From a bacterium (lineage in GTDB: Bacteria; Babelota; Babeliae; Babelales; UASB340), in assembly GCA_030629005.1 (NCBI GenBank), contig DAOVPV010000001.1, positions 130,429 to 194,428 of the forward strand: a DNA stretch of 64,000 nt, in the 5' to 3' direction. Position numbers and translations under genes: made by a program. Shown here in pieces: positions 1 through 64,000 of the stretch; positions within the stretch are counted from its first letter, which is position 1; each line of letters opens with the position of its first letter. The notes beneath the pieces were generated by a model that was not told the origin of the DNA, did no database searches, and saw only the letters and a program-made list of their open reading frames with translations.

Positions 1-2542
1 TCTTATTTTTCTCTTTAAGCCCCGCTACAAATCTACGTCGTCCCATAAGAGTTTTAACAAACCCATCATGCTTTGCCTGCTCTATTGTGTCATTTATCCA
101 CGCAGCAACACTATTGTACGTCTCAAAATACTTATCAATATATTCTTTTGCAACAGAAAGTTTTATCCCTAAGTCTTTGGATAATCCGAATGGCGTAAGG
201 CCATAAATAATACTAAAGTTAATTTTTTTACCAACCTGTCGCTGTTCTTTTGTAACATCTTCTATATCAACATCGAAAAGCTGACTAGCCGTCCTAGCAT
301 GAACATCCTCATCAGCCTTAAACGCTTTAACTAAAGTTTTATCGTTACTCATATGGGCCAATACACGCAACTCCACCTGTGAATAGTCCGCAGCTAAAAA
401 TGTTTTATCCTTATCTGCAACAAACGCTGATCGTATTTTTATTCCGTGCTCAGAAGTAACAGGAATATTCTGCAAATTAGGATTTGAGCTAGAAAGCCGA
501 CCCGTCGCGGCCATGGTTTGACTAAAAGAAGTATGAACTCGCCCTGTTCTTTGGTTGATTTCATTTATTAAAGAACCAACATAGGTACTTAATAATTTAG
601 CCAACTCTCTATATTTTAAAATTAAACCTGGAATTGGATGCGCATTGCTCAAGGCTTCTAAAACCTCTTGCCCTGTTCCACGCGCTCCCTTAAAGGTTTT
701 TTTTACTACCGGTAACTTTAAACCATCAAACAAAAGTCCTTGAACCTGTTGAGGCGAATTTAAATTTATATTTAGGTATTTACTTCCAACGGCAACCTCA
801 ATCTGACCTAAAATTTTTTGCTTAACAATTTTTAAATCTTCTTTTATTTCTTCACCAATTTTTTTTAATTTTCTAGAATCAAGCTTTATGCCAAATAATT
901 CCATATCAAACAAGACAAACATTAATGGCATTTCTAATTTAATAAAAATATTATAAAGCTCTTTCTCCTTTTTTAACTTTGGTTCTAAAACATTTTTTAA
1001 CTTAAAGGTTTGTAATGCATCATACGCAGCATATTCACTTGCGGAAGAAACAGGAACCTGTTTAAATGTTTTATACTTATTAAGCACCTGCTCAAATGTA
1101 TTCATAGGCTCACCAAGATATTTTGCAGAAAGAAACTTAAGATTAATTTTATCACCTTCTTCTCTTAGTAAACCAGCAGCAATTAAAGTATCAAAAGTTA
1201 CATTAATAATATCTACGTCATATTGCTTAAAAACTAATAAATCAAATTTGGCATTATGAAGAACTTTTTTAATTTTTTTATTTTGAAAAACAGGTTTTAA
1301 TAATTCTAAACATTCAATTCGATCCAATTGTTCTATAGAATCATCTTCATGAACAAGAGGAATGTAATAAGCATTTTTATTATCAAAAGCAAAAGAAATG
1401 CCAACCAACTCATTTTTTAGCGGTCGAATACCAGTTGTTTCAGTATCTATAGCAATCTCATCCGACTGTTTTAATTTATCAATTAAATCTTCTAGCTGCT
1501 CCTTTGTAATAACAGTGTGACAATCCCAGCCTTTTTCATGCACCTGATTTTTATCAACACTTTGTTGAATTGCCGGTTCTTTAGTTTTTTTAGGAGCTCC
1601 GCCAAACAAAGAAAGTTGCACTTCTCCAGCTGATTTTATTTTTTTTGTATAACCATAAATTCTTTTTTCAACCTCTGCTTGTCCAAACTTCCTTTTTAAT
1701 TCAGTTAACAATGATTTAAATTCCAATTCATTAAAAAGATTTGCAGCATTTACATAATTATTTTTATCAAATACAAGGTCTATTTCACTTAAACCAAGAT
1801 CATAGTACTTTAACAAAAATAATTTTAAACTTAGAAACGCATTATCTTTATTTTCGTGTAAAAGGTTTCTTGTCCTATCTTTTTTTACATTATCCAAGTT
1901 TTTATAAAGATCATCTAAAGAATCAAACTGATTTACCAAATCCAACGCAGTTTTTTTACCAATTCCATAAACACCGGGAATATTATCGGATGTATCACCT
2001 AATAAAGAATAAAAAAATGGAACCTTTTCAGGACCCATCCCTTTATTTTTCGTAAAACTCTCTTTATCTATTATCTCTTCTTTAAATGGATCATAAATTA
2101 TAATTTTATCAGATAATAACTGATATAAATCTTTATCAGGCCCAACAATTACAACCTGTTCTCCTTTATAATCTTGAGCCATAGAACCAATAAGATCATC
2201 CGCTTCGTAACCTGTTTTCGAAATTTGTTTTAAATTTATTAAATCCAAAAATTTAATAATTTGCTCTTTTTGAACAAAAAGATCCGATGGCGGGGCCTGC
2301 CTAGTCGCTTTATAAGCTTCATAAATTTCTGATCGGAACGTTTTACCTTTAACATCCCAAACCACAGCAAAATTTTGAGGATCAAAAATATCCATTAACC
2401 TTTTTATAGTACGACAAAAACCATACACAGCCTGCACGCCTAAACCCGAAGATATTTTTAATGGACGCAGCCCATAATATGATCTATACAAAATATAAGA
2501 ACCATCAACTAAAAATAAAGCATTCTTTTTAACTCTATGCAC
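1..2542 (-). CDS. polA: DNA polymerase I (5'-3' exo, 3'-5' exo and polymerase domains); C-terminus lies beyond the window start
   Basis: My own minus-strand translation from GTG at 2542 (in-frame TAA at 2572, AAGAG upstream). It gives VHRVKKNALFLVDGSYILYRSYYG...YEADDLIGS (5' nuclease), AIDTETTG (3'-5' exo), and NLQNIPV...DYSQVELRVLAH...QRQVGKKINFSIIYG (pol motifs). Not in the ORF track because the stop lies outside the window. Confidence 0.9.
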   Translation of the reverse strand, partial: MHRVKKNALFLVDGSYILYRSYYGLRPLKISSGLGVQAVYGFCRTIKRLMDIFDPQNFAVVWDVKGKTFRSEIYEAYKATRQAPPSDLFVQKEQIIKFLDLINLKQISKTGYEADDLIGSMAQDYKGEQVVIVGPDKDLYQLLSDKIIIYDPFKEEIIDKESFTKNKGMGPEKVPFFYSLLGDTSDNIPGVYGIGKKTALDLVNQFDSLDDLYKNLDNVKKDRTRNLLHENKDNAFLSLKLFLLKYYDLGLSEIDLVFDKNNYVNAANLFNELEFKSLLTELKRKFGQAEVEKRIYGYTKKIKSAGEVQLSLFGGAPKKTKEPAIQQSVDKNQVHEKGWDCHTVITKEQLEDLIDKLKQSDEIAIDTETTGIRPLKNELVGISFAFDNKNAYYIPLVHEDDSIEQLDRIECLELLKPVFQNKKIKKVLHNAKFDLLVFKQYDVDIINVTFDTLIAAGLLREEGDKINLKFLSAKYLGEPMNTFEQVLNKYKTFKQVPVSSASEYAAYDALQTFKLKNVLEPKLKKEKELYNIFIKLEMPLMFVLFDMELFGIKLDSRKLKKIGEEIKEDLKIVKQKILGQIEVAVGSKYLNINLNSPQQVQGLLFDGLKLPVVKKTFKGARGTGQEVLEALSNAHPIPGLILKYRELAKLLSTYVGSLINEINQRTGRVHTSFSQTMAATGRLSSSNPNLQNIPVTSEHGIKIRSAFVADKDKTFLAADYSQVELRVLAHMSNDKTLVKAFKADEDVHARTASQLFDVDIEDVTKEQRQVGKKINFSIIYGLTPFGLSKDLGIKLSVAKEYIDKYFETYNSVAAWINDTIEQAKHDGFVKTLMGRRRFVAGLKEKNK

Positions 2543-2702
2543 TTTTAAACTCTTTTTTAAATATTTACATTAATACATACAAAAACAGTACTATTATTTT
2601 ATAAAATAATAAAATTTTAAATTTTTTGATCAAAAACAAGAAAAATACTATTTTAATTTATCTACAAAAAAACAACCAATTTAACAATAGGTAAAATATT
2701 TT

Positions 2703-3125
2703 ATGAAAATATTAGCATTAGATCTTGGTGACAAATGGGTTGGCTCTGCAATTTCTGATTTCTTAGGAATTACGTGCAGGCCATATAAAACAGTAGAATT
2801 AGACAAACTAGAACCATTTTTAGAAAAAACAATCAAAGAAGAAGAAATTGACACAGTTGTCATTGGTAAACCAACAACTCTTAGCGGACAAGAAAGTGAA
2901 CAAACAAAAAAAACAATCCTAATGGCTTCTGAATTAGAAAATAAAATAAATCCCAAATTTAATAATAACATAAAATGGGTGTTATGGGACGAACGACTAA
3001 GTAGCAAACGAGCAGAAAGTTTAAGTACAAAAAAAAGAAAAACTAAAGAAGAAAAAATTAAAAGCCACTCTGTAGCCGCAGCTTTCATATTACAAACATA
3101 TCTAGATAGAATATCTTTTAAATAA
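2703..3125 (+). CDS. ruvX: YqgF/RuvX-like putative pre-16S rRNA nuclease (Holliday junction resolvase-like)
   Basis: MKILALDLGDKWVGSAISD N-terminus and VVIGKPTTLSGQES motif, about 140 aa. Typical of the YqgF family. Confidence 0.85.
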   Translation: MKILALDLGDKWVGSAISDFLGITCRPYKTVELDKLEPFLEKTIKEEEIDTVVIGKPTTLSGQESEQTKKTILMASELENKINPKFNNNIKWVLWDERLSSKRAESLSTKKRKTKEEKIKSHSVAAAFILQTYLDRISFK

Positions 3126-3266
3126 TTTTTCAGAATCTTTTACAATTGAAAAAAAAAATGTTTATATTATAAAAATTAGGATAAGAGGAAAATTGTAAAA
3201 ACCGCAAAATTGTTGTGTTAATTTAATGTAAACAAATTAACATGGGGATTTTTTCGTTTCTTTGCA

Positions 3267-3274
3267 AAGGAGGG
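3267..3274 (+). promoter_or_regulatory. Shine-Dalgarno sequence AAGGAGGG for the small zinc-ribbon ORF
   Basis: AAGGAGGG lies 6 nt upstream of the ATG at 3281. Confidence 0.6.
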
Positions 3275-3280
3275 AAATAA

Positions 3281-3463
3281 ATGAAGTGTCCGAAATGTGA
3301 CGGATTGATGGTAATGCAATCTTTCTTTGACCACTTCATAAATTTTGAAGGTTGGAAGTGCCTTAACTGCGGTAAAGTTATAGAAAAAAAAGAAAATACT
3401 ATAAAAGATGACGTTTTTGGTCTCTTTTATCAAAAACAAAAACTAAAAAAACACAATTCCTAA
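3281..3463 (+). CDS. Small zinc-ribbon protein (CxxC...CxxC), function unknown
   Basis: 60 aa with CPKC and CLNC pairs. Strong SD upstream, and it ends 5 nt before tsaB. Confidence 0.55.
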   Translation: MKCPKCDGLMVMQSFFDHFINFEGWKCLNCGKVIEKKENTIKDDVFGLFYQKQKLKKHNS

Positions 3464-3468
3464 CTCTT

Positions 3469-4224
3469 ATGAATAATACTTTTTTCTTAGCGATTCAAGG
3501 CAGTCACTCTGCTCTAGATATTTCTCTTTATAACGATTCTAAGCTTATAAACAATCAAACTGAAGATAATTTTAAAGCAAGCTCTAAACTAATCCCAATA
3601 ATTAAAGACTTGTTAAACAAAAACAATCTTGTTTTGGACGATTTAAGTTTTATTGCTATAGATCAAGGCCCCGGCGCCTTTACATCCCTGCGCGTAACAA
3701 TAGCAACAGTCAATGGACTAGCTTTTGCCGGCAAAATTCCATTAATTGGAATAGATGGTCTAGAATCATTATCCCAACAAAGTTCAAATAATTTGGATAA
3801 AAATCAAAGTTTTGATTTGTTAATAACACTTCTAAATGCCTATAATAACGACGTTTATTTTAAAATAAATAAAATTTCTGATAATAAATTAATTGATATT
3901 CAAAATGATTTCGAAGAAAAAAAATATATAAAAATAGATTTATTGCTCAATTATTTAAAAGAAAATTTCACTAATAAAAAAATTGTTTTCACAGGCAATG
4001 GAGTAAATCTTCACAAAGATTTAATATTAGAGAAATTACAAAACTCCTGCAATGTCTCATTTTTAGATATAACAAATTCAAATTCAGAACAAATCGCAAA
4101 AATGGCTTTGGATGTATGGAAGAAACATTTAATGTTATGGAAAAACGATAAAGATAAAATTAACTTTAAGCTTCAACCTTTATATTTAAAGTCTCAAAAT
4201 TTTACCATTCAATCTAAAAAGTAA
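3469..4224 (+). CDS. tsaB: tRNA t6A biosynthesis protein TsaB-like
   Basis: IAIDQGPGAFTSLRVTIATVNGLAF matches the TsaB GPGSFTGLR signature. Length about 250 aa. Confidence 0.75.
   Translation: MNNTFFLAIQGSHSALDISLYNDSKLINNQTEDNFKASSKLIPIIKDLLNKNNLVLDDLSFIAIDQGPGAFTSLRVTIATVNGLAFAGKIPLIGIDGLESLSQQSSNNLDKNQSFDLLITLLNAYNNDVYFKINKISDNKLIDIQNDFEEKKYIKIDLLLNYLKENFTNKKIVFTGNGVNLHKDLILEKLQNSCNVSFLDITNSNSEQIAKMALDVWKKHLMLWKNDKDKINFKLQPLYLKSQNFTIQSKK
4116..4136 (+). repeat. 21-nt dispersed motif copy (ATGGAAGAAACATTTAATGTT, 19/21)
   Basis: Read directly from the sequence. Inside tsaB, sense, coding KKHLML. Confidence 0.85.
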
Positions 4225-4236
4225 AACCAGCCTTTT

Positions 4237-5022
4237 TTACCTAAAAAGACTTCTAAACATACCAAGCCCCAAAGCTACAGCATGCTCAGCTCGTAATATT
4301 GTTGTCGTTAAAGAAACAGAATTAAATTTGTTTTCTTTTAAAAGGTTAACTTCTAAATCTGTAAAGCCGCCCTCTGGTCCAAAAAACAAAACGATTTTAT
4401 TGTTTTTACAATCATCCAACTCTGAAATAAGACTTGTTATAACTTGACCGTCTAAATCGAAAAATATTTTATGAATATTAGAACTATCAAATTCTGTTAA
4501 AAAATTAGAAAAAGAAATTGGTGCACAAATCTCTGGTAAAACAAAATTCTTAGACTGCTCACAAGCAGCAATCATAATTTTTTTTAATCTAGATCTTTCT
4601 TGTTCAAAGTTAAACTTACTATAAGATTTATGCGCAACTATCGGCAAAATCTTTGTAGCACCCATAGCCGCAGCGCTGTAAACAATTTCTTCTAATGCCT
4701 GTCTTTTTACAACACTAGGACATAAAATTATTTCTGGATATATTTTTTTATTCTCATTTTTTTCTAAGATTTTAAAATAGATAGTTTTATTATTTTTAAA
4801 CGTTTGCTCTAATAGCTCGATCTTAATATTAAAATTGTCATCAAAAAGAATTACCTTATTGTCTAACTTATTTAATCTCAAGACTTGAGTAACACGAGTA
4901 TGTATTGCTTTGTTTTTTATTTCTAATACAGAATTTTGGATAAGGTCACTCAGATAATCGGAAAAAACATTTAATGTTCTAAATAAATCTTCTAAATAAA
5001 TAGAAAATATATGTTTACTCAT
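4237..5022 (-). CDS. rsmE: 16S rRNA (uracil1498-N3)-methyltransferase RsmE
   Basis: C-terminal GPEGGFTDLEV...LRAEHA motif typical of the RsmE SPOUT fold. Confidence 0.8.
   Translation of the reverse strand: MSKHIFSIYLEDLFRTLNVFSDYLSDLIQNSVLEIKNKAIHTRVTQVLRLNKLDNKVILFDDNFNIKIELLEQTFKNNKTIYFKILEKNENKKIYPEIILCPSVVKRQALEEIVYSAAAMGATKILPIVAHKSYSKFNFEQERSRLKKIMIAACEQSKNFVLPEICAPISFSNFLTEFDSSNIHKIFFDLDGQVITSLISELDDCKNNKIVLFFGPEGGFTDLEVNLLKENKFNSVSLTTTILRAEHAVALGLGMFRSLFR
4958..4978 (+). repeat. 21-nt dispersed motif copy (TCGGAAAAAACATTTAATGTT, 20/21)
   Basis: Inside rsmE, antisense to the gene (codes RTLNVFSD). Confidence 0.85.
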
Positions 5023-5042
5023 AATTTATATTATTTTTTCTC

Positions 5043-5528
5043 TTATGAATTTTTTTGAAAATATAACTTATAAGCTAAACAACTAAGGCCAACAGTTGCA
5101 AAAGAACTTGTAGCTAAAATGTAACTCTTTGTATTTTCTTTTAAGTGGCCTTTTAATACACCAGATAAAAGTTCATATTTATCTTTTACTGTTAAATCAG
5201 GCTCACTAAGTAAAAAATACAACTGCAACATACCTTCTTTTAACTTCGTAAACTTAGATAGACCATCTTGCTTTTTTACAATTTCAATACTTTGAGTTCC
5301 CTGCCCAAATTTATTATCTAATTCACTCAAGGCTGACTCAAATTCACTTAAATCAAAATCATCTAAACCAGAATCTTGATCTAAATCAAAATCTTCTACA
5401 AGCTCAGGAATATTTTCTTTAACAATTTCCGATTCAACAACAGCTGTACAATCTTGAGCATTAGCAAAGTTAAATATCAAACCAGAAATTGCAAAAGTCA
5501 TTAATATTAAAAAATTCTTTTTAAACAT
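5043..5528 (-). CDS. Hypothetical secreted acidic protein with a C-terminal hydrophobic anchor
   Basis: N-terminal signal-like segment, D/E-rich stretch (DFDLDQDSGLDDFDLSEFE), hydrophobic C-terminus. No family recognised. Confidence 0.4.
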   Translation of the reverse strand: MFKKNFLILMTFAISGLIFNFANAQDCTAVVESEIVKENIPELVEDFDLDQDSGLDDFDLSEFESALSELDNKFGQGTQSIEIVKKQDGLSKFTKLKEGMLQLYFLLSEPDLTVKDKYELLSGVLKGHLKENTKSYILATSSFATVGLSCLAYKLYFQKNS

Positions 5529-5613
5529 AATAAATTCCTTTAACCTAAAACTTAAATCAACAATAATATTTTAAACCAAATTAAGGTTATTGTAAAAAGG
5601 CAGAGAGAACATA

Positions 5614-7194
5614 ATGAATAAAATAAACGCAAAATCACCCATTTTTTTAATCATTTTAGATGGTTTTGGATATAAAAAGCAAAAAAGTGGCAATGCCGTA
5701 GCAGCATCAAATATGCCATTCTGGCAACATTTAATTAAAAAGTATAAATCAACATTACTATCTGCATCAGAAACCGCTGTTGGACTATTACCTGGATATA
5801 TTGGAAATTCAGAAGTCGGACACCTTACAATCGGTGCTGGTAGAATAATAAAGTCTGTTTTAATTAGATTTAAAGAAGAAATTGATAATAAAAGATTTTT
5901 TAAAAACAAAACTTTAATTAAAAATTTTAAAAAACTAAAAGACAACAACTCTTTGCATATTATTGGACTGCTATCTGACGGTGGAGTTCATAGTCACGAA
6001 TTCCAGCTACATGCATTATTAGAATTAGCAAAAAAGCAAAATATTAAAAATGTTTATATTCATGCAATATTAGATGGTAGAGATGTGCCACCAGAAAGCG
6101 CTGCTAAGTATTTAAAAAAACTAAACTCTGCTTGTAAAAAAATTAAAGTTGGCAAAATTGCATCTATTCATGGCCGATTTTATGCAATGGACAGAGACAA
6201 CAATTGGACAAGAACTAGGCAAAGTTACAACGTTTTATGTAATCCAAGAATAAAAGAATCCAAATTTAAAACTTGGCAAGAATTGCTCAAAGATTCCTAT
6301 AAAAAAAAGATTACTGATGAATTTATAAAACCAACTCTTTTAATAAAACAAGGACAAATCAAAAAAGGCGATGGCGTTATTTTTTACAATTTTAGGCCAG
6401 ACAGAGCCAGACAACTTACCGAGTCTTTTATAAATCCTAATTTTGTAGAATTTAAAACACAAGATTTGAACTCTACAAAAAAAACTCTCACATTTTTTAT
6501 TAGTACCACAAGATATAAAGATGAATTTAAAAAATTTAACAATGACATTTTATTTGAACGAGAAATCATTAAAAACACCCTCTTTGACGAACTAGCAAAA
6601 CAAAAATTTAAAACATTTGCGATAGCAGAAACAGAAAAATATGCGCATGTTACTTACTTTTTTAGAGGCATGCAAGAAGGCAAGCTTAAAAACGAAAAAT
6701 TCGAACTAATTCCATCTATTAAAACAAAAAATTATATCGACTATCCAGAAATGTCCGCAGATAAAATAACAAAAAAAATACTGCTATCTTTAAAAAAAGA
6801 TCCCGCTGATTTTTATTTAGTAAACTATGCTAATGCAGATATGGTGGGACATTCTGGAAATTTCAAAGCTACAATTAAAGCCTGCGAATGTTTAGACAAA
6901 CAATTAGAAAAATTATACAAAGCTGTTGTTCAAGATAAAAACGGCACATTATTTATAACAGCAGATCATGGTAATGCGGAAGAAATGTTAGATTTAAAAA
7001 CAAAGACACCTAAAACTTCTCATACAACAAACCCTGTTATTTTTATAAAGGTAGGTAAAGGATTTGAAAAAAAAGAAACTAAACTTCCCAAATATACTAA
7101 ACCAAAATATGGTTTATCTAATATCGCACCAACAATTCTTAAATATTTCGGGCTCAAAATACCTAAAAATATGAATAAAAAAACTATAAATTAA
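5614..7194 (+). CDS. gpmI: 2,3-bisphosphoglycerate-independent phosphoglycerate mutase
   Basis: ILDGFG...GNSEVGHLTIGAGR...DGGVHSH...NYANADMVGHSG...TADHGNAE motifs. Confidence 0.9.
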   Translation: MNKINAKSPIFLIILDGFGYKKQKSGNAVAASNMPFWQHLIKKYKSTLLSASETAVGLLPGYIGNSEVGHLTIGAGRIIKSVLIRFKEEIDNKRFFKNKTLIKNFKKLKDNNSLHIIGLLSDGGVHSHEFQLHALLELAKKQNIKNVYIHAILDGRDVPPESAAKYLKKLNSACKKIKVGKIASIHGRFYAMDRDNNWTRTRQSYNVLCNPRIKESKFKTWQELLKDSYKKKITDEFIKPTLLIKQGQIKKGDGVIFYNFRPDRARQLTESFINPNFVEFKTQDLNSTKKTLTFFISTTRYKDEFKKFNNDILFEREIIKNTLFDELAKQKFKTFAIAETEKYAHVTYFFRGMQEGKLKNEKFELIPSIKTKNYIDYPEMSADKITKKILLSLKKDPADFYLVNYANADMVGHSGNFKATIKACECLDKQLEKLYKAVVQDKNGTLFITADHGNAEEMLDLKTKTPKTSHTTNPVIFIKVGKGFEKKETKLPKYTKPKYGLSNIAPTILKYFGLKIPKNMNKKTIN

Positions 7195-7336
7195 CAAAAA
7201 AACTTTTAAAAAGCCTATTTTCTGCTATTTTACAGATTCCCTGTTTGTATTATTTGATTCTTTTGAATAAAATAATCCTATTAGAAAGTATTCTAATGGT
7301 GAAAGTAGTATATTTACACAATTAATAGGTTATTTT

Positions 7337-8455
7337 ATGTTTATTAAAAAAATTAAAAATTTGCTAATTATAATGTTATTGGCTTTTTGCCAACCTGTTT
7401 TGTATTCAATGCAACAAGAAACAACTATTACAAAATACAGGACAGAATATCCTGTTTTCGAAGATACTCTTCAGCAAAATGCTATTACACTTATAAAAAT
7501 AATTAGCAAAAATGGTGCAGAAAAATTAGTTTGTGAAGTTCAATTTGAACAAAAAACAAAAAACGGGGGCCGAACAATCAATGCAGCATGTTCTTACTTT
7601 AGACCATACATAATAAAAGATAAAAAACGACTTTATTTTGATCCAAAAGATAACTCTAATCTATTCGCAAAAGAGTTAAATTTTATTAAAAGTGCTGAAA
7701 AATGCCCTAACATAATTTCATATATAGCTCATATAAATATACCAGAAACGCAAACTTATTGTATTCTATCAGAATTAGCAAAAACAGATTTAAACTCTTA
7801 TATATTTAAAAATGAATTTGAATTAAACAAATCATTTGAAACTAAATTAAATATAGCAATAGACTCAATAAGCGGAATCTTGTACATGCATAATCAAAAG
7901 AAAGTGCATAGAGATATAAAGCCAGCTAATATGGTTTTAGTTATAAATGAAAGTGGAACCATTACTGCAAAATTGATTGATTTTACATTTTTTAAAGAAA
8001 TCCCTCCAGGCGAAACATGCATTTTAACAAAAGAATTTATGGGAAGTTTTGAATTTACAGCCCCAGAAAATATAATTCAACAAGCAAACAGAAATTATCT
8101 AACAATATCTGAAGCAAATGATATTTATGCCTTTGGTGTAACACTTTATATGCTTTTTTATGAAAAGCCTTTTGACCAAGAATTAAAAGATATATTTGCA
8201 GAACAAAATAGCCTTGACCCCAAAAAAGTAACTTTTAAAAATAGAAAATATCATAATTTTTACTTTGACCAATTAATAAATGAAAATTGGAAACCTCAAC
8301 TTAACGATTCTTTAGTACATCCAACAATAAACAAAATTATATCTGATTGTTGGAATCCTGATCCAACGAGACGTCCAAGGGCAAGAATTATTTTAGACAA
8401 ATTAAACATTTTAAAAAAAATATTAAAGTCAGATGAAAAAGAAACTGAAATATAA
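7337..8455 (+). CDS. Eukaryotic-like Ser/Thr protein kinase with N-terminal signal peptide
   Basis: HRDIKPANMVL catalytic loop, DFT (DFG-like), TAPE (APE) and a downstream DIYAFGV motif. Hydrophobic N-terminus. Confidence 0.75.
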   Translation: MFIKKIKNLLIIMLLAFCQPVLYSMQQETTITKYRTEYPVFEDTLQQNAITLIKIISKNGAEKLVCEVQFEQKTKNGGRTINAACSYFRPYIIKDKKRLYFDPKDNSNLFAKELNFIKSAEKCPNIISYIAHINIPETQTYCILSELAKTDLNSYIFKNEFELNKSFETKLNIAIDSISGILYMHNQKKVHRDIKPANMVLVINESGTITAKLIDFTFFKEIPPGETCILTKEFMGSFEFTAPENIIQQANRNYLTISEANDIYAFGVTLYMLFYEKPFDQELKDIFAEQNSLDPKKVTFKNRKYHNFYFDQLINENWKPQLNDSLVHPTINKIISDCWNPDPTRRPRARIILDKLNILKKILKSDEKETEI

Positions 8456-8462
8456 ATTCTAC

Positions 8463-9464
8463 TTAAAATTGTTTTAATTCAAACAACCCTAAATTTCTTT
8501 CTACCATAGAAGCTGCATTATAAACTTGATGAGATGTATAACTGGTTTTTAACGGAAAAATGAAACTCTTTTTGCCAAAAAATTCTAATTCAAACAAAGT
8601 ACCAGCTCCTGCACGAGCAAATACAAGATCAGCAAGTAAATAATAATCTTTTATATTTTGTTTATAGTCAAACACTATAGCCGGAATATTTAATCTCTTA
8701 TAAAAAGAAAACCAATCTGTTTTATCCAAAGTACCAGTCTGATGGATTACTTGAATATTATTTGAATTATTCTCTTGTTCTAACCAAACATTAAAATAAC
8801 TATTCAAAGAAATTGAACCTTGAGAGCCACCCAATATTAGTATAGTTCTTTTATCCAATTCAAAATTAACTTTATCTTGATTATTTATTTTTAAAATTAA
8901 AGCATCTTTATCAAAAACTTTATCTTGCTGAGAATATCTTAATGGATAATTTTTAACAAAAATTTTGTTTTGAATCTTTTTACCAAAATATTCTTTAGTT
9001 TCTTCAAAAACGATATCTATTCGTGTAGCTATATTTTGTAAAAACTTTATAGCTTTCCCAGGAACAACGTTTAGTTCATGCAAAATAATTTCGCTTTTAT
9101 AAATTCTAGCAATAAAACAAACAGGTATAGCCAAATACCCTCCAGTCGTAATAACACTTACAGAATCATACTTTTTAATTAAAAATATCGTTTTAAAAAA
9201 ACAATAAATAAGCTGATAAACAAACTTAGGATATCCCAATATCTTTTGACCTGGAAATTTAGATAAATTTAAATATATCTTTTGATCTATAAAGTTATTA
9301 TTTTCTAAAATATTTTTATCTAAATTCTTAGTACCAGTTAAAAAAATAACTTTACCGAAATTTGCTTCTTTCCATTTTTTTGCAAGCATTAAAGCAGGCA
9401 AAATATGCCCGCCAGAACCTGAAGCTACAACGAATAGTGTTTTATTTCTTTTCATAAATATCAA
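8463..9464 (-). CDS. murG: UDP-GlcNAc:lipid I N-acetylglucosaminyltransferase MurG
   Basis: ASGSGGHILPAL N-terminal motif, GGSQGS, and the C-terminal ARAGAGTLFE motif. Confidence 0.85.
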   Translation of the reverse strand: MIFMKRNKTLFVVASGSGGHILPALMLAKKWKEANFGKVIFLTGTKNLDKNILENNNFIDQKIYLNLSKFPGQKILGYPKFVYQLIYCFFKTIFLIKKYDSVSVITTGGYLAIPVCFIARIYKSEIILHELNVVPGKAIKFLQNIATRIDIVFEETKEYFGKKIQNKIFVKNYPLRYSQQDKVFDKDALILKINNQDKVNFELDKRTILILGGSQGSISLNSYFNVWLEQENNSNNIQVIHQTGTLDKTDWFSFYKRLNIPAIVFDYKQNIKDYYLLADLVFARAGAGTLFELEFFGKKSFIFPLKTSYTSHQVYNAASMVERNLGLFELKQF

Positions 9465-11101
9465 TGCCCAAAAGCTTTTGCCAGATCCAAGTGCTCTTTA
9501 ACAACTTTGTCATTAGGATTTATGCCTAATGCAATCTCAAATATTTTTTCAGACTCTCCAATCTGACCCATCTTAAACAAAACATACCCTTTTGTATCCA
9601 TATAATAATAAGATGTTGGCTGATATTTTAACGCTAAATCTGCATACTTTAAAGCATCATCTAATTTCTTATTCATTTGAGCATAAAAATAAGCTAATAG
9701 ATTGTAATTAGATGGATATACCGGTTCATATTTTAAAGCTGTTAATAATATATTTTCTACATTATTGTAATTTCTGTTTGAAAAATGAATATAAGCCGTT
9801 TGAAATAATATCTTAGATTTTAAAGCAGAATCTTTTGTTACATCAAACAACTTTTTACAATAAAACAACGTTCCTTTTGTATCTTCCTTTTCGAAGTTTA
9901 AATCGATTAAAGCAGATAAAATTAATTCATTAGAACTCTTTTTTTCTACGTCTTGCAAAATATTTATAATATTTTTTACCTTTATACCATTGTGCCTTAG
10001 TAAAAGCAAAACTTGTATCAGCTGTTTATTTTCAGGTTCATCTTGTAACCAACAGTTTAAAGAGTCCAGGGCGTCCTTAAATTTACGTTGAGCAATCAAC
10101 ATTTCTATTTTTAATAATTTAGCATCATTAAATTTAGGATTACTTTTAATTAAACCTTCTATTAACTTGAATGCAGCATCATTCTTACCGGAATGCCATT
10201 TTATTAATGCCAAGTCAAAACTCTGAGCCGGTGTTTTATTTTTTATTTTTTCCAAAATAACAACAGCTTCATCAAATCGCTTGGACATAAACAATAATCG
10301 TATAAGCTGTTTTTCTACAGGCTCGTCTGCACCAACAATAGCTAAGAATCGTTGATAGCCAAAAACAGCATCCTTTATTTGACCTAATTGTTCTTGCAAA
10401 ATAGATCTTAACAACAAACCTTTATCAAAATCCGGAAATAATTCTAAACTTTTATTAACAAACTTTAACGCTTCTGGGGTTTGTTCTTTTTGTAAGTATA
10501 TTTTTGAAATCAAAAAATAAAATAAGAAATACTTAGATTGTAAATTTTCATTTTTTAAACAACTATTTATAAACGTTAAAGCCTCGTCTAACTTAGAATT
10601 TTTTATAAGACCAACAGCCTTAAAGTAAAGTAACTGAATGTCGTTTGGATGTTGTTTTATCAATTTATTTAGAAATGCAGCAGAATTTTGTCCCTTCCCC
10701 ATATAAAAATAAGATTGAGCAAATATTTTTTCTATCTCCAAATTACCTTTAAAAGCTCTTTTTATTTTAATGGGCAATTTTACAATTGCATCAAACTGGC
10801 TTGTAGTAAACAAAAATCTTATATAATTATCGTAGAAATAAATACACGACTCTGACTTTTTTAATTTTTCGAACTTTAATATTGCAGAATCATATTTTCC
10901 AGTCATATAATCAACACTACCAGATAAATAATGTTGATAATTTCTAGCATCTCGACCTAGGTCTTTTTTTATATATTCTAATGTTATACCAGCACCATTA
11001 ATTTCTTGAATATCAGCAAAACCTACAATAAATAAACCGCTCAAAATTATATTAAACAAAAAAAACTTCTGCATCATTACCCTCTTTTTGTTTTTAGACA
11101 A
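9461..11101 (-). CDS. Tetratricopeptide-repeat (TPR) protein with signal/anchor segment
   Basis: Repeated ~34-aa A/Y/L-patterned helical units (e.g. ALKYADLALKYQPTSYYYMDTKGYVLFKMGQ). Overlaps murG by 4 nt. Confidence 0.7.
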   Translation of the reverse strand: MSKNKKRVMMQKFFLFNIILSGLFIVGFADIQEINGAGITLEYIKKDLGRDARNYQHYLSGSVDYMTGKYDSAILKFEKLKKSESCIYFYDNYIRFLFTTSQFDAIVKLPIKIKRAFKGNLEIEKIFAQSYFYMGKGQNSAAFLNKLIKQHPNDIQLLYFKAVGLIKNSKLDEALTFINSCLKNENLQSKYFLFYFLISKIYLQKEQTPEALKFVNKSLELFPDFDKGLLLRSILQEQLGQIKDAVFGYQRFLAIVGADEPVEKQLIRLLFMSKRFDEAVVILEKIKNKTPAQSFDLALIKWHSGKNDAAFKLIEGLIKSNPKFNDAKLLKIEMLIAQRKFKDALDSLNCWLQDEPENKQLIQVLLLLRHNGIKVKNIINILQDVEKKSSNELILSALIDLNFEKEDTKGTLFYCKKLFDVTKDSALKSKILFQTAYIHFSNRNYNNVENILLTALKYEPVYPSNYNLLAYFYAQMNKKLDDALKYADLALKYQPTSYYYMDTKGYVLFKMGQIGESEKIFEIALGINPNDKVVKEHLDLAKAFGH

Positions 11102-11517
11102 AACTCTTTTAAAAAGTCTTTCAGTTCCGGATCTTTTATTTTTGTCAAACTTAAATATTCAGACCGACTCAACCCTAAATCCTTTTTATTTTCTACTGTA
11201 TTTTTCTTTCTCTCAACTTTTTTAATGTGTTTAACAACATTTTGTTTTTTTACAATTTTAAATCGTATATATTTTATTTGTTCCCTGCCAAATAAGGAGT
11301 TTATCCTTTCTTTTAAAACATCTGAAAGCATAAACATTTCATGCGCCCAAGCAGGATGCGTTACGCCCAAAATCAACATGTGTCTTTCTGCTTTTAATAT
11401 AACAACCTTATCGGATAAATTTCCCAAAACCTTATCCCAATTGTTAAATAATTTTATTTTCCATTCATCCTGTTTCACAACAAAACTAGATAATAATTCA
11501 GAAATATGTTTAAACAC
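11077..11517 (-). CDS. DUF721 (DciA-like) protein
   Basis: NWDKVLGNLSDKVVILKAERHMLILGVTHPAWAHEMFML matches the DUF721 pattern. Small basic C-terminus. Confidence 0.55.
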   Translation of the reverse strand: MFKHISELLSSFVVKQDEWKIKLFNNWDKVLGNLSDKVVILKAERHMLILGVTHPAWAHEMFMLSDVLKERINSLFGREQIKYIRFKIVKKQNVVKHIKKVERKKNTVENKKDLGLSRSEYLSLTKIKDPELKDFLKEFCLKTKRG

Positions 11518-11590
11518 AGAGCCTCTAACAACAAAAAATATTAATTTTCAAATTTGCTACACTAACATTTTTAGCATAAAAATAAAAAGA

Positions 11591-11729
11591 ACAAAACTTG
11601 TTTCATACTAATACAGCTAAATATCTTTATTAATAAATCAAAAGAACTATTCAAATTAATTACACGCCACATCACTTCTACTACTACTAGCTCTTTCTCT
11701 CCCAAAAACCTTAAGTAAATCGTTTATGA
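11591..11729. repeat. 139-bp direct repeat, left copy (pairs with 13371..13509)
   Basis: Aligned by eye at an offset of exactly 1780 bp, with about 8 mismatches. Covers the 3' end of the repeat-protein gene, the spacer, and a truncated MKQV... start. Confidence 0.9.
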
Positions 11730-13386
11730 TCTTTCTGACCCCCGCCCTTTTTTCATTCGACAATAGCTTAAATCCCTCAAAAGTTTTTTTAAATTTATTT
11801 GCTTTTAACTCTATTTTTATTTTTTTTAAATAATTATAGAAATTATTATTCAACATTGTTTCTTCTTCTATCTTCCCATATTTTTTTTCATATAACTTAA
11901 TTACAAAGCCACAGAACAAAAATCTTTTTGATGCCTTATCAAGCTTAGCATCATCTTTTTCTAATAATTTTATTGCTAATATTACATCTTTATCCAAAGA
12001 AGCTTGCTGTTTACTTAATCTTTCGTTTGATTTATGAATCATATATAATAAAACACTCGCAAACCTGCGACCCAATCCCTCATTTAGTTTTTTTGATTGT
12101 AAACCATCCTGCGACAAAATATTTTTATTTGCATTTAACCCCTCTGGGCTCAAACTTTTAGAGACTTTTATATCCAACTCAGCCAAACCACCTTTCTTTA
12201 AAACCTCCTTTTCCAATATTTCTTCCGGCCCATCTAAATATTTATCTACCTCAAGCCTTCTCTTGTTCTTCTCTTTTGATGATAACTTTTTAAAACGTAA
12301 TAAAGACCTGTATAAAGAATAATATGTGGCACTTATTCCATTTTCTGCCAAATAACTTTCAAAATCTTTTGCATGAAGCTGAGTCTTTTTTGTTATCTCT
12401 CCAAACTTAATTTCATATAATTTAATTAAAAGCCATAGTTCCATCTTTAATCTACATCTACCGTTGTTTTTCTTCCTACTATCTTCCAATTCTTTTATCG
12501 CAACGATTATATTTTCTTCTTCTGATGACATTTCTTCCAGCCCATCTAAATATTTATCTACCTCAAGTCTTCTTTTATTCCTATTTTCTGGTGATAACTT
12601 TTTAAAACGGAATAAATACCTGCGTAAAGAAAAATATGCGACACTTATTCCATTTTCTGCCAAATAACTTTTAAAATCTTTTACATTGAACCGAGTCTTT
12701 TTCGTTATCTCTCCAAACTTAATTTCATATAATTTAATTAAAAGCTCTGATTCCACCCTTAATCTATACCTAACGCCATTTTTCTTCCTACTATCTTCCA
12801 GTTCTTTTATCACAACTATTATATTTTTTTCTTCTGGTGATAATTCTTCCGGCAACATTTCTTCCGGTAATGACTTTTTAAAACGGAATAAAAAACATCG
12901 TAAAAAACCATTTGTAACACTTATTCCATTTTCTGCCAAATAACTTTCAAAATCTTTTGCATGAAACCGAGTCTTTTTTGTTATCTCTCCAAACTTAATT
13001 TCATATAATTTAATTAAGAGCTCTAATTCCACCTTTAATCTATACTTACCGCCATTTTTCTTCCTACTATCTTCCAGTTCTTTTATCGCAACTATTATCT
13101 TTTTTTCTTCTGATGATAACTTTTCCGGCGACACTTCTTTCGATGATATTTCTTCCGGCGATACTTCTTCCGGCGAATTACTAATACAATCTTCTTTTGA
13201 AAAAACTAATTCGAAATACTCTTCGTCTGAAAGAACACTATCTAAATCTGGACCAGGACCTTGAAAATCTAAAAACAAATCCGTGTCACACTCAACTAGC
13301 GATAAATCCATCGGTAAAACTTGTTTATAAACAGTTAAAAAAAACAACAAAAATAAAATTTTCGTTTTCAACAAAACTTGTTTCAT
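11656..13386 (-). CDS. Secreted protein with three ~92-104-aa tandem repeats plus a degenerate fourth
   Basis: ORF track 11656..13485. I prefer the ATG at 13386 (MKQVLLKTKILFLLFFL signal peptide), because the upstream extension falls in duplicated 3'-end DNA. The repeat unit contains IKELEDSRKKN...LLIKLYEIKFGEITKKT...YLAENGIS. Confidence 0.6.
   Translation of the reverse strand: MKQVLLKTKILFLLFFLTVYKQVLPMDLSLVECDTDLFLDFQGPGPDLDSVLSDEEYFELVFSKEDCISNSPEEVSPEEISSKEVSPEKLSSEEKKIIVAIKELEDSRKKNGGKYRLKVELELLIKLYEIKFGEITKKTRFHAKDFESYLAENGISVTNGFLRCFLFRFKKSLPEEMLPEELSPEEKNIIVVIKELEDSRKKNGVRYRLRVESELLIKLYEIKFGEITKKTRFNVKDFKSYLAENGISVAYFSLRRYLFRFKKLSPENRNKRRLEVDKYLDGLEEMSSEEENIIVAIKELEDSRKKNNGRCRLKMELWLLIKLYEIKFGEITKKTQLHAKDFESYLAENGISATYYSLYRSLLRFKKLSSKEKNKRRLEVDKYLDGPEEILEKEVLKKGGLAELDIKVSKSLSPEGLNANKNILSQDGLQSKKLNEGLGRRFASVLLYMIHKSNERLSKQQASLDKDVILAIKLLEKDDAKLDKASKRFLFCGFVIKLYEKKYGKIEEETMLNNNFYNYLKKIKIELKANKFKKTFEGFKLLSNEKRAGVRKIINDLLKVFGRERASSSRSDVACN
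12217..13110 (-). repeat. Intragenic tandem repeat, three units of 276-312 bp
   Basis: The landmark CTTATTCCATTTTCTGCC recurs at about 12332, 12644 and 12920. The protein repeats are about 80% identical. Confidence 0.85.
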
Positions 13387-13509
13387 TTTAATACAGCTAA
13401 ATATCTTTATTAATAAATCAAAGGAACTATTCAAATTAATTACACGCCACATCACTTCTACAATTACTAGTTCTTTCTCTCCCAAAAACCTTAAGTAAAT
13501 CGTTTATGA
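13371..13509. repeat. 139-bp direct repeat, right copy (pairs with 11591..11729)
   Basis: Contains the real start of the repeat-protein gene plus a relic 3' end (...INDLLKVFGRERTSNCRSDVACN stop) of a lost upstream paralog. Confidence 0.9.
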
Positions 13510-13773
13510 ATCTTTTGCGCCCTATACGTAAACATTATATTATCACCTTAAATCAAGGACTAATCAGCTTACAAAAACACTTAAATAAATCAAAAGCCCT
13601 CTCTGCTAAAAAAAACTAATTTAAAAAGCAACCCCTTGTTTTGAAATATAGCGACACAAATAAACTTGAATTATTATAAAACTTAAATTAAATTAATAAT
13701 TTAGATATTTTTGTATAAAATTTATTACAGATTGAATCTAATAATTTATTGATAAAAAACATAAGGACCTAAG

Positions 13774-15684
13774 ATGGAAAATAAAATAAGCCAAAAAAAA
13801 CTCCTACAATTAAAACAGGTCGCACTAAATTTAAGAGTGAACAGTATAAAAGCAACAACAACCAGCAAATCCGGACACCCAACAACATGCATGGCAATAT
13901 CTGATTTAATAAGCACAATATTTTTTCATTTCTTAAAATACGACATTAAAAATCCCAAAAATCCAAATAATGATAGATTTATTTTATCTATAGGACATGC
14001 TATACCAATAATTTATGCAGCCTGGAAAAACTTAGGAGTTATTTCAGAACAAGATTTATTAAAGCTTAGAAAATTTACTTCAAACCTAGAAGGCCACCCT
14101 ACACCACGCTTTACATACAATGAAGCAGCAACCGGCTCTTTAGGCCAAGGTTTAGGAATTGGTGTTGGGATGGCATTAAATGCTAAACATGACAATTTAG
14201 ATTATAAAACATATGTCATGATAGGAGATGGCGAGGCAGCTGAAGGCTCTATCTGGGAAGCCGCAGAATTAGCCTCTCATTATAAATTAGACAATCTAAT
14301 CACAATTTTAAACTGTAACAGACTTGGCCAATCAGGAGAAAGTATACATGGCCATGATACAGAAAAATTCACAAAAAAATTTGAAGCTTTTGGATTTAAA
14401 ATAATCCAAATAGACGGTCATAACATAGAAGAAATTATAAATAGTATAAACATTGCACATGCAACAAAAAACCAACCAATTGCAATTATTGCAAAAACAT
14501 TAAAAGGCTCCGGACTTAAAGAAATAGAAAATAAAAACAACTATCACGGCAAACCATTTAAACAAGAAGAATTAGAAAATATAATAAAAGAGTTAGAAAA
14601 TAATTTTGGTTTAAAAGTTACAGAAAAGATAGACTATTCACCAACTCTACCAACAACATCAAATATCAATCTAGAAAAATCAGAAGAAACATTTGGTGTT
14701 AAAGAAATAAAAATAGATTTAGAAAACGATATAAATACAAAGACATTTGAGAAAAACGAAAAAATAGCAACTCGCAAAGCGTTTGGCTTTGCATTAGAAG
14801 CTCTAGGTAAAGCTAGTAAAGAAATTTTTGTACTCGACGCTGATGTACAAAATTCAACATTCACAATTTTTTTTGCCAAAAAGTTTCCAGATAGGTTTAT
14901 ACAATGCTTTATCGCTGAACAAAATATGGTAAGTGTTGCTACTGGACTAGAATCTAGGGGTAAAATTCCATTCGCAGCAACATTTGGAGCCTTTTTTTCT
15001 AGAGCATTCGATCAAATTAGAATGGCTGGAATTGGACGAAACGCATTACGACTGTGTGGATCTCACTGTGGCGTTTCTATTGGAGAAGATGGACCATCTC
15101 AAATGGCATTAGAAGATATTGCAATGTTTAAAAGCATTCCTAATTCTATTGTCTTGTATCCAAGCGATGGAGTTAGCGCATACAAGTTAACAGAAATCAT
15201 GGCAAATTATCATGATGGTGTTTCTTATTTAAGAACATCCAGGCCAGAAACTCCGAATCTATATAACAAAAACGAAAAATTCAAAATTGGTGGCTGCAAA
15301 GTATTAAAACAAAGTAATAATGATAAAGTTTGCATAATAACAGCAGGCATAACGCTTCATGAAAGTTTAAAAGCCCACGAAGAACTTTTAAAACAAAATA
15401 TAAATGTTTCTATAATCGATTTATATTCTGTAAAACCACTAGATAAAAAAACAATATTAGAAATTGCTAAAAAATCTGAAAATAAAATTATTACAGTTGA
15501 AGATCACTATATTCACGGAGGCCTAGGTGAATCTGTAGCAAGCGAACTTTCTAATGAAAATATAAAAATAGAAAAACTTGCTGTTACAAAAATTCCAAGA
15601 TCAGCCAGCAAAGAAAAACTTTTAGAATTTGAAGAAATAAATACAAGTGCTATTATAGACAAAGTCATATCAATAGTTTTGTAA
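13774..15684 (+). CDS. tkt: Transketolase
   Basis: SGHPTTCMAISD, GDGEAAEGSIWEA (ThDP motif) and GEDGPSQMALEDIAMF motifs. 636 aa. Confidence 0.9.
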   Translation: MENKISQKKLLQLKQVALNLRVNSIKATTTSKSGHPTTCMAISDLISTIFFHFLKYDIKNPKNPNNDRFILSIGHAIPIIYAAWKNLGVISEQDLLKLRKFTSNLEGHPTPRFTYNEAATGSLGQGLGIGVGMALNAKHDNLDYKTYVMIGDGEAAEGSIWEAAELASHYKLDNLITILNCNRLGQSGESIHGHDTEKFTKKFEAFGFKIIQIDGHNIEEIINSINIAHATKNQPIAIIAKTLKGSGLKEIENKNNYHGKPFKQEELENIIKELENNFGLKVTEKIDYSPTLPTTSNINLEKSEETFGVKEIKIDLENDINTKTFEKNEKIATRKAFGFALEALGKASKEIFVLDADVQNSTFTIFFAKKFPDRFIQCFIAEQNMVSVATGLESRGKIPFAATFGAFFSRAFDQIRMAGIGRNALRLCGSHCGVSIGEDGPSQMALEDIAMFKSIPNSIVLYPSDGVSAYKLTEIMANYHDGVSYLRTSRPETPNLYNKNEKFKIGGCKVLKQSNNDKVCIITAGITLHESLKAHEELLKQNINVSIIDLYSVKPLDKKTILEIAKKSENKIITVEDHYIHGGLGESVASELSNENIKIEKLAVTKIPRSASKEKLLEFEEINTSAIIDKVISIVL

Positions 15685-15720
15685 ATATAAATAGTCAACT
15701 ACATTAATTAGGAAACTTAA

Positions 15721-17865
15721 ATGAAAGAAAGTAGAAACACATATTTATTAACACTATTAGCACTATTATTTTTTAGTAATGCATATGCAAAAAATGAAAA
15801 TCAACAAACGTCTAAAAACGATAAACACTATAATTTAATGGAACAAGATGATGAAGAAGAAGTAATAAATCCTCTAAAACAAAAAGAACTTCCAACTGTA
15901 AGTGCAATACAACAACCGCTAATTAAACCCCCAATAAAATTTATCAAAGAAGATTTAGAGGTTACCTTTGGTGGTAAAATAAAAGTTGAATATGACAACT
16001 ATTTAAACAATTTTTATTTGAACAAAAATGTTCCTGATGACATAAGCTACTTTAAACAAACCATAGATTTTAACGTAAACGCAGTATTTGGTGAAAAAAA
16101 ATGCGGTCACAAAGTAGTAGAAGCTTATGCTGACTTGAGAATGAAAAATAAATGGGGCGTTGTTGGAGCATATAAAAATACAACAAACACCGAATTATTT
16201 TTAAGCGGCATATCCTTGGGCGAACACTCTCACAATGCAAGCAGACCAAATCCATGGTTTAAAGATGCATGGCTAAAATTAAGTTTAAACAAAGCAATAA
16301 ATTCAAAAAATGACAAAATTCAATATTTTAAACTTGGCTGGTTCCCTTTCCAACTAGGAAGAGGTGTTGTTTTCGGACCATTCTACGCTTCTGTTTATGA
16401 AGGGCTCGGATTATTTAGCTACAACGCTGATTCTTCTGCTCCAGGTATAAACATAAATGGTGAACTAATAAAAGATAAATTATGGTACGATTTGTACTAT
16501 GCCAAATTCGAAGATAACAGTTCATCAATCTCTCAAACATTTAGTAATACAGTAAAACTAAATCACGTTGGCAAGCGTTCCGCTCCATACAGAGGTGTTG
16601 CAAAAGACGACGAACTATGGGCAGCAAGATTAATGGCTATCCCTGTAAATAACGATGACTTTGGTAAAATAAATTTAGAACCATACGTATACTTCAACGA
16701 AGCTTCCGACCAAAAAGTAGAAGTTTCTAGTGACACAAAAACACAACTTGGTGCTGTTGGTTTAGAAGCAAGATATAGCAAAAATAAATTTAAAATTGGT
16801 GGTGAAGTTGCCGTAAACTATGGTCAAGAAAAATTATATTCTATCGACAGAAATAGCATTCAACTTTCTGTAGTAAAAACAGATGGCGAAATTCCTGTAA
16901 GCTCAGCAAATATTTTGGACGAAACAAATAACGAACGTGGCGCAGGTATGCTTTATAAAGGCTACAGCCATGTTGTAATAAATAGTGCAGGAACTGATTT
17001 AGATGGCAAATCAGCACCAATTAACACTGCATCTACAGGCGCTGCATACAACAGCACATATCTTCAGAGAGACGCAGTAACACCATATCCAGACGCAGGA
17101 ACCGATTTAAACAAATTGTTAAACAGATCAACAAGAATCCGTCCTGAATATAGAAATAAATTTAAAGGTTGGATGGGCATACTTGATGCAAGATACAAAA
17201 TCAACAAAAGCTTTAAAATAGCAACCGAATTTGGTTTCGCATCTGGTGACAACGATCCAAACATCGAAGAAGTTAATAAAAACTATAAAGGTTTTGTCGG
17301 ATTACATGAAATTTACATGGGTAAAAGAGTTTTTGCACCACAATTACTTGGTGAAAGAAATATTCCTAGAATCCTTGGTCTATTACCAGGCCAAAGAGAA
17401 GTTGAAGACAACTTTAGAGCAAAAACAAATAACACATTTAGCGATATAATATATTTTGGTTTTGGTGCAAACTGGCAACCAGAAAATCTACGTAAAAACA
17501 GATTTAAAATAAATCCAAATGTTATGCTTTTCTGGAAAGATGATGAATCCTACAAATATGTATTAGACAGCGCAGATCCTGAAAGCGGACACGTATCGAG
17601 TACAGATAAAGCAGGTAGCTATTTGGGTACAGAATTTAGTGTGATATTTAACTACGAACTTATAGAAGATTTAACACTTGGTGGTATAGCATCATTATTT
17701 GTTCCGGGATCTTACTACAAAGATATAAAAGGTGTTCCATTAAAAGATGATTTCTACAGAGACAAAATTCCTTCTGATGCAAGAACAGGAGTCGATCCTG
17801 CAAACTACAGAATATCTGACGACGTAGCATTTTACGGCGTAGTATCACTAGAATACAGATTCTAA
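15721..17865 (+). CDS. Putative outer-membrane beta-barrel protein, paralog 1
   Basis: Signal peptide, alternating beta-strand pattern, C-terminal ...SLEYRF. Co-linear similarity to the next gene. Confidence 0.5.
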   Translation: MKESRNTYLLTLLALLFFSNAYAKNENQQTSKNDKHYNLMEQDDEEEVINPLKQKELPTVSAIQQPLIKPPIKFIKEDLEVTFGGKIKVEYDNYLNNFYLNKNVPDDISYFKQTIDFNVNAVFGEKKCGHKVVEAYADLRMKNKWGVVGAYKNTTNTELFLSGISLGEHSHNASRPNPWFKDAWLKLSLNKAINSKNDKIQYFKLGWFPFQLGRGVVFGPFYASVYEGLGLFSYNADSSAPGININGELIKDKLWYDLYYAKFEDNSSSISQTFSNTVKLNHVGKRSAPYRGVAKDDELWAARLMAIPVNNDDFGKINLEPYVYFNEASDQKVEVSSDTKTQLGAVGLEARYSKNKFKIGGEVAVNYGQEKLYSIDRNSIQLSVVKTDGEIPVSSANILDETNNERGAGMLYKGYSHVVINSAGTDLDGKSAPINTASTGAAYNSTYLQRDAVTPYPDAGTDLNKLLNRSTRIRPEYRNKFKGWMGILDARYKINKSFKIATEFGFASGDNDPNIEEVNKNYKGFVGLHEIYMGKRVFAPQLLGERNIPRILGLLPGQREVEDNFRAKTNNTFSDIIYFGFGANWQPENLRKNRFKINPNVMLFWKDDESYKYVLDSADPESGHVSSTDKAGSYLGTEFSVIFNYELIEDLTLGGIASLFVPGSYYKDIKGVPLKDDFYRDKIPSDARTGVDPANYRISDDVAFYGVVSLEYRF

Positions 17866-17870
17866 AAACT

Positions 17871-17903
17871 AAAGAGGGCGTAAATAATTACGCCCTCTTT
17901 TAA
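17871..17903 (+). terminator. Hairpin terminator after OMP paralog 1
   Basis: AAAGAGGGCGTAA / TTACGCCCTCTTT, a perfect 13-bp stem with a 4-nt loop. Confidence 0.55.
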
Positions 17904-17926
17904 ATAAAAAAACAAAAAAGAGAATA

Positions 17927-20008
17927 ATGAGCCTAATCACTAAAAAAAAGTTATTACTTTTTCCAATTTTATTTTTTTCTATCTGCACAAACTCATATTC
18001 AATAAACCAAACAACTATTTTAAGTAATAAAAAAAATCTACCTGTAAAAAAAATAATTGATAAAAATAAACTAATTTCTCCAAAAGTTGAATACGTTAAC
18101 AATGACTTCAAAATCTCGCTCAGTGGAATGTTCCGAATAGAAAATGAAATCTACTTACGAAATTATTATTTAAATAAAAAAGTTCCTGATGAACTTAGTT
18201 TTTTTAGAACAAGACTATATTTAGATTTAAACTCAAGTTATGGTGAAAAAAAATATGGACACAAAGTAATCGAAGCCCACTCTCAGCTTAGACTAAAAAG
18301 AAAATGGGGCGTCCTAACAATTTATCAGCGAACAACCAATACAAGAATCTATTTAGATGATATATATCTAAAATCACATTATCATTATTCAACCCCACAA
18401 CCATGGCTAAGCAAAGCATGGTTAAAATTCAGCTTAAATGAAGCTCTAAATATTAAAGGCAAAAAATATCAATATTTAAAACTAGGAAGATTTTCATTTA
18501 AACTCGGACGAGGTGCAGCTCTAGGCCCCATATATAATGAAATATACGAACATTTCAGCAACTACACATACTACGATGAATTTGGTTCTAACGGCATTAA
18601 CTTAAATGGAGAATTAATAAAAAATAAATTATGGTATGACTTATATTATTCTAAATTTGTTGATAATAGCTCATCTGTTTATGATACATTTTTAAACACA
18701 GAAAAATTATATCATGTTGGTCGACGCTCAACTCCATACAGAGGAACAGCGAAAGACAGTGATCTTTGGGCTGCACGCTTAACTGTTAAACCAATAAACA
18801 AAAGTAAAACAAATTATATCTCTTTAGAGCCATACATATATGCAAATGAAGGCTCGGATCAATACCAAAGATATTTCAACGACCATAGAAGGCTACTCGG
18901 TGCATATGGAATAGAAACAAGATACAAAAAAAATAAACTCGAGTTTGGCGCAGAAGTAGCTCTTAATTTTGGAAAAGAAGAATACCATAAAATAGACAAA
19001 AATAAACATCAAATTGCCGTAGTAAAAAGGGATGGAGAAATACCAACAAGTTCAGCAAACATGTTAGATTCAAATAGTGAAGAAAGAGGTGCTGGCTTAC
19101 TCTACAAAGGACACAGTTATGTAAATATAAATAGCACAGAAGACCTCAATAATGATCCCGCACCCGTTAACGACATTAGCACCAAATATGTTTATAACGA
19201 TACTTACATTGAGTATCCTAATTCTCAAAAATACCCAAACGGGGGCGTAGAAAGAGACAAACTCGAAAACCAAACAGGCAGGATTATACCAGCACACAAT
19301 ATAACACTTGCGGGCTGGATGGGTATAATAGATGCAGATTATCAATACAAAAAAAATATAAACATTGCAGCAGAAGTTGGTTACGTTTCTGGAGACCAAG
19401 ATCCAACAAGAGAATATGTAGATAAAAAATATAAAGGGTTTATAGGATTGCATGAATGGTATAAAGGTAAAAAAATATCAGCATACCAAGTCCTTGGTGA
19501 ACGTTACGTACCAAGATTTATGGGATTAATTCCAGGAATGTACGAATCCGCTGGTTACAAAGCATCTACAAATAAACACTTTAGTGATCTTATATACTTT
19601 GGATTAGGTAGTAAATGGTACCCTAAATTTGTAAAAAAGAATAAGCTTAGAGTAAGACCAAATCTAATATTTTTTGGAAAAGCTCACAGAAGTTACAAAT
19701 ACATGTTTTATCCAGATAACTTAAATAATAGCCACGTATCTGAAACAGAAAAAGCTCGTAGATTTATTGGTACAGAAATTAATACAGAATTTAGATATGA
19801 TCCAATAGAAAAATTTAGAATATATTTAAGAATTTCATTTTTCCTTCCAGATGGATATTACAAAGACATTAAAGGGGTACCATATGGAACTGACTATTAC
19901 AGATCAAGAATACCTTCTGATGCCAGAGACCAAGCAAACCCTGCAGACTTTAGAGTTTCTACAGACTGGTCTTTCTATTCATACCTGGCACTTCAATACA
20001 ACTTCTAA
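17927..20008 (+). CDS. Putative outer-membrane beta-barrel protein, paralog 2
   Basis: Shares blocks with 15721..17865 (KLWYDLYY.KF.DNSSS, VGRRSTPYRG.AKD.DLWAARL, GAGLLYKG, IPSDAR). C-terminal ...LQYNF. Confidence 0.5.
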   Translation: MSLITKKKLLLFPILFFSICTNSYSINQTTILSNKKNLPVKKIIDKNKLISPKVEYVNNDFKISLSGMFRIENEIYLRNYYLNKKVPDELSFFRTRLYLDLNSSYGEKKYGHKVIEAHSQLRLKRKWGVLTIYQRTTNTRIYLDDIYLKSHYHYSTPQPWLSKAWLKFSLNEALNIKGKKYQYLKLGRFSFKLGRGAALGPIYNEIYEHFSNYTYYDEFGSNGINLNGELIKNKLWYDLYYSKFVDNSSSVYDTFLNTEKLYHVGRRSTPYRGTAKDSDLWAARLTVKPINKSKTNYISLEPYIYANEGSDQYQRYFNDHRRLLGAYGIETRYKKNKLEFGAEVALNFGKEEYHKIDKNKHQIAVVKRDGEIPTSSANMLDSNSEERGAGLLYKGHSYVNINSTEDLNNDPAPVNDISTKYVYNDTYIEYPNSQKYPNGGVERDKLENQTGRIIPAHNITLAGWMGIIDADYQYKKNINIAAEVGYVSGDQDPTREYVDKKYKGFIGLHEWYKGKKISAYQVLGERYVPRFMGLIPGMYESAGYKASTNKHFSDLIYFGLGSKWYPKFVKKNKLRVRPNLIFFGKAHRSYKYMFYPDNLNNSHVSETEKARRFIGTEINTEFRYDPIEKFRIYLRISFFLPDGYYKDIKGVPYGTDYYRSRIPSDARDQANPADFRVSTDWSFYSYLALQYNF

Positions 20009-20081
20009 ATTTATTTTATATAAAATTTTGCTATAATTATTTCACGAATGTAATATTTTATACAAAAAAAGGGTTTTATAA

Positions 20082-27360: not shown

Positions 27361-29793
27361 CTATCTTTGTCCTCTTTTTTTCCGAGGCAGTTTTTTACGA
27401 CACGTATCTAAAAGATCCTTTTGATAACCAAATACCTTATTCATTAATATCTCAAATCGTTGTACCATAGCATTTAAATGTGTTTTATATCTAGTTGTAA
27501 GCTCACTAAAATTATTCACTCTAACGTCACCAGTTTTTGTTATGGATTCACGACTTTCTGTTATAGGTTTCATACTTTCAACAGATCCTGGAGCCTCGTA
27601 ATGCTTTTTAATATTTTCAAGCATTTTGTTATAACTCAATTTTGTTGCTTCAAAAGATGCGACTATATTTTTGTAAGCTACAACATTTGCTGTAATATTT
27701 TCATCAAATTTAAACTTACTCCTCAAAGCCTTAATCGTTTCGTCCAAACTTTTAATTTCAGCACGTTTTTTAATAATATCTCTGTCTAATTCTTCTTCTA
27801 ATACTTTGCGTTCAGTTTCTGTAAATTCTTTTACTTCCATTAACTTCAGATTTTCAGCATTCAATGCTTTAATCTCTCTTTGTAAATCATCAACACTCAT
27901 ACTTAAACGATTTCTTTCTCGTCTCTTAAAGTCTCTACTTAAAAGTTCTTTTAAATTTCTATGAAGATGTCCCACTAAAACAGACTGAACTCCTTCTAAT
28001 TCTTCAAAACTCAAACTTAAATCTTTTTTTACAAAATCCTCTAATTTTTTACCATCACCCAGATCGTTCCAGTTTCTTAGTCTTAATACATCTTTTGCAA
28101 CAATTTCATCTGATACAGCAATTACAAACAACAACTGATTTGCTAATTTTAAAGTTTGTTGTTTTTCTTCGTCAGCTTTTTTAGCACGCTGATTTGCTAA
28201 ACGAGTTGATTCTTTTTGACTTTTTCTTAAATCACCCAATTCTGTTTGAGCGTTCCCTAAATCTGCTTCAAGTTTTGCAACTCTTTCATCTGCAGTTCTT
28301 TTTTGCTCACCAAAAGTTTGCTTTTCACGTTCAAGTGCACTATTTTTTTTCTTAAGCCCTACATTTGCTTTACTTAAAATATCATTTGCAACATGTGCTG
28401 TTCCATATAAATTTTTTAATTCTTCCAGATCAGCAGCAAGTTTTATATTTGCGCTATCAGCAACTCTTAACCTTCCAAGTTCAGCATTTAATGTTTTTCT
28501 TTCCCCTTCAAGACGAGCCGTTTTTTCAGTTTCTGCTCGAACACCTTTCGTTAATCTATTGATTTGATCCTCTAAATCAGACTTACAGTCTCTAAGTGTT
28601 GCAATTCTTGCTTCAAAATTTTTCTTTTGCTTAACAAGAGCGTTTGTCCTTGCTCGTTTTAATTCCTCAATCATAAGTAACGAATCATTTATTTCTGCTG
28701 CTTGATCTTTATTTATATCTTTGAGTTCAGCTATTTTTTCTAATCGAACATTTAACGTCTTAATTTGCCCTAACAATTGTCCATTTCGTTTTCTAAGTCC
28801 TTCAATTTCTTTTAATCGTTCGGTTAAAGTAGCAACTTGAACAGTTAATTCACCTTTATTTCTTAAAGCTTTTTCTTGTTCACCTAATTCTTTCTGTAAA
28901 CGTTCAATTTCTGCCCGTACATCTAACTTTCCTTCAGCTTGCTCACGTAATAAACGAGCATTGTTCTCTTTCTCATCACTTAATTCTTTTTGAACATTTT
29001 CCAAAATATTTTCTTTAACTCGCAATCCTGCAACTTCTCCTTCAACGCCTCTTTTTTCTTCTCTTAGCGTTTTTAGTTGTTCAGTAAGAGTTCTATTCGC
29101 TCCATGTTGAGCTTTAAGTCCTAGTTGAAGGCCCTTTGCCATATCATCAGAGGCTTTCTTTTTCCCTTCAAGTTCTATTTTTTCTCTTTCAAGTTCTTCA
29201 ACTCTTGCAGATTTTTCTTTTTCTTCACGAAGTTCGCCTTGCAATCTTGCATTTGCAGTTTGAACGCCCTTTAACCTTTCATTTTCAGTTCTTAATCTAG
29301 CTAACTCTTTAAGTTGAACTTTTAAACGGGCATTTTCTGTTTGTAAATTTACTAAATCACGAAGCTCACCTTGCAATCGTTCTCTTTCTACATTAGCTTG
29401 TCTTAATTCATCTTGAACTCGCCCTAATTCTTCTGGCTGAACACCGGCAGGGGCAACGACTCGTCTCTCAAGAGCTGCTTTTTCATTTTCAATGGTAGTT
29501 TTTTCTGCTTCTAAAGTCCGCACACGTGCTTCAAGTTCTCGAACTGCTGTTTGATCAACAGTAGCTTCTCTCAAATCTTTGACTTCTTTTTCAAGATCGC
29601 AAATCTTACTTTGACCACCCCTAATAAACTCTGCAACAGCATCCCAATCTTGGTTAAACCTTTTATAAAGATTAAGATTAATTAAATTAGTAACACTTCT
29701 TTTTGTTTCTGCATTTGATTCTGCATAAGAAGAATTAGAAACACAAAAGAATAACAATAAAATTTGTAGAACTTTTTTTGATTTTAAATTCAT
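27361..29793 (-). CDS. Secreted 810-aa coiled-coil protein (Arg/Glu/Leu/Ala-rich)
   Basis: Signal peptide, then about 500 aa of heptad-like sequence (ENARLKVQLKELARLRTENERLKG..ARLQGELR). Composition differs from the Lys/Asn/Ile-rich neighbours. Confidence 0.6.
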   Translation of the reverse strand: MNLKSKKVLQILLLFFCVSNSSYAESNAETKRSVTNLINLNLYKRFNQDWDAVAEFIRGGQSKICDLEKEVKDLREATVDQTAVRELEARVRTLEAEKTTIENEKAALERRVVAPAGVQPEELGRVQDELRQANVERERLQGELRDLVNLQTENARLKVQLKELARLRTENERLKGVQTANARLQGELREEKEKSARVEELEREKIELEGKKKASDDMAKGLQLGLKAQHGANRTLTEQLKTLREEKRGVEGEVAGLRVKENILENVQKELSDEKENNARLLREQAEGKLDVRAEIERLQKELGEQEKALRNKGELTVQVATLTERLKEIEGLRKRNGQLLGQIKTLNVRLEKIAELKDINKDQAAEINDSLLMIEELKRARTNALVKQKKNFEARIATLRDCKSDLEDQINRLTKGVRAETEKTARLEGERKTLNAELGRLRVADSANIKLAADLEELKNLYGTAHVANDILSKANVGLKKKNSALEREKQTFGEQKRTADERVAKLEADLGNAQTELGDLRKSQKESTRLANQRAKKADEEKQQTLKLANQLLFVIAVSDEIVAKDVLRLRNWNDLGDGKKLEDFVKKDLSLSFEELEGVQSVLVGHLHRNLKELLSRDFKRRERNRLSMSVDDLQREIKALNAENLKLMEVKEFTETERKVLEEELDRDIIKKRAEIKSLDETIKALRSKFKFDENITANVVAYKNIVASFEATKLSYNKMLENIKKHYEAPGSVESMKPITESRESITKTGDVRVNNFSELTTRYKTHLNAMVQRFEILMNKVFGYQKDLLDTCRKKLPRKKRGQR

Positions 29794-29811
29794 ACTTTCT
29801 CCAATTTTTTA

Positions 29812-31302
29812 TTAAACAGCTAAGCCAAACTGTAACATAATGCCAAAATTAGAAAGTGCACTATTTTTACCAGCAAATTCATAATCTAAAGAAGCATTCA
29901 GCCAATATCTATTACCAACGATAGTTCCATCATAACCAACATTTAAATACAACTTATTAGAATAAGCTTCTGGTAATCTGCCAGATTCTAAATCTAAATC
30001 ATTAATAGTAATTGCACTAAAAGCATCATTAGGATCTAAAGATGCATGATCTTTTATCGTTGCACTTACAAAGTATCCATGAATATCAAAACTACCATCA
30101 CCCCCAGCAACCTCCAGGCCAACAATTGCATAACGCTCATCAAAACTATCATCTATTCTTAATTTTTCACTATCTCTCCACCAAAAATTATGACCAACTT
30201 TAAATTTTAAATTTTTATATGCATAGCAAAAATCTACAAAACTATTAAATGTTGATCTAGGCGTGACCTTAGAATTTAAAGTAGTAATATTAGCTAAATT
30301 AGTAACTTGAAAGTTAACACCGGCATTATTTGTTTGAATATCCAAATATCTACTAAATGGACCATTATTTTTTAAATCAAAAACCCTTTTATTATTATTT
30401 TCAAAAAGATATTCATACTCCATTCCCGCAAAAACATTTAATTTTTTACTTTTATTTTTATTTTCCCAAGCCAACAAATCAAAATTTACACCACCACCCA
30501 AACCAAAGTGTTTGCCATTACCAATAATTGGTTCAAATAAATATTCACAATTTGGTCTAAAGCCTGTTGGAATTTCTCCAAACAAATAAATACCAATATT
30601 AAGAGAACCAGTTGTTTTTATATTCACATCTGCAGCAACTCGTATATCAGCAAGTCCAGCTAACTTTTGTATCCCATTTTTCATTTTTGCATTAAATAAT
30701 AATGGATGATCAAACGCCTCCGTAGCATTTGCAGAAACGGTATGATTCTGCGTATCTAACGGCATTTTATCCAAAACCGTACCAATAGGAGAGATATCAT
30801 ATTCTTTAAATTTTAAATTTGTTTCCACATAAGTTAAAGGCATAGTAAGAGATAACATTATACGCTTGTTGAGATAATTTAAATTTTTTAAAAATTGTAA
30901 ATTATAACCTAACGTTTTCTGTTTTGGACGTATCTGAATTTTAGAACTAAATTCTTTTATTAACTCTTCATTTACATCCGTAATGGTTAACCATGTAGAA
31001 GATATATCTGGAATGCCCGCAACATCTTGGCCCTGAACAGTAAGATCAGCCTTGTTATTTATAAAAAAATACTTGGCTAAATCATGAGAATTATTTGATT
31101 GCTTATAAAATGGCGTTGCCAAAATTTTAATACCACCATCATCAAATTCTTTTATAAAACTATGAGAAGCGACTTTTTGCATTACTATATCTTGTAAAAC
31201 TGGTCGAGGCATAAAGAATGTACGCCCTGTATAAGAATATATATTTTTAATTGATAACAATAAAAATAAGAATAGAAAAAATTTTACATCAAATCTCTTC
31301 AT
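29812..31302 (-). CDS. Putative outer-membrane beta-barrel protein
   Basis: Signal peptide, alternating hydrophobic strands and G/N/Y-rich turns. No family recognised with confidence. Confidence 0.4.
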   Translation of the reverse strand: MKRFDVKFFLFLFLLLSIKNIYSYTGRTFFMPRPVLQDIVMQKVASHSFIKEFDDGGIKILATPFYKQSNNSHDLAKYFFINNKADLTVQGQDVAGIPDISSTWLTITDVNEELIKEFSSKIQIRPKQKTLGYNLQFLKNLNYLNKRIMLSLTMPLTYVETNLKFKEYDISPIGTVLDKMPLDTQNHTVSANATEAFDHPLLFNAKMKNGIQKLAGLADIRVAADVNIKTTGSLNIGIYLFGEIPTGFRPNCEYLFEPIIGNGKHFGLGGGVNFDLLAWENKNKSKKLNVFAGMEYEYLFENNNKRVFDLKNNGPFSRYLDIQTNNAGVNFQVTNLANITTLNSKVTPRSTFNSFVDFCYAYKNLKFKVGHNFWWRDSEKLRIDDSFDERYAIVGLEVAGGDGSFDIHGYFVSATIKDHASLDPNDAFSAITINDLDLESGRLPEAYSNKLYLNVGYDGTIVGNRYWLNASLDYEFAGKNSALSNFGIMLQFGLAV

Positions 31303-31329
31303 CTAACGACTCCCTTTTATCCTAAAAAT

Positions 31330-31623
31330 TCATCGTATCCTTTTCAAAACCTTATTATATATCTCTTTACGATGAGCAACTGCAATAACTAAAATTATTA
31401 ATTCATTCTTTTTTACAGCATAAACAATTCTGTAATTTCCAGATCTTAATCTATACAAATCATTCTTAAATTTTAATTTTTTTATATTTAAATTGGCTTT
31501 TAACTCCGCAAGCTCCTTGATTTTTTTTAAAATATATAAGTTATCTGATTTATTTATTTTTTTTAAATCTTTTCTTGCTTCACCGAGAAAAATAATCTCA
31601 TATTTACATGATTTATTAATCAT
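31330..31623 (-). CDS. RelE/ParE-family type II toxin
   Basis: LYRLRSGNYRIVYAVKKNELIILVIAVAHRKEIY is the classic RelE/StbE C-terminal block. Overlaps the upstream antitoxin by 8 nt. Confidence 0.8.
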   Translation of the reverse strand: MINKSCKYEIIFLGEARKDLKKINKSDNLYILKKIKELAELKANLNIKKLKFKNDLYRLRSGNYRIVYAVKKNELIILVIAVAHRKEIYNKVLKRIR

Positions 31624-31807
31624 CAGTTAAAATTTCTTTTTCTATTTCTTCTAGGGAATAAGTTTTTTCATCTGCTTTTAAACGCTCTTCCGCTTTTGCA
31701 ATATCACTTAAATCTTCCAACTCTTCAAGCAAAGCGTTGTATTCTTTAATATCTAAAAATACACCTACCTTTTTGCCCTGCTCATTTATTACAAATTTAG
31801 GATTCAT
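31616..31807 (-). CDS. Phd/YefM-like type II antitoxin
   Basis: 63 aa, with an acidic helical C-terminus (LEELEDLSDIAKAEERL). Position and overlap with the toxin are as expected. Confidence 0.7.
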   Translation of the reverse strand: MNPKFVINEQGKKVGVFLDIKEYNALLEELEDLSDIAKAEERLKADEKTYSLEEIEKEILTDD

Positions 31808-31873
31808 AATTTTACCTTACGTACTTCTCTTTTTACACAAAAAATACCAATCTAAACCGGCGAATAAATTGTG

Positions 31874-33787
31874 TTACTTTAAAATAGTTACTGTACTACT
31901 ATTTTTTAATTTTTTTGTAGGCTCACCAGTATTCCAATTTATGGCAACCTCATGCAACGCTGGATTAATATAAAAAAACTTCTTATTAAAATGCAAGTTA
32001 ATGTTAAATGTAAGCCATATAGGCAACACTGTTCCGCTTGCAAATATATTCTTACCAATAGGCTTATTATCATCTCGCCCAATGTAAACGCAGGTTGTAA
32101 GCTCAGGAGTCGAACCCACAAACCATGTAGAAGTTGCTTTATTTGTAGAGCCAGTTTTCCCAATAGATTGAGCATCTATCCATTTATTATAACCAAGCAT
32201 ATTTTTTGCTCTTTTTAATCTATAAGAAAGGGCATTTACCATCTTTGAATTTGTAGTAGAATCTAAGACCTTTATTTTTTTATTTTTAAATTCCCAGATC
32301 TTTTTATTATTTTGATCTTTTACATGTTCTATAAAATATGAATTTACGTAAATCCCATCATTAGAAAAAACATTAAACGAAGTTGCTAGCTCTTTTACGG
32401 TCATTTCTGCTGTACCCAAGGCCAAAGATGGATATGGCATTAAATCTGCTGTTATTTGAAAACGCCTTACCCACTTTATAACATGATCATAACCAAGATT
32501 TAATAATAACTTTACTGCAACAATATTGTTAGAAGTTGCCAAAGCTTTTAATAAAGTCATCTCACCTGAAAATATACTATTCCAATTTTTTGGAGTCCAA
32601 GCTTGCCCGCCAACTTCCATCTCTAAAGGTTCATCTACAAAAAGATCATCCATATCAAGACCACCCTTTATTGCACTTGCATATAGAAAAGGTTTAAAAG
32701 CTGAACCTATTTGTCGCCTTGCCTGCAATACTCTATTATATTGAGATTCGTTAAAATCAAACCCACCAATTAAAACTTTTATTTTTCCAGTATTAGACTC
32801 TATCGCTATCATTCCACCATTTAATTTTTCATCTAAACTATCTCGAGTTTCTTCTAATTTTTTTCTAAAAATTTTAGCTGCCAATTCTTGCTTTTCCTTA
32901 TTGATAGTAGTTTTTATTTTTAAACCCTGCGTATATAAAGCATCTTTGCCCCAATGCTCTTCGGCCCATGTTCTTATATACTCTTGAACATAAAGTAATA
33001 TAGGATCACCAGAAACATAGTTCTGAATATAAAGTTCTTGATTAACAGCAAATTTAAAATCTTGTTTTGATATAAAATTAAGCTTTAACATATTATTGAG
33101 AACTAAATTTCGACGCTTCAAAGAACTCTGTGGCGAATTTAACGGCGAGAAAAATAAAGCCGATTTAGCCGTTGCGGCTAAAATTGCAGCCTCTTCCAAC
33201 GTTAAATCTTTTATACTTTTGCCCCAAAATCTTTGCGCTGCAGCCTCCACCCCATAAACACCTCTACCAAAATAAACATTGTTTAAATAAAGTTCTAAAA
33301 TTTGTTCTTTAGTAAACTTTCGTTCAATCTGAAACGACAAAAAGATATCTTTTATTTTTCTAAACCAAGTTCTTTCATGCGATAAAAATAAAAGCTTTGC
33401 GACTTGCTGTGTAATAGTACTTGCACCCTGAACAATTTTAAACCTACGTAAATTAATTATTAAAGAACGCAATATACCCCGCCAAGAAACACCTCCGTGA
33501 TAAAAAAATGACCAATCTTCCGCAGCAACAAAGGCATAAACTAATTTTTGAGGAAAATCTTTATATTTTACCAGCTCTCGTTTGTCTAATTTAAATCTAA
33601 ATAAAACATCGTTTTTATCATCAAGAACAACTGATGATTTAGACGGATCAGTAGAAAAAGCTTTAGATAAATCTACCCAATCATAGTTGAATAGATAAAA
33701 AAAAGCTCCTAAACAAAAACTGAAAAGTAATAAATTTATTACAAAAAAATACTTTATAAATTTATTCAAATAAAGCTCCAAAAACAT
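31874..33787 (-). CDS. mrcA: Penicillin-binding protein 1A (bifunctional glycosyltransferase/transpeptidase)
   Basis: GT51 motifs EDWSFFYHGG, GASTITQQVAK and RKIKD. TPase motifs SAFKPF (SxxK), SNN and KTGST. Confidence 0.88.
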   Translation of the reverse strand: MFLELYLNKFIKYFFVINLLLFSFCLGAFFYLFNYDWVDLSKAFSTDPSKSSVVLDDKNDVLFRFKLDKRELVKYKDFPQKLVYAFVAAEDWSFFYHGGVSWRGILRSLIINLRRFKIVQGASTITQQVAKLLFLSHERTWFRKIKDIFLSFQIERKFTKEQILELYLNNVYFGRGVYGVEAAAQRFWGKSIKDLTLEEAAILAATAKSALFFSPLNSPQSSLKRRNLVLNNMLKLNFISKQDFKFAVNQELYIQNYVSGDPILLYVQEYIRTWAEEHWGKDALYTQGLKIKTTINKEKQELAAKIFRKKLEETRDSLDEKLNGGMIAIESNTGKIKVLIGGFDFNESQYNRVLQARRQIGSAFKPFLYASAIKGGLDMDDLFVDEPLEMEVGGQAWTPKNWNSIFSGEMTLLKALATSNNIVAVKLLLNLGYDHVIKWVRRFQITADLMPYPSLALGTAEMTVKELATSFNVFSNDGIYVNSYFIEHVKDQNNKKIWEFKNKKIKVLDSTTNSKMVNALSYRLKRAKNMLGYNKWIDAQSIGKTGSTNKATSTWFVGSTPELTTCVYIGRDDNKPIGKNIFASGTVLPIWLTFNINLHFNKKFFYINPALHEVAINWNTGEPTKKLKNSSTVTILK

Positions 33788-33800
33788 CTTTTGTTAATAA

Positions 33801-33835
33801 GGACTTAGATCCCGCATCCAGTGCGGGATGACACT
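33801..33835. repeat. Short form of the GC-rich hairpin element GGACTTAGATCCCGCAT-CCAG-TGCGGGATGAC
   Basis: 8-bp stem ATCCCGCA/TGCGGGAT. The same termini bracket a longer insert at 63929..63992. Overlaps the last 10 codons (incl. stop) of bioY. Confidence 0.8.
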
Positions 33836-34398
33836 ATTTTTAACATCAAAGAAATAAATAATATTTTAACCAAATCAACAAAGAAAAATAAAAACATATT
33901 TAGATTTAGTTTAACAAAAAATGAAAGCCACGCCACTCCAAAAGTATGCAAAACAAATAATCCCATCAACAAAATAAAAAATCGAAAGAAACATTTAATG
34001 TTGCTAAATATAATATTTTTTTTATACAAATCTTTTAAAAATGAAATCAAAAGCGTAGAAAAAACAAAACCAATTAAATAGCCACCAGTGGGACCGAGTA
34101 AATGCAATAAGCCTGATTTTAATCCAAAAAAGACAGGAGCACCACAAACACCCTGCAAAATCCATAAAAGACTAGCAAAAAATGCAAGTCTACCAAACAA
34201 CATCGCAGTTAAAAAAATAACAAATGTTTGTAATGTTATTGGTATCCAATTAAAAGGCAACGGTATATAAACTTGCGAAGACAAAGCATATAACCAAGAT
34301 AAGGTAATAGTAAAAACAATTTTATTTTTATAAATTTTTGTTAAAAAAGGGATAAAGAATAAAATTGTTTTTTTTATAGTTTGATTCATAAATATCAC
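33805..34398 (-). CDS. bioY: Biotin transporter BioY
   Basis: Multi-TM protein with the GPTGGYLIGF signature. The C-terminal SSRTGCGI-stop is encoded by the GC-rich hairpin element. Confidence 0.8.
   Translation of the reverse strand: MIFMNQTIKKTILFFIPFLTKIYKNKIVFTITLSWLYALSSQVYIPLPFNWIPITLQTFVIFLTAMLFGRLAFFASLLWILQGVCGAPVFFGLKSGLLHLLGPTGGYLIGFVFSTLLISFLKDLYKKNIIFSNIKCFFRFFILLMGLFVLHTFGVAWLSFFVKLNLNMFLFFFVDLVKILFISLMLKIVSSRTGCGI
33982..34002 (+). repeat. 21-nt dispersed motif copy (TCGAAAGAAACATTTAATGTT, 21/21)
   Basis: Inside bioY, antisense to the gene (codes NIKCFFRF within a TM region). Confidence 0.9.
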
Positions 34399-34588
34399 AT
34401 AAATTTAGTTAAAAAGACAAACAACAAGGTATATTAACATCAACCATTTAATAAAACAAAAGCCAACCATAAATTACTTAGAACCAATTTATATCTTTTT
34501 TTTAAAATTGGTTTAATATTTACTATCCAATGAATACTTACAAAGTATAATACTAATTATTAAAAATATTATTTATAAAAGGAATCCA

Positions 34589-34714
34589 ATGTTAAAAATA
34601 AAAACACTCGTTTCTATTGTAGTGTTACTAACGTTTGCTGCAGGCTGCTGCAAAAAATGTAAAAAAACATGTGACACAAAAAAAAATGTAAAAGTTCAAC
34701 GAAAATTTAAGTAA
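34589..34714 (+). CDS. 41-aa Cys/Lys-rich small lipoprotein (not in the ORF track)
   Basis: My own translation: MLKIKTLVSIVVLLTFAAGCCKKCKKTCDTKKNVKVQRKFK. AAAAGGA lies upstream, a lipobox-like FAAGC is present, and a terminator hairpin follows. Confidence 0.45.
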   Translation: MLKIKTLVSIVVLLTFAAGCCKKCKKTCDTKKNVKVQRKFK

Positions 34715-34739
34715 AAAACAGATAAATTTTAATAAAAAA

Positions 34740-34760
34740 GGGCCAGAAAATTTCTGGCCC
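34740..34760. terminator. Bidirectional terminator hairpin (strongest for secA on the minus strand)
   Basis: GGGCCAGAAA-A-TTTCTGGCCC, a 10-bp stem. On the minus strand it is followed by TTTTTATT. Confidence 0.7.
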
Positions 34761-34767
34761 GATTTTA

Positions 34768-37311
34768 TTATCTACCACAACATTTTTTAAACTTTTTACC
34801 TGAACCACAAGGGCATGGATCATTCCGCCCAATTTTTGGTTCTGCGTGCCTTACAGTTCTTTGCCCTTTGCTACTTTCATCCCCACCTCCAACTTGAGCT
34901 GCTGCCAATTCTTTTTCTCGTTCTTTTTCTATTTCATGAACTCGAGCCGCATCAAAGTTTTCAGGGCGCATTCTAAATATCATTCTAACAATATCCCATT
35001 TAATTTCGTACATCATGTCTTTAAAAAGATCAAAAGCTTCTCTTTTGTACTCAATTAATGGATTTTTCTGGCCATAACCACGTAAACCAATACCTTCTTT
35101 TAAATGATCTATATTTTGTAAATGCATTTTCCATGCCTGATCTACAGACTCTAAAAGAATCCATTTTTCAGCCCCTTTTAACATTTCTTTATCTAATACA
35201 GATCTGTATTGTTCATACTGATATTTTAAAAACTCAACAACATTGTTTTCAAATGTTACAGAATCGTTGGTATTCAAATTTGCATCAATAAATGCTTGTT
35301 GTTTTAAGCCGGTTAGCTTTTGCAACGATTCATAAATATTAGTCTCCATTTCTAAATTACACCTAGCAGATGAACAATACATTGCAAAAATATTAGAACC
35401 AACATCTCGGATCATTTGATTTAAAAGTTGTATAATATGTTCTTCACCTTCTAATATTTCTCGCCTATACGAATAAACAACAGTTCTTTGTTGATTTAAA
35501 ACATCATCATATTCTAATAAATGTTTTCTTATTTCATAGTTATGCTTTTCAACTTTTTCTTGAGCTTTTTCTATACTACGAGAAACCATTTTATGTTCTA
35601 TACTTTCACCTGGCTGCATGCCCATTCGCATCATTGTGTTTTTTACTTTTTCACCACCAAAAATTCTTACTAGATCATCTTCTAAAGACAAGTAAAACTT
35701 TGTAGAACCAGGGTCACCCTGACGACCAGATCGACCTCGCAACTGATTATCAATACGCCTACTTTCGTGTCGCTCTGTACCAATAATTCTAAGTCCACCA
35801 GCCTCTCTTACACCGTCACCCAATTTAATATCAGTACCACGTCCTGCCATATTTGTAGCAATAGTAATTTTGCCCGGCTCACCCGCCTCTTTCACAATGT
35901 CAGCTTCTCGCTCATTCTGTTTTGCATTCAAAACATTATGAGGAATATTTTTTTGTTTCAACATATGACTTAGATACTCAGAAGTTTCCACCGCTATAGT
36001 ACCAACAAGGACAGGCTGCCCTTTTTCATGACTTTCTTTTATATCATCTATAACTGCATTAAATTTATCATCTGTAGATAAAAATATTATATCAGATTCA
36101 TCATTTCTTATCATTGGTCGGTGAGTTGGAATCACTGTAACCGGCAATTTATAAATATTGTGAAATTCCGTTGCCTCAGTTTCTGCGGTTCCAGTCATAC
36201 CTGAAAGTTTTTTATACATTCTAAAATAATTTTGTAACGTTATAGTTGCTAATGTCTGATTTTCTCGCTCTATCCGCACACCCTCTTTAGCCTCTAAAGC
36301 CTGGTGTAAACCGTCACTGTAACGACGACCCGCTAAAATTCTTCCGGTAAATTCATCAACAATTAACACTTCATTTTCTCTAACAACATAGTCAACATCT
36401 TTTTTGAATAAAACATTTGCCTTTAAAGCTTGTTGAGCATGGTGCAGTACAAGAATATTTTCGGGAGCATATAAATTATCTACGTTAAGATTTTTTTCCA
36501 TTTTATCAATTCCAAAATCTGTTAGATGAACAGATTTTTCTTTTTCATCTAATTCGTAATCTTCTACGTTTTTTAAAAATTGAACAGCTTTGTTTGCTTT
36601 AAGATATAAGTCACTACCTTTTTCACTTGGTCCAGAAATAATTAAAGGAGTTCTTGCTTCATCTATAAGAATAGAGTCAACTTCATCGACTATCGCATAA
36701 TTTAAATCTCGCTGAACATAGTCAGAAAGATTAAACTTCATATTATCCCGAAGATAATCAAACCCAAACTCATTATTTGTACCATAAGTTATATCAGCAC
36801 CGTACGCCTTTTTCCTAATGTCATCATCCATTGAATTTTGAATAACACCAACCTCCATTCCTAAGGCGTTATAAATCGGACTCATCCATTCTGCATCACG
36901 CTTTGCAAGATAATCGTTCACGGTAATAAGATGTGCTCCCTTACCTTCTAGCGCATTAAGATATAATGATAATGTAGAAGTAAGAGTTTTACCCTCACCT
37001 GTTCTCATTTCTGCAACCCTACCCTTGTGCAAAATTACACCACCAACCAACTGAACATCAAAATGACGTTCACCAAGTTTTCTTCTAGCGGTTTCTCTTA
37101 CAAGAGCAAAAGCTTCTGGCAAAATATTCTCTAAAGATTCTCCATTCTGGATTCGCTGCTTAAAGTCAAAAGTTTTTTGCATTAACTCTGGTTCCGTTAA
37201 TGGAGTAAATTGATCTTCCAATAAATTTATTTTTTGGATTAACGGACGCAACAATTTAAGCTCCCGCTCATTCTTTGTCCCAAATATTTTTGCTAATAAT
37301 GTTGTTATCAT
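34768..37311 (-). CDS. secA: Preprotein translocase ATPase SecA
   Basis: MRTGEGKT Walker A, the [19 protein letters not shown] motif, [10 protein letters not shown], and the C-terminal zinc motif [14 protein letters not shown]. Confidence 0.95.
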
Positions 37312-37331
37312 TTTTTATTTCCTTAAATTTT

Positions 37332-38606
37332 TCAAATTGGCATTTCTAGGTTATAACTATTTTTAATAAAACTATCAAAGTCCTTTATAGTTACGTTAAA
37401 TTTATTTTTCTGGTTTTTTATATTTCTAATGTTAATTTTTATATTATTAGAATTCTTAAAATATTTTTTCAATAATCTAATTATATCTAACGTATATACT
37501 GAAATTGGATATGGTGAAATAGACAACCGATTCCTGTACAAAAGATTTGTCCTTGTTTTTATTAACCATAACTCACTATGCCTTGGTTTTAATTTATCAC
37601 ATTTTACTTGTACTTGAACTAATTTTGTTGGCAAAATCTTCTCATGTCTTCTTTTTTTGAACGTTCTTCTTGAGTGATGTTTTTTTGTAGACAAAATATC
37701 TATTACCTGAACATCATCACCTTTAGAATAAAAGTTCCAAACACAATCAAAAACACCAGAATTTATCAAATCTTTAGTTTCTTCCTGCACTGGAGTCCCA
37801 AGTAAAATTAAATCTTTAATTTTTAAATTTAGCCTATTCTCGTTCTCCATAACAGCTAAATTAAGAGCAACATTTCCACCATGTGAATGGGCAAAAACTT
37901 GAACATCCGGCTCTAAATCATCTTTATTTCTCTTTTTTATCTCTCTTATCACTTCCACAAGTTGATCATAAAACGGCTTTGCACTTTCCAAACGACGTTT
38001 TTTATCCAAACGCCCAGACCAACCAAATGTATAATAAGAATAATCTTTATATGCTCTGTTATTTTTTCTATATATCTTTGAAAACATGTTAGAAATTTTT
38101 TGAGAACTCAATTCATAAGTCGTAAGATTATCCTTTTTATCCAAATCAATTTTGTGTAAACCAATCTTTTGTATTGGTTGAAATTTATATACGCCACGAA
38201 ATCTTATGTTATGAATATATTTATGCCAAAAATTCTCCTGTTTTACCGGTGAATTTACATCACCTTTTAATGTTTGCAATATATTAGAAATAGATGGATA
38301 CGGTAAAATAGTTCCATGAACAAATATAGTTATCAATTCTTTTTTAGATTCTAATTCGTTAAAATGCTCTATAGGAACATAATGCCCATTTTGTTGTTTA
38401 AAAACAATCTTATTATCATGACTAAAATCAGGCCTCAAATCCCTTTTTTGTAATTCAGCAATATTTATATCTTGGCTATCACTATCAACAACATTATTAA
38501 CATAAATCTGTTTTTTTTGTTTTGTTTTTTTTGCACATGATGATGTAAAAAAAAATAAAAACATAAATGCCGGTAAAAATATCTGTATATTTTTTATTTT
38601 TTTCAT
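37332..38606 (-). CDS. Alpha/beta-hydrolase (lipase/esterase-like) lipoprotein
   Basis: TSSC lipobox. The FVHG...AHSHGGNVAL nucleophile elbow (GxSxG-like) resembles class-2 lipase/DUF676 esterases. Confidence 0.5.
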   Translation of the reverse strand: MKKIKNIQIFLPAFMFLFFFTSSCAKKTKQKKQIYVNNVVDSDSQDINIAELQKRDLRPDFSHDNKIVFKQQNGHYVPIEHFNELESKKELITIFVHGTILPYPSISNILQTLKGDVNSPVKQENFWHKYIHNIRFRGVYKFQPIQKIGLHKIDLDKKDNLTTYELSSQKISNMFSKIYRKNNRAYKDYSYYTFGWSGRLDKKRRLESAKPFYDQLVEVIREIKKRNKDDLEPDVQVFAHSHGGNVALNLAVMENENRLNLKIKDLILLGTPVQEETKDLINSGVFDCVWNFYSKGDDVQVIDILSTKKHHSRRTFKKRRHEKILPTKLVQVQVKCDKLKPRHSELWLIKTRTNLLYRNRLSISPYPISVYTLDIIRLLKKYFKNSNNIKINIRNIKNQKNKFNVTIKDFDSFIKNSYNLEMPI

Positions 38607-38782
38607 AAAATCTCCGTAAATATTTTTATAGATTTTTATTGGTTAAACATTCGTTGAACAAACAATCACTTTAAATTATATAAAATAATTTTTGTTTTTA
38701 ATATGCTTTACAAAAATATCATGTTGGAATAGCTTTTTCCTAGTATTGTATTTTAATGCTGTATTTAAAATTATTAACATAA

Positions 38783-40234
<1,452 letters not shown>

Positions 40235-40296
40235 TCCTTCGGAAGAACACACCCGGCCTTCGCCAAAGGCTATGGCGGGCACGGCGAGTGTGGGAA
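40235..40296. repeat. GC-rich mosaic element between atpD and atpC
   Basis: TCCTTCGGAAGAACACACCCGGCCTTCGCCAAAGGCTATGGCGGGCACGGCGAGTGTGGG. The GGCGGGCACGGC module also occurs (reverse-complemented) at 63897..63908. Confidence 0.7.
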
Positions 40297-40308
40297 CATT
40301 TAATATTA

Positions 40309-40568
40309 TGGAAGATAAAAAAATATTTAATTTAAAAATAGTAACGCCAACAAATAATAAAAATGTTATTGTTGAGTGGCTAGATGCAAAAACAAATCAA
40401 GGTAACTTTTTTGTAGGTCCAAAGCATAGCGATTTAATTGCAGTATTAAAGGATCGTTCACAAGTTAGTTACAAAATTAAAGGTAAAACTGAGCCAAATT
40501 TTTTGGACATTTATAATGGATTTATAAAAATTTCGGCAGGAAACGCATTAATTATAACTGATCATTAA
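40309..40568 (+). CDS. atpC: F1 ATP synthase epsilon subunit, beta-sandwich domain only (86 aa)
   Basis: NLKIVTP...FFVGPKHSDLIAVL...GFIKISAGNALII resembles the epsilon N-terminal domain. The ORF-track start 40272 lies in the GC-rich element, so I prefer the ATG at 40309. Confidence 0.65.
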
Positions 40569-40656
40569 ATTTAACCTTTACAAAAGTAACTCCTAATTTA
40601 AACTCTAAAATTCATACGTAGTAAATCATATATAACAATATACCATAGGAGCATTC

Positions 40657-42639
40657 ATGGAACTGATGCATTATATGCTAATATTCTCCGGAGTCTCAAC
40701 TCTTGGAGCTCTAGTTGTTGCTATTTTTTTTAGAAATATTTTAAACCAAAAAATTAGTAGTAAAAAAGCTAATAAAATAGCCGGCCTTATAAGATCTGGG
40801 GCAATGACATTCTTGAAAAAAGAATATTCTATTTTGGCAATTGTAATTGCAATTGCATTTATAACATTATCTTATGCATCTGGCAGTCTTTTTACAGGAT
40901 TTGCATATATCGCAGGAGCCCTTAGTTCTATGCTGGCAGGATACATTGGAATGCTTGCAGCAACAAAGGCTAACGTTGCAACAACAATGGCTGCAAAAGA
41001 ACACGGTGAACGACCAGCTTTCATGACAGCACTTTTTGGTGGAGCCGTTATGGGTTTTATAGTTGCTCTTTTAGGTATAATTGGTTTAGGCTCATTGTTT
41101 GTTCTGTTTGTTAATAATTTAAATGTGGACTTTGTTCAATTGATAACATCATACGGTCTTGGTGCTAGTTCTATCGCATTATTTGCTCGTCTTGGCGGAG
41201 GTATTTATACAAAAGCGGCAGACGTTGGAGCAGACCTTGTTGGTAAAGTAGAAATGGGTATTCCAGAAGATGATCCTAGAAACCCTGCCGTTATTGCTGA
41301 TAACGTAGGAGACTGTGTCGGTGATACTGCCGGTATGGGTGCAGATATTTTTGAAAGTTACGTTGGTGCAACCTTAGCTGCTATGAGTTTAGCATTTGTT
41401 GCATATGCAGGAAACATAAAATATATTGCTTTACCTTTAATTTTAATATCAATAGGACTTATTGCATCAATTGTTGGTTTAATTTCCATTAAACTATTTA
41501 AAGGGAACTTAGGTTCTATGCTACACAACTCTACATATGTAGCAATAGTTGCATTTTTAGCTGGTTCTTACACATATATAAAGTATGCTGACATAGAAAT
41601 GAAACTATTTGGAGCTATGGTACTAGGAGCTTTTTCTGGCGCAATAATAGGTCTTGCTACAGACTACTACACCAATGGCAAACCTGTAAGAAATCTTGCC
41701 AAAACATCTCAAACCGGTGCTGGTACAAACTTAATTTATGGACTATCCGTAGGATTTGAATCTGTAGTCGCACCAATTATCGCATTAGCACTAGTTATAT
41801 TCTTTTCTTACACATACTTTGGTGAATTATTTGGAATATCACTAGCCGCCGTTTCTATGCTAGCAACAGTTGGTATTACAATGTCTGTTGATGCGTATGG
41901 TCCAATAGCAGACAATGCTGGTGGAATATCTGAAATGTCAGGATTTGGTCCTGGTGTTAGAAAAATAACAGATAAGCTTGACGCTTTAGGAAATATGACA
42001 GCAGCTCTTGGTAAAGGCTTTGCAATTGGATCTGCAACTCTTACAGCTTTAGCTGTTTTTGCAGCTTATTCAGAAAGAGCAAATTTACCAAATATAGATC
42101 TCTTAAATCCATTAGTAATTGTGGGCATGTTTATAGGCGGAACATTACCATTTTTGTTATCTGCGCTTACAATGAGAGCTGTTGGCAAGGCTGCATGGCA
42201 AATGGTTCTAGAAGTAAGACGACAATTTAAAACAATAAAAGGTCTTGCAGAAGGTAAAGCTGAACCAGATTCAAATAGATGTATAGAAATTTCTACAAAT
42301 GCAGCACTTAGAGAAATGATTTTACCAGGCTTACTAACAATTAGTGCTCCAATTGTTATAAAATTCACATTGGGACCAATAGCTCTCGGTGGTTTTTTAG
42401 CTGGAGCAACTTTAGCCGGAGTCCTTCTAGCACTTACAATGGCAAATGCCGGTGGAGCTTGGGATAATGCAAAAAAATATATCGAAGCAGGCAACTTTGG
42501 CGGCAAAGGATCTGATGCACACAAAGCAGCAGTTGTTGGTGACACAGTTGGCGATCCATTCAAAGATACATCTGGACCTTCTCTAAATATTTTAATTAAG
42601 TTAATGGCTGTAATATCTCTATTACTAGCAACATTGTAA
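40657..42639 (+). CDS. hppA: Membrane-integral pyrophosphate-energised cation pump (H+/Na+-PPase)
   Basis: [37 protein letters not shown] (Ala at the K+-dependence position) and [21 protein letters not shown] motifs. Confidence 0.92.
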
Positions 42640-42686
42640 AATCACAAAGAAGCAAGAGTTTATTATAAAAAATATTTTTGCAATTT

Positions 42687-42707
42687 TCGGAAGAAACATT
42701 TAATGTT
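42687..42707 (+). repeat. 21-nt dispersed motif copy (TCGGAAGAAACATTTAATGTT, 21/21)
   Basis: Intergenic, 15 nt upstream of the ATG at 42722. Confidence 0.9.
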
Positions 42708-42721
42708 TAGGTATTTTTATT

Positions 42722-43873
42722 ATGACAACAACTATTTTATCTAAAAATACAAGCAAAAAAGCTATAAACTTCTCCGTAGAAAAACGAAAAATTAATTTTT
42801 CCGTTTTAGAAGAAGCTTACAATCAATACAACAAACAAAATGTACCCTTTCTTTTAAAATTACGAAAAGAAATGCGTGAAAAAAAACCTTATGCTGGCTT
42901 AAAAATTTTTCATAATATTCCATTAACAATGGAAACAGTATTAAAAGTTATACCATTAATAGAAGGTGGCGCAGATGTTACTGTTTCTAATATGACAGGA
43001 ATGCCGCCACAAGAAAAAGCTCTAGATATTCTCAAGAGAGCAAATGTAAAAGTCCAATTGTCTCATGACATAAAAGAAAGATATGATGTTTATCTTGACT
43101 GTGGAGCAGAATTGGTAAATGCACCAGCTCCAAAGTTAGGAACCATAGAATTAACAGGAACCGGAACAATTGTTTATAAAAAAACCAACCTATCTTATTC
43201 TGTTATTTCTGTAGACGATAGCAAAATAAAATTCTTAGAAGGGATTGGTACTGGTGATAGTGGAGTCAAAGCTATAACAGAGCTTACCGGCAAACCTATA
43301 AATAACAAAAAATTCTTGGTATTTGGATACGGTAAAATAGGCAATGGTGTTGTAAAATCACTACTACAACACACAAAAAACGTGGTAGTTATAGACACAA
43401 ATTCCAAATTAATTGATTCACTAAATAGTTCTGGAATTAAAGCAATTAATGCGAACAAAATATCATTGATAAAAAAAGAACTAACAGATACCTTTTGCGC
43501 AATAACAAGCACAGCAGTTAAAGGCTGTATTTCTAAAAACTTTGATTCTAAAGATTTTAATAACATTATTCTTGCCAATCTTGGAGCAGAAGATGAATTT
43601 GGGAACAAATTTAAGCAAGAAAATGTTCTTAACAAAAAGTTTCCTGTAAATTTTGCCATAAAAGAACCGACAACCTTACGCTTTCTAGACCCTGTTTTTT
43701 ATGCACATAACAAAGCAATAGATTTATTAATAAATAATAAAACAAAGCCAGGTTATCATCCATATCCAGAAAAACGATCTATTGAACTTATTAAACAATG
43801 GCAAGAATTCCATCCAAATGATCCACTATTTAGCTCAAAAGAAATTTCAAAATTAATAAATAAACAATATTAG
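42722..43873 (+). CDS. Divergent, short S-adenosylhomocysteine hydrolase-like NAD-binding protein
   Basis: KPYAGLKIFHNIPLTMETVLKVIPLIEGGADVTV resembles SAHH KPLKGARIAGCLHMT..TAVLIETL..GAEV. KKFLVFGYGKIGNGV is a Rossmann motif. At 383 aa it is shorter than the usual 430-470. Confidence 0.45.
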   Translation: MTTTILSKNTSKKAINFSVEKRKINFSVLEEAYNQYNKQNVPFLLKLRKEMREKKPYAGLKIFHNIPLTMETVLKVIPLIEGGADVTVSNMTGMPPQEKALDILKRANVKVQLSHDIKERYDVYLDCGAELVNAPAPKLGTIELTGTGTIVYKKTNLSYSVISVDDSKIKFLEGIGTGDSGVKAITELTGKPINNKKFLVFGYGKIGNGVVKSLLQHTKNVVVIDTNSKLIDSLNSSGIKAINANKISLIKKELTDTFCAITSTAVKGCISKNFDSKDFNNIILANLGAEDEFGNKFKQENVLNKKFPVNFAIKEPTTLRFLDPVFYAHNKAIDLLINNKTKPGYHPYPEKRSIELIKQWQEFHPNDPLFSSKEISKLINKQY

Positions 43874-43996
43874 GCCAGGAACCCATTCAGACTTTCTATT
43901 TGCTTTTTATCAGATATTTTACAAAAATAAATCCACTCCGGTTGCAACTATACAAATCGTATATAACCTATTCTTACATAAATCATTGGGGTGCAT

Positions 43997-44512
43997 ATGA
44001 AAAAGACGTTAGTATTAACAGTAATTATTTCTTTAAATCTATTAAACTTTAGCAATACAATAAAAGCTTATCCAGCAAGAAACAACATTTTTCGAAGAGC
44101 AAACGATCCCATAGACATATTCGTTTCATATCTAGAATATTATCTTCTACCACAAGTGGAAAGAAAGCTTATTGACTATATCAACGACAACAGAGAGAAT
44201 CTTAAATCTTTAAGCGGCATCAAAAGACTTTTTAAATTAAAAATAGATCGAATAAAAGAAGCTCTAAGAAAAGAAAAATACTTTGTAGAAAAACAATGTC
44301 CAATTACTCTGGAAGAATATAATAACAACACAGAGTTAGCATTATTTAAACCTTGCAGACACTCTATGTCCAAAGAAGCCTTTGATGTATATACAGTAGA
44401 TTTTTTTGAAAATCACGAAAATGGTAATCCAGCTTGTCCAATATGTAGACAAGAAATACACGAGACAAAGTTTTTAAAATATTCAAAAGTAAAGCTATTA
44501 AGACATGAATAA
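43997..44512 (+). CDS. Secreted RING-variant / U-box / SP-RING-like putative E3 ligase
   Basis: Signal peptide. QCPITLEEY-x11-PCRH-x25-CPIC retains only the second zinc site (C,H,C,C). The first site is U-box/SP-RING-like (CPIT). Confidence 0.55.
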   Translation: MKKTLVLTVIISLNLLNFSNTIKAYPARNNIFRRANDPIDIFVSYLEYYLLPQVERKLIDYINDNRENLKSLSGIKRLFKLKIDRIKEALRKEKYFVEKQCPITLEEYNNNTELALFKPCRHSMSKEAFDVYTVDFFENHENGNPACPICRQEIHETKFLKYSKVKLLRHE

Positions 44513-44524
44513 TGGAATTTATAC

Positions 44525-44596
44525 ATAACTAGATCCTGAAACAACCCTTCGATACACGCTGCGCGCACTCAGGACAGGGTTCAGCGTGACAGAAAT
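44525..44596. repeat. GC-rich element related to 27210..27300 (one arm plus a 33-nt GC-rich insert)
   Basis: ATAACTAGATCCTGAAACAA[...]GTTCAGCGTGACAGA matches the reverse complement of 27258..27298, ATAACTAGACCCTGAAACAAGTTCAGGGTGACAGA. Confidence 0.7.
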
Positions 44597-44599
44597 AGT

Positions 44600-45709
44600 C
44601 TACTTTTTAACAAGAATATAAGCTTGCACATTTCTTGGCATTGAAGATACCCACTTATAAAAATTACCTTTAGAATTAAAAACTCCACCATAAAAATCTA
44701 ACTGGTAAAGATTATTTACAAATGCTCCTCCAAAATCTGCAATAACTCCCAAACGCATCTCCATCTTACCAGTTCTTTTACTTTTATATCTTATGGCCAC
44801 AATTTTACCAAATCCAATATTGTAAACATCTCCGGCAAAAAGAGCTCCTCCCAAATTTATTATATTATATTCTTTAAACTTCTTATTTCTAGGAATAACT
44901 CTGAAATACCAATATCGCTTTTGATTTTTTCGATCCTTTATTGTTTTGTCATAAGCAAAGCCATTATTTTTATCCACAGAAACAATAAATTCTTTGCCAT
45001 CAGGCATTTTTATAATAGATGAGCCTTGCATTAAAGACTCTTCTAAACCATCCCTGGAAACCCAAAATAATGGCCTTGCTTTATCTTTATATTCTGTAGT
45101 ATCTAATTTTCCTGCTAAAACGTCCTGCTTGGATAATTTCTTGATCCAAACATTGTTTCCAGATTTATTCACCAAAGCATATAAAGCATGCAAATATTTT
45201 TTAGATTTTGTATAACTACCCGGCAACTTAAATGTTGCATAATGAGTCAAATATACTGCACCATTAAAAATTTTTTTATCATGTTTTGCGGCACTCACCC
45301 TATCTCCGGACCATTTTATAAATTTAAAATAGTTATTCAAAAAAAGAGGATCTAAAACCCGTGGCGCAGAATTTAATCTTTGGTCTGATTTAATAATATC
45401 AATTATGAATTTTAAAGTTTCCTTTACCTTAGCAAGGCTCTCAAAGTTTCTACTAAAGCTATAAGGAGAATACGACCTCCTGTCAAAGCTCTTGTTATTA
45501 TTAATACTATTTAATGCATATTTAGCCGCCCGCTTCAACGCCTTTGGATCTGTATCTACCTTTAAAGCCGATACAAATTGCCTATTCAAACTAAAATAAG
45601 GCGTAACATTTAATTGATTTATAGTTGGAGCTTGCCCATTAGTAACCGAATGGAATAAATAAATAAAACTAAGTAATACTAAAAAAACTCTTTTAAAGAA
45701 AAATAACAT
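44600..45709 (-). CDS. mltA: MltA-like murein transglycosylase
   Basis: C-terminal 3D-domain-like GVIADFGGAF...LDFYGG and MltA-like middle region. I prefer the ATG at 45709 (GGGGGA SD, signal peptide MLFFFKRVFLVLL) to the ORF-track start at 45832. Confidence 0.6.
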   Translation of the reverse strand: MLFFFKRVFLVLLSFIYLFHSVTNGQAPTINQLNVTPYFSLNRQFVSALKVDTDPKALKRAAKYALNSINNNKSFDRRSYSPYSFSRNFESLAKVKETLKFIIDIIKSDQRLNSAPRVLDPLFLNNYFKFIKWSGDRVSAAKHDKKIFNGAVYLTHYATFKLPGSYTKSKKYLHALYALVNKSGNNVWIKKLSKQDVLAGKLDTTEYKDKARPLFWVSRDGLEESLMQGSSIIKMPDGKEFIVSVDKNNGFAYDKTIKDRKNQKRYWYFRVIPRNKKFKEYNIINLGGALFAGDVYNIGFGKIVAIRYKSKRTGKMEMRLGVIADFGGAFVNNLYQLDFYGGVFNSKGNFYKWVSSMPRNVQAYILVKK

Positions 45710-45912
45710 ATCGAATCCCCCAAAATAATTTACATATATTTTATATAAGCAAAAATGAGCATAAAAAAGCAAGCTAAATAAAACAAGCTCGTTAATAAAA
45801 AATAAAACTAGAAGTTTAAAAAAATCTTGCATTAGTAAGTTAGTTTATTCTATTTTTATTACAGGGAACAAAAGAGGTTAAAGTTTTAGGGAGATTTCTG
45901 TGGGGTGGAACT

Positions 45913-47109
45913 ATGAAAAAACAAATAGTAGCATTTGTTAAACTATTATGCATAATATATCTCGTTATATTTATTCCCAAAATAATATCTCACAAAAAAG
46001 AAATAAAAAATAACAATCCATACTCTATGAGTAATTCAAGATCAAGGCACATAGAAAGCATCAATAACTTAATAAAAAATAAAAAGAATTATTATTGGTT
46101 AAAAAATAAAAACATTGCTCTTTTTTGTGATACAACCACAAGAGAAAGCCTTAAAAAAACAACCAAATTATTAACCAAAAATAGATTTCAAATAAAAAAA
46201 ATATATTTAATAAAAAAAGACTCCGAAGAAAGGATTCATTACAAAAACATAAATATCCCGATTATAGAGTGGAACCCTACAAGCACAAATAACAACACAA
46301 AAATAATTTTAAACAATATAGATGCAATATTATTTAATGCTAAAGGTAACGGGCTAAGAGGAGATATTTGCTTTAATGCCCTATTAAAAATAATGGAAAT
46401 AAACCAAAAATATAATAAAAAGATCGTAATTCTTGATCAACCAAATCCTGTATCAAAATATATGGAAGGTCCTGGTCAAATACCGTTTCAACACGGACTT
46501 ACAACAGGAGAGCTCGCAAAATATTTTAATCAACATGTCCTAAAAAAGACACAAAGCCTATTTGTAGTACCTATGATAGGCTGGAAACGAAAGAACCAAA
46601 AGGAAGCAAACCCCGAAAAGAATTTATTCAAAATATTAAACAAAATAAAACCAATCAACTTAAATATCGATAATAAAACAGCGGCAACATCCATCTTGTT
46701 TACCAAAGACAGCCTAACTCCTTGGGAAATTAATCACCTTAAAAAAATTTGTACTAGCATTGGGCTAAATTGTGAAAAATTCTCTCATACAAACAAAAAC
46801 AAGGTAGAATTTGTAGGATTAAAAATAAATAATATTCAAAATACAAGCAAGTTTTCATACTTCAATCCAATAATAACAATCGCCAACTTTTTAAAAAATC
46901 GAAAAAATATAAAATTAAAGTATTCAGATTCTTTTAACAAAATGTTAGCCTCTAAAGAAGCAACCGATTTTTTGAATAATGACATAAATCTAAATGACTT
47001 CAAGGCAAAAACTAGAAGAACATTACAAGATTTTTATGCCAAAACAAAGGGTCTAATGCTGTATAAACCGTACCCAGAAATAAACAATATAAAAATAATA
47101 AAAATATAA
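45913..47109 (+). CDS. DUF1343 family protein (NamZ-like exo-muramidase family)
   Basis: ILDQPNPV and GLTTGELAKYFN blocks match DUF1343 DRPNP / G(L/M)T.GELA. Confidence 0.6.
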   Translation: MKKQIVAFVKLLCIIYLVIFIPKIISHKKEIKNNNPYSMSNSRSRHIESINNLIKNKKNYYWLKNKNIALFCDTTTRESLKKTTKLLTKNRFQIKKIYLIKKDSEERIHYKNINIPIIEWNPTSTNNNTKIILNNIDAILFNAKGNGLRGDICFNALLKIMEINQKYNKKIVILDQPNPVSKYMEGPGQIPFQHGLTTGELAKYFNQHVLKKTQSLFVVPMIGWKRKNQKEANPEKNLFKILNKIKPINLNIDNKTAATSILFTKDSLTPWEINHLKKICTSIGLNCEKFSHTNKNKVEFVGLKINNIQNTSKFSYFNPIITIANFLKNRKNIKLKYSDSFNKMLASKEATDFLNNDINLNDFKAKTRRTLQDFYAKTKGLMLYKPYPEINNIKIIKI

Positions 47110-47111
47110 TC

Positions 47112-47762
47112 GTGCAAAAAGAACACTGTTTTGTTTTAAAAAGATTTTTACCAAATAAAAACAAACTTTCTGTGCTTACAGAAAATTTCGGAAAAATAGA
47201 AATAATAACCCGGCCTAATCATAAAATAATCGAGTTATGGCCGAGCATGCTTTTATCTTTCAACAAAAATAGTCGCATAACGGATTCAAAGATATTTATA
47301 GCAGAAAAAGTAGAAATAATAATGACCACCCTCTTTGACAACACAATAAATATAGAATGGGCCCACAATATCTTAGAAATATGTTATTATTTTATTCCAC
47401 TAAACCACCCTGAACCTAAAATCTTTGAATTTATTTATAATAGCTTTAATCTAAATATAATTAAAAATTATTTTCCTGAATCTATGAATATAATTAAAAA
47501 AATTTATACTCTAAAATTATTAACACTAATAGGATTTTATCCGGAAAAAAATTTAACTTCCCTTCTGGTACTTTATTCTAATATTACAAATTTATATATT
47601 AAGATTGTTGACAAAAACAGGATAAAATTAATAAAAGAAAATTTACAAGATATAAATAAAGCAGAACAAATCGCAAGAATAGATACATGGATACTAAAAT
47701 GCATAGCTTCGCATCCTTGTTTTAGAAATTTTAAAACAATAAACTCTTTTAAAAATATTTAA
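47112..47762 (+). CDS. RecO-like protein (weak call)
   Basis: About 216 aa. The N-terminal OB-like pattern (FVLKRFLPNKNKLSVLTENFGKIEII) resembles RecO. No zinc motif seen. Confidence 0.35.
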   Translation: MQKEHCFVLKRFLPNKNKLSVLTENFGKIEIITRPNHKIIELWPSMLLSFNKNSRITDSKIFIAEKVEIIMTTLFDNTINIEWAHNILEICYYFIPLNHPEPKIFEFIYNSFNLNIIKNYFPESMNIIKKIYTLKLLTLIGFYPEKNLTSLLVLYSNITNLYIKIVDKNRIKLIKENLQDINKAEQIARIDTWILKCIASHPCFRNFKTINSFKNI

Positions 47763-47772
47763 AGGCCACAAT

Positions 47773-50700
47773 ATGCTAAAAATAATTTTTATCGTTTTAA
47801 CCTTAATCTTAAATAACGTTGATATTGCTTACGGTTTATCAATATTTCCCACAACAAATCAAGTGCAGCCCATATTAAACCCAATAACGATTGAAAAAGA
47901 AAGCTTAAAAAAAGAAGAAACCAAGCTTGCAGACGAACAAATAAGGTTTACAGCAGAAGAAAGAAGTATTAACAATAAATTAAATGAAATCTCACAAGAA
48001 CTTAGCAAAATAGATGAAAAGCTAAAAATTGCAAGCGAAACCGAAAAAGACTTTCTGGTAAAGTTTATAACCTTATTAAATGAAAAAAAACAAATATTAT
48101 CACTACAAACTGATTACTGGAAAGAAATTGTCACAATAATTGAACAAAATATAAAAAATTTAAAATCAATAATAAGCTTTAAAGAATTTCCTAAAACAAC
48201 AAAACAAAGCGCTTCTTATTCGTGGAAAGAGTTCAAAGAAGCATCAAAAAAATTATACAACAAAAAAACCGAACAAAAGAATTTAGAAAATAAAATAGAA
48301 GCTCTTATAAAACAACAAGAAACAAGTGCCAAATTTTTAGATTCAAATAATACACAAAAAGAAAATAAACAATCAGCCTTAAAAGCCGTGGAAGAAGAAC
48401 TAGAAAGAGGAATTAAGGATCCTGCCAAAATCCACGAACGCACACTTTTAAAAGAAGAATTAAGCTTTTTAGACGAAAAAGAAATCTTATATAACCTAAA
48501 AATAAAAAAGTTTAAGCTCGAAGTTATTTTAAAAAACAACGAACTTGCAATACTTTCTGTAGATATAGAACAAAAAAATAAAGAAATAAAGGAAATAGAA
48601 AGAAATCTAATACCAACCAACGAAGATGTAAATTTAGCTCAAGATGAATGGGGTATAGAATCTCAAAAAGCTCAAATAAGTCAAAATACCTTAGAACAAA
48701 AAAAGAAACCTGCAAAAAAAGAACTCGAAATTCTAAGGAAAAAATTAGACGAACTAAAAGAAAAGGAATCGCAAAAAGAAACACTCGATCAAAGCGAACA
48801 AATTTTGCTAAGCTCCGAAATAACAAAAATACAAACCTATATAGAAAAGGATAACAATTATCTAAAAATAATAGAGTACGAAAAAAATAAACTGGACTTA
48901 ATTGTAGCATCTAAGAAATTACAATTTGATATGATAAAATCCTATTATCAAAGTAGTCTTGATAGCGAATTAGCTCAAACATGGCTGGATAATTTTAAAA
49001 ATCAAAGAGAAATAGCTCAAGTTCTTTCTGGCGAATTAGGCCAAAAAATTAATGATGAAATAAATGTACAAACAGAAGCAATAAGAAAATTAGATCAAAT
49101 AAAAGTAAAAATAGAAGAAATAAATTTAAAACAAACATCCATTTTTAAAGGCAAGCAAAAAAGATTTGAAACGGCAATCGGAAATCTAAGAAAAGCCAAC
49201 TTAAACTTAATAAGCATAAAAGATTCCAGATCATTCGCTATTATAAATGACCAAAAAAATATTAATGAACAGATAAAAAATACTATTGATTTTATAAGTA
49301 AACAACTGGAAACCAAAAATATATCCAAAAATATATGGTCACGTTCAAGAAAAGCAATTTCAATAAACGATCTTTCCAGATCTTTATATGATGCTGAAAA
49401 ACTTTTAACTAGACTTTTTTGGGACACGCCAAACTACCTAAGCCCACAAAACATTATCAAAGGCGTAAATAGTTTATCCTGGCCAAACTATTTGGGACTT
49501 TTAATATTTATAATATTTTTTATTTTTTATCTCTTCGGTACAAAAAAGCTATTCATATACTTACAAAAAATTTGTATATTAAAATTAAAAAAAGATAAAA
49601 GCAGATATTATCTAAACATATATAGAGTAATCAATACTTTAGTAGGATTTGCTCTAAATAATTTCAAAGTCTTTTTTGTATGGCTATTCATTTATCTACA
49701 TATAATTTTTGACTTCAAATATATCTTCTCATCCGTAGAATTTTTAGCAATACCGTACGTAATCGCAGTATTCCATATTATCTCAATACCAGTATGGATA
49801 TATTTATCAAGTAAGCTTTTAGCAATCGCAAAAGAATTAAATAAAGAATTATCATTCGTATTTTTTGCAGAAAAAACACAAAATAAGTTTATATTCTTAT
49901 TAACTTCAATTATGTACTCTACAGCAATTTTGATACCATTAAGACAAGCTTTTTTAAATTACATAGACACACCGTCAGAATTTCCAAACGTGATGCTAGC
50001 CGCATATTCTTTAATTTTAGTTTGCTTAATACTTCTATTTTTTGGTAAAGAAGACGTCTTAACATTAATCCCAGCTCACGGTAAAGTTTTACCATGGATA
50101 AGAAAATATGTAGAAAGTCATTATTACCCTGTATTTATATTTCTAATGAGTCTTTTAATCCTTTCTAATCCATATATCGGATATTTAAATCTTGCTTGGT
50201 ACCTAGCATTTGCAGTGCCAAGTACAGTCACAATTATATATGGCATAATGATTGTACATGAATACATACGAAAATGGTCTATGCCATTCTTTTTAAAAGA
50301 AGAAAATGATGAAATTGTTGATAACTTTGAACAATCAAAAACTTACTACGGTTTTTTCATAATACTCACATTTATAGGACTATTGTTTATAGCATTTGTA
50401 TTTATAACAAGAATATGGCAACTGGGTTACTCCATAAACGATCTTCTTAAAAATCTATCTATAGACTGGACCATTCCTTTGGGACAAGGGGCAAGATTCG
50501 GAATAATTCAACTTTTAATTTTAATATCATTTATATTGTCAGGTTTTTTAATTTCAACATTCCTCAAAAAATTTGTATTGAATAAATTATTCGAAATATT
50601 CAGAACAGAGCCTGGTACCCAAAATACAATATTTAAAATAGCACACTACATAATAATATCTTTGGTAATAATCCTTGGATTCGCAACAATACAACTAAAA

Positions 50701-51288
50701 GAATTTATAACTATTGTTGGTAGTTTCTTAGCTATTGGTACAGGTTTTGCTCTAAAAGATCTGGCTGCGGATTATGTAGCAGGACTATTCATTCTAATAG
50801 AACGGCCTATAGAAATAGGGAACTTTATACAACTTGATGAAAGCACAATGGGAACTGTACAAAAGATTTCAGCAAGAGCAACAACAATAAGAACAGCCAG
50901 AAACTTTTCATTAATTGTTCCAAATAAAAATCTAGTTTCTAATCAAATAATAAATTGGGGTGACGGTAGAATGTCTGTTGGCTTTGAGCTCAAACTAATT
51001 GTTGCTTACAACCAAGATTTTGGAAAAATAAAAAAAATCATAACAACAACAGTTCAAGGCCATGAAACAATTCTAAAAGTTCCAGGACTTGCTGTTCGTT
51101 TAGAAGAATTTAGCGAAAATGGTGCAACATTCTTTGTTCGTGCATTTGTAAGTGCTAGAAGAGTAAAAGAGCAATGGGAAATTGCAAGCCAGGTCCGTCT
51201 TGCAATTGTAAGTGCATTTAAAGAAAATAATATTACAATTGCATACCCACAACTTGTTATTCATAATGCTAAAATTGCAGAAAAATAA
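47773..51288 (+). CDS. MscK/KefA-like large mechanosensitive channel (MscS family)
   Basis: Signal peptide, about 500 aa of periplasmic coiled coil, multiple TM segments, and the MscS core GFALKDLAADYVAGLFILIERPIEIGNFI...GTVQKISARATTIRT...IVPNKNL. Confidence 0.8.
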   Translation: MLKIIFIVLTLILNNVDIAYGLSIFPTTNQVQPILNPITIEKESLKKEETKLADEQIRFTAEERSINNKLNEISQELSKIDEKLKIASETEKDFLVKFITLLNEKKQILSLQTDYWKEIVTIIEQNIKNLKSIISFKEFPKTTKQSASYSWKEFKEASKKLYNKKTEQKNLENKIEALIKQQETSAKFLDSNNTQKENKQSALKAVEEELERGIKDPAKIHERTLLKEELSFLDEKEILYNLKIKKFKLEVILKNNELAILSVDIEQKNKEIKEIERNLIPTNEDVNLAQDEWGIESQKAQISQNTLEQKKKPAKKELEILRKKLDELKEKESQKETLDQSEQILLSSEITKIQTYIEKDNNYLKIIEYEKNKLDLIVASKKLQFDMIKSYYQSSLDSELAQTWLDNFKNQREIAQVLSGELGQKINDEINVQTEAIRKLDQIKVKIEEINLKQTSIFKGKQKRFETAIGNLRKANLNLISIKDSRSFAIINDQKNINEQIKNTIDFISKQLETKNISKNIWSRSRKAISINDLSRSLYDAEKLLTRLFWDTPNYLSPQNIIKGVNSLSWPNYLGLLIFIIFFIFYLFGTKKLFIYLQKICILKLKKDKSRYYLNIYRVINTLVGFALNNFKVFFVWLFIYLHIIFDFKYIFSSVEFLAIPYVIAVFHIISIPVWIYLSSKLLAIAKELNKELSFVFFAEKTQNKFIFLLTSIMYSTAILIPLRQAFLNYIDTPSEFPNVMLAAYSLILVCLILLFFGKEDVLTLIPAHGKVLPWIRKYVESHYYPVFIFLMSLLILSNPYIGYLNLAWYLAFAVPSTVTIIYGIMIVHEYIRKWSMPFFLKEENDEIVDNFEQSKTYYGFFIILTFIGLLFIAFVFITRIWQLGYSINDLLKNLSIDWTIPLGQGARFGIIQLLILISFILSGFLISTFLKKFVLNKLFEIFRTEPGTQNTIFKIAHYIIISLVIILGFATIQLKEFITIVGSFLAIGTGFALKDLAADYVAGLFILIERPIEIGNFIQLDESTMGTVQKISARATTIRTARNFSLIVPNKNLVSNQIINWGDGRMSVGFELKLIVAYNQDFGKIKKIITTTVQGHETILKVPGLAVRLEEFSENGATFFVRAFVSARRVKEQWEIASQVRLAIVSAFKENNITIAYPQLVIHNAKIAEK

Positions 51289-51294
51289 CATCTT

Positions 51295-51341
51295 ATAATA
51301 ATAAACGACCACCCGTCAGACCGGTGGTCGTTTATTATTAT
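51295..51341. terminator. Bidirectional terminator (19-bp stem)
   Basis: ATAATAATAAACGACCACC-loop-GGTGGTCGTTTATTATTAT, between convergent genes. Confidence 0.7.
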
Positions 51342-51352
51342 AAAAACAAAAT

Positions 51353-51586
51353 TTATTTTAAACTTAACTTAATCTTTTCTATGACTCTATCCACAGCATC
51401 TACAACAAAAGATACCTTTAACTTTACAAGTCCAAAATAAACAAGCATCAAGCCAACAATAAATAAGAATATATTTAAAATTATTTTATAAGTAACACCC
51501 AACAAAATTACACCAGCCATAACGGCTAATAATCCTGTAATATTTGCAGTCACCCACTTACTTGCCTTTTCTAAATCAGCCATCAA
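51353..51586 (-). CDS. Small two-TM membrane protein
   Basis: 77 aa. Shares the GLL...VGLMLVYFGL hairpin pattern with 57388..57585. Confidence 0.4.
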   Translation of the reverse strand: MMADLEKASKWVTANITGLLAVMAGVILLGVTYKIILNIFLFIVGLMLVYFGLVKLKVSFVVDAVDRVIEKIKLSLK

Positions 51587-51684
51587 GCATCTCCTTGTTA
51601 TTAATAAAAATTACCTCATTTAATTTTAATAACAAATATTTTCTAAAAAATCTTGTTTTTAGAATTTAATAATATTTTTTACTT

Positions 51685-52560
51685 CTAAGATGCAAATAAT
51701 AAAATAATTTTAGCAATAGCATTACCTAAATCAATCATATTATCAACACGCTTTGGGGTACAAAAGTTAGTACAACAAGATCTTTCTTCCAATCTATCTT
51801 CACGATCTTGTTTTAAAAGCTCTTTTGCTTGTTCTAAAGTCAATAAAACTACTAGTGGCTTTTCTACCTCTTCATCATCACCTAAATAACCAGAATCATC
51901 GTCAGTACAACTGTAATCCGTATAATACCCAGAACTCTCTGGAGCGCCATTACCATCTTCTTCGACAACAGCAACTCGTCGAATATCGAAGGGATCTCTT
52001 CTATCTGATACAACTGGTCTTAATTCAATCTCACCTGTTTCTGGATCGAAATACGGATATAAAAGTTCTTGTAAAAATTTTGGACGTCTAGACCCTATAC
52101 TTCTAGAAACTTTGTATTCATCTATAGATTTCGCAAAATCAACAGCGATAACACCATCTATATAATTATTTAACTTTAATTCAGATCTTTTTAAAAAATT
52201 TAACACAAAATTTATAGCTCGACCAAAAGTAACAATTGTAATTTTGCTGTCCGGTTTTTTTGAAAAAAACTTTATATATGAATCCAAATCAAATAAGAAA
52301 GTTCTACTGGTGATAATTTCAGCATCTGCTAAATCCAATAACTCAAATCTAGAGGCAGATTCATACTCACCTAAAGATATTGTTATAAGTCTTTCTAGCT
52401 TATCACTTTCATAAATCGAAAAACCTCTTCTTCTAAATGAATTTTCTAATTTACGTTTAGATTGACACTCACTTGAATCATAAAAGACAAGAATACCTTT
52501 ATCTGCTGAAATATTCAAAAAACAAAATACAGATAAAAATATAACTAAAAATTTTTTCAT
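51685..52560 (-). CDS. Hypothetical secreted protein with acidic region and hydrophobic C-terminal tail
   Basis: Signal peptide, DDDSGYLGDDEE stretch, C-terminal IAKIILLFAS. Confidence 0.4.
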   Translation of the reverse strand: MKKFLVIFLSVFCFLNISADKGILVFYDSSECQSKRKLENSFRRRGFSIYESDKLERLITISLGEYESASRFELLDLADAEIITSRTFLFDLDSYIKFFSKKPDSKITIVTFGRAINFVLNFLKRSELKLNNYIDGVIAVDFAKSIDEYKVSRSIGSRRPKFLQELLYPYFDPETGEIELRPVVSDRRDPFDIRRVAVVEEDGNGAPESSGYYTDYSCTDDDSGYLGDDEEVEKPLVVLLTLEQAKELLKQDREDRLEERSCCTNFCTPKRVDNMIDLGNAIAKIILLFAS

Positions 52561-52589
52561 TATTCTTCCCCCAAAAAAATTGATATTTT

Positions 52590-52614
52590 AAGGGCCTATC
52601 TAACATAGGCCCTT
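52590..52614 (-). terminator. Hairpin terminator downstream of 52624..53538
   Basis: AAGGGCCTAT-CTAAC-ATAGGCCCTT, a 10-bp stem. Confidence 0.5.
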
Positions 52615-52623
52615 ACCCAAGTT

Positions 52624-53538
52624 TTAAACCCCTATTGCTTCTATAACATTCTCTGTATCTAAAACAATCTCTATATTTTCAACACTCTCTACTGTCTTAA
52701 ATGAATTCGTAAAAGAACCAAAAAGTTTTCCTAATCTTTTTAATAAATAATAAAATTTTCTAGCTTTAGTTTTTAATTCAGTAAAGTCTATAGAAATTAA
52801 AGGATTACTTTCCGCATAAGCCTCTATAAATTGTTTTACAAGATAAAGATTATCAGATCTTCTAATTTTTATTTTCTTAAAAATATTGTTAACCGCAACC
52901 TCTTGCCATGAATCTACTAACTCATCAAATTCATCTTCCCCAATTTCCATCTGAAACATTTCAATGGCTTCTTGAACAACTTGCTCGCCTTTACCTAATG
53001 CTATAAAAATAATTTTTTCTTGTTGAGGAGCTTTTGAAGGAACTTCTTCTTTTGCCTCTACTTTTGCATCCTCAGAAACTGACTTTACAATACTATCTGC
53101 TATATCTTGAGCAACCTGAGAAATAGTGTCTTGAACCGCATTATCAACAACATTAACATTAAATGTTTCTTCCGATTGTGCTATTTTTTCTGCTGCAACC
53201 GGAACAACCTCTTCAGGACGAATTTCTTTAGTTTTAACTCTTCTTTCTAAAAATCTAAATAATTTATTAGCATTTCTATCTACATTATATCTTTTTTTGC
53301 TAAATCTTTTCTTAGAAGAAGCAAATTTACTTACAGAAAAGGTTGTTCCCTTAATTTTTCTATCGGCAACTTCCATTAACTCGCTAAATAAAGTAAATAA
53401 AGATTTCTGCATTACATAATCATATTTTACTCTTTTGGTATGAGGCCCGAAGACATAAATTATTTTATAATGAGTCGCAGAAACACTCGAAATAGAAAAA
53501 GCAATAAATAACAACGATAAATATTTTACAAACTTCAT
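52624..53538 (-). CDS. Hypothetical secreted protein
   Basis: Signal peptide. No recognisable domain. Contains the only minus-oriented 21-nt motif copy. Confidence 0.4.
   Translation of the reverse strand: MKFVKYLSLLFIAFSISSVSATHYKIIYVFGPHTKRVKYDYVMQKSLFTLFSELMEVADRKIKGTTFSVSKFASSKKRFSKKRYNVDRNANKLFRFLERRVKTKEIRPEEVVPVAAEKIAQSEETFNVNVVDNAVQDTISQVAQDIADSIVKSVSEDAKVEAKEEVPSKAPQQEKIIFIALGKGEQVVQEAIEMFQMEIGEDEFDELVDSWQEVAVNNIFKKIKIRRSDNLYLVKQFIEAYAESNPLISIDFTELKTKARKFYYLLKRLGKLFGSFTNSFKTVESVENIEIVLDTENVIEAIGV
53155..53175 (-). repeat. 21-nt dispersed motif copy, reverse orientation (21/21)
   Basis: The plus strand reads AACATTAAATGTTTCTTCCGA. It is sense to the minus-strand gene and codes SEETFNV. 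Confidence 0.9.
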
Positions 53539-53688
53539 AAAACTATCCCCCTATAAAAAGAATATAATAAAATATTTTTAGCTTAAAGAGCTTAGCAATT
53601 TGTACGATCTGTTTACAATTATATTATTTAAAAATAAAAAACAACCTTAAATACAGGCTATTTTCATAGAGCACCGATAAATTAATAT

Positions 53689-56151
53689 TTAAGCCCCTGA
53701 CAAAATCTCAAAATTATCCACAATCCCTACATTTTTAAGAATATTCTCCTCATAAAATGCACGATAAAATTGGAACTTTAAAATACCATTATCATCCTTA
53801 AACAATTTCATGTAAGAAGGGATATAATGAAACCTACCATCTTCATGTTTAATAGTAGCTAAAGTAAAAATATCTGGTTTTACAAGCAAAGCCCGTGGTG
53901 ATTTGGAATGTAAACAATATTTATACTTAATATCTAATAAAGGTAAGTCTTTATTCTTAGCAAAACTCTTTCTACGAGAAATTCCTGCATATATTTCATG
54001 AAGCTCTAAATCTCTCTTACTTAAAGACCTCAAATTAACACCTGTACCCATTATTATAGAATGCAAGATCCTTCCATTTACTTTTATTTCATTTCTTTCA
54101 TAAATGTGATTGTGTCCAGATAAATAAACATCTATTTGTGAATCCAAAATAAGTTTTGCTATATACTCAAAGGCATTCAATTTTTTGACTCCGAATAATT
54201 TGTGATTAAAATCATCTACTTCAACACTACCCACATCCTTTAATATATTTTTAAATTTTCCCTTATAAGCACCTTCTTTATATGCAATATTTAACAAACC
54301 AGGATGAGAATATTTATTAAAATTAATTAAAGGTAAATGTGCATATACAACAACAAAATCAACTTCACCACAAGCCTTTTTAGCATTGGCCATATTAATT
54401 AATTGCTCTATTTTTCTAAGTAAACTCGGAGTATAATTAAAGTTATACTTCTTACCAATCTCTTCTGAAGAAAGAGGTAAGTTTAAATATAAAACACGAT
54501 CTTTTATAAACCAATTGGACGAAGAACTAACTTGCTCTACAGGTGAAAGTTTATTTTTATCACACTTAACTTGATTAAAAATATAATTAAAAGTTGGCTC
54601 TTTCGTTATAACATCATAAGGAGACTTGAATCGAACCCCACCAAAATATGCAATGTCATGAGGAATCCCAAGAGCAGAAGTAAACACCTTGCCATTCATA
54701 TTTCCCATTGCATTAAAAGCCTTAAACCATTCAAATGGAAATTCTCTTTCTCTATTACTTCGTCCAGAATAAGAAACAAAATCACCAATACTAATATAAG
54801 CTGCACCATTTGTAGGTAAAATAGAATTTAAAAACCAAGCAACCGACCCCCTTTTCCCCTCATTAAAAATTTGGATATTATCTCTTACCTGAAAAGTGTA
54901 TTGTCCTTGAATATCACTAAAAAAATAAACTGGTTCTTTCGCATTAAAAATATCCGGAACTTTAATAATTTTTTCATTATTGCCATACAAAATTTTTATT
55001 TCTTTTCCATCAAGTCCTGATAAAGGTACGTTATAAATACACATCATAGATAAATTACAAACATCAAAACTCAAATCCTGATCATCAGATAATATAAATT
55101 TAATATTATTAGGCGAAATACCCCAAAAAATAACTTTTAGAAATAATTCATTATTATAAGGTGCAATAAAAATTGTCGGCTCTCTAGTAGGAATTAATTT
55201 AACCAAAGAAGTAACTCCGGCTCTACCAAGTTTTTTTTGCATATCACCAATTTCAGGATCAAAAACAAAAAGATTTATAGGCCGCAATGTTTTTTTTACA
55301 AATCGTACTAAACCACTTCTAGAACATGGCTTAAATTCGGAAGAAAAATTTGATGTTTTTGGTTGAACAAAATAATATCGCCTAGCATTCAAGCCTGTTC
55401 CCGCAACAACGCAAGCTCCATCCAAAATATTTTCGAAAGAAACATTTAATGTTTTTGAACGTTTTTTAAAATCAAAAAACTGAAGTTTTTTTTGCTTATC
55501 CACCCTTTGAATATAACTAAGAACATTTGCCTTATTAGTTCTAACTCCATCCTCAGTTTTGCTATAAACAGGCCTGCTATAATCAACTAAAATAACATTT
55601 AACGGAACAAGATCTGAAAAAAATAAAACTGAACGCCTATTTTTTTTCAGCATATTATTTATTTTTTGCTTTGCTGTTTTTTTATAAAAAGCAAGATCAC
55701 CTAAAACCAAAATATAATCAGAATCATTATTAAAAGCCTGAATTCCAAACTGCTTTCCTCCACCATCCTGAAAAAACCGAATTGAAAATTCATGATCTTC
55801 ATAATAGGCAACTATATCTAAAGGTAATTTAGGATTTATATGCTCAGGAATAAAAAATTCAAGATTATCTTTTTTAAATTTTGTAGAAAAAAATTCTCGT
55901 ATAACAGCTGTAACAATTCTACAAATTTTTCTATGATCTCTTTTATACAATTTTCCTAATTTATCTAGCTTAATAGACTTTTCGCGTGCAAATCCACCCT
56001 TAACATCAAAACAATAGTTTTTAGGTAAAAAGACTGCTACTTTTTTTATTACTTTTTGATCTTGAACAGATATTTCAGTAGAAAATAATGGATTAAAATT
56101 TAATAAAAACAAACACAAAAATAAACTTATTAAACTTTTTTTTAAATTCAT
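53689..56151 (-). CDS. Large secreted calcineurin-like metallophosphoesterase-domain protein
   Basis: LVLGDLAF (GD), GNMNG (GN-like), VVVYAHLPL and YLSGHNHIYER (GH.H) motifs. Signal peptide. Confidence 0.5.
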   Translation of the reverse strand: MNLKKSLISLFLCLFLLNFNPLFSTEISVQDQKVIKKVAVFLPKNYCFDVKGGFAREKSIKLDKLGKLYKRDHRKICRIVTAVIREFFSTKFKKDNLEFFIPEHINPKLPLDIVAYYEDHEFSIRFFQDGGGKQFGIQAFNNDSDYILVLGDLAFYKKTAKQKINNMLKKNRRSVLFFSDLVPLNVILVDYSRPVYSKTEDGVRTNKANVLSYIQRVDKQKKLQFFDFKKRSKTLNVSFENILDGACVVAGTGLNARRYYFVQPKTSNFSSEFKPCSRSGLVRFVKKTLRPINLFVFDPEIGDMQKKLGRAGVTSLVKLIPTREPTIFIAPYNNELFLKVIFWGISPNNIKFILSDDQDLSFDVCNLSMMCIYNVPLSGLDGKEIKILYGNNEKIIKVPDIFNAKEPVYFFSDIQGQYTFQVRDNIQIFNEGKRGSVAWFLNSILPTNGAAYISIGDFVSYSGRSNREREFPFEWFKAFNAMGNMNGKVFTSALGIPHDIAYFGGVRFKSPYDVITKEPTFNYIFNQVKCDKNKLSPVEQVSSSSNWFIKDRVLYLNLPLSSEEIGKKYNFNYTPSLLRKIEQLINMANAKKACGEVDFVVVYAHLPLINFNKYSHPGLLNIAYKEGAYKGKFKNILKDVGSVEVDDFNHKLFGVKKLNAFEYIAKLILDSQIDVYLSGHNHIYERNEIKVNGRILHSIIMGTGVNLRSLSKRDLELHEIYAGISRRKSFAKNKDLPLLDIKYKYCLHSKSPRALLVKPDIFTLATIKHEDGRFHYIPSYMKLFKDDNGILKFQFYRAFYEENILKNVGIVDNFEILSGA
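55433..55453 (+). repeat. 21-nt dispersed motif copy (TCGAAAGAAACATTTAATGTT, 21/21)
   Basis: Inside the metallophosphoesterase gene, antisense to it (codes TLNVSFEN). Confidence 0.9.
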
Positions 56152-56306
56152 ACTACCCCCTAGAAAATTTTGTTAAAAAATATTTTTCTATTTTTTAAAG
56201 TGTATATATTTTCAACAAAATATGTAAAGAAATAACTTGTTCCTATTAAAACAAAGTAATAATTTCCAATGTTATAAGAATGTATTAAGAAAAACATTTA
56301 TTGTTG

Positions 56307-56460
56307 GGCCGGTCTGTCTACGCTAAAGCGACATCGGACAGTCTTCGCTTATCGCGTTCAATATCATTTAAAAATCTTACATTAACTTTACTGGCAAAGC
56401 CAGACGACCTGTTCTACGAAGCCACGCAGGGCGTAGGAGGAAGCTCATTAGAGCGAAGAC
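56307..56460 (-). repeat. GC-rich ~155-nt element directly 3' of tRNA-Glu(CUC), copy A
   Basis: Near-identical to 57884..58039 except for the AT-rich centre. Internal inverted repeats GTCTTCGCT / AGCGAAGAC and a CTGGC-AAA-GCCAG hairpin. Confidence 0.85.
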
Positions 56461-56537
56461 TGGCGTCCCCAAGGGGATTTGAACCCCTGTTACAAGAATG
56501 AGAATCTTGTGTCCTGACCAGGCTAGACGATGGGGAC
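56461..56537 (-). tRNA. tRNA-Glu (anticodon CUC), CCA encoded
   Basis: Folded by hand: acceptor GTCCCCA/TGGGGAC, D arm, anticodon stem CAAGA/TCTTG with loop TTCTCAT, T arm AGGGG-TTCAAAT-CCCCT, discriminator G, CCA. Confidence 0.9.
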
Positions 56538-56549
56538 TAATATAAATTT

Positions 56550-56996
56550 CTAAGAAATAAGTTTATCTAAATATTTTTTCATTACTTCGTAATAAACAGG
56601 AATCTGTGAAGCTATTTTATCTGAAAGTTCTTCTTTGTAAATATGTGATGTTAAATTTCTGCATTTTATCATTTCAATTATTAATTCAGCATCTTTTTCT
56701 GAGATAATCTTAGTTTTACATGCTGATTTTATTACAGATTTTGGGGTATTAAATTCCGATGGTTCATTTAACTGTAACTCTAAATATTTCTTTATATATT
56801 TCCAAAACAAATCAACTGAAAATTCAAACCGTTGAATCAAAGAATCCCTTAAAGATCTTCTTAGATCTTCATTTTCCAAAAAATCCACCGCTTGTTTTTC
56901 TATTTGTGAATCCAATTTTTTTAAATAAGAAATAGCCTCATTTAACCTATCCATTGCATTGCTTAAATTTTCATATTTCAGTTTTAAGATGTCCAC
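56550..56996 (-). CDS. HEPN-domain toxin (HI0074-type nucleotidyltransferase substrate-binding protein)
   Basis: 148-aa helical protein with an R..LTSH-type HEPN motif (CRNLTSHIY). Overlaps the upstream MNT gene by 13 nt. Confidence 0.7.
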   Translation of the reverse strand: MDILKLKYENLSNAMDRLNEAISYLKKLDSQIEKQAVDFLENEDLRRSLRDSLIQRFEFSVDLFWKYIKKYLELQLNEPSEFNTPKSVIKSACKTKIISEKDAELIIEMIKCRNLTSHIYKEELSDKIASQIPVYYEVMKKYLDKLIS

Positions 56997-57298
56997 AATA
57001 TTTTTTCCCTATCTATTCGTTTTTTAAAGTCAGAATCAACACTATGTAAATCCACCAAATCAACCGTCAAGGGAACATTCGTATCTTCAATTTTATTATA
57101 CAAATCTAAAATAATTTTAAAATCAATCTTTTTACCTGCATCTAACGCCAAATCAATATCCGAACCCTGACTATGATCTAAACGAGCTCTTGAACCAAAT
57201 AAATAAACTTTACATTCAGGAAGAATCTTATTTATTATTCTTAATAATTCGATTTTATAACGCCCAAAACGTTCAGATTCGATTTCTTTTTTTAACAT
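56984..57298 (-). CDS. Minimal nucleotidyltransferase (MNT) antitoxin
   Basis: The LFGSRARLDHSQGSDIDLAL (GS-x10-DxD) pol-beta NTase signature. Confidence 0.8.
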   Translation of the reverse strand: MLKKEIESERFGRYKIELLRIINKILPECKVYLFGSRARLDHSQGSDIDLALDAGKKIDFKIILDLYNKIEDTNVPLTVDLVDLHSVDSDFKKRIDREKILWTS

Positions 57299-57387
57299 AA
57301 AATTTAATCTTCAAATAAAATACCTTAAACTTTTATTACCTTGTTTAAAAGATAATTAAATTACATCATTAAAGCAATTCTATTAAA

Positions 57388-57585
57388 TCAAAATCTATTA
57401 AACTTATTTTTAATTTGATAAAAATAAAATAAAACATTTTGAGCATTTCTTAACTGCAAACCCTTATAAATTAAGTAAATACCCAAAACAACAAAGAATG
57501 CTCTAAATAAAAATTCTGCGGCAAAGATAAAAATTAAAAAAGAACCAAATATTATAAAAAGCAAGCCTCTTAATTGTCTATTCAT
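57388..57585 (-). CDS. Small two-TM membrane protein
   Basis: 65 aa. GLLFIIFGSFL...VLGIYLIYKGL parallels 51353..51586. Confidence 0.35.
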   Translation of the reverse strand: MNRQLRGLLFIIFGSFLIFIFAAEFLFRAFFVVLGIYLIYKGLQLRNAQNVLFYFYQIKNKFNRF

Positions 57586-57618
57586 ACAAAATCCTAAAAA
57601 TAAATATGTTCAAATTTT

Positions 57619-57873
57619 TTACCAAAATCTCTTTGAAGAAAATGCTCTACCTGATTGTGATTTAAGATATCGCTCAAACTTTTTTGCACAACACATATCC
57701 TTAAAAGCCATACAAACTACCAATTCCCAAGGCCTGTCTTTTTTTGTATGAATAGAACCACCAGAATTATGCGTTTCAAGACGTTGCTTAAAATTTATAG
57801 TATATCCAACGTACACCGTGTTGGGACACTTAATTGATCTAATTAGATAAACGTAATAAAACATAGAATCCAT
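57619..57873 (-). CDS. GIY-YIG nuclease-family protein (YhbQ/UPF0213-like)
   Basis: YVYLIRS...VYVGYT..FKQRLETHN...PWELV...A.KFERYLK matches the stand-alone GIY-YIG pattern. Confidence 0.8.
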   Translation of the reverse strand: MDSMFYYVYLIRSIKCPNTVYVGYTINFKQRLETHNSGGSIHTKKDRPWELVVCMAFKDMCCAKKFERYLKSQSGRAFSSKRFW

Positions 57874-57883
57874 TAATTCATCC

Positions 57884-58039
57884 GGCCGGTCCGTCTACGC
57901 ATAAGCTACGTCGGACAGTCTTCGCTTATCGCGTTCAATATTACTCTATAAATCAATCTTTAATTTTACTGGCAAAGCCCAGACGACCTGTTCTACGAAG
58001 CCACGCAGGGCGTAGGAGGAAGCTCGTTAGAGCGAAGAC
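57884..58039 (-). repeat. GC-rich ~155-nt element directly 3' of tRNA-Glu(UUC), copy B
   Basis: Aligns with 56307..56460. Both GC-rich arms are conserved and the AT-rich centre has diverged. Confidence 0.85.
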
Positions 58040-58116
58040 TGGCGTCCCCAAGGGGATTCGAACCCCTGTTGCTGGAATGAAAATCCAGTGTCCTGACCAG
58101 ACTAGACGATGGGGAC
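58040..58116 (-). tRNA. tRNA-Glu (anticodon UUC), CCA encoded
   Basis: Acceptor, D and T stems identical to the CUC isoacceptor (single differences in the D and T loops). Anticodon stem CTGGA/TCCAG with loop TTTTCAT. Confidence 0.9.
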
Positions 58117-58167
58117 ACATAAACTTTGAGAACTGGCTTGCCAGCCGTAGCCACGAAGGGCGTAGGC

Positions 58168-58243
58168 TGGTGAGCCGCGTAGGAATCGAACCTACGACCC
58201 ACAGCTTAAAAGGCTGTTGCTCTACCAACTGAGCTAGCGGCTC
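58168..58243 (-). tRNA. tRNA-Lys (anticodon UUU), CCA encoded
   Basis: Acceptor GAGCCGC/GCGGCTC, D arm GCTC-AGTTGGTA-GAGC, anticodon stem ACAGC/GCTGT with loop CTTTTAA, T arm GTAGG-TTCGATT-CCTAC, discriminator A, CCA. Confidence 0.9.
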
Positions 58244-58362
58244 ACTAAATTTTAGTGTCAAAATTAAATATCAAAGAATTAAATAGACTATAACCCCATT
58301 CACAAGGAAAATTTACAAGAATTATAAAACCATGTCAAGCAAAATCACCTTTTTACTATATT

Positions 58363-59790
58363 TTACCCTAACATCTTGGTTACAACAAAACAATATATCG
58401 CAACACCTAAAATATCCATCAATGTCGCAAGAAATGGCGCGGCCGAATGTGCAGGATCTAAATTTAAACGTTCTAGAAGTAACGGCAACAGTGCGCCCAA
58501 AAACATCGATGTCATTATAATTAAAAAAAGCGCAATACTGACAGTAAATGCGCTTAATAAATCATAGTTAAATAAATAAACCCTAACAAAGGCTACAGAA
58601 ACTAGTATTAAAGAAACAAATACCGAAACGCTGATTTCTCTTAACAAAACTCTAAAGCCACTTTTTCTTGATATATGACCAGTTGCAAGACCTCGAATTA
58701 TAACAGCAGAAGACTGATTTCCAGCATTACCGCCCGTACCAATAAGCATCGTTAAAAATATCGTAATTATAAAATATTTATCAACAATTGCCTGATTGCC
58801 AGCCAAAATATAACCTGACAAACTTTGCAATAATAAAAGTCCAACTAACCAAGGAGTCCTTTGCCAAATAACTGTCCAGATTGAAGTTTGTAAATATTCA
58901 TCCTCAACAGGGCTTACACCTGACATTTTATAAACGTCTTCACTCGCCTCTTCTTCTAAAATTTCAAAAACATCATCTGCCATTATGACACCCAAAAAAT
59001 GTCCTTTATCATCCACTACGGGAGCCGTAAAAAGAGCATAGTGTCTGATCTGATTCACAGCATCTTCCTGGTCTTGATTTACATTTAAAACCAAAATGTT
59101 CTTACGAACAAGATTTTTTAAAATAATATCCGGTTTATTTAAAACAAGGTCACCAAGCTTTATATGACCTACAAGTCTTTGCTCATTATCAGTTATATAA
59201 ATAACACGCAAAACTTCTTGTTTTTCACCCAGTCGCTGCAAAATAGAAAGACTTTTTTTTACAGTAAAATCTTGTATCAATGTAAGAACATCAGAATTCA
59301 TGATTCTACCAACCGAATCCTGCCTAAAATTCAATCTCGAAATTATACGTGAACGTTGTTTTCTTTGTAGTAACTTTAAATATTTTTTAAGCTCTTCATC
59401 CGATAAATCATCAAAAATATCTGTTAAGTGTTCAGTCGAAATATGTTTTAGAAATTCAGAAACCACGCGCGATTCTAAGTGTACCAGCAAATAGGCCCTA
59501 CTGGACACTGACAACTCTTCAAAAACTTTTACTGACAAATCTTTGGGTAAAACGTTAAACAATTTCAAAATCTTCTTTTCAACAAGCGTACTATCAAAAA
59601 ATAACGCTATGTCCGCAGGGTGCTGACTTATCAACAATTTAAAAAGATCTTTACCTAGAGCTGTGTTGCCTTTTATTACAGCATTTAAATTTTTTTCTAT
59701 TTGAAAAAATACTTTTTTCAACTTTAACACTATTTTAGCCCCCTCTGAATAAGGCGTGTTTGACTTTTTACTATTATAAATAATAATCAT
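58363..59790 (-). CDS. mgtE: Magnesium transporter MgtE
   Basis: N-domain, tandem CBS region, and TM domain with GTGGNAGNQS and the C-terminal PFLATLMDILG motif. Confidence 0.88.
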   Translation of the reverse strand: MIIIYNSKKSNTPYSEGAKIVLKLKKVFFQIEKNLNAVIKGNTALGKDLFKLLISQHPADIALFFDSTLVEKKILKLFNVLPKDLSVKVFEELSVSSRAYLLVHLESRVVSEFLKHISTEHLTDIFDDLSDEELKKYLKLLQRKQRSRIISRLNFRQDSVGRIMNSDVLTLIQDFTVKKSLSILQRLGEKQEVLRVIYITDNEQRLVGHIKLGDLVLNKPDIILKNLVRKNILVLNVNQDQEDAVNQIRHYALFTAPVVDDKGHFLGVIMADDVFEILEEEASEDVYKMSGVSPVEDEYLQTSIWTVIWQRTPWLVGLLLLQSLSGYILAGNQAIVDKYFIITIFLTMLIGTGGNAGNQSSAVIIRGLATGHISRKSGFRVLLREISVSVFVSLILVSVAFVRVYLFNYDLLSAFTVSIALFLIIMTSMFLGALLPLLLERLNLDPAHSAAPFLATLMDILGVAIYCFVVTKMLG

Positions 59791-59822
59791 TATAGGTTAA
59801 AATACAAAAGAAATAAAACAGA

Positions 59823-60773
59823 TTGAAATCTCTACAAAAAAATATGAATATTATTAATAATATAGAAAAAACAGAAACTATTATTTGTACGCTGGAAGAC
59901 TCCAACCTAAAAAGGCTGGATAAACTTCTATTTCATAAATATCCGGACTATTCCAGATCTTATTTTCAAAATTTAATTAACAGAGACTTAATATCTGTTA
60001 ATTCTAGCAATAGTACAAAAGCAAGCTACAAATTTAAAACCGAAGATATTATCGAAATAAACTTTCCAAAAATTACACAATATGATCTTTCACCACAAAA
60101 GGTTGATTTTGATATTGTCGATGTACAACCTGATTTTATAATCATCAATAAACCATCAGGTTTAGTGGTTCACCCTTCCGACAATAACAACGAAGAAATT
60201 AGTTTGGTTCACGGACTTTTATATAAATTCAATGAATTTAATGATTTTAATGATAATCAACGCCCAGGAATTGTTCACAGAATAGATAGAGGAACATCTG
60301 GACTTCTAATCGTTGCAAGAAACACAAAATCTCAAATAAAATTCTCAAATAAATTTAAAGATAGGGAGATTAAAAAAACATATCTCGCTATTGTAAAAGG
60401 TCATCCTCCCAAAGAAGGCAGAATTGATCTACCAATAGGACGTCACCCAACAAAAAATCATCTTATGAGTCATAACAGCTATAATAGCAAGCCATCCCTT
60501 ACATCCTACAAAGTTGTACAATACTTTAAAACAGAGAGCCTTGTCGAAATAAAAATAATAACAGGCAGAACTCATCAAATTAGAGTTCATATGGCAGCAA
60601 TCGGACACGGGTTATTAGGAGATGGCTATTATGGTTATTTATCAAAACTAATAGAACGACCAGCATTACATGCACATAAACTATCATTTGAATATAAAGA
60701 CCAGAAATTTGACTACAAACTGGATCTACCTAAAGATATTTCTGATATGATAAGTAATCTAAAAGAACGTTAA
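59823..60773 (+). CDS. rluD: RluA-family 23S rRNA pseudouridine synthase (RluD-like)
   Basis: S4-like N-terminus, catalytic HRIDRGTSGLLIVAR, GRTHQIRVH. The track start is TTG; an ATG at 59844 is an alternative. Confidence 0.85.
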   Translation: MKSLQKNMNIINNIEKTETIICTLEDSNLKRLDKLLFHKYPDYSRSYFQNLINRDLISVNSSNSTKASYKFKTEDIIEINFPKITQYDLSPQKVDFDIVDVQPDFIIINKPSGLVVHPSDNNNEEISLVHGLLYKFNEFNDFNDNQRPGIVHRIDRGTSGLLIVARNTKSQIKFSNKFKDREIKKTYLAIVKGHPPKEGRIDLPIGRHPTKNHLMSHNSYNSKPSLTSYKVVQYFKTESLVEIKIITGRTHQIRVHMAAIGHGLLGDGYYGYLSKLIERPALHAHKLSFEYKDQKFDYKLDLPKDISDMISNLKER

Positions 60774-60774
60774 T

Positions 60775-61434
60775 TTAAAACATACCCCTTATTCTTTTTA
60801 AAAACATAACAAGCCTTTTCTTATAAGAAGCCTGACTTTCCGTATATTTTTTATTATTAAATCCAGGCCTTATCTCCTGTTTTGTTTTAAATCTATTCAA
60901 CCTTTTACAAACACGTTTAAGATGCTCAAAAGATTTTAAGTATTTCTTTAAAACAGATTCATCACTTATACAGATTACATTTTCATGATTTCTTTTTCCA
61001 GCCTGAACAGTCCAATTAAAAGACCCCGTCCAGACAAGCTCATCAAATATAGCATACTTATTATGCATTATCGTATTAACATATTTCTTATTTTTTAAAT
61101 TATTTTTATAAATAAAAAGATCTATTCCGGCCGACTTTAACATATCAACCTTACCAAACAAACTCTCCAAGCAGCCTTGATCTGTTATAAACTGAACATC
61201 AACTCCTCGTTTTTTAGCTTCAATAAGAGCTGTTGCTACTTTTTTATTCGTTAATATAAAAATCGCAGCATATATTCTATGCTGACTTTTATATATTCTT
61301 TCTATCAACTTTTTCGAAATATTATCATCTGGTGAAAACCAAACCTTACTATTTTGAGAACTGATAGATAAAACAAAAAAAAATAGAAACCAAAAATAAA
61401 TTATTTTTTTTAACTCAATACCGTTAATACTCAC
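60775..61434 (-). CDS. Secreted single-HKD phospholipase D-superfamily protein (Nuc-like)
   Basis: HNKYAIFD...GSFNWT is an HxK(x4)D...GSxN motif. About 219 aa with a signal peptide, as in Nuc-type endonucleases. Confidence 0.65.
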   Translation of the reverse strand: MSINGIELKKIIYFWFLFFFVLSISSQNSKVWFSPDDNISKKLIERIYKSQHRIYAAIFILTNKKVATALIEAKKRGVDVQFITDQGCLESLFGKVDMLKSAGIDLFIYKNNLKNKKYVNTIMHNKYAIFDELVWTGSFNWTVQAGKRNHENVICISDESVLKKYLKSFEHLKRVCKRLNRFKTKQEIRPGFNNKKYTESQASYKKRLVMFLKRIRGMF

Positions 61435-61554
61435 AATTTCCCCTTCTTTATCAAATATATTTAAAAAAAATATAAAAATTTTAATTTAATTTCTTGCTTT
61501 ATTAAATAAAAATTTTATACAAATATGCAATAATGAAATTTAGGAGAAGTATTA

Positions 61555-62139
61555 ATGAAGCATTTACTAATATTCTTAGTAATACTATTATCATTTATGT
61601 CTTTTAAAGGCATAATCATGGCAAAAAAAACAGATATTTTAATTTCAAATCTATACAACCAAATAAATCAAGATTTATTATTACTTAAAAAAGAACAACC
61701 GCAAACTCAACCAAAAGTTTATTCCCTGCTAGATCAAGTATGTAAAATGTACACGGCAACAAAAACATCTATCGAAAAAAGAGCAAAAACAAAAAACAAA
61801 CTCAAAATAAAAATAAAAGAAAGCACAATATTAAAATACGAAAACAATGCACTAAAAGAAAATATTATAAAGCTAAAAACCAAGTTCATCTCTATGCAAA
61901 AAGAATTAGCGGGAAAAAACAAAACCCTAACCGAAAACATAGATCTACTTAACAACATAAACAAAGAAAAAGAACTTATACAAAACAAAGCAAATGAATT
62001 AGAAAAACAAAAAAACGAGCTGATCCTAAATCAACAAAAAAACATAACCGGCAATAATGATAATAATAATGAATTTAAATTGCCAAACAATCAAAGCCTA
62101 AACCTAACCTCAACTTCTGCGCCAAGTTCATCTCTTTGA
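61555..62139 (+). CDS. Hypothetical secreted coiled-coil protein
   Basis: Signal peptide and K/E/N/L-rich heptad-like sequence. Its 3' end overlaps the convergent tamB-like gene by 49 nt. Confidence 0.4.
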   Translation: MKHLLIFLVILLSFMSFKGIIMAKKTDILISNLYNQINQDLLLLKKEQPQTQPKVYSLLDQVCKMYTATKTSIEKRAKTKNKLKIKIKESTILKYENNALKENIIKLKTKFISMQKELAGKNKTLTENIDLLNNINKEKELIQNKANELEKQKNELILNQQKNITGNNDNNNEFKLPNNQSLNLTSTSAPSSSL

Positions 62140-63266
62140 TCTTTTAGCAACCTGAAATTAACATCATCGGAAGCAAAGTATTCAAACTGCATAGAAAAAT
62201 CATCATTTAAATTAAAATCCTTCTGAATTTTGGCATGAAGCCTTTCGTTTACATCAACATCAACAGAACCTTTAAACCCATTTTTACCAATATTATTTAT
62301 AAAATTTGGAGTAATTTGTATATATCTAAATGGATTAAATATTTTTTTAAAAATGTTTTGTTTTTGATTATCAGCCACTATATTTTTAAAGTTTTTCTGC
62401 AAAACAAAAGACAACTGAGACTGAAGGTTCATATCTTTTGAACCAGCCAATAACAATCCCAAAATTTGTTTTTCCTCCAAACGTGGGTACGACTCCAATA
62501 TCACTTTTGGCACATTTAAAGAACCAATAATTTGCAAACTAATCAAATACTCATTTATTTTATTTTTTGCAACCAAGTCTATAACAGGATCATCTATTCT
62601 ATTTGGTAAAAATTGTATTTTCCCATAATCGATTAAAAGTTTTTTTTCAAAAAAATTTAACGCCCCATTTTTCATATCTAAGCTTCCAGTAAGCTCTGGA
62701 TAAAATAATCCTTCATCCGCAACCTTTAAACCCAAATTCAAATCTAGATTAATGTCAGAATTTAAAACATCTCCCCTTAGCTTTAATGGTTCCAAAGATA
62801 TGATATTTATATCAAAATTTAGCCTCTCGCTATTCTCCTTTAATACAGGCCTTAAAAAGGAATATTTTAATATTAAACTGTTATCAAAGTTCAAAAAATT
62901 ACTATTCAAAAAGCTCTTTCTAAAAACCAACGTTCCTTTAACATCCATCCTTTTATCGAATTCTTTTGTAATAAAAAAATTAGCATCACATAAAGAATAA
63001 AAATCATTCTTCCAATTAAACAAAAAATTATTAACTTTTATTGGCAAATCCACTCTTCCCAAAGAAAAATTATCATCAAAACATATTAGGCCACTACTAC
63101 TATTAATTGTCCCCTTTAAAAATTTAATTTCTAATTTGCCAATATCAAACTGCATCAGCTCAGATTTAAACAAAAATTCCAATTCTACATTTTCAATAGG
63201 GTTGTAATTATTTACAAAAGAAAGCTTGCCACCATTAAAAAACAACCGTCCCCTCAATTTTTTCAA
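62091..63266 (-). CDS. tamB: TamB-like (DUF490) translocation/assembly protein, C-terminal portion
   Basis: LISLQIIGSLNVPKVILESYPRLEEKQILGLLLAGS is a typical DUF490 block. The TTG start is artificial, and the frame is open upstream to 63362. Confidence 0.6.
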   Translation of the reverse strand: MKKLRGRLFFNGGKLSFVNNYNPIENVELEFLFKSELMQFDIGKLEIKFLKGTINSSSGLICFDDNFSLGRVDLPIKVNNFLFNWKNDFYSLCDANFFITKEFDKRMDVKGTLVFRKSFLNSNFLNFDNSLILKYSFLRPVLKENSERLNFDINIISLEPLKLRGDVLNSDINLDLNLGLKVADEGLFYPELTGSLDMKNGALNFFEKKLLIDYGKIQFLPNRIDDPVIDLVAKNKINEYLISLQIIGSLNVPKVILESYPRLEEKQILGLLLAGSKDMNLQSQLSFVLQKNFKNIVADNQKQNIFKKIFNPFRYIQITPNFINNIGKNGFKGSVDVDVNERLHAKIQKDFNLNDDFSMQFEYFASDDVNFRLLKDQRDELGAEVEVRFRL

Positions 63267-63303
63267 GTCTGTTTGATCCAGAAAAACATCACACTTTTTA
63301 ATA

Positions 63304-63948
63304 CTACCTAATATTTTTTTTTTTGAAATCTTCTGGAATAAATCTTTTGAAAAAAGACAAATCTAAAAATCCTGTCAATTTTTTTTTATCTCTTTTTTCT
63401 TGGCCAACAGAACAATCTACAATCTTCTTCCCCGTTTTTAGATACAATATTTTTTCCAAAAACAAATTGGGTAAAAATCCCAAACTTAAAATCAATCTAT
63501 CGGATACCCCATGAGCTGAAAGATTTAAACCTTTACGATTTAATAAGAAATTTCCAGAATAAGCTATTTTTTTTATTTCTGGAGTATTACCATTAAAAAG
63601 CAATGAAAAATCTCCGAGGCTCTTAAAAAGATCATAGCTCACCAAAAAATCGCCGGGGAATAATTTAAACTCATTTAAAACGTCTAAAGCTTTTAAATTT
63701 TTCAAATTTAATCTCGACTCTCTTTTTTTAATATCAACAAAAACATCACCATAAAAACTCTTATCTCTTAAAAAATTGTTTGTAAATTTTGAAAGAATAA
63801 AGTTCCCTCGAATTTTTTTTAAATCATAAATAAAATCAAATTTACACAAAGCATCAAATTTATTCGGTTTTGATTCTCCAGGGTTTACTTCGTGTGCCGT
63901 GCCCGCCAAAGCTTTATGCGACGGCTGGGTCATCCCGCACTTAACCAT
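63304..63948 (-). CDS. tamB: TamB-like protein, upstream portion (frame stays open to the window end at 64000)
   Basis: Beta-rich repetitive sequence continuous in character with 62091..63266. Separated from it by a 1-nt frame offset inside an A11 run. The N-terminal part runs through the GC-rich element. Confidence 0.5.
   Translation of the reverse strand: MVKCGMTQPSHKALAGTAHEVNPGESKPNKFDALCKFDFIYDLKKIRGNFILSKFTNNFLRDKSFYGDVFVDIKKRESRLNLKNLKALDVLNEFKLFPGDFLVSYDLFKSLGDFSLLFNGNTPEIKKIAYSGNFLLNRKGLNLSAHGVSDRLILSLGFLPNLFLEKILYLKTGKKIVDCSVGQEKRDKKKLTGFLDLSFFKRFIPEDFKKKNIR
63314..63324 (-). other. A11 homopolymer (coding strand) at the junction of the two tamB-like reading frames
   Basis: The plus strand has 11 T at 63314..63324. 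Frames overlap across 63304..63362, and deleting one A joins ...PEDFKKK to ILGSIKKCDVFLDQTDLKKLRG... Confidence 0.85.
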
Positions 63949-63992
63949 GTGCGGCGTAGCCTTGTGCGAAGCCTGTATGCGGGATCTAGTCC
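63878..63992. repeat. Long GC-rich mosaic element (long form of 33801..33835 plus the GGCGGGCACGGC module)
   Basis: The reverse complement reads GGACTAGATCCCGCAT-[37 nt]-TGCGGGATGAC-CCAGCCGTCGCATAAAGCTTTGGCGGGCACGGCACACGAAG... It lies in frame within the tamB-like ORF. Confidence 0.8.
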
Positions 63993-64000
63993 TTCTTTCA

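Follow-up and report, generated by a model that had tools for sequence, protein, structure and literature searches.

A dispersed 21-nucleotide motif in a Dependentiae genome is probably a non-autonomous insertion element

A dispersed motif in unrelated genes

The DNA analyzed here, a 64-kb stretch that we refer to as the window, comes from a member of the Dependentiae (TM6), an uncultured intracellular bacterium. At least 14 sites in the window, counting one split copy, carry a 21-nucleotide unit that occurs in two variants with either A or G at position 4 (Table 1). The host gene assignments made in an earlier note on this DNA are supported by Pfam for tsaB, rsmE and the metallophosphoesterase and by homology for aspS, and those of the FKBP and bioY genes agree with the Pfam families of their syntenic orthologues.

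Searching the window with TCGRAAGAAACATTTAATGTT yields 13 matches at three or fewer mismatches, compared with 0.04 expected from dinucleotide-preserving shuffles, a control that upholds the earlier estimate that such a motif is far rarer by chance than is seen. Mismatch counts are bimodal, with 13 sites at zero to three, none at four and eight at five (1.8 expected), and an independent repeat finder also recovered the TCGRAAGAAACATTTAATGTT family in the window. The 11 copies listed previously all have correct coordinates and strands (seven are exact, three carry one mismatch and the copy at 4116 carries two), but the list overlooked diverged copies at 14680 (three mismatches) and 55337 (two). 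Among sequences previously considered degenerate relatives, the one at 30427 is a chance likeness within conserved coding sequence; that at 40294-40307 is indeed related to the motif but is really the right half of the split copy. A five-mismatch match at 39092 in atpD was rejected as another chance likeness in conserved coding sequence.

The unit spans seven codons, and of its six reading frames four are open. Eleven of the 14 copies are internal to open reading frames, all host reading frames remain open, and the coding copies use these frames as described before. Genic copies persist only as a tolerated seven-residue addition to a linker, a terminus or a signal peptide. The hairpin predicted for the 21-mer is weak (5 bp, -1.9 kcal/mol, z = -1.5).

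The split copy consists of TCGGAAGAA (40239-40247), a 47-nucleotide GC-rich hairpin-like element (40248-40294) and AACATTTAATATT (40295-40307), the last of which adjoins the likely start codon of atpC. The atpD-atpC spacer of a relative, L040, is only 5 nucleotides long and has neither the motif nor the GC-rich element, a comparison indicating that the spacer in the window is enlarged by the motif and by a GC-rich element nested in the motif copy. An inverted relative of the GC-rich element (83%) is located at 63896-63930. The copy at 42687 borders a block of two genes that L040 lacks.

Table 1. Copies of the 21-nucleotide unit in the window
Host gene or location	Coordinates	Strand	Details
tsaB	4116..4136	+	sense, WKKHLML; 2 mismatches, starts AT not TC
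rsmE	4958..4978	+	antisense, aa 15-22, RTLNVFSD; 1 mismatch
Fused transketolase, inter-domain linker	14680..14700	+	diverged, 3 mismatches, SEETFGV
aspS	21357..21377	+	exact, sense, SKETFNV, aa 426-432
Small lipoprotein gene, 5' end or just upstream	25861..25881	+	exact
Lipoprotein signal peptide n-region	25900..25920	+	exact, RKKHLML; 39 nt past 25861 copy
Intergenic, adjoins AAGGAG ribosome-binding site of FKBP gene	26107..26127	+	1 mismatch
FKBP lipoprotein, N-terminal linker	26276..26296	+	1 mismatch, SKETFNV
bioY	33982..34002	+	exact, antisense, NIKCFFR
atpD-atpC spacer	40239..40307	+	split 14th copy, two motif halves around GC-rich insert
Intergenic, 14 nt upstream of start codon of gene 42722-43873	42687..42707	+	exact
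Hypothetical gene 52624-53538	53155..53175	-	exact, sense, SEETFNV; sole minus-strand copy
820-aa metallophosphoesterase-like gene	55337..55357	+	antisense, diverged, 2 mismatches
820-aa metallophosphoesterase-like gene	55433..55453	+	exact, antisense, KTLNVSFE; 96 nt from 55337 copy

Filled and empty sites indicate insertion of a fixed unit

Comparison with nearest relatives reveals four clean 21-nucleotide gaps. The tsaB gene of the window is exactly 21 nucleotides (seven codons) longer than the empty site in the closest relative, L044, and aspS carries an exact 21-nucleotide extra that is missing from 13 of 15 orthologues, among them the closest (L036). The other two cases are the aspS and histidine kinase genes of L038, each with 21 extra bases relative to L043 (82-85% nucleotide identity). 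No target-site duplication beyond one ambiguous base is found in these four filled/empty comparisons.

Alignments with orthologues, suggested earlier for aspS, tsaB, rsmE and bioY, are thus clean for the first two, and insertions are likely in rsmE and bioY as well as in the FKBP and lipoprotein genes. BioY has seven extra residues relative to L036 and nine relative to L039, with two alignment gaps or one; the FKBP linker is longer than that of L036, and a diverged copy occupies a similar position in L039; the lipoprotein gene of L036 is without the N-terminal extension. At the rsmE copy the protein has seven residues more than most orthologues, and its closest relative has four extra there, which makes this case ambiguous. 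At 14680, the transketolase linker exceeds those of L036 and L039 by 3-9 residues. We also noted a possible remnant in rsmE of the sister lineage. If it is real, the insertion would be older, and the fact that the window copy is still 20/21 identical would be a hint that selection or conversion maintains the copy.

The ends of the unit are sharp. Information content falls from ~1.6 bits within the 21-mer to ~0.1 bit past either end, conservation is even over all 21 positions, with the 8-nucleotide flank equal to the palindrome, and the 13-nucleotide palindrome never occurs without this flank in the sequences searched. Beyond the 21 nucleotides, the copies share no flank similarity apart from a target preference. 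Specifically, 17 of 21 copies have a G 4 nucleotides downstream of the element (p = 6e-11) and 15 of 21 have an A at the next nucleotide (+5); together with an A-rich flank upstream, this gives an asymmetric preference of AAAW^NNNGA. On the complementary strand the G and A at +4 and +5 correspond to TCNNN 5' of the element. The G at +4 is already present in two of four empty sites. Insertion therefore prefers an A-rich 5' flank followed by NNNGA, and it often occurs near existing copies: 4 of 12 gaps between copies are shorter than 250 nucleotides (P = 0.001).

These sequence comparisons show that a few Dependentiae lineages have acquired insertions of a fixed 21-nucleotide unit at many unrelated sites, and that no target-site duplication accompanies them. 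They bear out the earlier view that conservation is at the DNA rather than the protein level, and they support its suggestion of a tiny mobile-element footprint, since alignment with orthologues shows the seven codons to be clean insertions.

The same site in aspS is filled in two lineages

The aspS copy is located in the linker following the GAD insertion domain, and the window and L038 are filled at the same nucleotide. The window pairs with P0002 and L038 with P0009, and since the aspS sites of both partners are empty, the two insertions are independent. Position 4 of the element also has a different base in each of the two copies. No imported tract was found around the aspS copy, as L038 tracks L043 outside the element and is unlike the window within it. 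A separate 21-nucleotide insertion is present elsewhere in aspS of L039.

Copies are oriented with respect to the replication strand

Twelve of the 13 intact copies are on the plus strand (binomial p = 0.003), or 13 of 14 with the split copy, which confirms the strand bias described previously. The plus strand of the window is C-rich regardless of gene direction, as revealed by third-codon GC skew (-0.35 for plus genes; minus genes, measured on their own coding strand, give +0.44). The plus strand is instead G-rich in L038 and L043, motif orientation is flipped in a lineage with reversed replication of the region, and 17 of 19 copies are borne by the C-rich strand (p = 7e-4). One orientation thus strongly predominates, with TCGRAAGAAACATTTAATGTT on the C-rich strand, and the complement AACATTAAATGTTTCYTTCGA is consequently on the G-rich strand, which is the lagging-strand template under a leading/lagging assignment whose sole basis is GC and AT skew. 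The origin of a complete Dependentiae genome can be located from its GC skew (PMC6561590), and targeting of the lagging-strand template has a precedent among single-stranded DNA transposons (PMC6006769). One of the two exceptions to this rule is the L038 aspS copy, which keeps its orientation relative to the gene though replication direction is reversed, suggesting that the target sequence may help set orientation.

Distribution among lineages is patchy

Our comparisons cover ~70 kb of one genome plus the syntenic loci of relatives, and distribution of the motif among these Dependentiae lineages is patchy. The sister lineage (L036, L040 and L044) has no copies in 58 kb, and L041 and L042 have none in syntenic DNA. 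By comparison, L038 carries five copies in 4.8 kb, L043 carries one in 21 kb, and L039 has a diverged dialect of the motif. The motif is identical across lineages of only 73% nucleotide identity and missing from relatives at 80%. The full 21-mer has no match among GTDB species representatives or viral contigs. It is present in contigs from other samples and studies, and the same copies recur in L045, an independent assembly from this species that is 99.95% identical and 8 SNPs apart, so they are not an assembly artefact. No presence/absence polymorphism was observed between these two near-identical strains.

Alternative explanations

We conclude that the motif is probably a 21-nucleotide non-autonomous insertion element, and that it is most likely selfish rather than functional. 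The three readings offered in the earlier note, namely a chromosome-polarity or uptake-type signal, an operator and a mobile-element footprint, are as a group partly supported.

The best surviving alternative, which we nevertheless regard as unlikely, is that the motif is a replication-oriented chromosomal signal under selection, i.e. a polar site for a translocase, recombination system or replication-associated protein, and that insertion merely creates such sites. Orientation tracks the replication strand in two lineages that replicate the region in opposite directions, the 21 positions are near-invariant even between lineages as divergent as those noted above, and the G at +4, being conserved outside the inserted unit, could belong to a longer functional site. 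However, a housekeeping signal should not be absent from close relatives, and this one is lacking in syntenic DNA of the sister lineage and two further relatives as well as in all GTDB species representatives. The copies are also bunched within a few hundred nucleotides instead of being spaced, and their sharp ends and uniform conservation resemble a product of copying and not a binding site. Known polarity signals (KOPS or Chi-like) are ~5-8 nucleotides long, arise by point mutation and are conserved among related genomes along with a reading protein. The window motif shares their skew to one replication strand, but it is 21 nucleotides long and absent from relatives that are 80% identical. 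Of the earlier chromosome-polarity idea, then, the link between orientation and replication strand stands and the housekeeping role does not.

Uptake sequences of Pasteurellaceae (USS) and Neisseriaceae (DUS) are family-wide motifs that originate through point mutation, number about one per kb and have no bias toward either replication strand. Like them, the motif is short and over-represented, occurs in coding and non-coding DNA and has reading-frame preferences, with all open frames in use. If fragments bearing the motif were preferentially taken up and recombined into the chromosome, its identity in two divergent lineages that were both sampled in one study could be explained, and all TM6 genomes are reported to have type IV pilus genes (PMC4776705). 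We consider this very improbable, because copies are clean 21-nucleotide insertions and not point-mutated homologous sequence, their 12:1 strand bias contrasts with the roughly equal orientations of known uptake sequences, their density of ~1 per 5 kb drops to zero in the sister lineage, and the aspS flanks carry no imported tract. The lineage-patchy distribution is another difference.

An operator or nucleoid-protein site, at which a dimeric DNA-binding protein would bind the palindrome AACATT-T-AATGTT, is equally hard to sustain. The core is a 13-nucleotide palindrome and five copies (25861, 25900, 26107, 40295 and 42687) are within 35 nucleotides of start codons. Yet the asymmetric flank is conserved like the palindrome, which never stands alone, a majority of copies are intragenic in either orientation, a palindromic site would give no strand bias, and close relatives with the same genes lack the motif. 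The insertion origin likewise disfavors this earlier proposal. Finally, chance, segmental duplication, or an assembly or adapter artefact has a negligible probability, as only the low complexity that comes with an AT-rich genome speaks for it, and it conflicts with the shuffles, the unrelated flanks, the uniformly open host frames, the independent assembly and the contigs from other samples and studies.

A candidate mechanism

Insertion of the element is probably catalyzed in trans by an enzyme encoded outside the window, elsewhere in the genome; no gene for a transposase, HUH protein, reverse transcriptase or integrase was found in the window or in the corresponding locus of any compared relative. 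Insertion probably takes place into single-stranded DNA at the replication fork. The enzyme may recognize the small hairpin (AACAT-TAA-ATGTT) plus an 8-nucleotide 3' tail, a geometry that would resemble substrates of HUH/Y1 single-strand transposases and relaxases. A route via RNA or reverse transcriptase would be an equal alternative to an HUH/Y1-like enzyme. Within genes, the element would survive only in stop-free frames.

More tentatively, and with the whole less likely than not, these features could be combined into an active 21-nucleotide element with one hairpin and an 8-nucleotide tail, whose enzyme is specific enough to hit the same aspS nucleotide twice across 27%-divergent lineages. 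The element and its driver would spread horizontally among co-occurring Dependentiae, steadily adding seven-residue peptides to essential proteins. The motif would be among the smallest insertion elements seen in bacteria, and one that often adds exactly seven amino acids to essential proteins.

Relation to known small elements

Among known classes, MITEs can be rejected, as they need terminal inverted repeats, a target-site duplication and ~50-500 bp, and the motif has 21 nucleotides, a palindrome at one end only and no duplication. REPs are extragenic, stable but imperfect GC-rich palindromes with a conserved 5' GTAG head that often form inverted doublets, whereas copies of the motif are mostly intragenic singletons with a TCGR head and a weak stem. 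The motif forms no inverted pairs, its single opposite-strand copy (1 of 14) being 2 kb from the nearest neighbor, and neither the window nor the compared loci of relatives carry a RAYT (Y1 HUH) gene.

IS200/IS605 elements and the REP/RAYT system (HUH Y1) generate no target-site duplication, use a short specific flank, are oriented to the lagging-strand template, rely on recognition of a hairpin plus adjacent bases and lack terminal inverted repeats (PMC6006769). The motif has several traits of this type (PATE-like), including the absence of duplication, the conserved flank and the preference for one replication strand. However, IS200/IS605 elements have two subterminal hairpins, while the motif has room for one weak 5-bp hairpin, and no TnpA or Y1 gene is found in the window or compared loci.

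The closest analogues are the Rickettsia palindromic elements (RPEs) and the small dispersed repeats (SDRs) of cyanobacteria. RPEs are ~100-150 bp long, encode a segment of 30-50 residues and are inserted in-frame in unrelated, often essential genes (PMC10969869). Shared features are an intracellular bacterium, in-frame insertion in unrelated reading frames and a tolerated peptide (PMC10969869). The motif differs in its 21 bp and seven residues and has no sequence relation to RPEs. To our knowledge, strand bias has not been described for RPEs.

Elhai et al. (2008, Genome Res 18:1484; cited in PMC5861425) reportedly proposed that SDR1-8 of Nostoc and related cyanobacteria may be the smallest mobile elements. 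They are said to be dispersed, 21-27 nucleotides long, recognizable as insertions relative to related genomes, nested, restricted to a narrow clade and predicted to form a small hairpin. Reportedly they are mainly intergenic, in heptamer repeats or inside HIP1, and not in-frame in essential genes. We know of no enzyme for SDRs, nor of any description of a replication-strand bias or an AAAW^NNNGA target. SDRs belong to another phylum and have no sequence similarity to the window motif. The motif nevertheless matches SDRs in size, dispersal, presence or absence at orthologous sites, hairpin, clade restriction and nesting, the last in the form of a different GC-rich element within a motif copy.

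A repeated 21-nucleotide element

A search of both strands of the 64-kb window with the motif TCGRAAGAAACATTTAATGTT, allowing up to three mismatches, yields 13 matches, 12 on the + strand and one on the - strand, against a mean of 0.04 in 100 dinucleotide-preserving shuffles. All 11 sites listed in an earlier note, made from the sequence alone, are recovered with the mismatch counts it gave, and the shuffles bear out its estimate that such a motif would occur far less than once by chance. Two diverged copies add to that list, at 14680 (three mismatches) and 55337 (two mismatches). The mismatch spectrum is bimodal, with 13 matches at zero to three mismatches, none at four and eight at five, where 1.8 are expected. 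Two of the five-mismatch matches (30425 and 39092) were rejected as family members; both are conserved coding sequence without extra residues and therefore are chance resemblances. The family also emerges independently from a general repeat finder, and the 13-nt palindrome never occurs without its 8-nt flank. No Rfam family overlaps any copy, the sole Rfam hits being three tRNAs, and no further copy is present in 5.8 kb of additional sequence beyond the window.

The earlier note had also listed 40294-40307 as a degenerate relative. This segment is indeed related to the motif, but it is the right half of a fourteenth copy that is split by a 47-nt GC-rich insert (see table). The same spacer in a relative is 5 nt long and has neither the 21-mer nor the GC-rich element.

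Insertion of the element

In an alignment of aspartyl-tRNA synthetases (AspRS), the peptide SKETFNV stands as an exact seven-residue insertion that 13 of 15 orthologues, the closest among them, do not have. At the DNA level, the filled site in the window reads AAT[TCGAAAGAAACATTTAATGTT]CAA, and the empty site in L036, a contig of the sister lineage, is uninterrupted. The tsaB gene is as clean, with 21 extra bases relative to L044 of the same lineage. Two contigs of a second lineage pair, L038 and L043 (82-85% nucleotide identity), differ by two exact 21-nt gaps, one in aspS and the other in a histidine-kinase gene, both filled in L038, and L039, which carries a diverged dialect of the motif, has a clean 21-nt insertion of that dialect at a second, different site in aspS. 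Extra residues also coincide with the motif in bioY, the FKBP linker, the rsmE N-terminus, a lipoprotein signal peptide and a transketolase linker, where alignments are less clean. Thus, the seven-codon insertion that the earlier note had raised for four genes is clean in aspS and tsaB, and is seen in rsmE and bioY as extra residues in less certain alignments. No target-site duplication is visible in the comparisons of filled and empty sites, where at most one base is ambiguous. These comparisons show that the 21-nt unit was inserted, without target duplication.

At the position of the rsmE copy, the sister gene (L044, 6040-6070) has four extra residues (LLNKF) with 12 of 24 nucleotides identical to the element, which could be a decayed and partly deleted old copy or a coincidence.

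Copies in genes persist only in stop-free frames. Four different frames are in use, in keeping with the earlier claim that conservation acts on the DNA and not on the protein, and the peptide appears in only four proteins among 251 retrieved homologues; constraint at the protein level was rejected on these grounds.

Element anatomy and target signature

A logo of 21 copies shows that all 21 positions are near-invariant save for an A/G dimorphism at position 4, and that information content falls abruptly to background at both ends of the element. Such uniform conservation with sharp ends is typical of a unit that has been copied; in a protein-binding site, conservation would be graded. Flanking the element, 17 of 21 copies have a G at the fourth downstream nucleotide (p = 6e-11, given 13% G) and 15 of 21 have an A at the fifth, while positions -4 to -2 upstream are A-rich. 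Of the four empty sites, those in tsaB and the histidine-kinase gene have this downstream G already, and in aspS it is supplied by a D codon (GAT), the commonest state among orthologues. The G therefore is a pre-existing feature of the target rather than part of the element, and the insertion target is asymmetric.

As a single strand, the unit forms at most a 5-bp stem with a 3-nt loop (-1.9 kcal/mol, z = -1.5). Guidance of insertion by homology, with the downstream 21 nt resembling the element in register, was dropped as a separate claim: the 8.2 identities observed, versus a background of about 6.6, come mostly from the conserved G and A at +4 and +5, and one other offset scores equally high.

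Orientation and spacing

Genes on the plus strand of the window have a GC skew of -0.35 at third codon positions, and genes on the minus strand one of +0.44 when read along their own coding strand; these opposite signs mean that the + strand is C-rich regardless of gene direction. AT skew agrees. The same polarity is found in L036 and L039, and the syntenic block of L038 and L043 has the opposite one. Of the 13 copies in the window, 12 have the motif as written on the C-rich strand, as do four of five in L038 and the single copy in L043, which gives 17 of 19 copies overall (p = 7e-4). Coding copies in the window include seven sense and four antisense to their genes. Orientation thus follows the replication strand, as judged from skew, and not the gene strand, which extends to replication the strand bias reported in the earlier note. 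The G-rich strand is conventionally taken to be the leading strand and the template of lagging-strand synthesis, and it is this strand that carries the complement AACATTAAATGTTTCYTTCGA. In a completely sequenced Dependentiae genome, the origin is located by GC skew (PMC6561590). The strand rule has two exceptions, among them the aspS copy of L038, whose orientation remains the one that the asymmetric target imposes.

The copies occur in clusters, four of 12 gaps being shorter than 250 nt (P = 0.001). For five of the 14 copies, a start codon is within 35 nt. This proximity may come from tolerance at gene starts or from the A-rich target.

Probable independent insertions at one aspS site

L038 and the window carry the element at exactly the same aspS nucleotide. 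In a neighbour-joining tree and by nucleotide identity, the window groups with the AspRS orthologue P0002 and L036, and L038 groups with the orthologue P0009 and L043; both P0002/L036 and P0009/L043 have an empty site. The copies of the window and L038 differ at element position 4 (A versus G) and at +1, and L038 matches L043 immediately outside the element. Import of the L038 insertion from a window-like allele by recombination was rejected because of these differences and the L043-like flank. The alternative of an ancient insertion would call for several precise losses thereafter, and the simplest reading of these sequences is two independent insertions at one hot spot.

Distribution among Dependentiae

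The window is a portion of a 199,620-bp contig, and the analysis covered 64 kb and a further 5.8 kb of this genome, together with about 150 kb from relatives. The AspRS of candidate division TM6 bacterium GW2011_GWF2_28_16 shares 83% identity with that of the window, and all best hits that bear a taxon name are from Dependentiae or Babeliales. In an independent assembly of the same species, L045, obtained from a different sample (study code ZHAN22-2), identity is 99.95% across 15 kb and the copies are the same, which excludes an assembly artefact. No copy with four or fewer mismatches is present in 58 kb of syntenic DNA from the sister lineage (L036/L037, L040 and L044), or in two further relatives, L041 and L042. 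The more distant L038, from the same study and with 73% nucleotide identity to the window, has five copies in 4.8 kb, and its close relative L043 has one in 21 kb. The dialect TYAGAAAAAAYATTKAATRWT of L039 occurs three times (10404-10424 and 12864-12884 on the + strand, 18022-18042 on the - strand). Within Dependentiae, the distribution of the motif is therefore patchy. One dialect copy lies in the FKBP linker, close to the position of the copy in the window.

The full motif is absent from GTDB species representatives, a collection without the source species and its motif-bearing relatives. An exact-pattern scan of this collection gave 33 single 19-mer hits, attributed to chance, from unrelated phyla and all without the TC prefix. 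Viral contigs gave no hits, and metagenomes gave only two singleton contigs with the exact motif (L034 and L035), which look unrelated and whose relation is uncertain. The L034 match is missing the flanking G, and its peptide seemingly belongs to a conserved domain.

Possible mechanism and alternatives

The element may be inserted into single-stranded DNA at the replication fork, by an enzyme that would act in trans. HUH/Y1 single-strand transposases leave no duplication, and have a short specific flank at one end, a hairpin and a lagging-strand-template bias (PMC6006769). The 21-mer resembles them in each of these respects, and its 8-nt tail beside the hairpin ends exactly at the element boundary, as in HUH/Y1 systems. 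It fails several defining features of the REP, IS200/IS605 and MITE families, and no HUH/Y1 single-strand transposase gene was found in the roughly 70 kb covered.

An RNA intermediate is a viable alternative to the single-stranded DNA route. A preference for the lagging-strand template is shared by group II intron retrotransposition, and the proposal for the cyanobacterial repeats reportedly involved an RNA intermediate. Other explanations fit poorly. TM6 bacteria do have type IV pilus genes (PMC4776705), but an uptake sequence is expected to arise by substitution, to lack strand bias and to be common to relatives. A conserved polarity signal should not be missing from a sister lineage that is 80% identical, and a palindromic operator gives no reason for a flank as strict as the palindrome, nor for strand bias. 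Chance or artefact is excluded by the shuffled controls and by L045.

Relation to known repeats

Two known kinds of repeat come closest. One comprises the small dispersed repeats of Nostocaceae, 21-27 nt in length and reportedly described by Elhai et al. in 2008, a study that PMC5861425 cites. The other, the Rickettsia palindromic elements, shares in-frame insertion at unrelated genes but has units of about 150 bp rather than 21 nt (PMC10969869). In the literature consulted on Dependentiae genomes, ankyrin repeats are the only repeats mentioned, and no DNA repeat like the 21-mer is described. Compared with the closest kinds, we rate as new the phylum, the seven-codon in-frame insertion in essential genes, the replication-strand rule, the target signature and the double hit in aspS.

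If our reading is right, the element is about as small as mobile DNA can be. The cyanobacterial repeats left the question of which enzyme moves a unit too small for two transposon ends, and the pairs of filled and empty sites together with the flanking target signature make this question directly testable. As a tool, too, an enzyme able to place a defined 21-mer at AAAW^NNNGA without duplication would be of interest. The insertions show that essential housekeeping proteins (AspRS, TsaB, RsmE and BioY) of a reduced intracellular bacterium are remodelled by seven residues, which bears on annotation, on phylogenetic alignments and on the understanding of how proteins tolerate insertions. As a sharp lineage marker, the motif could serve to track these uncultured bacteria in metagenomes.

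Other features of the window

Coordinates of further features of the window
Feature	Position	Remarks
Ser/Thr protein kinase	7337-8455	eukaryote-like domain
Tandem-repeat region	11590-13522	three repeats of about 300 nt, 75-87% identical
609-aa ORF	11656-13485	contains the tandem repeats; no Pfam match
Paralogous ORFs	15721-17865, 17927-20008	adjacent, about 700 aa; no Pfam match
Ubiquitin C-terminal hydrolase	23651-25681	eukaryote-like domain (weak)
ParE-family toxin gene	31330-31623	
Split copy, left part	40239-40247	TCGGAAGAA; between atpD and atpC
GC-rich element	40248-40294	inverted termini CACAC...GTGTG
Split copy, right part	40295-40307	AACATTTAATATT; between atpD and atpC
Two-gene block	42722-44512	TrkA_N-like NAD-binding domain protein and RING-finger protein
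RING-finger	43991-44512	eukaryote-like domain (weak)
GC-rich element	44544-44592	
Duplicated block, first	56307-56542	ends in tRNA gene 56464-56537
Nucleotidyltransferase and HEPN-like pair	56550-57298	
Small GIY-YIG nuclease gene	57619-57873	
Duplicated block, second	57884-58121	ends in tRNA gene 58043-58116
TamB-like frame	62091-63948	split into ORFs of 391 and 214 aa
GC-rich element	63876-63983	overlaps the split TamB-like region

The short GC-rich elements are 60-70% GC in a 30% GC genome and look like a second family of small inserted elements; the one that breaks up a 21-mer copy has an 83% inverted relative at 63896-63930. The duplicated blocks, of about 235 nt and roughly 91% identical, contain GC-rich segments, and a motif-like sequence with five mismatches at 56285 adjoins the first of them. 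A 153-nt repeat (92%) flanks the tandem repeats. The paralogous ORFs share about 70% nucleotide identity over aligned stretches of 173 and 233 nt, and the sister lineage has one such gene. The two-gene block lies between H+-pyrophosphatase and MltA-like genes, is missing from L040 of the sister lineage and has the motif copy at 42687 at its left edge. The eukaryote-like domains agree with a host-manipulating intracellular lifestyle. The TamB-like frame corresponds to a single 863-aa gene in a relative, and its split could reflect a pseudogene, a sequencing error or a stop codon.

Follow-up and report, generated by a model that had tools for sequence, protein, structure and literature searches.

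A hairpin array at tRNA 3' ends and a small SLX1-like GIY-YIG nuclease gene form a conserved two-part unit in Dependentiae and other bacterial phyla

In a 64,000-nucleotide stretch of a 1.05-Mb Dependentiae genome (the window), a GC-rich element of approx. 155 nt follows each of two tRNA-Glu genes. In our judgement it is, rather probably, the non-coding part of a bipartite unit anchored to tRNA and tmRNA genes, in which a hairpin array starts at the CCA end and is followed on the same strand by a gene for an SLX1-like GIY-YIG nuclease of approx. 80 aa, with the hairpins as the substrate of this nuclease. The trailer and the GIY-YIG gene together are a conserved unit. Such a tRNA-anchored hairpin array with a GIY-YIG cassette is described neither in Rfam nor in the literature that we searched; the cassette is apparently undescribed so far, and probably selfish. 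The full unit sits behind tRNA-Glu(UUC), while at tRNA-Glu(CUC) there is a copy of the same trailer without the nuclease gene (Table 1).

As all genes concerned are encoded on the minus strand, the trailers lie at lower window coordinates than their tRNAs. A repeat search of the window returned two pairs of direct repeats, 56400-56542 with 57979-58121 (92% identity) and 56307-56364 with 57884-57941 (91% identity), and by segment the two tRNA-Glu units agree at 69/77 positions in the tRNA, 70/72 in the 5' arm of the trailer, 17/26 in the AT-rich centre and 53/58 in the 3' arm. The original prediction of a GC-rich element behind each tRNA-Glu therefore holds, with arms 91–97% identical and a centre 65% identical, and so do the long-range complementarity (GTCTTCGC with GCGAAGAC), the short hairpin (CTGG(G)C-TTT-GCCAG) and the related word noticed between tRNA-Glu(UUC) and tRNA-Lys, which is a full module of the trailer family. 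In the relatives compared, the two tRNA-Glu genes adjoin each other in this genus only.

Table 1. Features of the tRNA-Lys/tRNA-Glu locus, in window coordinates.
Feature	Position	Strand	Remarks
Promoter-like site TTGACA-17-TAAATT (candidate)	58310-58338	minus	~67 nt upstream of tRNA-Lys; consensus scan, 10/12 matches
tRNA-Lys(UUU)	58168-58243	minus	ARAGORN; Rfam tRNA 74.9 bits
tRNA-Lys trailer	58133-58167	minus	single hairpin module, CCA-GC-CTACGC-CCTTCGTG-GCTACG-GC-TGG-CAAGCCAG (tRNA ends at CCA)
tRNA-Glu(UUC)	58040-58116	minus	ARAGORN; Rfam tRNA 64.4 bits
Glu(UUC) composite trailer, 156 nt	57884-58039	minus	non-coding half of cassette
Glu(UUC) trailer, first module	58019-58039 + 57969-57984	minus	includes short CTGGGC-TTT-GCCAG hairpin
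Glu(UUC) trailer, nested 34-nt hairpin module	57985-58018	minus	within first module; CTC-CTACGC-CCTGCGTG-GCTTCG-TAG-AACAGGTC
Glu(UUC) trailer, AT-rich centre	57926-57968	minus	
Glu(UUC) trailer, distal strand of long-range helix	57916-57925	minus	GCGAAGACTG
Glu(UUC) trailer, last hairpin (P4)	57889-57916	minus	GTCCG-A-CGTAGC-TTAT-GCGTAG-A-CGGAC; just upstream of nuclease ORF
SLX1-like GIY-YIG nuclease gene, 84 aa, single domain	57619-57873	minus	starts 10 nt after trailer; PF01541 5.5e-15
Two-TM protein gene, 65 aa	57388-57585	minus	orthologues between tRNA-Glu(UUC) and tRNA-Glu(CUC) in G001, G002, G003
MNT (Polbeta/NTP_transf_2) gene	56984-57298	minus	Pfam
HEPN-type NTase_sub_bind gene	56550-56996	minus	Pfam, 1e-27
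tRNA-Glu(CUC)	56461-56537	minus	ARAGORN; Rfam tRNA 60.9 bits
Glu(CUC) composite trailer, 154 nt, nuclease-less	56307-56460	minus	nested 34-nt module at 56406-56439
Glu(CUC) trailer, P4, decaying	56312-56339	minus	pairs lost: CGTAGC>TGTCGC, CGGAC>CAGAC

The outer stem of the tRNA-Lys trailer (CCAGC/GCTGG) takes in the CCA of the tRNA itself. In the composite Glu(UUC) trailer, the nested 34-nt module interrupts the first module at GCTTC^GTCTGG; it is missing from two otherwise collinear trailers (the orthologue in the congener G003 and that of tRNA-Arg(CCU) in this genome), and the same kind of nested module sits at the same site in approx. 10 other trailers. Since the Glu(CUC) copy also has the nested module, which is absent in relatives, copying from one trailer to the other took place within this lineage. 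P4 is a module in inverted orientation, with an internal loop of the GWA/GWA type. Downstream of the Glu(CUC) trailer no GIY-YIG remnant was detectable, with an alignment score of 37 against 28.8 ± 4.5 in shuffles (maximum 42). The promoter-like site upstream of tRNA-Lys may serve the Lys-Glu(-GIY-YIG) transcription unit, but such sites are no more frequent in the region than the shuffle mean, so it is a candidate only; between tRNA-Glu(UUC) and the GIY-YIG ORF the consensus scan gave no promoter-like site, and no terminator was predicted.

The nuclease is a minimal GIY-YIG protein, closer to SLX1 and UPF0213 than to UvrC or the homing enzymes. In Pfam, PF01541 and the related T5orf172 match the same stretch (residues 6–76) with no other domain found, the predicted model has a pLDDT of 91, and none of the NCBIfam families matched. 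Among proteins of solved structure, SLX1 and At-HIGLE are nearest, followed by UPF0213 BH0048. With phmmer, an SLX1 homologue (4e-8) and BH0048 of UPF0213 (9e-5) were retrieved, and Foldseek ranks 1–12 were all SLX1, At-HIGLE or UPF0213 BH0048 (28–37% identity), the best SLX1 matches having 30–37% identity and a TM of 0.68–0.75. UvrC (E > 3 in Foldseek) and homing endonucleases came far below SLX1, and the group I intron endonuclease model gave a weak, sub-threshold match. SLX1 is known to cleave branched and stem-loop DNA (PMC8287910). There are 4 GIY-YIG paralogues in this genome, all located directly behind tRNA-Glu(UUC), tRNA-Gln(CUG), tRNA-Leu(UAG) or tmRNA. The copy number is 0–5 per genome, with a patchy distribution and pseudogenes.

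The element had been read as a feature of tRNA-Glu, which it is not, as 31 of the 40 tRNA/tmRNA genes of this genome have CCA-N1-3-C[TG]WCG immediately at their 3' side. The trailer pattern directly after the tRNA/tmRNA 3' end is CCA-NN-CTWCGC-hairpin-GCTWCG-N'N'-TGG, and its orientation relative to the tRNA is the same in 31/31. The array unit is one type of imperfect palindrome, CC(A)-NN-CTWC-GC...GC-TWCG-N'N'-(T)GG, and trailers combine forward and inverted modules. For the core word CTWCGC-N3-14-GCTWCG we counted 6 copies in the window, where shuffles gave 0.05; the whole genome has 58 copies, compared with 1 for the backwards control, and 37 of these 58 lie within 300 nt 3' of a tRNA. Approx. 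20 further modules are dispersed in the genome, some of them within open reading frames, where they sit in stop-free frames of at least 120 aa in either orientation relative to the frame. The outer stems of the modules covary, with 3.8 of 5 flanking positions paired versus 2.7 for flanks drawn from different copies.

The linkage extends well beyond this genome. In relatives, 23/30 GIY-YIG loci follow a tRNA, plus one tmRNA locus, and in public species genomes 61/80 lie behind a tRNA or tmRNA gene, 83–340 nt downstream and on the same strand; these 80 loci span Dependentiae, Lentisphaerota, Verrucomicrobiota, Ignavibacteria/Bacteroidota, Alphaproteobacteria (Bradyrhizobium), Bdellovibrio, CPR, Planctomycetota and others. 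A CGWAGC..GCGWAG hairpin, i.e., a module of the CTWCGC type, lies upstream of 52 of the 80 genes across phyla, and 23 spacers from approx. 10 phyla, from Dependentiae to Bradyrhizobium, share the architecture of the Glu(UUC) trailer. On 23 sequences the structure is 90% paired versus 79.5% in shuffles (0/500 as high), 13 pairs are changed on both sides, and sliding the partners lowers the pairing to 34–47%. In each of the 23 sequences, the two bases that follow CCA pair with their distal partner, by 4–5 pair types, and in a regex census 29/30 spacers had an exactly complementary dinucleotide, of 8 types. Two mutually exclusive helices can form, both of which use the CCA of the tRNA and show compensatory changes across phyla, while mismatches in the long-range helix (G.T 7 versus A.C 6) cannot tell which strand pairs. 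A covariance comparison across copies and genomes, proposed with the original prediction, thus gave compensatory base changes and an element tied to tRNA/tmRNA 3' ends, and of the explanations offered there, a tRNA-linked structured element or a repeat that targets tRNA 3' ends comes close to this evidence. In three other genomes, the cassettes most similar to that of tRNA-Glu retain just 6–10 nt of a tRNA-Glu 3' end, and the Leu(UAG) cassette is followed by a 17-nt copy of the tRNA-Leu 3' end. Duplication of the tRNA 3' end behind the cassette, as expected for insertion into a tRNA gene, was present at 2/60 loci only, and was dropped as a general signature.

To hypothesize, the hairpins would be the cis-acting substrate of the structure-specific nuclease, as single-stranded or extruded DNA, in analogy with NTS/SRM-Ssn and REP-RAYT. 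Where the nuclease acts at the ends of tRNA genes, subsequent copying repair could then spread both the unit and nuclease-less modules, and the homology between the two tRNA-Glu genes would permit copying from one to the other. The nuclease gene may be expressed by read-through from the tRNA promoter, and the trailers would be largely dispensable passengers, which may secondarily act as 3' hairpins on tRNA precursors. A broader proposal, which we put forward as a tentative possibility, is that the SLX1-like mini GIY-YIG proteins and the CTWCGC modules form a third pan-bacterial class of selfish hairpin-repeat/nuclease systems, after REP/RAYT and SRM/Ssn, which would home specifically to the CCA of tRNA/tmRNA genes, with the target chosen in a nucleic-acid-guided way, by pairing of the conserved TGG-N'N' segments of the element with the CCA-NN of the target, the exclusive helices representing donor and target conformations, and the nuclease-less modules being MITE-like offspring on three quarters of the tRNA genes of this genome.

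If the proposed action of the nuclease on its own hairpins is real, the smallest known GIY-YIG proteins, long annotated as UPF0213 or as putative repair nucleases, would act as the enzymes of an element, selfish or domesticated, that is widespread and decorates tRNA/tmRNA 3' ends from Dependentiae to Bradyrhizobium and Bdellovibrio, which would account for a common puzzling annotation pattern, a tiny GIY-YIG gene beside a tRNA. It would also be a tRNA-anchored counterpart to the Ssn/NTS ssDNA nucleases, of biotechnological interest as site-specific ssDNA cutters, and would raise the question of how approx. 30 of 40 tRNA precursors cope with a GC-rich hairpin that pairs their CCA end. Carriers such as Bdellovibrio bacteriovorus and Bradyrhizobium can be cultured, so the idea is directly testable. 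The trailers are also a hazard for annotation, since an island, an att site or a new ncRNA may be called in their place.

The element could instead be primarily a functional structured RNA, namely a co-transcribed trailer of the tRNA or tmRNA that sequesters the CCA, switches between local and long-range pairing, and directs 3' processing or termination, or the stability or translation of the nuclease mRNA; a selfish origin would be compatible with this reading, which we consider unlikely. It gains from the fixed orientation of the trailers, from the exclusive CCA-containing helices with their compensatory changes, from the lack of a promoter-like site between tRNA and ORF and of a predicted terminator, from an architecture kept between phyla, and from the decay of P4 where the ORF is missing, as expected of a 5'-UTR element. 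Moreover, since the first module always has one orientation to the tRNA and the helices include its CCA, a role at the RNA level fits this arrangement at least as well. Of the structured RNA suggested originally, the individual helices are supported, but the stability of the whole 155 nt does not exceed that of shuffles (z −0.72 and −0.02), which weighs against this reading, as do the absence of an excess of G.U over A.C, the modules not linked to tRNAs, which take either orientation within the open frames that hold them, and the dispensability of the element, which decays at orthologous tRNAs of congeners. Nor does an Rfam family match: beyond tRNA/tmRNA, Rfam 15 gave no gathering-score match in the window and six loci of other phyla, and no credible match at E up to 10 on the trailers (56000-58500). 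It is improbable that the modules are ordinary REP/REPIN sequences mobilised by the RAYT (IS200-like Y1) of this genome, with the tRNA position as tolerated intergenic space and the GIY-YIG genes as unrelated neighbours. A RAYT-like gene (C6:5993-6367, PF01797, 97 bits) is indeed present and conserved in the genus and family, and the imperfect palindromes, CGTAG/CTACG words and BIME-like clusters recall GTAG-tagged REPs (PMC3733652). However, at its flanks this gene has a REP family of its own, which is 52 nt long, distinct from the modules and present in approx. 10–12 copies; eight module-rich genomes have no Y1 transposase, and the linkage of trailer and GIY-YIG gene holds across phyla. The core is CGWAG/CTWCG, with CTTCG as common as CTACG, so that the GTAG word, present only if W = T, is not fixed. 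In 41 Babeliales genomes, the module excess correlated with GIY-YIG copy number (rho 0.44, p 0.004), modestly and with kinship ignored, and did not correlate with Y1 transposase (rho 0.21, p 0.18, kinship likewise ignored). RAYT was therefore rejected as the main mobiliser, given its own REPs and the uncorrelated module load. Against the main reading, the congeners G001 and G002 (25–33 modules) and the genome G019 (54 modules) have no GIY-YIG gene, which means that modules persist, or spread, in the absence of the nuclease.

The locus had also been interpreted as a single islet, and it is highly improbable that the repeats are attL/attR-like boundaries of one integrated or recombination-generated four-gene insertion. 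tRNA genes are classic integration sites, and direct repeats of approx. 230 nt do flank 1.35 kb with defence-type genes, but the ORF list and Pfam gave no integrase or recombinase at the locus, and each repeat comprises an entire tRNA gene and its trailer, with anticodons that differ between the two, and not just the 3' part of a tRNA. The comparison with congeners decides against it. In G001, G002 and G003 the two tRNA-Glu genes enclose the two-TM gene (41% identity and E = 3e-17 to the G002 orthologue) with neither the GIY-YIG gene nor the MNT/HEPN pair, so the TM gene is a resident and not cargo, and the other genes are separate presence/absence differences. As these two additions flank the resident gene on either side, at least two events are needed. 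The description of the genes as accessory or defence-type cargo thus applies to MNT/HEPN, a toxin-antitoxin-like pair that is an unrelated addition specific to this genome at this site (a second, diverged pair lies at C8:13366-14030), and fails for GIY-YIG, the coding half of the trailer unit, and for the TM gene. Regarding the trailers, G002 has none on either tRNA-Glu, G003 has a short Glu trailer that lacks the 34-nt module, P4 and the nuclease gene and still has a remnant of the distal helix strand, and in G001 the Glu trailers are decayed; at the Glu(CUC) trailer site the congeners have GTCTTCGC alone or nothing. A GIY-YIG gene also occupies this Lys-Glu(UUC) site in other Babeliales, and the gene may have been gained in this genome (G000) or lost in the congeners.

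Several known systems resemble the tRNA-anchored unit in part, Ssn/NTS and REP/RAYT most closely. Stand-alone Slx1-like/UPF0213 proteins (PDB 1ZG2, 1YWL; Dunin-Horkawicz et al. 2006, PMC1564403) and eukaryotic SLX1 share the minimal GIY-YIG fold, and the bacterial ones are treated as vertically inherited repair factors, with no link to a tRNA or hairpin-repeat neighbourhood reported (PMC1564403). In contrast, the copies described here number 0–5 per genome, include pseudogenes and are patchily distributed. SegB of phage T4 is a larger, phage-borne protein with a separate DNA-binding region, and we know of no hairpin array associated with it. It is similar in being encoded by a free-standing GIY-YIG gene among tRNA genes that is present or absent between relatives (PMC2330249). 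Unlike Seg-type homing endonucleases, which combine GIY-YIG with a DNA-binding region in approx. 200 aa or more, the protein of 84 aa consists of the catalytic domain only. Rickettsia palindromic elements are also GC-rich palindromes in an AT-rich intracellular genome, some of them in frame in protein genes, but belong to a different sequence family; to our knowledge, neither tRNA-end anchoring nor a linked nuclease gene has been described for them, save the later Ssn link for CGTC-tagged repeats. The REP/REPIN/BIME sequences with RAYT (GTAG- and CGTC-tagged REPs; Di Nocera et al. 2013, PMC3733652) are likewise short imperfect palindromes with conserved mismatches, in clusters of alternating orientation, with occasional copies inside genes and strong variation between close relatives. 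Their cognate enzyme is an HUH Y1 transposase, whereas here it is a GIY-YIG nuclease, and the elements here are anchored at tRNA/tmRNA 3' ends and pair with the CCA.

The Ssn/NTS-SRM system (Chenal et al. 2025, Nat Commun, PMC11893778) is built, like the unit here, around a tiny GIY-YIG protein with a single domain (94 aa, compared with 84 aa here), and imperfect hairpin repeats of 20–50 nt flank its gene. In both systems the repeats also occur dispersed, in tens to hundreds of copies, are particularly common in symbionts and intracellular bacteria, and owe their direction to a conserved non-palindromic flank. The authors liken the hairpin/nuclease layout to IS200/IS605 and REP/RAYT (PMC11893778). 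Ssn enzymes are characterised by cutting ssDNA beside their hairpin and by inactivity on dsDNA and RNA (PMC11893778). They assign Ssn to the cd10448 clade, listed apart from Slx1 (PMC11893778), whereas the protein here is nearest to SLX1/UPF0213, as judged indirectly from its top sequence and fold matches. The hairpin core also differs, being CTWC/TWCG or a GWA/GWA 3x3 internal loop, and the hairpins here lie at the CCA end of tRNA/tmRNA genes, while the word tRNA occurs 0 times in the main text of the Ssn paper (PMC11893778). The SRM motif (HGTCWYN(0-2)YYVSBRHN(0-5)WNVSBRGN(0-2)RNCYNB), found near 71% of ssnA genes (PMC11893778), lies within 600 nt of 2/80 genes of the present family (backwards control 0) and has 5 matches in the whole genome. 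This genome also contains 33 NTS-like hairpins (GTCATCC...GGAT).

The 84-aa GIY-YIG gene between the two tRNA-Glu genes and the GC-rich hairpin array directly 3' of the tRNA (the trailer) form part of one general unit, a tRNA/tmRNA-anchored hairpin array with a mini-nuclease, which is broader than the original prediction of a tRNA-Glu repeat around an islet. The direct repeat of tRNA-Glu plus 3' element is real (56307-56542 and 57884-58121); on the 3' side (lower coordinates) of each tRNA-Glu lies a GC-rich element of 154-156 nt, in a genome of 30% GC, and the copies agree at 69/77 positions in the tRNA segment, 70/72 in the 5' arm of the trailer, 17/26 in the AT-rich centre and 53/58 in the 3' arm. 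However, the element is not a feature of tRNA-Glu as such, since 31/40 tRNA/tmRNA genes of the assembly (1.05 Mb, 15 contigs, 95% complete) have CCA-N1-3-C[TG]WCG directly 3' (strict pattern), 16 of these 31 with an additional inverted module further downstream, and a GC-rich trailer follows the CCA of nearly all tRNAs (170 nt downstream of every tRNA listed). Genome-wide there are 58 instances of the core word CTWCGC-N3-14-GCTWCG, versus one for the backwards control; 37 of the 58 fall no more than 300 nt 3' of a tRNA, and another sits 3 nt past the tmRNA. About 20 module copies are found elsewhere, about a dozen of them within stop-free frames of at least 120 aa, where both orientations occur; this recalls the Rickettsia palindromic elements.

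The module is an imperfect palindrome, CC(A)-NN-CTWC-GC-(variable stem-loop)-GC-TWCG-N'N'-(T)GG, with a conserved 3x3 internal loop (CTWC opposite TWCG) and compensating changes in both inner and outer stems (CCTA/TAGG, CCTC/GAGG, CCACC/GGTGG, CCATA/TATGG, CCAGC/GCTGG); where a module abuts a tRNA, its outer stem takes the CCA from the 3' end of that tRNA. The "related word" noticed near tRNA-Lys proved to be such a module, which alone makes up that trailer. In the tRNA-Glu(UUC) trailer the first module is split by a nested one, missing from the collinear trailers of tRNA-Arg(CCU) in the same genome and of the orthologous tRNA-Glu(UUC) in the congener G003, while a comparable nested module sits at the identical GCTTC^G site in about 10 other trailers. 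The GIY-YIG ORF starts 10 nt past the trailer end. The element had no match to any Rfam family, even at E up to 10, and as a whole folds as RNA no better than shuffles (z -0.72 and -0.02).

Features of the tRNA-Glu locus and of other repeats in the same genome (window coordinates, unless a contig, C2 or C6-C9, is named)
Feature	Position	Strand
tRNA-Glu(CUC)	56461-56537	minus
tRNA-Glu(UUC)	58040-58116	minus
tRNA-Lys(UUU)	58168-58243	minus
tRNA-Lys trailer, single module	58133-58167	
tRNA-Glu(UUC) trailer, first module in two pieces	58019-58039 and 57969-57984	
tRNA-Glu(UUC) trailer, nested 34-nt module of the same kind	57985-58018	
tRNA-Glu(UUC) trailer, short CTGGGC-TTT-GCCAG hairpin	within 57969-57984	
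tRNA-Glu(UUC) trailer, AT-rich centre	57926-57968	
tRNA-Glu(UUC) trailer, GCGAAGACTG, exact complement of CA-GT-CTTCGC at the tRNA end	57916-57925	
tRNA-Glu(UUC) trailer, P4 (last hairpin, inverted-orientation module, GWA/GWA loop)	57889-57916	
MNT/HEPN pair	56550-57298	
Second MNT/HEPN (NTase_sub_bind) pair	C8:13366-14030	
820-aa phosphoesterase-domain protein	53689-56151	minus
NTS-like hairpin	33809-33832	minus
Composite GC-rich repeat (core)	63881-63983 (63955-63971)	minus (core)
NTS-like hairpin with nested module	C2:29581-29643	
Region of the tRNA-Leu(UAG) cassette	C7:32379-32900	
RAYT-like Y1 transposase	C6:5993-6367	
REPtron	C6:5839-6530	
Further REP pairs	C9:18254-18418; C9:33437-33750; C2:8331-8462	

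The trailer and the nuclease gene (together, the cassette) recur as a unit. Just four GIY-YIG domains occur in the genome, and a tRNA or tmRNA with its trailer immediately precedes every one of them on the same strand (Glu(UUC), Gln(CUG), Leu(UAG) and tmRNA); a Pfam search of the whole assembly gave no UvrC-type GIY-YIG domain, although at 95% completeness the absence of UvrC is not certain. Among 40 relatives the gene is patchy (0-5 copies, some pseudogenes), with a same-strand tRNA just upstream at 23/30 loci and tmRNA at one more. When a profile of the family was run against one genome for each prokaryotic species, at least 566 relatives were detected, and among the best 80 loci 61 have a same-strand tRNA/tmRNA ending 83-340 nt upstream. 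They belong to Dependentiae, Lentisphaerota, Verrucomicrobiota, Ignavibacteria/Bacteroidota, Planctomycetota, Acidobacteriota, CPR groups, many Alphaproteobacteria including cultured Bradyrhizobium, Bdellovibrio bacteriovorus and others; Bradyrhizobium carries the cassette behind tRNA-Ala(GGC) (L088, L125) and Bdellovibrio bacteriovorus behind tmRNA (as in L085). The common spacer runs CCA|NN-CTTCGC-hairpin-GCTWCG-N'N'-TGGC..GCCA and then GCGAAG-N'N'-TG-TCCG-N-CGWAGC-loop-GCGWAG-N-CGGAC up to the start codon; forward modules were found upstream of 52/80 GIY-YIG genes, and CGWAGC..GCGWAG hairpins likewise of 52/80.

A covariance analysis, proposed together with the idea of a structured element, revealed compensatory changes for two helices across 23 spacers from about ten phyla; the sequences were selected and aligned for this analysis and are related, so the figures express consistency and not formal probability. 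The long-range helix, inner hairpin and P4 are 90.2% paired versus 79.5% in shuffles (0/500), 13 pairs of the long-range structure show changes on both sides, and sliding the partners by 1-3 columns drops pairing to 34-47%. In all 23 spacers both positions after the CCA find their partner in the distal strand (one with GC 14, CG 6, UA 2, AU 1; the other with CG 11, GC 6, UA 4, AU 1, GU 1), and a regex census found an exactly complementary dinucleotide in 29/30 spacers, of 8 types. Support extends to an alternative local helix, CCA-NN with N'N'-TGG, which is 96% paired; the two helices are mutually exclusive, and the tRNA's CCA takes part in each. The distal strand is, in some spacers, complementary to the first half of the inner hairpin as well.

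The four ORFs between the repeats (the GIY-YIG gene, a 65-aa two-TM protein, an MNT nucleotidyltransferase and its NTase_sub_bind (HEPN-type) partner) had been suggested as possibly a single recombination-generated islet, which did not hold. Three same-genus genomes share the order MgtE, tRNA-Lys(UUU), tRNA-Glu(UUC), small TM gene, tRNA-Glu(CUC), and none has a GIY-YIG gene or MNT/HEPN pair at this locus; the TM gene is therefore resident, with 41% identity (E = 3e-17) to its G002 counterpart. Since GIY-YIG and MNT/HEPN lie on opposite sides of it, at least two events are needed. Other genera of the family have Lys-Glu(UUC) alone, so the tandem tRNA-Glu pair is a genus-level trait older than these differences. 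The comparison with relatives that accompanied the islet idea also showed that the architecture is not invariant: besides the gene differences, G002 has no trailer at either tRNA-Glu, G003 has a short one at UUC ending in the distal-strand remnant AAGCGAGGG and just GTCTTCGC at CUC, and those of G001 are decayed. The nested 34-nt module is common to both tRNA-Glu trailers of our genome, which means that copying from one to the other took place in this lineage; the simplest route is a gene conversion that would have started in the near-identical tRNA 3' halves. At the tRNA-Glu(CUC) copy no nuclease remnant was detectable, and P4 has lost base pairs. The locus thus combines, around the resident TM gene, a full cassette, a copy that lacks the nuclease and an unrelated toxin-antitoxin pair. 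In other Babeliales, too, a GIY-YIG gene occupies this Lys-Glu(UUC) site (L030, L032, L034, L061, L066), and the gene studied here may have been gained in this genome or lost in the congeners. A second, diverged MNT/HEPN pair (44% and 29% identical) occurs elsewhere in the genome. The protein encoded directly downstream of the tRNA-Glu(CUC) trailer (820 aa) looks secreted and has a calcineurin-like phosphoesterase domain; its counterparts vary in the congeners (a 981-aa ORF in G002; smaller ORFs of unrelated appearance in G001 and G003).

The nuclease consists of the catalytic domain alone. Among solved structures, sequence and predicted fold both place it nearest to SLX1, At-HIGLE and UPF0213 BH0048, with UvrC and homing enzymes ranking far lower. 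Branched and stem-loop DNA is what SLX1 cuts, in a structure-specific way (PMC8287910), and by this analogy the neighbouring hairpin/inverted-repeat array is a plausible substrate. Beyond the observed architecture, spread, covariation and locus history, we consider it fairly probable that a structure-specific nuclease would act on its own hairpins and that copying repair would spread the cassette and its nuclease-less modules. In a comparison of 41 Babeliales genomes, module excess was correlated with the number of GIY-YIG copies (rho 0.44, p 0.004) and not with Y1 genes (rho 0.21, p 0.18), both uncorrected for phylogeny; the gene is present in 18/22 module-rich versus 8/19 module-poor genomes. 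Mobilisation of the modules by the RAYT-like Y1 transposase (PF01797, 97 bits) was rejected as the main explanation, because the repeats that flank this gene are a 52-nt REP family of its own, distinct from the modules (about 10-12 copies), and module load does not correlate with Y1 count.

The main rival, that the trailer works at the RNA level, is compatible with the nuclease mechanism, and we regard it as rather unlikely. It would fit the single orientation that trailers keep behind tRNAs, the use of CCA by both alternative helices, the lack of a promoter-like site ahead of the GIY-YIG ORF and the decay of P4 where this ORF is missing; mismatch types (G.T 7, A.C 6) are uninformative between RNA and DNA. 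We count for selfish behaviour at the DNA level the turnover among congeners, the nested insertions and the copies in coding frames in both orientations, together with two kinds of tRNA fragment. In L026, L027 and L028 (loci of G029, G010 and G023), whose GIY-YIG genes are closest to the tRNA-Glu(UUC) one (65-73% identity), the Glu-type trailer is preceded by no intact tRNA but by 6-10 nt from the 3' end of a tRNA-Glu (..ACGCCA), a pattern that decay of the tRNA, or a move of the cassette together with a tRNA fragment, would give. Behind the tRNA-Leu(UAG) cassette come an inverted module, 17 nt copied from the tRNA-Leu 3' end (TCCCCCCTCTTGCACCA) and then a second trailer, which suggests insertion into the T-loop region with the gene restored; a copy of this type follows the cassette at 1/60 loci of other genomes (L077).

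The nearest described system is Ssn, whose 94-aa single-domain GIY-YIG proteins cut ssDNA beside NTS/SRM hairpin repeats flanking their own genes (PMC11893778), so that both combine a mini GIY-YIG nuclease with own-gene hairpin repeats. Membership is nevertheless unsupported, as the SRM motif lies near only 2/80 loci, versus 71% reported for Ssn, and the protein groups with SLX1/UPF0213, listed by those authors as a separate family; the main text of that paper (PMC11893778) does not mention tRNA, whereas the trailers here are tRNA-anchored. REP/RAYT systems with GTAG/CGTC-tagged REPs (PMC3733652) are an older analogue, although the RAYT here is not flanked by the CTWCGC modules, and phage T4 SegB (PMC2330249) shares just the GIY-YIG fold and the tRNA-cluster address. 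The 2006 GIY-YIG phylogenomics handled bacterial Slx1-like proteins as vertically inherited, and its passages on tRNA report no tRNA-gene linkage (PMC1564403). We found no description of GIY-YIG combined with a tRNA gene, tmRNA or hairpin in the literature covered, which leaves out most subscription journals, so this absence is not proof.

The genome also holds a distinct NTS-like hairpin family of 33 copies, GTCATCC-stem-loop-stem-GGAT(CYAG), with compensatory stem changes and a close resemblance to Neisseria NTS and Ssn-related motifs. Several copies lie within tRNA trailers, some with a CTWCGC module nested in the loop; the composite repeat near the end of the window, inside a 529-aa stop-free frame, has the same build. 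Outside the window, the RAYT gene with inverted copies of its 52-nt GC-rich REP makes a classic REPtron, and one of the further REP pairs (C9:33437-33750) surrounds a Y1 remnant.
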